This document shows, piece after piece, positions 1 through 37,077 of a stretch of DNA of 37,077 bases. The DNA lies in the IMG/VR virus record IMGVR_UViG_3300044477_000180, positions 1-37,077 of that record, one strand, 5' to 3'. The notes below the pieces were generated by a model. That model had not been told where the DNA came from. It worked only from the letters and a program-made list of their open reading frames with translations, and ran no database searches. Origin of the DNA: a virus (taxonomy: Duplodnaviria; Caudoviricetes). How positions within the stretch are numbered: the stretch's first letter is position 1; each line of letters starts with the position of its first letter. The translations under genes were made by a program, and so were the position numbers.

Positions 1-127
1 ATTAGCAAATTAACAACAAAATACAATATAACACAAAAAGATTTTGACGATGTTGCTAATAATGGTCAAAGTACTTATGGCACAACAACTACATCTAGTA
101 ATAAAAGTCCAGTAGCTAAATATCTAT
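1..127. repeat. 127-bp exact terminal direct repeat, copy 1 (copy 2 at 36951-37077); circular assembly overlap
   Basis: First 127 nt are identical to the last 127 nt. The repeat lies mid-ORF and 127 is a common assembler k-mer length. Confidence 0.95.
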
Positions 128-135
128 ACAAATAA
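1..135 (+). CDS. C-terminal end of the ejection/internal virion protein starting at 35247 (wraps the junction)
   Basis: Frame 1 reads ISKLTTKYN...VAKYLYK* (TAA 133-135), in frame with ATG 35247 across the overlap. Confidence 0.9.
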   Translation: MSKLTTKYNITQKDFDDVANNGQSTYGTTTTSSNKSPVAKYLYK

Positions 136-150
136 GAAGGAGTGATATAA

Positions 151-3100
151 ATGGATTTTGGAAAATACAAAAGTTCTTCTAGTGCTTGGAATAAGTCAGA
201 TGAAGATAGAAAAAAAGAAGAAGAACAACGAGTTAAAGCCGAAAAAGTTCAAGCCATGTTCAATAACATGGCAACTCCTTCTACTGCTCCTATACAAAAA
301 AATAACCTTATCGAATTAAATCAACCTTTATCAAGTAATCTGGTTGATACCTATAATTTAGTACCTAAACTCGAAAATCAACCTTTTAAAAGCACATTGA
401 CAAATAACATAAATCCATTAACTCCACTAAACCCAATTAAAAAAGATGCAAATTTACTCAAAAAACCCGACTTTGTACAGCCAATGACTCCCAAAACTTT
501 TGCAACAGAAAAAGTTATTCCCAAAATAAATACAGCTATAAGCGTAGCTTCGGACATATTAGATAGACCAAGAAACGCACTTGCAGCAGCGCAAGAAGCA
601 GAAACAACAGCAAGAACTAGCACTAATTTTTTACCAAAACAAACAGGTGGAGAAGCACTTATACAAGGACTTTTGGGGAAAAAGAAAACTAGCTTTATCC
701 AAGCTGGATTAGGTAATAAATTAGCTGCAAACTTTGAACAAACAAGTCCTATTATTGCAGGTGTAGGAAATTTTATAGGCGAAGCATTAACGGATCCTAC
801 AAACATACTTGGAACCGAAGCACTGGGAGCAATAGCAAAAGGAACTAAAATAGGAAATAAGGCAATGAACTTAATTCCTTCTATTGCAAAGAAAACGAGT
901 GAAGAAGCTGCATTAAATGCAACAAAACAGTTAGGGAATAAGATAGTTACAAGAGAAAATAATATTACAAACTATCTTAAGAATCTTGAAGCTGAAAAGT
1001 CTTTATTTGATATGGGAAAAAACTATCTTAATACTACAGACAAGAGTAATTTTGTAAAGTCTGACTTAAGAAATGTTCCATATTCTAAAACATTACAAAA
1101 CTTAAAGCAAGAACTGGATCCTAATGTTATAAAATCTAACTTACAAAATGTTAATGATACAGCAACTAAGCCACTTACAAGGCAAGAATTTAACACGAAA
1201 TATAAGTTAGACAATAACTTAGTAGGATTAACTCCAGAACAATCCAATTCCTTAGCAAGAGAAAGTGTAAACAAATTACAACAAGACATTGGAACAAGGG
1301 TTATAAATCGACTTGGTACTACAGATATGCAACAAATTGCAGACTTTTATAAGCAAAAATATAACCTTCCTAATATAACTGTTGTGGAAGGCAAAGTTAA
1401 GGGTAATCTTAGTACAAGTGCTATTAGCCCAAATAGGGATCTATCTGGATATACGATAACTATAGATCCAAACAAACTATCTACATTAGAACATAAAGTT
1501 GGCGTTTTAAGGCATGAAATAGAACATAGTATAGATTTAGCAAGCAATTATAAACCTGATGTAGTTAGTAGAAAAGGCGTAATACCTAGTACAGTAGATC
1601 AATTATATACTCAGGGAAGTAAAGGACATCACAAGAATTATGATTGGTTTGAGGCTGATTATTTGTATAATAGGACTAATCAAGATTTAGGGCTAGATAA
1701 TACTATTCCTAGTAATCAAATGCCAACACAAAATATTCAAACTCCAGGTCAACCACCTATTTTAGAAACTGCTAAAACATTACCACAGAAACAGTTACAA
1801 CAAAGTTTACCTATATCAAATAGTGACAAATTAGCTTTGGGAAATACTCCACAAGTAAATGCAACTCCAAATAATTTGCAAGTTGCTACAAAAATAGAGT
1901 CGAGCATACCAAGCAAAGAAGTTATTCCATTTGATCAAGGAAAAAACTTAAATCCTCAACAAAGCATTGGTAATGTTGACATAAAAAAAGAAGCTAATAA
2001 TACAATAAAAGCTATTGATGATACTTTTAGCTTAAATCCTAAAAAGACAAATATTGAACCAGTTCTAAAAGAAAGAGGATTTTCCAAAAATGTTCGAAGC
2101 GATGCTAATATGCATGCAGATATTAGAGAAAGTTTTGACGAAAATCCATTAATGAAAGATACTTTGACGAATAAAACTACAGTGGAAAAAGCTCAACAAC
2201 GCTATAATAAGGGTTTTGATATTGCCCTGAAGGAGTTAGAAAATAGTTCAAAAACTTTAGATTCTAGCGATGTTCCCCTTGCTAGAATGTTAGCCAACGA
2301 TGCTGCAAATAGAGGAGATATTGACACAGCAAGAGCAATAATTTCTAATATTGCAGAAAAGTTGACGGAGACAGGTAGGTTTAGTCAAGCTGCTAGAATT
2401 CTTAGAAAGTCAGATCCTATCGTGTTCGAAAATTATATTACAAAAAACATCGATAAGCTAAATAAAGAAGGACAAAAAGTCTATGGTACAAAGTGGAAGG
2501 ATTTACAACTTAGTAGTGATATAGTTGACGAAATTTATAACATGAAATATCTTGATGAAGCTGCTAGAGAAAAAGTTATGAATAGTGTTCACGATAGATT
2601 AGCGCAAGAAATTCCAGTAACTAAGCTAGAAAAATTTAATACTTGGCGCAGAATGGCAATGTTGCTTAATCCTACTACTCATGTTAGAAATGTAGTTGGT
2701 AATGCTTTAGTTGTACCCCTTCGAAAGTCTAGTGATACAATGGCAGCAGTTTTGGAAAAGGCTTTCGTGAAAAATGGCGAAAAAACAAAAGGGTTTGGAT
2801 GGTCATTTAATAAAGATATAAAGAAATTAGTGAATGATGATTGGGATAATGTTGCAAAAGCTGATTTGACAACTAATAGCAAATATAAATCAGAAACTTT
2901 GGGAAGCTTAGAAGCTAATAAACCTATTTTTAAGAACAAACAACTTGAAGGATTAAACAAACTATCTAATTTTCTACTAGATGCTGGAGATACTCCATTC
3001 GTAAAACGTGCGTACGAAGATGCTTTGGGTGGATATTTGCAGGCAAATAAATTAAATAATGTAACCGATGCTGCTAGGGAATACGCAAAAAGAAGAGCAT

Positions 3101-4323
3101 TAGAAGCAACGTACAAACAATCAAACTTATTTAGTACTTTTATGGCAAATGCTAAGGGTAGTAGTAAATTTGCAAATGTGGCACTAGAGGCATTAATGCC
3201 ATTTTCTAAAACTCCATCGAATATTTTGATACAATCAGTGGATTATAGTCCATTGGGGCTAATTAAGGCAGCAGCACAAGCAGGAGGAAAAAAAAGTGCT
3301 AGTACTATAATAGAAACATTAGCAAAAAGCGTTGTAGGTAGTAGTGTCGCAGGATTAGGATTTTTTCTGGGAAGCATGGGATTTGGTCGTGGAGCTGGAA
3401 ACGAAAATTTAAAAGTAGAAAACTTGAAGAAAGAATCTGGAAGTCAGGAATATAGCATAAATACTCCATTTGGAAGTTATACCTTTGATTGGGCACAGCC
3501 TTTTAGTGTACCTTTAGCAATGGGAATGGAAGCTTCAAGCAGCTTGAAAGATAATACAAATGCTTTAAATTCCGTATACAAAGGGCTTGCCAGCGGTGGA
3601 GATACATTATTTAACATGTCGATGTTAAAATCGATAAAAGATACCTTTGGAGGTCAAGGAAGTACATCGGAAAAACTTCTAAAAGCTCCAATTAACTATA
3701 TGGTCCAAGCTTATCCTAGTATGTTCGGTAAAATTTCTAAAATTGCTGATGATGAAGTAAGAAATACTATGGGAAAAACACAACTAGATACTACTATAAA
3801 TCAACTTAAATCTAAAATTCCAATTGTGAGCGAAAATTTACCAGCTAAATATGATATGTTTGGAAATAAAGAAATAACTGGTAATGTTGCTGAAAGAAGT
3901 TTACAGAATATTTTAAGTCCTGGCTTTGCAAAATCTTACAATAATGATAAAATAGTAAGAGAGCTGCAGGTCTTAAATAAAAAAACTGGTGACTCTAGTA
4001 TGATCCCAAAGATACTTACACAAACAGACGCAAAAGAATTGGGCATGGATGCAAAGCAAATGTCTCAATTCCAAAAGATAATGGGACAAACTGCGAAAAA
4101 AGAAATGGATTATATTATTAGTACAGCTGCTTATCAAAAAGCTTCAGACGCTGCAAAAGTTAGTAAGCTTGCAAGTATTGTAAAGGATAGTTATGATACT
4201 GCATTAGAGGACTATACAGGAGAAACTAAAGTTAAAACAAAGGAGCAAAAAGCAGCTGCAAAAGTAAAATCAAAAGAGGTCGAAAGTATGACTAAGGAGT
4301 TAAAAGTTTTTCGAAAAAAATAA
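151..4323 (+). CDS. Large internal virion/DNA-ejection protein, polyvalent-protein-like, with HExxH zincin-like motif
   Basis: 1390 aa, RBS AAGGAG, last gene of the structural module before lysis. HEIEH at 1513-1527. C-terminal half is helical and Ala/Gly/Ser-rich. Confidence 0.7.
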   Translation: MDFGKYKSSSSAWNKSDEDRKKEEEQRVKAEKVQAMFNNMATPSTAPIQKNNLIELNQPLSSNLVDTYNLVPKLENQPFKSTLTNNINPLTPLNPIKKDANLLKKPDFVQPMTPKTFATEKVIPKINTAISVASDILDRPRNALAAAQEAETTARTSTNFLPKQTGGEALIQGLLGKKKTSFIQAGLGNKLAANFEQTSPIIAGVGNFIGEALTDPTNILGTEALGAIAKGTKIGNKAMNLIPSIAKKTSEEAALNATKQLGNKIVTRENNITNYLKNLEAEKSLFDMGKNYLNTTDKSNFVKSDLRNVPYSKTLQNLKQELDPNVIKSNLQNVNDTATKPLTRQEFNTKYKLDNNLVGLTPEQSNSLARESVNKLQQDIGTRVINRLGTTDMQQIADFYKQKYNLPNITVVEGKVKGNLSTSAISPNRDLSGYTITIDPNKLSTLEHKVGVLRHEIEHSIDLASNYKPDVVSRKGVIPSTVDQLYTQGSKGHHKNYDWFEADYLYNRTNQDLGLDNTIPSNQMPTQNIQTPGQPPILETAKTLPQKQLQQSLPISNSDKLALGNTPQVNATPNNLQVATKIESSIPSKEVIPFDQGKNLNPQQSIGNVDIKKEANNTIKAIDDTFSLNPKKTNIEPVLKERGFSKNVRSDANMHADIRESFDENPLMKDTLTNKTTVEKAQQRYNKGFDIALKELENSSKTLDSSDVPLARMLANDAANRGDIDTARAIISNIAEKLTETGRFSQAARILRKSDPIVFENYITKNIDKLNKEGQKVYGTKWKDLQLSSDIVDEIYNMKYLDEAAREKVMNSVHDRLAQEIPVTKLEKFNTWRRMAMLLNPTTHVRNVVGNALVVPLRKSSDTMAAVLEKAFVKNGEKTKGFGWSFNKDIKKLVNDDWDNVAKADLTTNSKYKSETLGSLEANKPIFKNKQLEGLNKLSNFLLDAGDTPFVKRAYEDALGGYLQANKLNNVTDAAREYAKRRALEATYKQSNLFSTFMANAKGSSKFANVALEALMPFSKTPSNILIQSVDYSPLGLIKAAAQAGGKKSASTIIETLAKSVVGSSVAGLGFFLGSMGFGRGAGNENLKVENLKKESGSQEYSINTPFGSYTFDWAQPFSVPLAMGMEASSSLKDNTNALNSVYKGLASGGDTLFNMSMLKSIKDTFGGQGSTSEKLLKAPINYMVQAYPSMFGKISKIADDEVRNTMGKTQLDTTINQLKSKIPIVSENLPAKYDMFGNKEITGNVAERSLQNILSPGFAKSYNNDKIVRELQVLNKKTGDSSMIPKILTQTDAKELGMDAKQMSQFQKIMGQTAKKEMDYIISTAAYQKASDAAKVSKLASIVKDSYDTALEDYTGETKVKTKEQKAAAKVKSKEVESMTKELKVFRKK

Positions 4324-4343
4324 TAAAAAAGTCGAGGTTTAAC

Positions 4344-4616
4344 ATGGAAGGATTAATGGAAGAAGCAGTAAAGACGGGTAACTTGTGGATTATCTTGTTC
4401 GTAGCATTATTAGTATATTTTGTTAAAGACTCGAAAATTCGAGAGACTAAATATCAGGAAACGATACAAAAAAACCAAGAAATAATCCAAAACTGTTCAG
4501 TTAATTGTGAAATAAACAAGGAAATTAAGACAGAAATAAGCGAAATTAAAAAAGATACTGAAGAAATTAAAAGTAATATTTTAACATTTAGAATGACTAA
4601 GGGAGGAAAGATTTAA
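4344..4616 (+). CDS. Holin-like protein (BhlA/UviB-like)
   Basis: One TM segment (LWIILFVALLVYFVK) followed by DSKIRETKYQ and a coiled coil. Directly upstream of the endolysin. Confidence 0.8.
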   Translation: MEGLMEEAVKTGNLWIILFVALLVYFVKDSKIRETKYQETIQKNQEIIQNCSVNCEINKEIKTEISEIKKDTEEIKSNILTFRMTKGGKI

Positions 4617-5428
4617 TGGGAAGAATACCTATTTTTATAAGTCCTTCGGCTCAAGAGGAAAATTCATGTAAATATGGTGATAATGAAAGAGATCATTGTC
4701 GATTAATTGGAATTGAACTATTAACTATACTTAATAGGGATAATCGCTTTGTTGGTGGGTTATGTTCTATTTTAACTGGATCTACTAATACAAAATTAAA
4801 TCTAGCAGTACAAAAAAGTGATGAGTTTATGACTGCAAATGGTGGAAATATCGACGGACAATCTTCTTATCACGTTTGTATACATACTAATGCTGGTGGT
4901 GGATCTGGATGTGCTGGGTTTTATAGTGGAAGTGGAAAAGGTTATCGTGCTACAAAAGCAGTACTTGCTAGACTTAATGATATAAGCCCTTGGAATCAAA
5001 ATGACTTTAGGGAATGGGCTGGATTGTTTGAAATGAGGACAATTGCAAGTACTGTTTATCTTGAAGTAAATTTTCATGATAACTTAGATCAGGCTAAGTG
5101 GATACATAACAATGTAAAAATAATTGCAGCACAAATCTACAAAGGTCTATGTGACGCTGAAAGTATTAGTTATCTAGAATCTGCTATTGCTCCACTAGTT
5201 GATACTAACTTATGGAAAAAAGAAGCTATACAAGAAGTAATAAAACTTGAATTACTTACAGATAATTCTTGGATAAGCAAAATTGATGAACCTATTCCAG
5301 TTTTTGCAGTTTCTCTAATGTTAACAAGGTTAAAAGCACTTATAGATAATAGTATAGACAAAATTATATCGGATAAAATAAATAGCATACTGCAGGAAGA
5401 AAGTATTAAAATTTTAAAGAAAAAGTAA
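4616..5428 (+). CDS. Endolysin, N-acetylmuramoyl-L-alanine amidase (Amidase_3-like)
   Basis: Motifs IFISPSAQEEN, HVCIHTNA and YLEVNFHDN. Coupled to the holin via TAATG. Confidence 0.85.
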   Translation: MGRIPIFISPSAQEENSCKYGDNERDHCRLIGIELLTILNRDNRFVGGLCSILTGSTNTKLNLAVQKSDEFMTANGGNIDGQSSYHVCIHTNAGGGSGCAGFYSGSGKGYRATKAVLARLNDISPWNQNDFREWAGLFEMRTIASTVYLEVNFHDNLDQAKWIHNNVKIIAAQIYKGLCDAESISYLESAIAPLVDTNLWKKEAIQEVIKLELLTDNSWISKIDEPIPVFAVSLMLTRLKALIDNSIDKIISDKINSILQEESIKILKKK

Positions 5429-5608
5429 TTGTAAAATTTGACATGTTGTGATAGTATTAAAACTGTGATAAAAAAATGTCTTGGTTTCTAGGAAATATTT
5501 TTATTTTGTTATTTGTACTTTTAGAATGGGAATTAGATGTAGTCAAGATTTTTCATTTGTAATTTTTTTCCGACGGTATTAGATAGTATGTAGCAATATC
5601 AAAGCAAG

Positions 5609-5644
5609 AAAAAATAACTAGGTAGTTATACTAGTTATTTTTTT
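5609..5644 (+). terminator. Intrinsic terminator after the lysis module (possibly bidirectional)
   Basis: AAAATAACTAG/CTAGTTATTTT stem with flanking A and T tracts. Confidence 0.75.
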
Positions 5645-5660
5645 ATGTGCTTTTTTATTT

Positions 5661-5735
5661 ATTCCTTGATCAAATAGATACTATTTTTAGTCATGCAATA
5701 AAAATAAAAAGTGTTTCTATCTGATTAAGGTAAAA
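5661..5735. repeat. Dispersed inverted-repeat element, copy A
   Basis: TTCCTTGATCAAATAGATAC ... TTTCTATCTGATTAAGGTAAA, with the same arms as at 11551 and 24994. Confidence 0.9.
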
Positions 5736-5796
5736 ACAATAATATTTCAACAAAACATTTCTAAATAATATGTATATAACTACAATTCACGTTCTA

Positions 5797-5855
5797 AAAA
5801 TGTAAAAATGGTACTATGATTTTTACATTTTACATGTTATAATTAATTTGTCGAA
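5797..5855 (+). promoter_or_regulatory. Extended -10 promoter (TGTTATAAT, 5835-5843) with an upstream inverted repeat and a downstream Spo0A-box-like TGTCGAA (5849-5855)
   Basis: AAAATGTAAAAAT/ATTTTTACATTTT inverted repeat, TG-n-TATAAT, and RBS AAGGAG before 5886. Confidence 0.6.
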
Positions 5856-5885
5856 AAAAATAATAAATTAAAAGGAGATGTTATT

Positions 5886-6095
5886 ATGAAGTTTTCTGGA
5901 AGAGTTGAGGCTGAATTAATGAAAGTTAGTGAGGGTAAGAAGTACATTACAGAAGAAACAATGAATAAAATAAGAAAGATTAAGGGAATTTTTATTTCCT
6001 ACTTAGGTTATTCAAAGCTAGAAAATTGCAATAGATATATGCTTTATAATAATGAAAAAGATGTTGAATTGTGGGAGGTATTTGAAAAATGTTAA
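5886..6095 (+). CDS. Hypothetical early protein
   Basis: 69-aa ORF with strong RBS. Confidence 0.75.
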   Translation: MKFSGRVEAELMKVSEGKKYITEETMNKIRKIKGIFISYLGYSKLENCNRYMLYNNEKDVELWEVFEKC

Positions 6096-6403
6096 ATATA
6101 AATATTATCAAATTATTAGTAGTAGGTTGTATTATTTTATTACCATTTTCGATTTTTGCGAGTTGCGAGGCTAATAATATAGACCAAAAAGAAAAGCAAC
6201 AAGAATTTATAACGCAGAATAAAAACGATATTCAGTCGATAGAAACAAGAATTGAAGAAATTAATAAAAATATTGATAAACTTAGACAACTAAAAAATTC
6301 AAAAGAAATAAATTCAAAAATTGAAGGTTTTGAAAATGAAATATTAGCTCAAGAAGAGTTAAAACAAAATATTTTAGTAAAAATAAGTAGTCAAAATAAA
6401 TAA
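6089..6403 (+). CDS. Putative lipoprotein or membrane-anchored coiled-coil protein
   Basis: N-terminal hydrophobic helix ending in lipobox-like FASC, then heptad-rich K/E/Q/N sequence. RBS GGAGG. Confidence 0.65.
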   Translation: MLNINIIKLLVVGCIILLPFSIFASCEANNIDQKEKQQEFITQNKNDIQSIETRIEEINKNIDKLRQLKNSKEINSKIEGFENEILAQEELKQNILVKISSQNK

Positions 6404-6423
6404 TTAATACATATAAATATTAC

Positions 6424-6454
6424 AAAAGAGCTAACTTATTATAGTTAGCTTTTT
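6424..6454 (+). terminator. Intrinsic terminator
   Basis: AGCTAACT/AGTTAGCT stem followed by a T tract. Confidence 0.65.
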
Positions 6455-6472
6455 AAATTTAAGGAGATAGAA

Positions 6473-6913
6473 ATGATTAGTAATCAGGAGCTAAAGGAAA
6501 TTTTAGAAGATATAGAAAATGATAGGGATTATTTATTGGCTTGTGTTTTAAGTTATACAAGATTTGAGTTGAAAGAAATTAGATACTGGACAAAAAGGGA
6601 TTACATCGAAAAAACAAAGGATCCATTTACAGCTCCAGGAATGAGAAATAAAAGAGCTGTACAGTTTGTAAATACAAAAGATATGAATTGCTTGCTTTTC
6701 GAAAGTGGTAAGCAAGGAAGTTTATCAAAAACACAAATTTATAGAATATTTTATAATTTTGGAATAACCACTAAACAATTAAGAAAGTATTATTTTCATT
6801 CTTACATAACACAACACAAAGTGAATGTTTTTAGCTTGGAAGTTTTGGCAAAATTATGTAATAAAACACTTTTTGAAATGTTTAGATTTGCTGAAATAGC
6901 AGTAGAAAAATAA
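6473..6913 (+). CDS. Degenerate tyrosine-recombinase (integrase catalytic core)-like protein, probably catalytically inactive
   Basis: RDYLL..LSYTRFELKEI (box I-like, Arg lost), LLFESGKQGSLSKTQIYRI, KQLRKYYF (HxLR lacking His). Ends before the box carrying the catalytic Tyr. Confidence 0.6.
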   Translation: MISNQELKEILEDIENDRDYLLACVLSYTRFELKEIRYWTKRDYIEKTKDPFTAPGMRNKRAVQFVNTKDMNCLLFESGKQGSLSKTQIYRIFYNFGITTKQLRKYYFHSYITQHKVNVFSLEVLAKLCNKTLFEMFRFAEIAVEK

Positions 6914-6915
6914 AC

Positions 6916-7014
6916 AAAAAAAAATAGTGGCAAACTATCTGCCACTTAAATTCAAATGCTGTACTAATCGTTTTCACTTAAAACAATAGTACAGCTAAAA
7001 GATAGTAAAATCAA
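6916..7014 (-). ncRNA. Candidate antisense small RNA (~65 nt) with its own promoter and terminator
   Basis: Minus-strand TTGATT(7014-7009)-N17-TACTAT(6991-6986). Hairpin AGTGGCA/TGCCACT followed by a T tract on the minus strand. Confidence 0.55.
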
Positions 7015-7049
7015 GTACTTTGAAAAAATAAATAAAGGAGATATTAATA

Positions 7050-8486
7050 ATGAAAAATAATAAAGATTATATTCTTGATTTTCTATTTTATGGCGGTATG
7101 TTAGTCTCAATGATTTTTACAATTTTACTTTTTATTACAATAGGAAGTAATGCGATAGAAAAGGCTGCTTGGGTATTGGCAGCAATATTAATGGATCTTG
7201 GAAAGGGTGAAAGTGGCTCTAGAGGTATTGCAATGCTACTAGATTACAATACTTGGAAAACTAGTAGAGGTAAAAAATACTTATTGATTATATTGGCATT
7301 ATTTTGTTTTTCAACAATCGTATATTTTGGACTTGCTTATATAAGTTTAAAGGCAAGCGAGGGCGCGCAAATAAATGGAGTACAGGCATTACAAAAGAAA
7401 AATTACGAGAAGAGTACAGGGAAATCCACTCGTGATGAATTAATAAAAGAATGTGATGATAAAGATGCTATATATCAAGAATCTCTCAAAACCGCACAAT
7501 TAACACTTAACAAGCTAATTGAAAACAATGGAATCGCAAATAATCAAAACGCTGGAAGCGATGCTGAAATAAACAAAAGAATTGAAGATAATAACAAAAT
7601 TATTACAGATGCTAACAATGAGAGAAAGCAAGCACTCATAAATAATCCAAAGTTGAAAGACGAAGGAACATTACTTAGTGGAATATCTAAAAAGATAGCC
7701 AATGCTAATGCCCAAATAAAAAGCGATAAAGAACTACTAGGAAAAGGATCAGCAAAATTGAGTGATACGACGCTGGCAGAAAAATCAGTATCAGATGTAA
7801 AAGCTGATATTGAAAAAAATGACAATTATAAAAAGGGTTTGCTAGATGGAACAATACAAATAACTACAGAAGGAACTAAATCTGATATTAAAACAGCTCA
7901 AGAAGTACAGTTTAAAACGGAAAAAGAAAGAAATAACTTTTATTTTTTTGTAGCATTAATGCTAGAAGTTTTGGTAGTTTGGGCAGGAATGTCCAGAAGA
8001 CTAAGAAGAAATAAAAGAGATAAAGAACCTATTTTTAACAAAATAAATGAAGAAAAGGACAATGAAAAAATAAATAAATTTGATCAAAAAAAAGAAGTGG
8101 AGAATAAAGAAATGATTGATTTAGGTAAGCTGTTCAAAAAGGAAGCTAAGAAAGTAGATGTTGAAGAGAAAAAAGAAATCAAACCAAAAGAATATAAAAT
8201 ACCATATTCTAGTTTAAGAGAAGAAACTTTAAGCCCAAAATTGGAAATTAAACAGGAAGAAAATAAAGAAGAAAAACAAGAATTTAAGAACAATGATTTA
8301 GATGAACTAGAAAAAAAAGCGATTGAATTTTCAGAAAATGGCAAACTTCTTTCTCATGTAAGATTAGCAGAAAAGTTAAACATTTCAAGAACACAGGTCA
8401 TAAAACTTTACTACAAAATGGAACAAACAGGTAAAGCTGAGACAAGATTTATTGGAGATAAGCCAATCGGAACTTGGTTAATTTAG
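7050..8486 (+). CDS. Multi-pass membrane protein with long coiled coil and C-terminal winged HTH
   Basis: About 3 N-terminal hydrophobic segments, ~200-aa coiled coil, a TM segment (FYFFVALMLEVLVVWAG) followed by RRLRRNKR, and C-terminal LSHVRLAEKLNISRTQVIKLYYKMEQTG. Confidence 0.75.
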   Translation: MKNNKDYILDFLFYGGMLVSMIFTILLFITIGSNAIEKAAWVLAAILMDLGKGESGSRGIAMLLDYNTWKTSRGKKYLLIILALFCFSTIVYFGLAYISLKASEGAQINGVQALQKKNYEKSTGKSTRDELIKECDDKDAIYQESLKTAQLTLNKLIENNGIANNQNAGSDAEINKRIEDNNKIITDANNERKQALINNPKLKDEGTLLSGISKKIANANAQIKSDKELLGKGSAKLSDTTLAEKSVSDVKADIEKNDNYKKGLLDGTIQITTEGTKSDIKTAQEVQFKTEKERNNFYFFVALMLEVLVVWAGMSRRLRRNKRDKEPIFNKINEEKDNEKINKFDQKKEVENKEMIDLGKLFKKEAKKVDVEEKKEIKPKEYKIPYSSLREETLSPKLEIKQEENKEEKQEFKNNDLDELEKKAIEFSENGKLLSHVRLAEKLNISRTQVIKLYYKMEQTGKAETRFIGDKPIGTWLI

Positions 8487-8491
8487 TTAAA

Positions 8492-8519
8492 ATATGGGGA
8501 TTCACTCCCCTATTTTTTT
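8492..8519 (+). terminator. Intrinsic terminator
   Basis: GGGGA/TCCCC stem followed by TATTTTTTT. Confidence 0.7.
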
Positions 8520-8701
8520 ATACTTTTTCAAAAATGAAAAACAATGAGCGTATACGTTGTTGTACGTTGATGTAAGAATGTTGTACATAAATCGCTTAAA
8601 TCGACTTTTGTAATATTTGTAAATGTCGTTAAGTAATACAATTGTAATAACAAAAAATAACAAAATAAATAATGAATTAAATTACAAGGAGATGTTTTTT
8701 T

Positions 8702-9181
8702 ATGGAAATAACACAAGAATTTTTAAACAAATTATCAAGTGAAGTTAATGTTATTGGATGGAATAGTGTTTTACAATTTTATCAAATTAAAAGCAAAGAT
8801 AAATATGAAACTGTAAAGTATATTAAGACAATGTTAGATAGCAATAAGAATGTAAAAATTGGATATAATCCTACTAAAACAAATAAGAAAATTACCAATA
8901 CAAAAATTGTAAATCAGACAAAAAAGAGTATTCCTTTATCAAAAAAAGAAGAAAAGAAACTTAACGCAAAAAAGTCGACTGTCAAAACTTCTAAAGGATC
9001 CTTCTTAGCTTCTCCACGAAAAAATAAAAAATATACATATAAGAAGAAAATCGATATCAAAAAAACTACAGGTATTAAATATTATATAGAAAGATTCTTA
9101 CTATTTTGCTTCTCTTGTTTCTGTATTTACGAAATATTCCTATTTTTAAAATTTTGCCAAAATAATATAGTTATAAAATAA
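8702..9181 (+). CDS. Lys-rich protein with C-terminal membrane anchor
   Basis: RBS AAGGAG, basic middle region, C-terminal FLLFCFSCFCIYEIFLFL. Confidence 0.7.
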   Translation: MEITQEFLNKLSSEVNVIGWNSVLQFYQIKSKDKYETVKYIKTMLDSNKNVKIGYNPTKTNKKITNTKIVNQTKKSIPLSKKEEKKLNAKKSTVKTSKGSFLASPRKNKKYTYKKKIDIKKTTGIKYYIERFLLFCFSCFCIYEIFLFLKFCQNNIVIK

Positions 9182-9182
9182 A

Positions 9183-9234
9183 TCTGCTTTTAGCAGAAAA
9201 TTCTGTTGACAGCAGAATTTTCTTATGAGATAAT
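9183..9234 (+). promoter_or_regulatory. SigmaA promoter TTGACA(9206)-N17-GATAAT(9229) overlapped by two TCTG-N7-CAGA operator-like palindromes
   Basis: TCTGCTTTTAGCAGA at 9183-9197 and TCTGTTGACAGCAGA at 9202-9216. TG extension present. Confidence 0.8.
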
Positions 9235-9277
9235 AAGAGAGTAGAAAAAATAATAAATTTTAAAGGAGATAAATAAA

Positions 9278-9655
9278 ATGAAAAATTTAGAAGAAAGAAT
9301 TATAAGTGCATTTTGTAAAAGGATAACAGAATTGAAAGATATTAAGGAAGAAATTAAAAACAAAGAATTAACTATAGAAGATGCACAATATGAAATAGAA
9401 ACATTTTTACCAAAAATTAAAAGTGAACTAAAAATGTTAAATGAAATGTTTATAACTAACTTTATTATCGAAACAAACGAAATAGAAGACTATAAAATGC
9501 CACTTTGGTATCAATCATATGCAGTTTTACAAAAGTTACTTATAGAAGTCGAAGTTAAGTTAGAATTAGAATTGGAAAGACTTATACTTATAGAAGTCGA
9601 AGTTAAGTTAGAATTAGAATTGGAAAGACTTATTAAGTTAGAATTGGAAAAGTGA
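9278..9655 (+). CDS. Hypothetical coiled-coil protein with duplicated C-terminus
   Basis: RBS AAGGAG; LIEVEVKLELELERLI occurs twice. Confidence 0.75.
   Translation: MKNLEERIISAFCKRITELKDIKEEIKNKELTIEDAQYEIETFLPKIKSELKMLNEMFITNFIIETNEIEDYKMPLWYQSYAVLQKLLIEVEVKLELELERLILIEVEVKLELELERLIKLELEK
9537..9632 (+). repeat. 48-bp perfect tandem duplication (2 copies plus a partial third)
   Basis: TACTTATAGAAGTCGAAGTTAAGTTAGAATTAGAATTGGAAAGACTTA x2. Confidence 0.9.
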
Positions 9656-9662
9656 GGATAAT

Positions 9663-9890
9663 ATGAATATATTTAAAAATCTAAGACTATCTAAGGGATT
9701 GAGCCAGAGCGATCTGGCAGTCCTTTTTGAGGTCAAAAAGGATACGATTTCTAGAGCTGAACGTGAAGATGGGCTTATAACGGATCAAATGTTATGGTGG
9801 TATGCAGAGTTTTTTAATTATAACATTGCTGATTTATATATGACTTCCAGAAAAAAATTTTTTGAAGAAATGGAGAAAAAGTATGCATAG
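9663..9890 (+). CDS. XRE/Cro-like HTH transcriptional regulator
   Basis: FKNLRLSKGLSQSDLAVLFEVKKDTISRAE. Confidence 0.9.
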   Translation: MNIFKNLRLSKGLSQSDLAVLFEVKKDTISRAEREDGLITDQMLWWYAEFFNYNIADLYMTSRKKFFEEMEKKYA

Positions 9891-10512
9891 GGATATAGAT
9901 TTAGCAAAGCAAAATTTGAGCCTTTTTGACTACTTAGGACGTCCAGAATCAAAAAGGTATAGTAATAATACTCTCAGATTAAAAACTTGTCCTATGTGCC
10001 AAAAAACTAATGTATATCATTTCGTTATTTACTTGAATACAAACACATATTCTTCTTTTAATCATTGCTGCAAAGGTGGAGACATATTGAACTTTATGGT
10101 AGAGGTTGAAGGGAGAACAAACATAGAAGCAGTAAAAAGACTCTTAGAGGCTACAAATATAAAAAATGATATAATTAGACATGTTCCAAAAAAACCTCGT
10201 CAATTTAAAGAATTTTACGCAAAATTGACGGATGAGTTTAAACGTTGGTCTAAGAATCTAGAAATAGCAAAAGAGAAAATGGACTGTGATAGAATTTTAT
10301 TTTGTGAGTTGAATAGAAATTTTTTTGATCAAATAACTGATGAGTTCATCAATAATGGTTATTTTGAAAGAAATGACTATTTAGTAGGTTTAGAAGATGG
10401 AATAAAAGAAAATTATAAAAAAAATGTTCTTGATATATATAACATTATAAAAGGTAAGCAAGAAAAAACTGTAAAAAATTTTATAATTTGTAGAATTCCA
10501 AAAGGATATTAA
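9862..10512 (+). CDS. CHC2-type (primase-like) zinc-finger protein; start probably ATG 9883
   Basis: CPMC...HFVIY...HCCKGGDILNF...AVKRL. No TOPRIM motif seen. Confidence 0.75.
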   Translation: MKKWRKSMHRDIDLAKQNLSLFDYLGRPESKRYSNNTLRLKTCPMCQKTNVYHFVIYLNTNTYSSFNHCCKGGDILNFMVEVEGRTNIEAVKRLLEATNIKNDIIRHVPKKPRQFKEFYAKLTDEFKRWSKNLEIAKEKMDCDRILFCELNRNFFDQITDEFINNGYFERNDYLVGLEDGIKENYKKNVLDIYNIIKGKQEKTVKNFIICRIPKGY

Positions 10513-10524
10513 AGGAGAAAATAA

Positions 10525-10854
10525 GTGATAACAGCTATAAAAACAAAACTAGAAAATGCAATTACTAATATACCAAAACTTGATATAAAAGTTGAAGAAT
10601 TTAGCCTTATAAAGGCTTTGATTTATAAGAAAATGGAGGATGTTGATGGAATAATTGATATTAGATATGATAGTTTGAATAAAAATTATTGTGGTAATTT
10701 AATTGCAAAAGAATTTTGTGGATATAATAATGATAATATTGTTATTATATGTGAATATTATCATGATATTTTTGATGAACATTGCATAAGGATTTTTGAT
10801 ATATTTGATCATAATGGAAAAAACTTAGAAATAAAATTAATGGAGAGTATATGA
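10525..10854 (+). CDS. Hypothetical protein
   Basis: GTG start with RBS AAGGAG. Confidence 0.7.
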   Translation: MITAIKTKLENAITNIPKLDIKVEEFSLIKALIYKKMEDVDGIIDIRYDSLNKNYCGNLIAKEFCGYNNDNIVIICEYYHDIFDEHCIRIFDIFDHNGKNLEIKLMESI

Positions 10855-11030
10855 ATAATAGAGAATTTATTATTAGGTTAGATGAAGTATTAGATTTTTG
10901 CGAAGGTAAGTGTATTGATGAAGATATTATAAGTCAAATTGAAATATTAAAACAAGAAATTGAAGAAATTGAAAAGGCACAAAGTAAATTTGCAAAAAAT
11001 ACACTAGATGATTTATTTAATTATTTATAA
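10851..11030 (+). CDS. Hypothetical 59-aa protein (not in the ORF track)
   Basis: ATGA overlap with the previous stop, RBS GGAG; MNNREFIIRLDEVLDFCEGK...FNYL*. Confidence 0.7.
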   Translation: MNNREFIIRLDEVLDFCEGKCIDEDIISQIEILKQEIEEIEKAQSKFAKNTLDDLFNYL

Positions 11031-11034
11031 CAAC

Positions 11035-11071
11035 AAAAAAACTGGTAACTTAATTGATACCAGTTTTTTTT
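11035..11071. terminator. Bidirectional intrinsic terminator
   Basis: A7-CTGGTA/TACCAG-T8 between convergent units. Confidence 0.8.
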
Positions 11072-11165
11072 ATTTAAGAAGTACAAAAAAGAATAGAATC
11101 TTGTATTCTCCTTTTATTTTTGTTTTATTATCGCATAAGATAGGATCATCGTCTAGACTATAATT

Positions 11166-11480
11166 TTATTTATTGTTAGGATCAGCTTCTAAATATTCTT
11201 TTGGAAGCTGATATTCTTTTTCCCATGCTAATTCTTTCAGTTCTGACTGTAACCTATATCCTTCGAGTTCCCAAATTTTATTAAATGCGTTTTTATATGC
11301 TAACTCTTGTCCCAGCTCCATATTAAAATTTGCTGGATCCACACAAGCAGAAACTCCAATTATCTCAAAATTATTTACTAGAGTTATGCAACATATAGTT
11401 GTTTTTACTCCTATAATTTTATATTCAGTATTTTTTATTTTAGAGTTTATTATTTCCTCTGTTATTGTATTTTTATTCAT
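11166..11480 (-). CDS. Phage gp49/66-family protein (N4 gp49/Sf6 gene 66-like); candidate nucleotide-signal sponge
   Basis: TTICCITLVNNFEIIGVSACVDPANFNMELG..LAY.NAFNKIWELEGY signature. RBS AAGGAG on the minus strand. Confidence 0.85.
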   Translation of the reverse strand: MNKNTITEEIINSKIKNTEYKIIGVKTTICCITLVNNFEIIGVSACVDPANFNMELGQELAYKNAFNKIWELEGYRLQSELKELAWEKEYQLPKEYLEADPNNK

Positions 11481-11545
11481 AGCTTTTCTCCTTTTTTAAA
11501 ATTTATAAGCTAATTATATCTTGTGTGGTAACTTTTTGTAAGTCA

Positions 11546-11632
11546 AAAGATTCCTTGATCAAACAGAGTGATTTAGAGTTTTAGCACTAGACAAGAAATT
11601 GTATCTATCTGATTAAGGAAAAATACTTAACT
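11546..11632. repeat. Dispersed inverted-repeat element, copy B
   Basis: AAAGATTCCTTGATCAAACAGA ... GTATCTATCTGATTAAGGAAAA. Confidence 0.9.
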
Positions 11633-11721
11633 ACACTTCGAATATTAGTATTTCCACACACAACACACGTGTGATTTTAGATTATTTTAAGAAAAAGAAT
11701 AAATGGAAATTGAAAAGTTAA

Positions 11722-12097
11722 ATTAGTAACTAAAAGTAACTAAGAGTAACTAACCTATAGTTACTACTCTAGCCCTGTTATATAAGTAGTTACAAGTACT
11801 AGTAACTAATAGTAACTAAAATAAAAGTGTATGTCTACGTTAGAAAAAAATAATAAATATTATATATAGATAGTTAATTTTTAAATTAGTTACTATTAGT
11901 TACTAATCCTTGTAACCAATAGTATAACAGGGCTAGGGTAGTAACTATTGCTTGTAACAACTAGTTACTACTATTACATTTTAAATTAGTTACTTTTAGT
12001 TACTATTTGATTGAAACCGTTTATTTTACTTGATTACAACTATTAGTAACTAATTAGTTACTATTTTTATTTATAGTTACTAATTTATAGTTACTAA
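11722..12097. repeat. Putative replication origin: AGTAACT/AGTTACT iterons in a long imperfect palindrome around an AT-rich core
   Basis: More than 15 heptamers, many at 10-bp spacing. Arms about 11758-11826 and 11879-11947 (TAGCCCTGTTATA/TATAACAGGGCTA). Lies just upstream of the helicase operon. Confidence 0.8.
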
Positions 12098-12140
12098 TTT
12101 GTTTTTTTTATATTACTGATTATAATTGGAATATATTTCA

Positions 12141-12169
12141 TTGACTGTTGTAAAACAGTGTAATACAAT
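12141..12169 (+). promoter_or_regulatory. SigmaA promoter TTGACT-N17-TACAAT with ACTGTT/AACAGT inverted repeat
   Basis: Consensus-like boxes and spacing upstream of GGAGGTG RBS. Confidence 0.7.
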
Positions 12170-12215
12170 AGTCTTACAGTTTAAAAATAGTAACTAATTT
12201 AGTGGAGGTGTAAAA

Positions 12216-12392
12216 ATGGTAATTAGGAGAAAAATTAAAAAGTCTGGAAATAGTCTGGTTTTAACTATGGATTCATTTTTAAAAGAAGTTTTAGGCATAA
12301 AAAAAGAAGATGAAGTAATTATTGAAGTAGAGGAAGGAAAAATAGTAATTAGAAAAGGGGATGAAACAATTGACAAAGTTAAAGTATGTTAG
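12216..12392 (+). CDS. AbrB/MazE/SpoVT-family DNA-binding protein (58 aa, not in the ORF track)
   Basis: MVIRRKIKKSGNSLVLTMDSFLKEVLGIKKEDEVIIEVEEGKIVIRK; RBS GGAGGTG. Confidence 0.85.
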   Translation: MVIRRKIKKSGNSLVLTMDSFLKEVLGIKKEDEVIIEVEEGKIVIRKGDETIDKVKVC

Positions 12393-14094
12393 TTATCAAT
12401 TATCTGAATATTTTTATGGGGTTGATGAAGATAATAAAAAACAAATAATATATCCGTTTAGGGTTACACCAATGGAGTCTAAAGAAAGTACTGATTCTAT
12501 ACTATCTATAGTTATTGATAATAAAGATATAGACATAAAACCAAGCGATGTTATAAGTTTGAAGGATTTTAAAAAGAAAGTTGGAACAATTGGACTTAAA
12601 TATACTAAATGGTATGGCAAAGAAGATGATTTTAAAATTTTTATGAATATGGTTTTAGATATAAAAGTAAAAACTACAGAATATTTAAAAACATCAGGCT
12701 TTTATTTTAAAAATAACGAATGGATATTTGCATGTAATGGTGGAGTAATAGATAAAAATAATCAAATAGATGATAAGTATTCTACTAACAAGGAAAATAA
12801 TGATAGTTTTTGCAATAGTAAATTAATTAGCGAACTAGAAATTTTAGAAATAAAAGATAGTTTACTAAGTTACAATGACAAAGGAATAGTAACCAGTCAT
12901 ATAGGATATGCAGCGTCTCTTTTTTTAAGAGAACGACTATATAGAGAATTAAAGGTAAAAAGTCCATGTTTAACAAATTTTGGTAACCCTGGAAGTGGTA
13001 AAACAATGAGTTTGGATAAAGTAATTTTACCATTACTCAACATGTCAGTTGAATCTAAGTTATCAGCTAAATCACTAACTCCTTTTAGTTTTTTGAGTAA
13101 ACTATGTGACAGTAATTTTTTCCCTGTAGTTGTAGATGATCTTAAAAAAAGTATAATGACTGGGAATAGAGTTGATTTAATTATTGGTAAAATAAATGAA
13201 TCTTACGATAGGCCAACTATAGAAAGAGGAAAGGCAGATCAAACAATAAACAAATATGAAATAAAAGCATCTACTATTTTATCAGGTGAAACAAATACTT
13301 TAGACACTTCTAATAATGATAGAATAATAAATTCAGTTTTGTCCAAAAAAAGTTCGTTAAATCATGAAAATAGTTTTTTAGATTTATGCAAAAAAGAAGA
13401 TATATTAAGAAAAATAGGTAAATCTTTACTAATAGAAAGTATGAATATAAGCAAAGATTCACTGCTTGAACTTTTAGAAAGTAACTTAGAATTTATAAAA
13501 AATAATTCTTCGAAATTAACAAGTAGAATGATTTTATCCTTAGCTATTACATCACTGGGATTTGATTTCATAGAAATAGTTATTGGAAAAATTGAGAATA
13601 AGGATTGTTTTAAGTTAGAAATGATTAACAATTTTATGGAAAGTACATTAGATGAGGAGGGAGAAAGTAAAGATACTACTTCAATAATTCTTGAAGAAAT
13701 AAATAAACTTGCATATTTAGAAATAATAAAGGGTGATTTTAAAATTGTAAATTCTAAAAAATATAATAAACAATCATTGGCAATTGATTTGAATTTAGTT
13801 TTTGATAAGTTAGATAAATATAATAAAGATGCTGGTAAGACAACTAGATTGCAGTATAGTGCTTTTACTAGTCTTGCAAAAAAAGAGTCTTATTATTTAG
13901 GATATGAACTAGTAAGTTTATCTGGAAGCAAAAGAAGGTGTTATTTCTTTGATATTAAAGAGCTGGAAAGTATGAATCTTGATTTAGACAGCTTAGGAAT
14001 ACATAATAGCGAATATTCTGAAAGAGAATCTATAGAAACTGAAAATAAAGTTGAAAATTTGATAGATTACAAAAACAAAAAAGAAGTTAAATGA
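12361..14094 (+). CDS. Replicative P-loop ATPase/helicase (DUF927/SF3- or MCM-like initiator-helicase)
   Basis: Walker A GNPGSGKT, Walker B VVVDD, ERG..DQT and ILSGE motifs. Adjacent to the iteron region. Confidence 0.75.
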   Translation: MKQLTKLKYVSYQLSEYFYGVDEDNKKQIIYPFRVTPMESKESTDSILSIVIDNKDIDIKPSDVISLKDFKKKVGTIGLKYTKWYGKEDDFKIFMNMVLDIKVKTTEYLKTSGFYFKNNEWIFACNGGVIDKNNQIDDKYSTNKENNDSFCNSKLISELEILEIKDSLLSYNDKGIVTSHIGYAASLFLRERLYRELKVKSPCLTNFGNPGSGKTMSLDKVILPLLNMSVESKLSAKSLTPFSFLSKLCDSNFFPVVVDDLKKSIMTGNRVDLIIGKINESYDRPTIERGKADQTINKYEIKASTILSGETNTLDTSNNDRIINSVLSKKSSLNHENSFLDLCKKEDILRKIGKSLLIESMNISKDSLLELLESNLEFIKNNSSKLTSRMILSLAITSLGFDFIEIVIGKIENKDCFKLEMINNFMESTLDEEGESKDTTSIILEEINKLAYLEIIKGDFKIVNSKKYNKQSLAIDLNLVFDKLDKYNKDAGKTTRLQYSAFTSLAKKESYYLGYELVSLSGSKRRCYFFDIKELESMNLDLDSLGIHNSEYSERESIETENKVENLIDYKNKKEVK

Positions 14095-14224
14095 TTTATT
14101 AATTGGTAGTTAATAAATCGAATTACCCAAATTATATAACAACTTCAAACTTATTGCAATATGTTTGTAATAAGTTTGTAATGAAAAGGAGATAAGTGGT
14201 GATACGACTAGTTGTGGATGTAAA

Positions 14225-14458
14225 ATGCCATGGATGACTCCATACATAGAATATTTAAAAACATTTGGTAGAGAAGATTTTTTGAATGTGTGTGAATCTA
14301 CTAAAACAAAAAGGACGAAAAATTTAGAAATTAAAGCAAATGAAAAAATAAATATAAAAAACAAAGTAAAAGAATTAAGAAATAGAGGATTAAAAGTTAA
14401 AGAAATATCAAAAATACTTAACTTGAGTATGAGTCAGGTTAACAGACGATTAAAATGA
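14225..14458 (+). CDS. Small HTH DNA-binding protein
   Basis: ELRNRGLKVKEISKILNLSMSQVNRRLK. Start uncertain. Confidence 0.65.
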   Translation: MPWMTPYIEYLKTFGREDFLNVCESTKTKRTKNLEIKANEKINIKNKVKELRNRGLKVKEISKILNLSMSQVNRRLK

Positions 14459-14481
14459 TATATTAAATGGAGGATTGAAAT

Positions 14482-14778
14482 ATGGAAAATAAAAAGAATA
14501 TTTGTGAAGAATGTAAATATATTCTTTCTTGTAATGAAGAACATAGTTATCAGGATTGTAATTTTAGTCCGCTGGATCAATTAGGAGTATCAGTGGATAC
14601 AACTGAACAAATAAAACAATTACAAGATTTATATGTTAATTTACAATTGCAACTAGATGTAGCTAATAGAAAATTAGATTATATTGAAAAAGAATGCAAA
14701 AAGGTTCATCATGTTAATAGGTTTGATGAGCTTAGCAGAAAGATATTGCATGTTATTTTTAACAAAATAAACGTATAA
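14482..14778 (+). CDS. Hypothetical protein (Cys-rich N-terminus, coiled coil)
   Basis: RBS GGAGG; CEEC..C..C motif. Confidence 0.7.
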   Translation: MENKKNICEECKYILSCNEEHSYQDCNFSPLDQLGVSVDTTEQIKQLQDLYVNLQLQLDVANRKLDYIEKECKKVHHVNRFDELSRKILHVIFNKINV

Positions 14779-14793
14779 ATAGATATGTTTTAT

Positions 14794-14850
14794 AACGCAA
14801 CTTAAACTTGTTTCTATTGATCAAGGAAATAACTTTAAGTTGCGTTTTTT
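14794..14850 (+). terminator. Long terminator hairpin containing a copy of the dispersed motif
   Basis: AACGCAACTTAAA/TTTAAGTTGCGTT 13-bp stem plus T tract; TCTATTGATCAAGGAAA lies inside. Confidence 0.8.
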
Positions 14851-14884
14851 ATTACTCAAAGCTCCAAACTAAACATTACAATCA

Positions 14885-14935
14885 TGTTACAATTTGTCGA
14901 ATGGCATTGCATAAAAGAAAAAAAAGGATTATAAT
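14885..14935 (+). promoter_or_regulatory. SigmaA promoter TTGCAT(14907)-N17-TATAAT(14930) with upstream Spo0A-box-like TGTCGAA (14895-14901)
   Basis: Consensus boxes and spacing. Leader AAGAGTAGTAAAT is shared with the promoter at 19928. Confidence 0.75.
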
Positions 14936-14975
14936 TAAAGAGTAGTAAATGCAGTAACAAATTTTGTACTAGGAG

Positions 14976-15182
14976 ATGTTGATTATGATTAAATGTAGCA
15001 ATTGTCTTTATAAGGTTTTTAATATTACTAATGGAGAAAGTTATTGTGGAAAAGGAAATTTCGAAGATGTGAATATTAGAGAAAATATAAAAGCAATGAA
15101 TTGTAATGATTATTTTGAAGCATTTATCTTAGTAGGTGAAGTTGAAAATATAGAAATTAAATGTGATGAATTGCCATTTTAG
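14976..15182 (+). CDS. Small Cys-rich hypothetical protein
   Basis: CSNC...C...C; ends DELPF*; RBS AGGAG. Confidence 0.65.
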   Translation: MLIMIKCSNCLYKVFNITNGESYCGKGNFEDVNIRENIKAMNCNDYFEAFILVGEVENIEIKCDELPF

Positions 15183-15239
15183 ATCGAAACTAGGCTTAGC
15201 CTAGTATACCAGTGTAGCTGGTACTGACGAGATCAAAAT
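15176..15239 (+). ncRNA. Hammerhead ribozyme, type II
   Basis: GAUC-GAAA-C-UAGGC-uua-GCCUA-GUA^-UACCAG-uguag-CUGGUA-CUGACGA-GAUC: complete core with stems I-III; cleavage predicted after 15206. Confidence 0.92.
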
Positions 15240-15247
15240 AATAGGAG

Positions 15248-15994
15248 ATGAAGCAAATGAGTGAAAATTTGAAGTACTGGGAAATGGGTAGAGAAGTTCC
15301 AACATCTGCACAAAAGAAGATTCAAGGCGGTAATCTTGGAAAGGCTGGATTTACAGATATTAACCCAGTTTGGCGAATTAAAAAATTAACAGAAATGTTT
15401 GGAATGTGTGGCATAGGATGGTACACAAAAACGATTAATACAAGATTTGAGAATGGGTCTAATGGAGAAGTTGCTGTATTCATAACTATTAATCTTTTCA
15501 TTAAAATTGATGGAGAATGGAGTCAAGGAATCGAGGGTCAAGGTGGATCCTCGTTTATATCAAACAATAAAAATGGATTATATACTTCAGACGAGGCTAT
15601 AAAAATGGCTTCTACCGATGCTCTTAGCGTATGTTGTAAGTTACTTGGTATAGGGGCAGATATTTATTTTGAAAAAGATAGACAGTATGAAACAAAATAC
15701 GAAAAAAAAGAAATAGTTGAGAAAAAAGAAGACAAAAAAATAGATAAGGTACAGAAAACTGATGGCGAGCTTAGGTTATTACTTGGGAATATGCTTATAG
15801 AAATGGAGGGAGGAAAAGAACAGGCAATTAAAAAACTTAAGGAAATTACTACATTTGAGATTGATGGTAAATATATAAATGGAGTTGATTCATTGGAAAA
15901 ACTTAAGGAAAATCGACTTAAGACAACTTATGGAAAGGTAAAACAATCGTATGAGTTGTGGAAAAAAAATAATAAGGAGGGTTACGATATATGA
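15248..15994 (+). CDS. Rad52/Sak-like single-strand annealing recombinase
   Basis: GFTDINPVWRIKKLTEMFG.CGIGW and DEAIKMASTDALSVCCKLLGIGADIY. Confidence 0.8.
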   Translation: MKQMSENLKYWEMGREVPTSAQKKIQGGNLGKAGFTDINPVWRIKKLTEMFGMCGIGWYTKTINTRFENGSNGEVAVFITINLFIKIDGEWSQGIEGQGGSSFISNNKNGLYTSDEAIKMASTDALSVCCKLLGIGADIYFEKDRQYETKYEKKEIVEKKEDKKIDKVQKTDGELRLLLGNMLIEMEGGKEQAIKKLKEITTFEIDGKYINGVDSLEKLKENRLKTTYGKVKQSYELWKKNNKEGYDI

Positions 15995-16413
15995 ACACAC
16001 TAAAGGCTATAGAAAACATGATTGTTAATGGATATAGAATTAGTAGTGTAGATAATAAAATCAGCTTAAAAATGTTTAAAACAGCAACTAAAAACGAAGA
16101 AATAAAAAGTTGTTGGAATTATATTCGTTTACATAGGGAAGAGAGTCTAGAAGTTTTAGACTCTCAAATAAAGGAAGTTGAAATAAGTATTGACATTATA
16201 AATGTAGAACAGATTGAAACAATTGTTAGCCAAGAAAGAGGATTTTTGAAAATATTAGCAATAGACTTTTTGAAAAGTAGTAGAGTTGTTGTTGTAACTA
16301 TTTTATTAGAAAAGGAAATAGTTGAGAAAATAGATATCCCTAGGTTATTTTGGGATAACCCATTTATGGATGAACAAACTAGGATATATAAGGAAAAACT
16401 AAAAATATCTTAA
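15991..16413 (+). CDS. Hypothetical protein
   Basis: ATGA coupling to the upstream gene. Confidence 0.7.
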   Translation: MNTLKAIENMIVNGYRISSVDNKISLKMFKTATKNEEIKSCWNYIRLHREESLEVLDSQIKEVEISIDIINVEQIETIVSQERGFLKILAIDFLKSSRVVVVTILLEKEIVEKIDIPRLFWDNPFMDEQTRIYKEKLKIS

Positions 16414-16475
16414 GTAAATAGTTTTGCAGTATCTATTTAAAAACTGCAAAAAAATAAAAGGAGAAAAGTTAAAAA

Positions 16476-17105
16476 ATGAGTATCGATGTTGATTGGATAA
16501 AAGAAGAAAAGGTTGTAAAAAGTGAAGATGAATTAAGGATAGAACCATTGGAAAGGGAATTGAATTCCATTGTAGATAAAAATATTTTGGAATTAACAAA
16601 GAAAATTTTGATTTCAGCGCCAAGATATTTTTGGCATATACCTGCTAGTAGTACAGGAAAATATCATCCTAAATTAAGTCTTGGAGATGGTGGTCTGGTT
16701 AGGCACGTGAAAGCGTGCATTAACATATGTCACGAAATGTTTCGAAATGAAACGATTTTAAGCGTTTATTTCGAGAAAGAATTAAAACAAAAGGGAAAAG
16801 ATATAATTATTGCAGCTCTATTGCTTCATGATATTTGTAAGTCTGGAATAGGAGATGTTGAAGAGAAATATTCTAGTGCTTCGCATCCACTTCTAGTTAG
16901 AACACTATGTCGAGAAAAGAAAATCGAAGGAGGATCCACTCTTGAATATATTCTGCAATTAATTGAGACACATATGGGAGAATGGACAAAAGACTTTATT
17001 ACTAAGCAAGACATTTTAAAAAAACCTGTATCCAATGCCCAGAAATTTGTACATATGATTGACTATATGGCATCTAGAAAAATCTTAGATGGGGAGGTGT
17101 ATTAA
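16476..17105 (+). CDS. HD-domain phosphohydrolase
   Basis: PASSTGKYHP, GGLVRH, LLHD, HP, HMG and VHMIDY motifs. Confidence 0.88.
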   Translation: MSIDVDWIKEEKVVKSEDELRIEPLERELNSIVDKNILELTKKILISAPRYFWHIPASSTGKYHPKLSLGDGGLVRHVKACINICHEMFRNETILSVYFEKELKQKGKDIIIAALLLHDICKSGIGDVEEKYSSASHPLLVRTLCREKKIEGGSTLEYILQLIETHMGEWTKDFITKQDILKKPVSNAQKFVHMIDYMASRKILDGEVY

Positions 17106-17335
17106 TGGAACAGGGATTTAATAGATGGATCATGGGGCTGCTAAAAAAGCAGCTCAAGAAATATAATTATGAAAATATAGAACTTAAGTTGCAAGATAAC
17201 TTTATAACTATAATTGGAAATAAGGATAATATAGAAGTCCTTGTTGGATACTTGCAATTTAAAGATGTTGTGAAAGCAGTTTTCGAAGACAACAATAGTG
17301 TGAAAATTGAACTCGTTGATAATTGGGGGAGATAG
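17105..17335 (+). CDS. Hypothetical protein
   Basis: TAATG coupling, RBS GGAGG. Confidence 0.7.
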   Translation: MEQGFNRWIMGLLKKQLKKYNYENIELKLQDNFITIIGNKDNIEVLVGYLQFKDVVKAVFEDNNSVKIELVDNWGR

Positions 17336-17357
17336 ACGAAACTAAAAATGTATCTAT

Positions 17358-17915
17358 TTGATTAAGGAGAAATATATGACTGCTACAAAAAAGAAGTCAA
17401 AAAAACAAATAAGTAAAGAAATAATCGAAATATTAGATAGTATAGTTATAATATGTGATACAAGAGAACAGGAAAACACACATATTACAAAAGTTTTTGA
17501 AAAATGCAATATTAAAAATATTAGAAGTGGCTTAAAATTTGGAGACTATAGCTTTTTTTGTGGAAGTACTGGCGAAAGATTTGATCAACAAATTGTAATA
17601 GAACGAAAAAATTCAATTGATGAATTATCACAAAATTTTACAAAAGGTAGAAAACAGTTTGAGAATGAAATGCAGAAAGCAAAGCAAGAAAATTGTAGGT
17701 TTATACTTTTGGTAGAAAATAGTAGTTATATAGATATCCTTAATCATAATTATAGATCAGAACTAACATCAAAATCTTTTGTATCTAGCCTATTAACGTA
17801 TCAAACTAGATACAATATATCTATAATTTTCATGGAAGGTATATGTAGTGCAAACTACATATATAATACTTTCAAATATTTTTTAAGAGAAAAATTAAAG
17901 GAGGAATTATTTTGA
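17358..17915 (+). CDS. ERCC4/XPF-domain nuclease (likely resolvase); true start probably ATG 17376
   Basis: DTREQ, GDY and IERK motifs; AAGGAG precedes ATG 17376. Confidence 0.9.
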   Translation: MIKEKYMTATKKKSKKQISKEIIEILDSIVIICDTREQENTHITKVFEKCNIKNIRSGLKFGDYSFFCGSTGERFDQQIVIERKNSIDELSQNFTKGRKQFENEMQKAKQENCRFILLVENSSYIDILNHNYRSELTSKSFVSSLLTYQTRYNISIIFMEGICSANYIYNTFKYFLREKLKEELF

Positions 17916-18295
17916 AACATATATTTTATGGGAAAATAGTTAGTTATATTTATCGTGCTGAATTGCATATTTGTGCAGCAATGAGTGGAGAAAAACAGAA
18001 ATATCCTAGTGAAGAAAAAATATTGATGGGATATAAACAAATAACATCTGAAAATTTACCTTATAAAATTTCAGTAGGTGAATATATAAAATTCGATGTT
18101 GTAAATGAAGGAAAGGTTGAAGCAAAAGTTGATAGAATTGTTTGTAATTTGTTAGAAATAGAATGTTACTTAGATTATGAAGTTGAAAAAAATATAAATA
18201 AAGAAAGTTTAGAAAGAATGAACAAAGAAATAGAAGAATCAAGGAAGGAGAACGAATTGAGGTATGAACAAAACAGAACAGAATATAAAGAATAA
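17912..18295 (+). CDS. Hypothetical protein
   Basis: TTG start with RBS GGAGG, coupled to the upstream gene. Confidence 0.65.
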   Translation: MKHIFYGKIVSYIYRAELHICAAMSGEKQKYPSEEKILMGYKQITSENLPYKISVGEYIKFDVVNEGKVEAKVDRIVCNLLEIECYLDYEVEKNINKESLERMNKEIEESRKENELRYEQNRTEYKE

Positions 18296-18485
18296 TTTAC
18301 AAAAGTATCGATTATTTAAGAATCTTACTCAAGAAGAGTTAAAAGAAAAAACTAAAATTTCTATAAATATGATTCGAAGAATAGAAAAAAGAAATTATTA
18401 TCCTAATTATATAATTCGTTCCAAAATTTGTGAATTCTTCGAAGTTAACCAAAATCAAATGTTTTATAAAGAAATGGAGGAATAG
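18264..18485 (+). CDS. XRE-family HTH protein
   Basis: NNLQKYRLFKNLTQEELKEKTKISINMIRRIE. Confidence 0.88.
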   Translation: MNKTEQNIKNNLQKYRLFKNLTQEELKEKTKISINMIRRIEKRNYYPNYIIRSKICEFFEVNQNQMFYKEMEE

Positions 18486-18963
18486 AAAGGTGAAGGCAGA
18501 TATAGTTATCTATAGAGCAACTGGCATAATCGGAAACTTAATAGGGCTAATATCTCATTCTGAATTTACTCATGTTGCATTATATTTGAGTGAAAATAAA
18601 ATAATAGAATCAACATGGCGTGGTGTTAAAATCAATCAATTTAAGGACAAAAAAGGACTAGAAATATATCAATTTCAAAGTTTGTCTGAAGAAAATAGAG
18701 AAAAAATAATTCAATTTGTAATGTCTAAGATTAACTCAAAATATGATTATAGACTATTATTTACAATTATGTTAGAAAGATGGTTTGGTATTAGGCCTTT
18801 GGACTCTCAAAAAGAATATATATGCAGCGAGTTAATAGACGCTGCATATCAGGAAATAGGGATTGATATTTTTAAATCCAGAATATTAAATCCTACTCCA
18901 CAAGAATTAAGAAATAGTCTTAAAAATATTGATGATGTTATTCAATATAAATGGAAATATTAA
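18430..18963 (+). CDS. Permuted papain-like amidase (YaeF/YiiX, C92 family); start probably GTG 18490
   Basis: SEFTHVALY, YDY and YICSEL (His precedes Cys). Confidence 0.85.
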   Translation: MNSSKLTKIKCFIKKWRNRKVKADIVIYRATGIIGNLIGLISHSEFTHVALYLSENKIIESTWRGVKINQFKDKKGLEIYQFQSLSEENREKIIQFVMSKINSKYDYRLLFTIMLERWFGIRPLDSQKEYICSELIDAAYQEIGIDIFKSRILNPTPQELRNSLKNIDDVIQYKWKY

Positions 18964-18980
18964 GAAAGGATAAATGTTAA

Positions 18981-19223
18981 ATGGAATTAAAATTGCTAAT
19001 TGAAAAATGTATATTAGAAATAAATGTAGATGGAAAAGTTATAGAAGAAATCAAGAAAGAATTTTCTAACTTCGAAATATATTTTGAATACTATTGTTTT
19101 GAGCAAGAAAATATTTTTGAAATTAATTGTAGCTACAATATTGCAATAGCTATAATTAATAGGATAACTAACAAGAATGAAATGCAAAAGCTAGAAAATG
19201 GAACAAGGGGGATAGTAAATTGA
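18981..19223 (+). CDS. Hypothetical protein
   Basis: RBS AAAGGA. Confidence 0.65.
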   Translation: MELKLLIEKCILEINVDGKVIEEIKKEFSNFEIYFEYYCFEQENIFEINCSYNIAIAIINRITNKNEMQKLENGTRGIVN

Positions 19224-19555
19224 TAATAAATTTACCTATATTAGAAATAGAAAGTAATTTGAAAGAAAAAACTAATATTGAAAATAGAATAGAAAAGATT
19301 AAAAAAGGAAGAGTGGAGGCAACAATACATAATCAGCGAGTTAAAATTTTAGAAGAAGCTGGGGAATTATTTCGAGCTTTTGACAAAAAAGATATAAGAA
19401 ATGAAGCAATTGACGTTCTACAAGCCACTTTGCAATTAATAGAATTATTAGTTATTGAGGATCCTCTCTTATTTATGGATGAACTATTTAAGCATCATGA
19501 AAAAATTGAGAGGAGAGACTGGAAAACTAAAGGTAATTTTATTATTGAATTATAA
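19220..19555 (+). CDS. MazG-like all-alpha NTP pyrophosphohydrolase
   Basis: KILEEAGEL...EAIDVLQ (EExxE...ExxD). Confidence 0.75.
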   Translation: MIINLPILEIESNLKEKTNIENRIEKIKKGRVEATIHNQRVKILEEAGELFRAFDKKDIRNEAIDVLQATLQLIELLVIEDPLLFMDELFKHHEKIERRDWKTKGNFIIEL

Positions 19556-19625
19556 AAAATGTTATGGTAATATTGTTAAAACGGTCTTGAAATATTTTTT
19601 CTTTTGTAATTGAGTATAGAAATAG

Positions 19626-19662
19626 AAAAAAAGATGCATGAGGTTATATGTGCATCTTTTTT
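19626..19662. terminator. Bidirectional terminator
   Basis: AAAAAAGATGCA/TGCATCTTTTTT between convergent genes. Confidence 0.8.
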
Positions 19663-19677
19663 AGTTGTTTTCCTTGA

Positions 19678-19866
19678 TCAAGGGATAAGTTTTTGTTGCC
19701 TGATAGTTAGACCTGGATAATCTTTAGACAAGTAACTATAGAGTATATTACTTATTTGCTGGCTTCTTGTTATTTCATTCTCTCTAGCTTCAATATCAAG
19801 AACTTCCAATAACCTTTCTGAAATTGTAATATTAATATTCTTTTTTCCTTTTTTTATTGTTCCCAC
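19678..19866 (-). CDS. Ribbon-helix-helix (CopG/Arc/MetJ-like) regulator
   Basis: KKNINITISERLLEVLDIEARENEITRSQQISNIL; RBS AAGGAAG; own promoter. Confidence 0.85.
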   Translation of the reverse strand: MGTIKKGKKNINITISERLLEVLDIEARENEITRSQQISNILYSYLSKDYPGLTIRQQKLIP

Positions 19867-19889
19867 GATATCACTTCCTTTCGAGATTA

Positions 19890-19956
19890 ATTATATAAAA
19901 TAGGACTATAAAAGTCAATAAAAATTATTGACTAATCAATATATGTATGCGATAAT
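19890..19956. promoter_or_regulatory. Back-to-back divergent sigmaA promoters whose -35 boxes form an inverted repeat
   Basis: Minus strand TTGACT-N17-TATAAT; plus strand TTGACT(19928)-N17-GATAAT(19951); AGTCAATA-N5-TATTGACT. Confidence 0.85.
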
Positions 19957-19998
19957 AAAAGAGTAGTAAATAACAAATTTTTGAGAGGAGATATACCT

Positions 19999-20127
19999 AT
20001 GGGCTTGTTTTCTAAAAAAGAAGTTGTTGTTTTAACAGTGATTAAAGGTGGTGTAAAAACCACTAAAGAATCACAAGAATTTATAAAAAAAATTAAAGAT
20101 ATGGAGATCAAGAACAATGGAAAATAA
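19999..20127 (+). CDS. 42-aa small protein
   Basis: RBS GAGGAG; MGLFSKKEVVVLTVIKGG... Confidence 0.65.
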   Translation: MGLFSKKEVVVLTVIKGGVKTTKESQEFIKKIKDMEIKNNGK

Positions 20128-20200
20128 CATATTACAATCTTTGGGATTTATAATTGCTATAGTAGTATTTATTATAGTTATGAAAATGAAAAGAGGGTAA
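20117..20200 (+). CDS. 27-aa single-TM micropeptide
   Basis: MENNILQSLGFIIAIVVFIIVMKMKRG; GGAG upstream; overlaps the previous ORF. Confidence 0.6.
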   Translation: MENNILQSLGFIIAIVVFIIVMKMKRG

Positions 20201-20202
20201 AA

Positions 20203-20304
20203 ATGATTGAAAACTTATTTTTTATTGGAAAGTGCATGATTATACTTGGAATGTTTATCTTATTAATAATTACAATAACAAATATATTTAAAGGAGATAA
20301 TTAA
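20203..20304 (+). CDS. 33-aa single-TM micropeptide
   Basis: MIENLFFIGKCMIILGMFILLIITITNIFKGDN; AGAGGG upstream. Confidence 0.6.
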   Translation: MIENLFFIGKCMIILGMFILLIITITNIFKGDN

Positions 20305-20305
20305 A

Positions 20306-20449
20306 ATGAAGAGATTTAAGATTAAAATGTTAGATGGAGAAATTTTTTACATAAGAGCTAATAATGGAAATGAAGCTATGAATAAGATTTGTATTCAAGA
20401 AAAAGTAAGTATGATAGATATAGATTTAGTTACAGAGATTAGAGGTTAG
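20306..20449 (+). CDS. 47-aa small protein
   Basis: RBS AAGGAG; MKRFKIKMLDGEIFYIRA... Confidence 0.7.
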   Translation: MKRFKIKMLDGEIFYIRANNGNEAMNKICIQEKVSMIDIDLVTEIRG

Positions 20450-20465
20450 AGGTTAATACATATTC

Positions 20466-20499
20466 AAAAAGTACTTAGTGAAAACTAGGTACTTTTTTT
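20466..20499 (+). terminator. Intrinsic terminator
   Basis: AGTACTTAGT-GAAA-ACTAGGTACT followed by a T tract. Confidence 0.8.
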
Positions 20500-20569
20500 A
20501 TGTTTAATTTAGACTTTTAATATCGGTAAAATTAGGGTATTATTAGATATAGTAACGATTTAAAGGTGG

Positions 20570-21214
20570 GTGGTGGTGGTGGCAAAATGGGACTGGGATA
20601 AATTAAAACAAGATTATATATTAGGAGATTACAAGACTCTTAAAGAATTTTCAGAAAAAACTGGAGTAGAATATATATATCTAAGAAGAAAAGGTAGTAA
20701 ATGGAATGATGAAAAGTTAACACTGAATGCTCAGAAAGTTAACAAAGTTATCAATATTGTAAATAACAAAAAGATACAAAAAGAATCTAAAGAAATAGTT
20801 GATACCCTAAACTTATATAATAAAGCTTTGGAGTATGCTAGTAAGATTTTAGATAATGAAATGCAAACCTCAATTAATGGGTTTGGTATAGAATTTACAA
20901 CGAAACAAATTAATAGTTCTAAGCTAAAAACAATTGTTGATATACTAGAAAAAGGTCAAAAAGGTAGACGGTTAGAACAGGGATATATGACTGCATATGA
21001 GTTGAAAAAAATAGAAATTGAAGAGAAAAAACTTGAAATACAAAAAGAAATGTTAGAAATTGCAAGGGCTAAATCTGGCATGTTCGAAGATGAAGAAGAT
21101 ACCTATAAAATGGTAGAAATACCCTCTATAGACTACTCAGAATATGACAAGGAACAGCAACGACTAATAGAAGAATATATAAAAAAAGAGGATAATAAAA
21201 ATGAAAACAGATAA
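20570..21214 (+). CDS. terS: Terminase small subunit
   Basis: DWDKLKQDYI..HTH-like N-terminus and coiled coil; directly upstream of TerL. Confidence 0.8.
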   Translation: MVVVAKWDWDKLKQDYILGDYKTLKEFSEKTGVEYIYLRRKGSKWNDEKLTLNAQKVNKVINIVNNKKIQKESKEIVDTLNLYNKALEYASKILDNEMQTSINGFGIEFTTKQINSSKLKTIVDILEKGQKGRRLEQGYMTAYELKKIEIEEKKLEIQKEMLEIARAKSGMFEDEEDTYKMVEIPSIDYSEYDKEQQRLIEEYIKKEDNKNENR

Positions 21215-22601
21215 AAATATTGAAATAGTTTGGAGTCCTCAACCAAAGCAAAAAATATTTTTGAGTCGTTGTGAGTTCGAAGTTTTATACGGTGGAGCCG
21301 CTGGAGGAGGAAAGAGCGATGCGATTCTAGTAGATGCGTTGAGACAAATTAAACACAAAAGTTATAGAGCTATAATATTCAGAAAAACATATCCTCAGCT
21401 TACAGAACTTATAGATAGAGCTTTAGAGTTATATAAGATAATTTGTCCTAGTGTAAAATTTAATGATTCAAAACATGTTTTTAGCTTCCCTTCAGGGAGC
21501 AAAGTATATTTTGCTTCAATGCAACATACCAAGGACAAAACCAATTATCAAGGAAAACAATTCCAGTTTATTGGAATTGATGAATTAACACATTTTGTAG
21601 AAGAAGAGTATATGTATTTATTATCTAGATGTAGAGCAAGGGCAGCAGGCTTAAGATGTTATATGAGAGGAACAGCTAACCCTGGGGGAGTCGGGCATGG
21701 ATTTGTAAAAAGTAGGTTTATTGATCAAGGAGCTTTTAAAACAGTTAATGAATTTTACGTTTATAAACAAAAGGTTATGATTAGAGATAGAATATTTATT
21801 CCTGCTAGTTTGTTCGATAATTCTAAACTTCTAGAAAATGATCCCAACTATTTAGCTAACTTAATGATGCTTCCAGAAAAAGAGAAGAATGCATTATTGG
21901 GAGGAAGCTGGGAAGAGTATGCAGGACAATATTATCCAGAGTTTCGAAGCAACACGCATGTTATAATACCTTTTGAAATTCCTAGCAATTGGGTTAAATT
22001 TCGGAGTCTAGACTATGGTCTTGATATGACTGCCTGTTATTGGTGGGCAGTGGATACGAAAGGATATTGTTATATTTACAGGGAATTATATCAATCAAAT
22101 TTAAGTTTATCTCAATCAGCAAAAAAGATTGTGGAGTTGACTAACAAAGATGAAGAAATTGCATATACTGTATGTTCACCTGATTTATGGAATAGACGCC
22201 AAGAATCAGGTGAAAGTGGACAAGAAATAATGATAAAATCAGGACTTAGGAATTTAATAAAGGCTAATGATAGTAGAGTCCAAGGGTGGAGAACATTGCG
22301 AGAGTATTTAATGTTTTATGATAGTGGCATTGAGAATAAACCAAGAATTAATATTTTTCAAAATTGTGTTAACTTAATTAGGTGTTTTCCACTATTGCAA
22401 CATGATGAAAAAAATGTTGAAGATGTTGCCAATACTCCACATGAAATAACACACGCTCCTGAATCAATACGTTATGGGATAATGTCACGTCCTAAACTTA
22501 GTGTTATTACCAAAAAAGTAATACCTCAATGGGAGAGCGAAAAACCAAAAGTTAACAATTTTACTGGTGGTGAACCTACCAGTTCATGGATAAATTATTA
22601 A
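21201..22601 (+). CDS. terL: Terminase large subunit
   Basis: YGGAAGGGKS, IGIDE, TANPGG, RSLDYG and HAPESIRY motifs. Confidence 0.95.
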   Translation: MKTDKNIEIVWSPQPKQKIFLSRCEFEVLYGGAAGGGKSDAILVDALRQIKHKSYRAIIFRKTYPQLTELIDRALELYKIICPSVKFNDSKHVFSFPSGSKVYFASMQHTKDKTNYQGKQFQFIGIDELTHFVEEEYMYLLSRCRARAAGLRCYMRGTANPGGVGHGFVKSRFIDQGAFKTVNEFYVYKQKVMIRDRIFIPASLFDNSKLLENDPNYLANLMMLPEKEKNALLGGSWEEYAGQYYPEFRSNTHVIIPFEIPSNWVKFRSLDYGLDMTACYWWAVDTKGYCYIYRELYQSNLSLSQSAKKIVELTNKDEEIAYTVCSPDLWNRRQESGESGQEIMIKSGLRNLIKANDSRVQGWRTLREYLMFYDSGIENKPRINIFQNCVNLIRCFPLLQHDEKNVEDVANTPHEITHAPESIRYGIMSRPKLSVITKKVIPQWESEKPKVNNFTGGEPTSSWINY

Positions 22602-22618
22602 TAAAAGAAGGTGAGTAA

Positions 22619-22852
22619 ATGGATAAATTAATATTTTTTTTGTATAACATAATTGGATTAGTTGTTGGAATGTTAATCTATAGATATGGATTTGTAGAGG
22701 GTCAGAGGGTTAGTAAGGGATTACCTATTGACTCTATTGTAAAGAAAAAAGAATCTAAAAAAATAGAGTTAGATAAGGATCCTATAATTGAGGGTTGGGA
22801 TAACATAATGGCTTATACGGGAGAACCACAAAAAGGAAGTAAGGAGGAATAA
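22619..22852 (+). CDS. Small N-terminal-TM protein between TerL and portal
   Basis: Hydrophobic N-terminus; GWDNIMAY motif. Confidence 0.7.
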   Translation: MDKLIFFLYNIIGLVVGMLIYRYGFVEGQRVSKGLPIDSIVKKKESKKIELDKDPIIEGWDNIMAYTGEPQKGSKEE

Positions 22853-22855
22853 ACA

Positions 22856-24604
22856 ATGCCAAGTATAAATAATAGTAGTAGCAATAATTATAGCGATATT
22901 TCGGCTGATTGGAAAGATTATCAAGCAGGGATAGACTACAAGAGAAGGATAGATTTATATGCAACAGTGGATAAAAACGAGCGTATGTATGCAGGGGATC
23001 AGTGGAATGGTGTAAAAAACAATGGCTTACCTACTCCAGTTTTCAACATTATAAAGCGTGTAATAAACTACTTTATTGCTGCATTAGTAAGTCAACCTTA
23101 TAAAATGCAATTTAGCACATATGATGGAATCGCTGAAGATGAACAGGCAAAAAACTTAACTAGATATATAGATCAAAAGTGGGAGTTTGATAAATTGAAT
23201 GGTCTAATCATGAAAGGTTTGCTTGATGCAGCTGTAAGCGGTGATTTATCTTTTCACACTTATTGGAACACTAAAGCCTATGTCGATGGAATAACTGAAG
23301 GGGATTTTGAAGTTGAAAAGGTAGATAATGTTAATGTGCTCTTTGGCAATCCTAATTCAAACATAGTAAACAAGAATGGTAGACCATACCAGCCTTATAT
23401 CCTTGTTGCTGGAAGAGAAACGGTGTTTAATCTAAAGGCAGAAGCACGAAAAAATGGCATTAGTGAAGATAAAGTCATGCAAATAGTCGCTGATAGCGAC
23501 TATACTAACCAATCTGGGGACAGAGGAAAATATGAGCTTGATGGTAAAGAGGATAATATTTCTAAAGCTACTTATGTTGTAAAATATTATCTAAATGAAG
23601 AAACTAATACAATATTTATGCGAAAAAGTATTAGGGTATGCCAGTTAACAAAAGATGTAGATACGGAGTTGCAGCTTTATCCTATTTGCTGGATGAACTG
23701 GGATGAACGAAAAAATAGTTATCATGGTCAAGCTCCTATCACAGGCATTATTCCTAACCAAATTTACATAAATAAACAATTTGCAATGATAATGAAACAC
23801 ATGATGGATACAGCATTGTCGAAAGTAATCTATGATAAGCATAGAATAACAGCATGGTCTAATGAAGTAGGAGTTGCAATTGGTTGTGAGGGTGATATTA
23901 CAGGAGCAGCGCAAACACTTCCAGTTGGTCAAATGAGTTCGGGGATCCTTGATATTATAAACACAACAATTTCTTTAACCAAAGATTTATTAGGCGCTAC
24001 AGATGCAGCGTTGGGCAATGTAGCAGCAGACAATACGAGTGCAATAATAGCAGTACAAAAAAGCAGTGCCGTACCTCTCGAAATCATTAAGGCTAATATG
24101 ATGCAATTCATAGAAGATCTAGGTTATATCTGGTTAGACTTTGTTAGAGCAAAATATATAACTCCTCGTACTGCTACAATTCAGGAGGATGGAGAAACAA
24201 AGCAAGTAGAGGTTGGTGGAAAACAGGATTTACGGTATAGAATTAAAGTAGATGTTGGAGCTTCGACTATGTGGAGCGAACTAACAGCATTGCAAACACT
24301 AGATAATTTATTAAGTGCTGATAAAATAACATTTATACAGTATTTACAAAGAGTTCCAAATGGAATTATTCCTGAAAAACAAAAATTAATTGATGAATTA
24401 AACCAACAATTAGAACTAGAACAACAACAATTGCAGCAACAGCAAGGGCAACAACAAAACATGGATTATGAACAAATGGCACAATTTATGGAAACGTTAC
24501 CAGAAGAAGAGCAAATTAGATTACAGCAAATGGATCCTTCTCAAATGGAAGCGGCGCTAAAAGTAATGCAACAACAACAATTACAAATGAGTCCACAAAA
24601 ATAG
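22856..24604 (+). CDS. Portal protein (P22-like) with Gln-rich C-terminus
   Basis: YAGDQW, PVFNII and IPNQ.YINK motifs; 582 aa; follows TerL. Confidence 0.88.
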   Translation: MPSINNSSSNNYSDISADWKDYQAGIDYKRRIDLYATVDKNERMYAGDQWNGVKNNGLPTPVFNIIKRVINYFIAALVSQPYKMQFSTYDGIAEDEQAKNLTRYIDQKWEFDKLNGLIMKGLLDAAVSGDLSFHTYWNTKAYVDGITEGDFEVEKVDNVNVLFGNPNSNIVNKNGRPYQPYILVAGRETVFNLKAEARKNGISEDKVMQIVADSDYTNQSGDRGKYELDGKEDNISKATYVVKYYLNEETNTIFMRKSIRVCQLTKDVDTELQLYPICWMNWDERKNSYHGQAPITGIIPNQIYINKQFAMIMKHMMDTALSKVIYDKHRITAWSNEVGVAIGCEGDITGAAQTLPVGQMSSGILDIINTTISLTKDLLGATDAALGNVAADNTSAIIAVQKSSAVPLEIIKANMMQFIEDLGYIWLDFVRAKYITPRTATIQEDGETKQVEVGGKQDLRYRIKVDVGASTMWSELTALQTLDNLLSADKITFIQYLQRVPNGIIPEKQKLIDELNQQLELEQQQLQQQQGQQQNMDYEQMAQFMETLPEEEQIRLQQMDPSQMEAALKVMQQQQLQMSPQK

Positions 24605-24616
24605 AAAGGGGATCGT

Positions 24617-24823
24617 ATGGATAGTTTGAATCAAAATATTTTAGTTTTTAAAGGCAATGAGAGTGAGGAAATATTGAATTTATCAGTAATGGAGCGTATT
24701 ATAAAAGATATTCAAAGCCTAAAATTTGATGGTATAAATGACTATCAGTCTTTGGGATTGGATCAAGCTATAGAAGTTGTCAAAAGTTATAATACTTCAG
24801 GAGCATTTTTAAAAATTGATTGA
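24617..24823 (+). CDS. Hypothetical protein
   Basis: RBS AAGGGG. Confidence 0.65.
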   Translation: MDSLNQNILVFKGNESEEILNLSVMERIIKDIQSLKFDGINDYQSLGLDQAIEVVKSYNTSGAFLKID

Positions 24824-24837
24824 TAGGAGAAGCTAAG

Positions 24838-24939
24838 ATGAAAGATAAAAAATGTAATGATGATAAAATTAAACCTGTAAAGTCTAAATCTATGTCTATT
24901 GTTTCGAAAAAGAAAGAGACCAAAACTAAGAAAAAATAA
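24838..24939 (+). CDS. 33-aa highly basic (Lys-rich) peptide (not in the ORF track)
   Basis: RBS AGGAG; MKDKKCNDDKIKPVKSKSMSIVSKKKETKTKKK. Confidence 0.55.
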   Translation: MKDKKCNDDKIKPVKSKSMSIVSKKKETKTKKK

Positions 24940-24950
24940 AATATATGTAA

Positions 24951-24983
24951 GAAAGAGTCTAATTTAAGATTGGATTCTTTTTT
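24951..24983 (+). terminator. Intrinsic terminator
   Basis: AAAGAGTCTAAT/ATTGGATTCTTT stem (with G-U pairs) plus T tract. Confidence 0.6.
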
Positions 24984-24988
24984 AGTTT

Positions 24989-25070
24989 AAAGATTCCTTG
25001 ATCAAATAAAGATTAGTTTTACATCGAAATAAAAATCATATCTATCTGATCAAGGAAAATTTCTTTAACT
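24989..25070. repeat. Dispersed inverted-repeat element, copy C
   Basis: AAAGATTCCTTGATCAAATA ... TATCTATCTGATCAAGGAAAA. Confidence 0.9.
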
Positions 25071-25100
25071 TGCATACAAATTTAATTTTTAAGAGTATAA

Positions 25101-25242
25101 TTTAACTATGTTTTTTTGGTTTGTAATTTACAAAACTGGAAATAGAATCGCACTATTAATCTATTCAAAATTACCATAAACCACGAAACATAGTAATAAG
25201 TTAAATCTGAATGTTACATAACGTAATTGTGTAACATTCAGA
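25101..25242 (+). other. Structured leader or candidate ncRNA upstream of the glycosyltransferases
   Basis: Long interrupted hairpin at 25105-25194 and a perfect 13-bp stem at 25206-25218/25230-25242. Confidence 0.6.
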
Positions 25243-25267
25243 AAATTAAACAGAAAAGAGGACTATT

Positions 25268-25882
25268 ATGGAAGCAAGAATTTTACTTGGAATGCCAACT
25301 ACAAAAAATGTTAATTTCGAAACAGTTGCTAGTATGATGGGATTGGGTAGTAGATTTATAACACATACAACTATTATAGATTGTTGTCTAGTTTATAAGG
25401 CAAGGCAACAAATTGTGGAAGAGGCTTTAAAAGCTAATTGTACTCACGTTTTTTTTATGGATTCGGATATGGTTATAAAGTATGGAGATATAGACAAATT
25501 ATTAGAACATAATTTAGACATAGCTTCTATGATGGCATTTAAGAGGACTCCTCCATATAATCCATGCTTTTATAAGGATAAAGTTGGCAATGAGTATATA
25601 CCATGGTATGAGTGGAATAAAGATAGTTTAATAGAGTGTGCTGGGATAGGTTTGGCATGTGCTTTAATCAAAACTAAAGTTTTTGCTAATATAGGACTTG
25701 ACTGCTTTATTCCTAGAGATAATGGCGAAGATATAAGTTTTTGTGAAAAAGCTATAGAATCGGGTTACAATATTTGGGTTGATACTAACTTATGTGCTGG
25801 ACATGTAAGTCAAGAAATAATAGGATCAGCACATTATTTGGCTTATAGAGATAATAAGAGAGGACTTATAGAAAATGAATGA
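25268..25882 (+). CDS. GT-A fold (GT2-like) glycosyltransferase
   Basis: ARQQIV, FFMDSD (DxD), GLACALI, GEDISFC and DT...GH motifs. Confidence 0.88.
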   Translation: MEARILLGMPTTKNVNFETVASMMGLGSRFITHTTIIDCCLVYKARQQIVEEALKANCTHVFFMDSDMVIKYGDIDKLLEHNLDIASMMAFKRTPPYNPCFYKDKVGNEYIPWYEWNKDSLIECAGIGLACALIKTKVFANIGLDCFIPRDNGEDISFCEKAIESGYNIWVDTNLCAGHVSQEIIGSAHYLAYRDNKRGLIENE

Positions 25883-27335
25883 AATTATTGGAATGATGTT
25901 AGTTAAAAATGAAAGTCATAGATATTTAGAACAATCACTAGAACAGATGAAGAAAATTTGTTCTAAAATTATAATTCTGGATGATAACAGTGTGGATAAC
26001 ACTGTGGATATTTGTTCTAGGTATACGGAATTGATTTATCTAGAAAAAGAATTGTCTTTTTCAAAAAATGAATCTAGTATTAGAAACAAGCTGTTAAGGT
26101 TAACATTACAAGAATGTGACAATAACGATTGGATTATGTGTCTTGATGCAGACGAAATAATTGACGAAAAAACTATACCTAACTTATATTCGAATATAAA
26201 TGTCGCTAATACAAACAATATAAATGCTATTGCTTTCCAACTTTTTGATATTTGGACAAGTGGAGAAGATCTAAAATATCGAGAAGATAATTTGTGGAAT
26301 GCACATAAGAGACCTTGGATTATTTGCTGTAGAGTAACTGAGTTGCTTAGGTCTACTTGTATAAATGATAGTAAGCTACACTGTGGAAGGTTTCCCAACG
26401 TTGCGACTGCAATATGGGATGTTGAGTGTTGTGTTAAAGTAAAACACATGGGATGGGCAAAAAAAAGTGATAGGTGGGAAAAATATTCTAGATACATGAA
26501 ACTTGATAAAGACGGTAAAATGGGTAACCTTAATCAGTATAGAAGTATCTTGGACGAGGATCCTGCTTTATATTCTTACAACAATCCAATTAAAAAAGTT
26601 TTAATATGTGCACCAGTAAGAGAAGACAATGACATTTTTGAACTTTACTTAAATGCTCTAGACAATTTAATCATTCCTGAAAATGTTATAGTAGAAAAGC
26701 ACTTTATATTACATAATTCGCCTAATCTAATAGAAATGTGTAATAGTAGAAAAATAAATTATACTATATTTAATTCAGAAAATAATTTTGTGAAGAGTGA
26801 AGATCGTCATAATTGGGACAGAAAGAATGTAGATGATGTAATAGCAATGAAAAATGGACTTGCTGATTTTGCCCTTAGGAATAATTTTGATTATGTTTTT
26901 ATGGTGGATAGTGATGTAATTGTACAGACAAAAACTTTGCTATCTTTGATCAAGGAAGAAAAACAAATTATTTCTGAAATTTTTTGGACTGACTGGGAGA
27001 ACAATGGACTTGATTTACCTAATTGCTGGTACTGGGATTCTTACGGATTTACTATAGCAGCAATGGAGCAATGGAAAGAAAAAGGAGTTTATCTAGTTGG
27101 CATGACAGGAGCATGTATTTTAATAAAAACTGATGTTTACAAAAATTGCAATTATGATAGAATATATAATATAAGCTTTGATGGCGAGGATAGGTTTTTT
27201 TGCATAAGAGCTGCATGTAATAATATAGAAATATATGTAGATACAAAATATCCTGCTACTCACTTATATAGGCAGTCAGACAAGGAAAAATATATAAAAT
27301 CTCTAACCATGAGAGGAGAACAAGTTAATGGCTGA
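25875..27335 (+). CDS. Tandem double-domain GT2-like glycosyltransferase
   Basis: Domain 1: VKNE, LDDNSVD, CLDADE, HCGRFP. Domain 2: FMVDSD, GACILI, GEDRFFC. Confidence 0.9.
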   Translation: MNEIIGMMLVKNESHRYLEQSLEQMKKICSKIIILDDNSVDNTVDICSRYTELIYLEKELSFSKNESSIRNKLLRLTLQECDNNDWIMCLDADEIIDEKTIPNLYSNINVANTNNINAIAFQLFDIWTSGEDLKYREDNLWNAHKRPWIICCRVTELLRSTCINDSKLHCGRFPNVATAIWDVECCVKVKHMGWAKKSDRWEKYSRYMKLDKDGKMGNLNQYRSILDEDPALYSYNNPIKKVLICAPVREDNDIFELYLNALDNLIIPENVIVEKHFILHNSPNLIEMCNSRKINYTIFNSENNFVKSEDRHNWDRKNVDDVIAMKNGLADFALRNNFDYVFMVDSDVIVQTKTLLSLIKEEKQIISEIFWTDWENNGLDLPNCWYWDSYGFTIAAMEQWKEKGVYLVGMTGACILIKTDVYKNCNYDRIYNISFDGEDRFFCIRAACNNIEIYVDTKYPATHLYRQSDKEKYIKSLTMRGEQVNG

Positions 27336-28155
27336 TGAAATTATGGGTAATGTAGAAAATACACAAATAAATGACTCCGTATCACCAAATACGGATAATA
27401 TAGATACAGATAATAGTGTTGATAGTACACAGAATACCAGTGTGGAAAATCAAACTACAGAACAAAAAGAAGAAAACGCAAAGCAGGAAGCTATAAAGGC
27501 TATAAGGGTGAGATACCAACACCAAGATATGGAAATACCTTTAGATCAAGCTCCTACTTATATTCAAAAGGGCTTAAACTATGATAGGGTTTTTGAGTCA
27601 TATCAAACTTTGCAAAATGATCCTAGACTATCATTCGTGGAGAATCTTGCTAAAAGTTATAATATGACGCCTGATGAATATATACAAGCAGTACAAGCAC
27701 AACAAGAACAAGCTAAATTAGATGAGTTGATACAGCAAAATATTCCTGAGCAATATGCTAAGGAAATACTTGAAAATAAAAGGTTTAGAGAAACTTATGA
27801 AAATCAACTCAAAGAAAATGAGTCTAAACAAAAACAAAATCAACAATACAACGAATTTCTAACAGAATATCCAGATATAGACCCACAGTCAATTCCTATC
27901 GAGGTTTGGCAAGAAGTTAACCAGGGCAAACACATTTTAGACGCTTATGCTAAACACGAAAATAAAATGCTAAAACAAGAATTAGCAGCACTAAAAGGAA
28001 ATCAGAAAAATGCTGCTAATAGTCCAAGTAGTTTGACTAGAAATGGTCAATCTAATAGTGCATATTTCACGAAAGCACAAGTAGAAGCAATGTCTCAAAA
28101 GGAAGTGGAATCTAAACTAGATATTATATTACAATCTCAAAAGACATGGAAATAA
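27328..28155 (+). CDS. Capsid scaffolding protein
   Basis: Acidic disordered N-terminus, QKGLNYD, helical; immediately before the capsid gene. Confidence 0.8.
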   Translation: MADEIMGNVENTQINDSVSPNTDNIDTDNSVDSTQNTSVENQTTEQKEENAKQEAIKAIRVRYQHQDMEIPLDQAPTYIQKGLNYDRVFESYQTLQNDPRLSFVENLAKSYNMTPDEYIQAVQAQQEQAKLDELIQQNIPEQYAKEILENKRFRETYENQLKENESKQKQNQQYNEFLTEYPDIDPQSIPIEVWQEVNQGKHILDAYAKHENKMLKQELAALKGNQKNAANSPSSLTRNGQSNSAYFTKAQVEAMSQKEVESKLDIILQSQKTWK

Positions 28156-28185
28156 GAAAAACAAATATGAGGGGAATGATAATAT

Positions 28186-29019
28186 ATGTCATTTAACAAT
28201 TTTATACCTACCGTCTGGAGCGCTCAAATTGCTAGAGATAGGGCAAGAGAAAGCGTTGCTATAAAGAATTGTAACACTGATTATGAAGGTGAAATTGCGG
28301 ACTCTGGTGATAGGGTAGAAATTAATACTGTACCAAGACCAACGATTTCGAATTATGTTAAAGATATTACAGTAATTACACCTGAAAATTTGCAAGGTGC
28401 AAGCACAGAACTTATAATAGATCAATCTAAGTATTTTTGTTTCGAAGTTGATGATATTGATAAGAGGCAGGCAAAAGGTAACTTGATGGACTCAATCAAA
28501 CAGGAAGCAGCAGCAGGCTTGTCTGATGTTGTCGATAGTTATATTTTTGGAAAATATGCCGAAGCTGGTAAAACTATTACAGCGACTTCTTTAACTAGCG
28601 TTCTCTGCATTTCTACAATTATGAGTGCATTAGAACAGTTGTGGAAGAATAATGTTCCCAAAAATGAGATGATAGTTTTAGAAGTTTCTCCAAGTTTCTA
28701 TACTAAAATGGTACTTGCAAAAATTATAAATGTGGAAAAAAACGATGCAACGCTGACTAGTGGTTATGTTGGAAAGTTTCTTAACTTTGAAGTATTTATG
28801 AGTAATAATATTTATAGCTCTGGTGGGTATGACTATTGTTTTGCTAGAACAAAAAAGGCTATAAGTTTTGCAGGAAATATTACAAAAACAGAAGCTTTTA
28901 GGCCTCAATCTAGCTTCAGTGATGCAATAAAAGGTCTAGACGTTTTTGGAGCAAAAGTTATAAGACCAAAAGAGCTTGTTGTTATAAAGGCTAGTTTTGC
29001 AGCAGAAACAACAATCTAA
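28186..29019 (+). CDS. Major capsid protein (P22 coat-like, HK97 fold)
   Basis: FIPTVWSA, DYEGEI..GD.V.I, IDQSKYF and FGAKVIRP motifs. Confidence 0.92.
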   Translation: MSFNNFIPTVWSAQIARDRARESVAIKNCNTDYEGEIADSGDRVEINTVPRPTISNYVKDITVITPENLQGASTELIIDQSKYFCFEVDDIDKRQAKGNLMDSIKQEAAAGLSDVVDSYIFGKYAEAGKTITATSLTSVLCISTIMSALEQLWKNNVPKNEMIVLEVSPSFYTKMVLAKIINVEKNDATLTSGYVGKFLNFEVFMSNNIYSSGGYDYCFARTKKAISFAGNITKTEAFRPQSSFSDAIKGLDVFGAKVIRPKELVVIKASFAAETTI

Positions 29020-29056
29020 GAATTCGATATAATAGGTTTATTTTGATATAGGAAGG

Positions 29057-29422
29057 GTGAAGATTATGGCTTTTACAGCGTCTACGGCAGTAAGAAATAG
29101 TTATGCAACAGTAACAGAATATGCTGCAAATGCATCCGTCGCAATTGACTTTAATCGCATGGATAATAAAGTTATTATAAAAATAAGAAACACAAACGAT
29201 ACCGCTGGAATGACTCTTACAACAGTTGTTGCAGCAGGAGACTTTATGCAAAATACTTTAGGTGTATTGACTTGTACCGCTGCATATAATACAAATATGG
29301 TCATAGGTCCTTTGGATTCTATGAGATTCAAGGACAGTGCAGGAAATGTTAATATTACAAATAGTATTGCAGGTTCAGGAACATTAAGTAATGTTAAGAT
29401 AGCAATTATTAATTTACCTTAA
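29057..29422 (+). CDS. Putative capsid decoration/cement protein (start may be ATG 29066)
   Basis: Small T/A/N-rich beta protein between the capsid gene and a terminator; IGPLDSMRF. Confidence 0.6.
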   Translation: MKIMAFTASTAVRNSYATVTEYAANASVAIDFNRMDNKVIIKIRNTNDTAGMTLTTVVAAGDFMQNTLGVLTCTAAYNTNMVIGPLDSMRFKDSAGNVNITNSIAGSGTLSNVKIAIINLP

Positions 29423-29462
29423 TCAAAAAAAGAAATAAAAATTAAATATATATAGTCCTTAC

Positions 29463-29506
29463 CATGGACAAATCTAGATATTATAGGTTTGTCCATGAGT
29501 TTTTTT
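29463..29506 (+). terminator. Intrinsic terminator after the capsid genes
   Basis: CATGGACAAATCTA/TAGGTTTGTCCATG followed by a T tract. Confidence 0.8.
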
Positions 29507-29520
29507 AGGAGGCAAAACTT

Positions 29521-29991
29521 ATGGCAGATGTTAATTTAAGAGGATCAACAACAATGACTAGAGCAACAAATACCACAGCTTATGCGATTGGTGATGTTGT
29601 AAATAGTGAAGTTGCTAGCACAATACAAGTAGAATTTGGAACAGAAGGACAACGATTTATTATATTAAGAGCAATGTTAATGATTTATTTAAATGCTGTA
29701 CCAACTGGAATGAGTGGCTTTGTTTTGCATATATTTAGCCAACAGCCTACTATAATTGCAGATAATTCAGCATTTAATATAATTGCGGCTGATAGATCAA
29801 AATATTTAGGTAGTATATCTTTTGGAACTCCCGAAGATAAGGGCGATACTCTTGTAAGTCAAATTGAAAATTTAACATTTTCAGAAAATTTAGTTGAATC
29901 AAAATTGTATTGTGTATTAGAGACATTAGGAGCATATACGCCAGCAGATTCAACTGTTTTTGATATTAGATTGTTAGGTGTAAAGGCTTAG
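29521..29991 (+). CDS. Virion structural protein (beta-rich)
   Basis: TRATNTTAYAIGDVV N-terminus; position in the structural module. Confidence 0.6.
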   Translation: MADVNLRGSTTMTRATNTTAYAIGDVVNSEVASTIQVEFGTEGQRFIILRAMLMIYLNAVPTGMSGFVLHIFSQQPTIIADNSAFNIIAADRSKYLGSISFGTPEDKGDTLVSQIENLTFSENLVESKLYCVLETLGAYTPADSTVFDIRLLGVKA

Positions 29992-29999
29992 GTGTTATT

Positions 30000-30884
30000 A
30001 TGAAAAAAAATAATAAAACATTATATAGGCCTGAGTTATTTAGTTCAAAAAAACAGTATCCATTATCTGGGTTAGAAAGTTATTTAGGCGAGGCTTGTAG
30101 TGTTGCTAGGCAATTGACGAAAAAACATACTAAAGCTTTTAGAGTTAGGCGTAGCAATGATAATGCAGTTATGGATATTGGATTTATGAATAATGGTGAG
30201 TTAGATGTAGCTACATTAATGAACTTTGTTGGTGTTAACTCTGGTTATATTCAGTTGCTGTATGGATGCAATGGAGATATACTATCTAATAATAATACAG
30301 CTAAAGAACCAAGGATAGTAAACGCTGGGCTATTAGATACTATTAATTCCAGTGCTACTATGGTGTTTGACGGACTAAATGATGCGTTATGGTGTTCTTC
30401 TACAAACAACAACGATATAAAAAATCAACCACTATATGCATCTATTGTTTCGCTTATAGACGAAACATATTCTAGCGATGGATGGTTAGTTGTAAAAAAT
30501 TTAGATTCTTTAGCAAATATGCAATATTCTGTACAAATAAAAAACGTAAACAAGCAAGCATCTTTTTTTATAGAGGGTGTATCTAATAATATAGCATCAA
30601 GCGATATTAATAGTATTGTTGTTAATATCGCAAATTTATTAAGCTTTCAGTGGGAAAACACCCAAATGAGAATAAACAAAAATGGAACACAAAATGGTGT
30701 AACCGATATATTTAGCGGGACATTAACATCAAGAGAATTTTTTACAATTGGGGCTAGACAAACCACAAGTAGTTTACAATCAGCTTTCTTTAAAGGTAAA
30801 ATCAGCGAAATAATACTTTTAAATGGAAATAAAATTCAAAATATATTTGATAAAAATACAATGAAATATTATCGTATAATATAG
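30000..30884 (+). CDS. ConA/LamG-like lectin-fold virion protein
   Basis: AFRVRRSNDN..DIGF...GELD, FDGLND.L and FTIGAR...FKGKISEII motifs. Confidence 0.7.
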   Translation: MKKNNKTLYRPELFSSKKQYPLSGLESYLGEACSVARQLTKKHTKAFRVRRSNDNAVMDIGFMNNGELDVATLMNFVGVNSGYIQLLYGCNGDILSNNNTAKEPRIVNAGLLDTINSSATMVFDGLNDALWCSSTNNNDIKNQPLYASIVSLIDETYSSDGWLVVKNLDSLANMQYSVQIKNVNKQASFFIEGVSNNIASSDINSIVVNIANLLSFQWENTQMRINKNGTQNGVTDIFSGTLTSREFFTIGARQTTSSLQSAFFKGKISEIILLNGNKIQNIFDKNTMKYYRII

Positions 30885-30892
30885 GAGGTTTT

Positions 30893-31150
30893 ATGGAAAG
30901 TTTAAATTACCCATTAGTATTAGTTTTCACAACTCTAGAACAAGCAGAAATAGCGTTGACACAATATGAATCAAACATGGCAAACGAATATAACCCTAAC
31001 CCAAGTTGGGATACCATTAGACAAAGAATAGAAACAGACAATAAGTATTTTTTCCAGATGGATATGGATAATCTTAGATATTTAAAAGATATGCAGAATA
31101 TATTTAGTATCGAGGAATATAGTCCAACTTGGTTACCACAAGAGTCTTAA
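30893..31150 (+). CDS. Hypothetical acidic protein
   Basis: RBS GGAGG. Confidence 0.7.
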   Translation: MESLNYPLVLVFTTLEQAEIALTQYESNMANEYNPNPSWDTIRQRIETDNKYFFQMDMDNLRYLKDMQNIFSIEEYSPTWLPQES

Positions 31151-31194
31151 GTTAAATAAAATGATGTTTTTATGTAATAAAAGAAGGTGATAGA

Positions 31195-31713
31195 TTGAGA
31201 AGGTGTAACTATTGTCTTTTAGCAATACAAAATTTAGGCAATGAAGATATTATTGATCAGATACAATTAGACAGTTTACAAGCTCAAATAGTTGCTATTC
31301 AAGCTATAATAAGCGATATACAAAATGTTAAAACAACTATTGGCTTAATAAATAAGACTGGAAGTCCATCTATAAAAGGTATGGTTATTTCTGCATCTAG
31401 TTCATATGATTTAAGTTTTTCGGCTCAAACGAATGAATATGATGCTATTGGAGTAGTTCTGGAAGATGGAATTGCTGATGGATCTAGTTGTAAAATTGTT
31501 GTTGCTGGAAAAGTTCAAGTATTATTAAAAGATACTACTGCAAGCACTAGAGGACATGTTGTATTTTGTGCGGATACAGATGGTAGAGCAATTACAGGAA
31601 CAATTCCATCACCACCAAATGCAGATGCGCATTTTAAAGAAATTGGGCATTGTTTAGAATCCAAAGATAGTGGAACTAATGTATTGGCATGGTGTAATGT
31701 CCATTTCAATTGA
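31195..31713 (+). CDS. Head fibre/cement-like protein (start uncertain)
   Basis: Short coiled coil, then AIGVV...IVVAGKVQV...IGH beta domain. Confidence 0.55.
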   Translation: MRRCNYCLLAIQNLGNEDIIDQIQLDSLQAQIVAIQAIISDIQNVKTTIGLINKTGSPSIKGMVISASSSYDLSFSAQTNEYDAIGVVLEDGIADGSSCKIVVAGKVQVLLKDTTASTRGHVVFCADTDGRAITGTIPSPPNADAHFKEIGHCLESKDSGTNVLAWCNVHFN

Positions 31714-32312
31714 TAAAGGAGGGTATTATGACAGCCCAAGAAATATTTGATTTGACTATGTGTTTGATCGATGAGTTAAAGAACGATGGAACCGTAAACG
31801 CTAGTACTACACTAATGTATAGTATAAAGGCTCCAATTTTCTTAAACATTGGACAAATGGAAATAATAAAAGATACAGAGATTACAAAAACATTTGATAC
31901 AGCATTTGCTAATGTTTCAGATGACTGGACATTAATATCTATGCCCTCAGATTTCAAGAACCTTGATCAAATAATCAGTATTGAAAACGACATAGATATT
32001 AGTATAATTGGATCATATCGATGGGAAAAACCAAATTTACTATACATTCACCCAGACTTTGTTGGTACTGTTAGAGTTATTTACAAGCCTATTCCTACTC
32101 AAATTACTAGCCTAACTGATGATATAACCCTAGATAACATGGATAGTGTAACAATGCTAACGCATTATTTAGCTGCATATTTAATTTTAGAGGAAAATCC
32201 AACATTGTCTAATTTTTTCTTGCAAAGATATCAGGAAATGAAAGGCGGAATAAAGCTTAATAGTAAGGCTTTTCAACCGATACATGACCTGTATGGGTAT
32301 TGTGATGGCTGA
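31710..32312 (+). CDS. Head-tail adaptor (T7 gp11/P22 gp4-like); start likely ATG 31728
   Basis: MTAQEI start, MPSDF, and helical LTHYLAAYL; position upstream of the nozzle gene. Confidence 0.7.
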   Translation: MIKEGIMTAQEIFDLTMCLIDELKNDGTVNASTTLMYSIKAPIFLNIGQMEIIKDTEITKTFDTAFANVSDDWTLISMPSDFKNLDQIISIENDIDISIIGSYRWEKPNLLYIHPDFVGTVRVIYKPIPTQITSLTDDITLDNMDSVTMLTHYLAAYLILEENPTLSNFFLQRYQEMKGGIKLNSKAFQPIHDLYGYCDG

Positions 32313-34059
32313 AGTATTATTGAAAAATGATCAACTAACAAAGATTGATAAATTTTTAGGTATTAATGAAGATGAAGCAGGACAAACACAGCTACAAATG
32401 GGTGAGAGCCCTGATATGATGAATTTTAGAATAACTGATAATTTGAAATTATCTAAAAGAAATGGTTATGTTCAAATGTTTGCTTCTATTGCTACTAAAA
32501 GTGTTAGATGCATGATATATACTAAACTTAGTGGAACTAATTATTTTGTTTTTGCGTGCAATGGAAATGTATATAGCATGAATACTGGAACAGGTGTTGT
32601 TAGTGCTAGTATTGGAACTTTGACAGATGGAATAACTAGAATGTTTAATTTTGAAGGAAAATTATATATCCTAAATGGAGTTAAATATTATAGTTGGGAT
32701 GGTACTACTTATCAGGAAGTAGTGGGATATATTCCGTTAGTTAGAATTGCCACACCTCCAGCTGGTGGCGGAACAGCAAACGAACCATTTAACATAATTT
32801 CGAATGGAAAACGTCAGCAATTTTCAGGAAATGGGTCATCAACTGATTATTTCCTAATTGAAACGTCTATAATTGGAGTAGATTGGGTGAAAATAAATGG
32901 ATCTACTGTTAGTACTTCAACTTATACGGTAACGAATTCTACTGGTAAAGTTGCTTTTAATTCAGCTCCAGCGTCGGGCACTAATAATGTAGAAATACAG
33001 TGGACTAAAGACAATGGAAATAGAGTAGAGATAGAAAATTGTCATTACTGGGCGTTCTTTGGGGGAAGTAATGATACTAGAGTTTTTTTATGGGGGAATG
33101 CTAATTTTAAAAATAGAAGGTATTATAGTTATCTGTATGATCCAACTTATTTCAGGGAAAACGACTATGACGAAATAGGATCGGATGAATTTGCGATAAC
33201 AGACATAGCTAGACAGTATGACAGACAACTAATTTTCAAGGAAAATGAAACATATTACAGTTATTTCGATGAAGCAAATAATATATATCCTATTTATAAT
33301 TTAAACTCTGAGAAAGGGAATATTGCTCCAGGTCAAGCACGAACCTTAAGTAATAATCCAGTCACAATATGCGAAGGAATATACGAATGGGTCCAATCTA
33401 ATGTTAGGGATGAAAAAAATGCAAAGTATATATCTAAAAATGTGCAAACATCTCTTAACACTATAGATTTAACACAAGCAATTACATGGGATTTTGCTTG
33501 TAATGCAGAGTATATAATTTGTGTGGGGAAAGTATGTTGGATCTATAATTATAGAATAGGAATGTGGTATAAATACACATTGCAACATACTCCTACCTAT
33601 TTTCTTGATATAGAGGATAATCTATATTTTGGCACTAACAATGGTCAAATAATGCTTTTCAATGGGGCATATACCGATAATGGTACGAAAATAACTGCAT
33701 ATTGGCAAAGTGACTTTATGGATTTTGGAGTAAGTCATTTAAAAAAGTTTATCTCCAGGGCTTGGTTAGCCATAAAAGCAGATAAACAAGCCTATTGCGA
33801 GTTATCTTATCAAACAAATAATGACCAAACAGCAACAAGCGAAGAATTTACAGCATTTTATAGCATGCTAGATTTTTCGAACATGGATTTTAGTTTATTC
33901 AGCTTTACATCAAACAATAACCCTCAACCTTTTTCATTTAAGATAAATGCTAAAAAATTTGCATTTATAAAGTTTATAATAACCTCAGATGATGATGATA
34001 AGACGCTTACAGTATTGTCATTAAGTCTAAATACTGCAATAGGTGGTGAAATAAGATGA
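32284..34059 (+). CDS. Tail nozzle/tubular protein B (T7 gp12/P22 gp10-like)
   Basis: FLGIN...N.RI...LSKRNG start; aromatic beta-rich repeats; YTDNG..I.AYW.S. Confidence 0.75.
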   Translation: MTCMGIVMAEVLLKNDQLTKIDKFLGINEDEAGQTQLQMGESPDMMNFRITDNLKLSKRNGYVQMFASIATKSVRCMIYTKLSGTNYFVFACNGNVYSMNTGTGVVSASIGTLTDGITRMFNFEGKLYILNGVKYYSWDGTTYQEVVGYIPLVRIATPPAGGGTANEPFNIISNGKRQQFSGNGSSTDYFLIETSIIGVDWVKINGSTVSTSTYTVTNSTGKVAFNSAPASGTNNVEIQWTKDNGNRVEIENCHYWAFFGGSNDTRVFLWGNANFKNRRYYSYLYDPTYFRENDYDEIGSDEFAITDIARQYDRQLIFKENETYYSYFDEANNIYPIYNLNSEKGNIAPGQARTLSNNPVTICEGIYEWVQSNVRDEKNAKYISKNVQTSLNTIDLTQAITWDFACNAEYIICVGKVCWIYNYRIGMWYKYTLQHTPTYFLDIEDNLYFGTNNGQIMLFNGAYTDNGTKITAYWQSDFMDFGVSHLKKFISRAWLAIKADKQAYCELSYQTNNDQTATSEEFTAFYSMLDFSNMDFSLFSFTSNNNPQPFSFKINAKKFAFIKFIITSDDDDKTLTVLSLSLNTAIGGEIR

Positions 34060-35228
34060 GTACATTTACGGCATGTGCAATAACAGTTAATACAATACAA
34101 GCTTTAAGTGATAACCCAAACACAGATGATGGGCTAAGTTCAGCACAATTGAAGGCTAAATTTGATCAAGTTGCTGTCGATATTAAAGCCTATATCAATA
34201 ATAGCTTCATTCCCGACTTTGTGAGTGTGGCGCAAACTATGTCAGGTGCAAAGAAAATTGGACTATACACGGTCAGTGGATTATCGGCTGCTAATGTTCA
34301 AGATGCAATTCAAGAAATAGTTACAGCTGGTTTAGGTGGACTTCCCGCCGATGGATCCATTACAGATGCAAAGCTGGGAAGCGATGTAAAAGTAGGATCA
34401 TTACTAAGTTTGAATACTTCTAACAAAGTAAATATAGTTGGAAGTATTAACGAAGTAGTTGCGAAAGAAGCAAGTGATATTATTGATCTAGGTGGAACGG
34501 GAAGGACTACTGAAACTATAAAAAATGCATATGATCTTGCTAATAGTGCAAGTGGCAACTTAACAACTCATATTGCTGATACTGCAAAGCATATCAATAT
34601 ATTAACTACTCGTGGAGACATATTGAGACGTGGACTTTTAGGTGTTGAAAGATATGCTATAGGAAGCAGTGATAAAGTGCTTACATCTGATGGCGTAGAT
34701 GCAAAATGGGATTGGCCTACATATCACGTTTTGGGAACAGCACTAGGAAATGGAACAACAAAAAGCTTATCTATAACAGGGCTCGGAACAGTTTTTAAAA
34801 ACATTAGAATTATAGCAAAAATAAGAACAGATTACTCAACAGATCCTTACGATACTTTGTTTTGTCGCATAAATGGAGATACAACAACAAATTATATAAC
34901 ACAACTTATAACTTATGCTGGAAGTAGTGTTGGCGGCTATAAAGGCACTAATAATGGTTTTTTGTTGGGAAATATAAATTGTGGTCATGCAAGTTCTTTA
35001 TCAGACGCATTTGCTGATTTTGATATTAATTTTAATGTTTCGAATGATACAGATAATCTTAAAACTACACTGTTTAAAGGTCAGTCAGCATACAGTGATG
35101 GTAATTTGTATAGTTGGAATGGATATGGATATCACAAAGTTATTAAGGATTATATTACATCAATATCATTAAGCACTGTAGGAAATATTATATCAGGTAG
35201 CAAAATGATAGTTTATGGAATAAAATAG
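34056..35228 (+). CDS. Tail fibre/receptor-binding protein
   Basis: LKAKFD N-terminal anchor, DGSITDAKL, LTTRGD.L, and C-terminal beta domain. Confidence 0.8.
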   Translation: MSTFTACAITVNTIQALSDNPNTDDGLSSAQLKAKFDQVAVDIKAYINNSFIPDFVSVAQTMSGAKKIGLYTVSGLSAANVQDAIQEIVTAGLGGLPADGSITDAKLGSDVKVGSLLSLNTSNKVNIVGSINEVVAKEASDIIDLGGTGRTTETIKNAYDLANSASGNLTTHIADTAKHINILTTRGDILRRGLLGVERYAIGSSDKVLTSDGVDAKWDWPTYHVLGTALGNGTTKSLSITGLGTVFKNIRIIAKIRTDYSTDPYDTLFCRINGDTTTNYITQLITYAGSSVGGYKGTNNGFLLGNINCGHASSLSDAFADFDINFNVSNDTDNLKTTLFKGQSAYSDGNLYSWNGYGYHKVIKDYITSISLSTVGNIISGSKMIVYGIK

Positions 35229-35246
35229 AAAGGAAGTAGATAGAAA

Positions 35247-37077
35247 ATGGCAATAATACAACAAAGTGTAGTGAAAAAACCTGCTACAGCAGCACAAATA
35301 ACAGCATTAAATACATCACAGGCAGCTCAACCGCAAGTACAAAAAATTGCTGCAAGTGTTCCAGTTTCGCCAACTATTGCGGCAGCTCCAAAACCAAGTT
35401 CTGGAATAACTGGAATATCTCAATCTGTTGCAGCACCTAAAATAACTACTTCTTATTCTAGTGGTGGAAGTAGTTCAGGTAGCTATTCAGCTCCAAAACA
35501 AATTGTAGGTACTCCAAGGGTAGTAACATCGGCGGCAGATTTGGCGGCACAAGCACAAGCAACGGCAGCAATGCAACAAGCACAAAAGGCAGCATCGGAG
35601 GCTCAACGAGTAGCAGCAGAAAAACAAGCAATGATAGATCAAATTAATGCACTTGCAGCGGCACAAGAAAAAAGTAAATTAGCAGCATTAGAAGCAAGTA
35701 AACAAAGTGCGTTAGGTACTTTAAATAAAGAACGTGGAGCAATAGACCCCGCATATTACGCTCAAAAAAATCAGGCTGCAATAACTAATCAAGCGGGTGT
35801 TAATAATTTTCAAGAATTTTTAGCAAATAGAGGCTTACGAAGAAGTGGAGTGGCAGCAGGAAACATAGCAGAACAACAAGCAAGTTTGCAAAATACTCTA
35901 GGCACATTAACAGCACAACAACAAGCAGCAATAGACGATGTTGCTAGTCGTGTATCTAATGTTAATATAGGAAATGCAAGTGCAATAGCACAAGCACAAG
36001 GAGATATACAAGCTCAAAAGATACAAAATTTAATAGATCAGGCTAACAAACAAAAAGAATATGATTTAAGTCAAGCACAATTAACAGGATATCTTAATGG
36101 TAACAATACTCTAGCTAGAGACCAATATACGACAAATACAGGGCTAAGTGAGGCAGAATTGACTGGATTATACAAAGGTCAAAACACACTAGGACAAAAT
36201 CAATACTTAACAGATAAGGCACTTAATGAGGCAAAATTGACAGGAACTTATAACAATAAAAAAACTATGGATTATACAAAAATGATATCTGACTTACAGA
36301 GTGCAAAATTAGCCCAACAAGGTCAAACATTGCAAAATCAAGCTAGTCAAATAGAAAATAGATATTTGCCACAAGAAAAACAAGTTGCACTTAATTTGGC
36401 TAAATCTAATTTAACAGGTCAAGACTTACAAAATGCAACTACAGAAATGGCTAATAAGATGAAAGCAGTAGACTTAAGCTATTACAGTGAAGTTCAAAAG
36501 GCTAATTACGACAATATAGTTAACCAAGTACAAGCTGGTGACATTGAAAATGCTATGAATGACCTACAACTAGCTAATTTACCTGAAAAATTAAAAACTG
36601 ACTTAGCTAGTACAATTGCTGATACAGCTGCAAAATATAGTGGAATAGATGTTAATCAAGCACAAATAGCAAATATACAAGCTAACACAGCCAATACTCA
36701 AAAAAGTACTGCTTTAATGGGTACAAGCTCTGGAAGTAGTAAGAGTGGTGGTGGTAGTAGTGGAGGATTAACAGCTAATCAAAGCTTAACAGAGGTTAAC
36801 AATATTTATAAAGATATATCTAGTCAAATAGATGATCAATATTGGTTTAAGTCAGATAGTGGTAAAAAAGATCAAACAGCGCAAGGAAGAAGAGATATGA
36901 TTAATTACGTTACTGGACTTGCTAAGGATGGAAGTGTTCCAGACCAAGTTATTAGCAAATTAACAACAAAATACAATATAACACAAAAAGATTTTGACGA
37001 TGTTGCTAATAATGGTCAAAGTACTTATGGCACAACAACTACATCTAGTAATAAAAGTCCAGTAGCTAAATATCTAT
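35247..37077 (+). CDS. Internal virion/ejection protein, ~612 aa, ending at position 135 across the junction (not in the ORF track)
   Basis: ATG 35247, open to the window end. A/Q/S/T-rich, FLANRGL..SG, three A.LTG-like repeats. Confidence 0.85.
   Translation, partial: MAIIQQSVVKKPATAAQITALNTSQAAQPQVQKIAASVPVSPTIAAAPKPSSGITGISQSVAAPKITTSYSSGGSSSGSYSAPKQIVGTPRVVTSAADLAAQAQATAAMQQAQKAASEAQRVAAEKQAMIDQINALAAAQEKSKLAALEASKQSALGTLNKERGAIDPAYYAQKNQAAITNQAGVNNFQEFLANRGLRRSGVAAGNIAEQQASLQNTLGTLTAQQQAAIDDVASRVSNVNIGNASAIAQAQGDIQAQKIQNLIDQANKQKEYDLSQAQLTGYLNGNNTLARDQYTTNTGLSEAELTGLYKGQNTLGQNQYLTDKALNEAKLTGTYNNKKTMDYTKMISDLQSAKLAQQGQTLQNQASQIENRYLPQEKQVALNLAKSNLTGQDLQNATTEMANKMKAVDLSYYSEVQKANYDNIVNQVQAGDIENAMNDLQLANLPEKLKTDLASTIADTAAKYSGIDVNQAQIANIQANTANTQKSTALMGTSSGSSKSGGGSSGGLTANQSLTEVNNIYKDISSQIDDQYWFKSDSGKKDQTAQGRRDMINYVTGLAKDGSVPDQVISKLTTKYNITQKDFDDVANNGQSTYGTTTTSSNKSPVAKYL
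36951..37077. repeat. 127-bp exact terminal direct repeat, copy 2
   Basis: Identical to 1-127. Confidence 0.95.

Follow-up and report, generated by a model that had tools for sequence, protein, structure and literature searches.

A sharply defined motif, CCTTRATCA, is scattered across a circular phage genome: likely binding sites for a phage-encoded protein

Why would a small phage genome carry many copies of the same asymmetric word? The window that we analyzed (the whole 37,077-nt stretch of IMG/VR record IMGVR_UViG_3300044477_000180, from the Caudoviricetes) forms a 36,950-bp circle via a 127-nt terminal duplication and has 30% GC. It encodes TerL, a P22-like portal, a major capsid protein, two glycosyltransferases, a BhlA holin, and an amidase, and no tRNA was found in the genome. 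The sequencing runs with this phage's DNA are sediment, freshwater, and soil metagenomes. A preliminary description of the window listed 17 hits to CCTTRATCA, found by eye on both strands, and proposed that they are binding sites for one protein that acts on the whole genome.

CCTTRATCA is a real, non-random DNA word

An exact scan found the same 17 copies on the same strands: 11 are CCTTGATCA and six are CCTTAATCA. This is about 30-fold over chance. Markov models of orders 0–4 predict 0.18–0.41 copies of CCTTGATCA and 0.27–0.56 copies of CCTTAATCA, and under the third-order model, the expected total is about 0.5. No 9-mer in the genome ranks above CCTTGATCA (Poisson P = 4e-15), and an exact scan of the whole genome for the reversed control pattern found no occurrences. 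Together with the codon-shuffled and protein-conditioned nulls below, which the enrichment also exceeds, these expectations rule out a chance origin for the 17 copies.

The one-mismatch neighbors of the core are at background (17 versus 14.0 expected), so the core is sharply defined. One near-miss, CCTTTATCA, occurs three times (325 and 8933..8941 on the + strand, 31711 on the - strand) versus 0.58 expected, and these are possible weak sites. The best copies had been said to extend beyond the core. The 20-mer TTCCTTRATCARATAGATAC does exist, but it is exact at two sites only (5662 and 11601). As first described, the gaps are no more than ~7 kb (the largest is 6,921 bp), both orientations occur, and at 19672 two cores overlap into a palindrome (CCTTGATCAAGG). 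Across its 13 loci, the strict motif has a tendency to even spacing that is not significant (CV = 0.64, P = 0.078); with the three CCTTTATCA sites added post hoc, CV = 0.56 and P = 0.012.

Copies between genes and within genes

We placed the copies relative to 50 curated genes, which leave 3,837 bases (10%) as non-coding. Eleven copies lie outside of gene interiors, either in non-coding DNA or across a stop codon or a ribosome binding site (RBS), versus 0.07 expected. The preliminary description had placed copies both between genes and inside essential genes. Both kinds are present, but not uniformly: the motif is concentrated between genes.

The six copies within gene interiors (Table 1) still exceed every null. 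We expect 0.57 copies if codon order is shuffled or 1.15 if the protein is held fixed (none of 3,000 runs reached six in either case), or 1.38 if we condition on amino-acid pairs (none of 2,000 runs). Because CCTTRATCA is also the top dispersed 9-mer when non-coding DNA alone is examined, this coding test is independent. Four of the coding copies run through rare codons, with a chance of 0.008–0.029 each given the protein. The other two, at 1932 (0.56) and 21722 (0.28), are plausible accidents of the protein sequence. The copy at 31961 sits 11 bp before an 11/12 match to a sigma-70-like promoter. (The ERCC4 nuclease gene that contains the copy at 17738 was absent from the gene list of the preliminary description, which is also the source of the label "adaptor" for gene 31728-32312.)

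Site anatomy and bivalent cassettes

The site is bipartite and about 20 bp long, with a strict 9-bp core and a looser ATAGAWAC tail. Five non-coding copies match RATAGATAC at 8–9 of the 9 tail positions, as compared to 2–5 for the coding copies and a background mean of 2.9.

Six of the copies form three converging pairs (5664/5722, 11553/11610, and 24996/25047). The genome has 19 intergenic gaps of at least 40 bp; a converging pair is present in all three that exceed 400 bp, and a site in four of the remaining 16. The three pairs align as homologous cassettes of ~65–70 bp, with two converging arms of ~20 bp (left, CCTTGATCAAA; right, CCTTRATCAGATAGA) around an AT-rich spacer of 24–31 bp that has a T-tract and an A-tract. 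This bivalent structure, as judged from the alignment, is newly resolved here. Cassette 1 lies in the 457-bp gap that separates the lysis genes from the early operon. The left core of cassette 2 is 11 bp upstream of a predicted leftward promoter (-35 at 11542), and cassette 3 is upstream of the glycosyltransferase-capsid genes. The copy at 17359 resembles the right half of a cassette alone, and the palindromic double core overlaps the stop codon of an RHH gene (19678-19866, - strand).

Table 1. Sites, origin-like array, and candidate binders, in window coordinates
Feature	Position	Strand	Remarks
Coding copy, 1390-aa gene (FDQG)	1932..1940	-	0.56 from protein alone
Coding copy, ERCC4 gene	17738..17746	+	Rare codons, 0.008
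Coding copy, TerL (IDQG)	21722..21730	-	0.28 from protein alone; kept in L001
Coding copy, GT2 glycosyltransferase gene	26528..26536	+	Rare codons, 0.027; kept in L001
Coding copy, GT2 glycosyltransferase gene	26947..26955	-	Rare codons, 0.025; kept in L001
Coding copy, gene 31728-32312 (phrog_13046)	31961..31969	+	Rare codons, 0.029
Bivalent cassette 1 (cores 5664 +, 5722 -)	5662..5732		31-bp AT-rich spacer
Bivalent cassette 2 (cores 11553 +, 11610 -)	11551..11620		Directly left of origin-like array
Bivalent cassette 3 (cores 24996 +, 25047 -)	24994..25057		Both cores kept in L001
Half cassette, full-length arm (core 17359)	17336..17369	-	Overlaps RBS of ERCC4 gene
Single intergenic site	14818..14826	-	Loop of terminator-like hairpin (folded region 14790-14855, z -7.2)
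Palindromic double core	19672..19683		After terminator-like hairpin
Single site	29417..29425	+	Overlaps stop codon of ORF 29057-29422; terminator-like hairpin then at 29463
Origin-like array, second word TAGTAACTA	11724..12196		All 14 genome copies here
Lead candidate for the binder, membrane protein of 478 aa (coiled coil, C-terminal winged helix)	7050..8486	+	
Second candidate, 146-aa tyrosine-recombinase-like domain	6473..6913	+	Operon downstream of cassette 1
Third candidate, 77-aa protein with weak C-terminal HTH match	14225..14458	+	Identical on 4 contigs

Conservation in relatives

Relative L001 (92% nucleotide identity over 21164-29085 of the window) keeps all five of the copies that it covers, and it carries a ~190-bp insertion beside cassette 3. 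The chance that all nine synonymous codons would stay the same in L001 is 0.08–0.14. The core at 17359, part of which is the RBS, is unchanged in all three relatives that cover it, with 6–11% divergence around it (individually, P = 0.34–0.58); in X5, eight bases of this site's tail are lost. The core at 17738 is identical in X2 and X5, is changed only at the R position in X4, and is lost through a single base in the more distant X3. (The relatives for these two sites are contigs from four runs.) So the coding copies, whose conservation had been named as a check, are mostly kept (in L001, X2, and X5), with the exception of 17738 in X3, and the test is a weak one. We view conservation in relatives as suggestive: it lends the motif weak support.

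Judging from our searches, the motif is lineage-specific, with no enrichment found outside of this lineage. The 20-mer has no matches in viral contigs. The paired pattern has 48 viral matches; besides L001, the 47 others neither align to the window nor exceed four cores. A stricter paired pattern has 18 matches in GTDB, all of them unrelated hairpins or repeats with 2–3 cores. A search of annotated phages for cassette 1 gave no informative match. Among 121 loci related to the window's TerL, capsid, or helicase, most of which are much shorter than the window, only L001 has more than two cores, and L141 alone has a stronger dispersed 9-mer than the window does, which is another word.

Candidate binders

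The copies are likely the binding sites of one phage-encoded protein. That one protein acts genome-wide is the most economical reading of the sequence, and it survived the codon-shuffle and conservation checks, but the precedents that the preliminary description named for it fit poorly (see below). Both of the phage proteins that had been suggested as binders do appear to exist, as a predicted membrane protein with a coiled coil and a winged helix (wHTH) at 7050-8486 and a dead tyrosine-recombinase-like protein at 6473-6913.

The 7050-8486 protein has three clear hydrophobic peaks (in windows starting at 11, 78, and 297), a confident long coiled coil, and a winged helix at residues 412–478 (pLDDT 73–83) with a weak likeness to CodY and to GntR-type winged helices. 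The wHTH would be cytoplasmic. In four of six relatives, it is identical at 66–67 of 67 positions, while their coiled-coil region is identical at only 125–126 of 193 positions (65%). In the other two relatives, P0130 (39/64) and P0007, the wHTH is replaced. This is so even though the coiled-coil region of P0130 matches that of P0006 at 192 of 193 positions. The wHTH seems to vary independently of the remaining protein, as a specificity module behaves. Linkage or a local target could also explain the pattern. Linkage with the next gene might account for the identity of the wHTH in P0006, and short tandem repeats beside the wHTH gene (~8551–8590) could be the real target. The nearest Atlas clusters of this protein are unnamed, and two of the three are mostly viral. 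We found no plasmid match for it, and our scans of viral contigs found no relatives of the helicase, dead-recombinase, or wHTH genes. SpdB2 of Streptomyces plasmids and actinophages is likewise described as an oligomeric integral membrane coiled-coil protein on a mobile element (PMC4447253). However, its coiled coil is N-terminal, we found no sequence match, and it is not known to have a genome-wide set of sites.

The 6473-6913 protein has a high ESM Atlas feature score (0.96) to clusters of PF00589, with only 154–159 of 256 features shared, and it has no Pfam match. Its predicted model (pLDDT 45, best Z 4.2) is too poor for a fold test, and fold searches with both candidates gave no match at E ≤ 0.001. 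When we aligned it to four tyrosine recombinases of G002 that keep the catalytic motifs (R, H-x-x-R, H/W, and Y), the first arginine, both histidines, and the tyrosine were replaced; only the second arginine is left, so four of the five catalytic residues are gone. Our searches found three homologues of it and one representative. As described in PMC3212892, eukaryotes have DNA-binding regulators, Ndc10 among them, that arose from dead recombinase domains.

We also considered the 77-aa HTH protein at 14225. In a tentatively matched relative that carries the other wHTH allele, NLDQ is still encoded where the 31961 site lies, and the 14225 protein seems to be present as well, which would fit a binder other than the wHTH. 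Among the papers that they listed, our literature searches showed none on a phage-plasmid segregation protein with a membrane anchor and a winged helix, on dead recombinases as phage repressors, or on the motif itself; this is not proof of absence.

A possible role in tethering an extrachromosomal circle

Our leading explanation, which is tentative, is that a phage-encoded binder coats an extrachromosomal circle and tethers or segregates it. The phage would persist as an unintegrated circle in a probably clostridial host, and one phage-encoded protein would grip the genome every 2–3 kb. The bivalent cassettes, whose two arms would flank a bendable AT-rich spacer much as in P1 parS, would be high-affinity nucleation sites, while secondary contacts would be made at the single copies. 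The binder would be the membrane-anchored winged-helix protein, which would hold genome copies at the membrane; no motor ATPase would be needed for this.

A plasmid-like lifestyle would fit the origin-like array and the lack of a match to integrase (PF00589) or resolvase (PF00239) families. (ParB, PF02195, and ParA, PF13614, also had no match at E ≤ 0.001.) The array precedes an AbrB/MazE-like gene and a helicase-like gene (12361), whose only plasmid matches are to five Clostridium records, at 26–30% identity. The one of these records that we examined is a phage-plasmid. Between its lysis and early genes it has an actin-like gene and an RHH gene, and the same slot holds the wHTH and dead-recombinase genes in our phage. 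These plasmid matches, along with the Bacillota Atlas clusters of gene 6473 and the BhlA holin, lead us to infer that the host is probably clostridial. A GTDB scan found no relative of the capsid gene.

A more specific version of this proposal, which we consider rather unlikely, is inheritance without a motor: the membrane wHTH protein, possibly with the dead recombinase, would read a private 9-base address that recurs every 2–3 kb along the genome, even where genes had to be recoded for it, and would tether, segregate, or intercept the genome at the membrane; swaps of the wHTH would create new specificity groups.

The dispersed motifs known from phages are mainly repressor sites (P1 and L5) or lack an explanation (Cluster K). 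CCTTRATCA lacks polarity and shows no link to predicted promoters, yet appears to be selected inside genes. If our proposal is true, it would explain how small phage circles persist without an integrase or a partition ATPase, and it would give a function to TM-coiled-coil-wHTH proteins.

Alternative explanations

Long-range silencing is a close rival to tethering. One phage repressor would act at all of the sites, by roadblock, looping, or spreading, to give genome-wide silencing or immunity. The dispersed asymmetric sites known in temperate phages, P1 and L5, are described as repressor sites (PMC8546580, PMC9283540), so the prior favors silencing over tethering. P1's C1 repressor, in particular, is reported to have 22 dispersed asymmetric operators of 17 bp (PMC8546580), and KorB is reported to repress from 45 to over 1000 bp away (10.1101/2024.02.16.579611). 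Furthermore, our pairs lie at the origin region and upstream of both the early operon and the capsid genes; one site is on an RBS, two are on stop codons, and three abut predicted promoters; and the phage encodes several small HTH or RHH proteins, with HTH proteins at 9663 and 18264 as well as at 14225. But adjacency to promoters is not enriched (3 versus 3.06 expected at scores of at least 10; 6 versus 8.9 at scores of at least 9), although this negative is soft, as promoter calls are weak in 30% GC DNA (117 calls, as against 117.6 in shuffled DNA). Exact sites are no closer than 229–2333 bp to the best intergenic promoter matches (9206, 12141, 19918, and 19928), and we did not find a ParB-type clamp domain. 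With no enrichment of the sites at predicted promoters, the idea of P1-type operators gains no support from these calls. We also rejected a fixed-distance promoter element, as -10-like hexamers follow the copies at no constant offset, and an extended Shine-Dalgarno sequence, as only 1 of the 17 copies precedes a start codon.

The preliminary description cited the stoperators of mycobacteriophage L5 as a precedent. Like our motif (17 copies, largest gap 6.9 kb), the stoperators of L5 and Cluster A are asymmetric sites dispersed genome-wide, with more than a dozen copies, many of them intergenic, but they are described as following the direction of transcription and failing when reversed (PMC9283540). 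Here, 48 of the 50 genes are on the + strand and the motif's orientation is 8:9, and six copies are inside genes. Because there is no polarity, these are not stoperators. Taken together, the tests of polarity, promoter adjacency, spacing, and parS lean away from promoter control and towards a position-tolerant role in handling the genome, but the example of KorB shows that silencing from distant sites is feasible, and we consider silencing to be only slightly less likely than tethering.

The sites might instead belong to a host protein (Chi-, KOPS-, Noc-, or ParB-like) and have accumulated in the phage, which seems quite unlikely. A KOPS-like translocation signal, another of the roles first suggested, would be expected to be strand-skewed about the origin. 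We saw no such skew: both orientations occur on either side of the origin-like region (11.7–12.2 kb). The 12-mer TCCTTRATCARA occurs eight times in 37 kb (~216 per Mb), as compared to at most 13 per genome and at most 10 per Mb in 251 genomes sampled from the class to which L105, a Clostridia MAG, belongs, where it is usually above its reversed control. A 16-mer occurs once each in just 8 of 401 sampled genomes. So none of these 251 and 401 genomes have a phage-like density of the motif, but they may not include the actual host. In favor of host sites, two of the three Spo0A consensus boxes (TGTCGAA) are in early promoter regions (5849 and 14895), so the phage, like phi29, may respond to regulators of the host. 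phi29 is described as a Bacillota phage with dispersed cis sites, with Spo0A boxes at early promoters, and as relying on the host's Spo0J and its parS palindromes, sites that are linked to spore entrapment (PMC2731898). The parS precedent fails here, though: the best match to the 16-bp parS consensus has three mismatches and is inside a gene, and the motif is not enriched in the sampled host-class genomes.

We also considered that a cassette multiplied at module junctions and acts as an RNA or single-stranded DNA hairpin or as a recombination point, with no need for a common binder. PeSLs provide a precedent (as outlined in PMC2839356). The three pairs and the half cassette at 17359 have spacer features in common and can be aligned as homologues, hairpin folds are predicted for the pairs (z = -2.4 to -5.6), and the insertion in L001 adjoins cassette 3. 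But no U-tract follows the stems of the pairs, their wobble pairs do not consistently favor either strand, and no Rfam family reaches its gathering score (one match has 29.9 bits versus a cut-off of 90). This explanation, which we think improbable, also leaves the isolated copies and the four rare-codon coding copies unexplained.

Even less plausible is a signal for packaging or entry, with TerS initiating at multiple sites or with handholds by which the DNA is drawn into the cell: the P22-like portal, the circular assembly, and sites on both strands across the genome would fit, but established pac systems have one site or one cluster, and neither the concentration in control regions nor the bivalent cassettes would be expected. 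There is only a slim chance that some other explanation is correct.

Similarity to other dispersed sites

By analogy, this system seems closest to those plasmid-like elements that use dispersed sites: P1 C1, RK2 KorB/OB, and P1 parS. As with C1, many asymmetric sites of ~17–20 bp are spread over a phage genome that is plasmid-like, by inference in our case (PMC8546580), but our sites have another sequence and are not enriched at predicted promoters, and we found no C1-like protein. The KorB sites are also dispersed and are reported to act at a distance, in both inheritance and silencing (10.1101/2024.02.16.579611), and P1 parS is described as having two arms that flank a bendable center (PMC5016525). 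In contrast to both, our phage has no ParB or ParA domain (PF02195 and PF13614 are absent at E ≤ 0.001), and our core is not the known palindrome. We looked for defining features of the stoperator family (orientation with transcription) and the ParABS family (ParB and ParA genes) and did not find them, so we do not place the motif in either. phi29 (PMC2731898), SpdB2 (PMC4447253), and PeSLs (PMC2839356), as far as those articles describe them, may be looser parallels.

The SAS and ESAS of Cluster K phages, which are presented as unexplained, have 11–19 asymmetric copies along with imperfect inverted pairs with a variable spacer (PMC3203893). SAS are described as lying just upstream of start codons and in one orientation, whereas just one of our 17 copies is so placed.

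A probable replication origin and the CHC2 and helicase-like genes

All 14 genome copies of TAGTAACTA are confined to positions 11724-12196 of the window. This cluster also contains a 75-nt inverted repeat (85%), with arms at 11752-11826 and 11879-11953. We propose that 11724-12196 is likely the replication origin. The window has one gene for a CHC2 zinc-finger protein (9883-10512) and another for a helicase-like protein (12361-14094), and no Toprim match was seen in it. In the Clostridium phage-plasmid L097, by contrast, a single protein combines CHC2, Toprim, and P-loop.

Early promoter regions and other local features

Two of the three Spo0A consensus boxes (TGTCGAA) lie in early promoter regions, at 5849 and 14895. 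Both are preceded by AATT and are 77-127 bp from a copy of the dispersed motif (CCTTRATCA). These two boxes hint at a spore-forming host.

Other features of the window
Feature	Position	Context
Inverted repeat, AAAATGTAAAAAT arms	5796-5832	Spans the -35 region of a promoter at 5838 (extended -10 type)
Short tandem repeats built of TACGTTG units (period ~10 bp)	8551-8590	Immediately 3' of the wHTH gene
Two glycosyltransferase genes	25268-27335	Between portal and capsid genes

The inverted repeat is a candidate for a classical operator, separate from the dispersed motif. The tandem repeats may be a local target of the wHTH protein. ORF 9278-9655 contains an exact 48-bp tandem duplication (9537-9633), and the corresponding protein of a relative (P0170) is shorter by 16 amino acids. 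Capsid glycosylation has precedent; it is a possible role for the glycosyltransferases.

Comparisons with other genomes

In the relative L001, a segment of ~190 bp (3826-4017) that is missing from the window adjoins cassette 3, a converging motif pair; it has a short direct repeat at its flanks and a long perfect hairpin inside. The 12-mer form of the motif occurs 13 times in a Clostridia MAG (G001). At the one locus viewed (L105, 9280-9400) there is a palindromic repeat element, which is dissimilar to the phage cassettes. Other dispersed 9-mers are strongly over-represented in the phage loci L140, L141, and L188 (11-17 copies of AACGGCAAA and 8 copies of CCGTTAACG).
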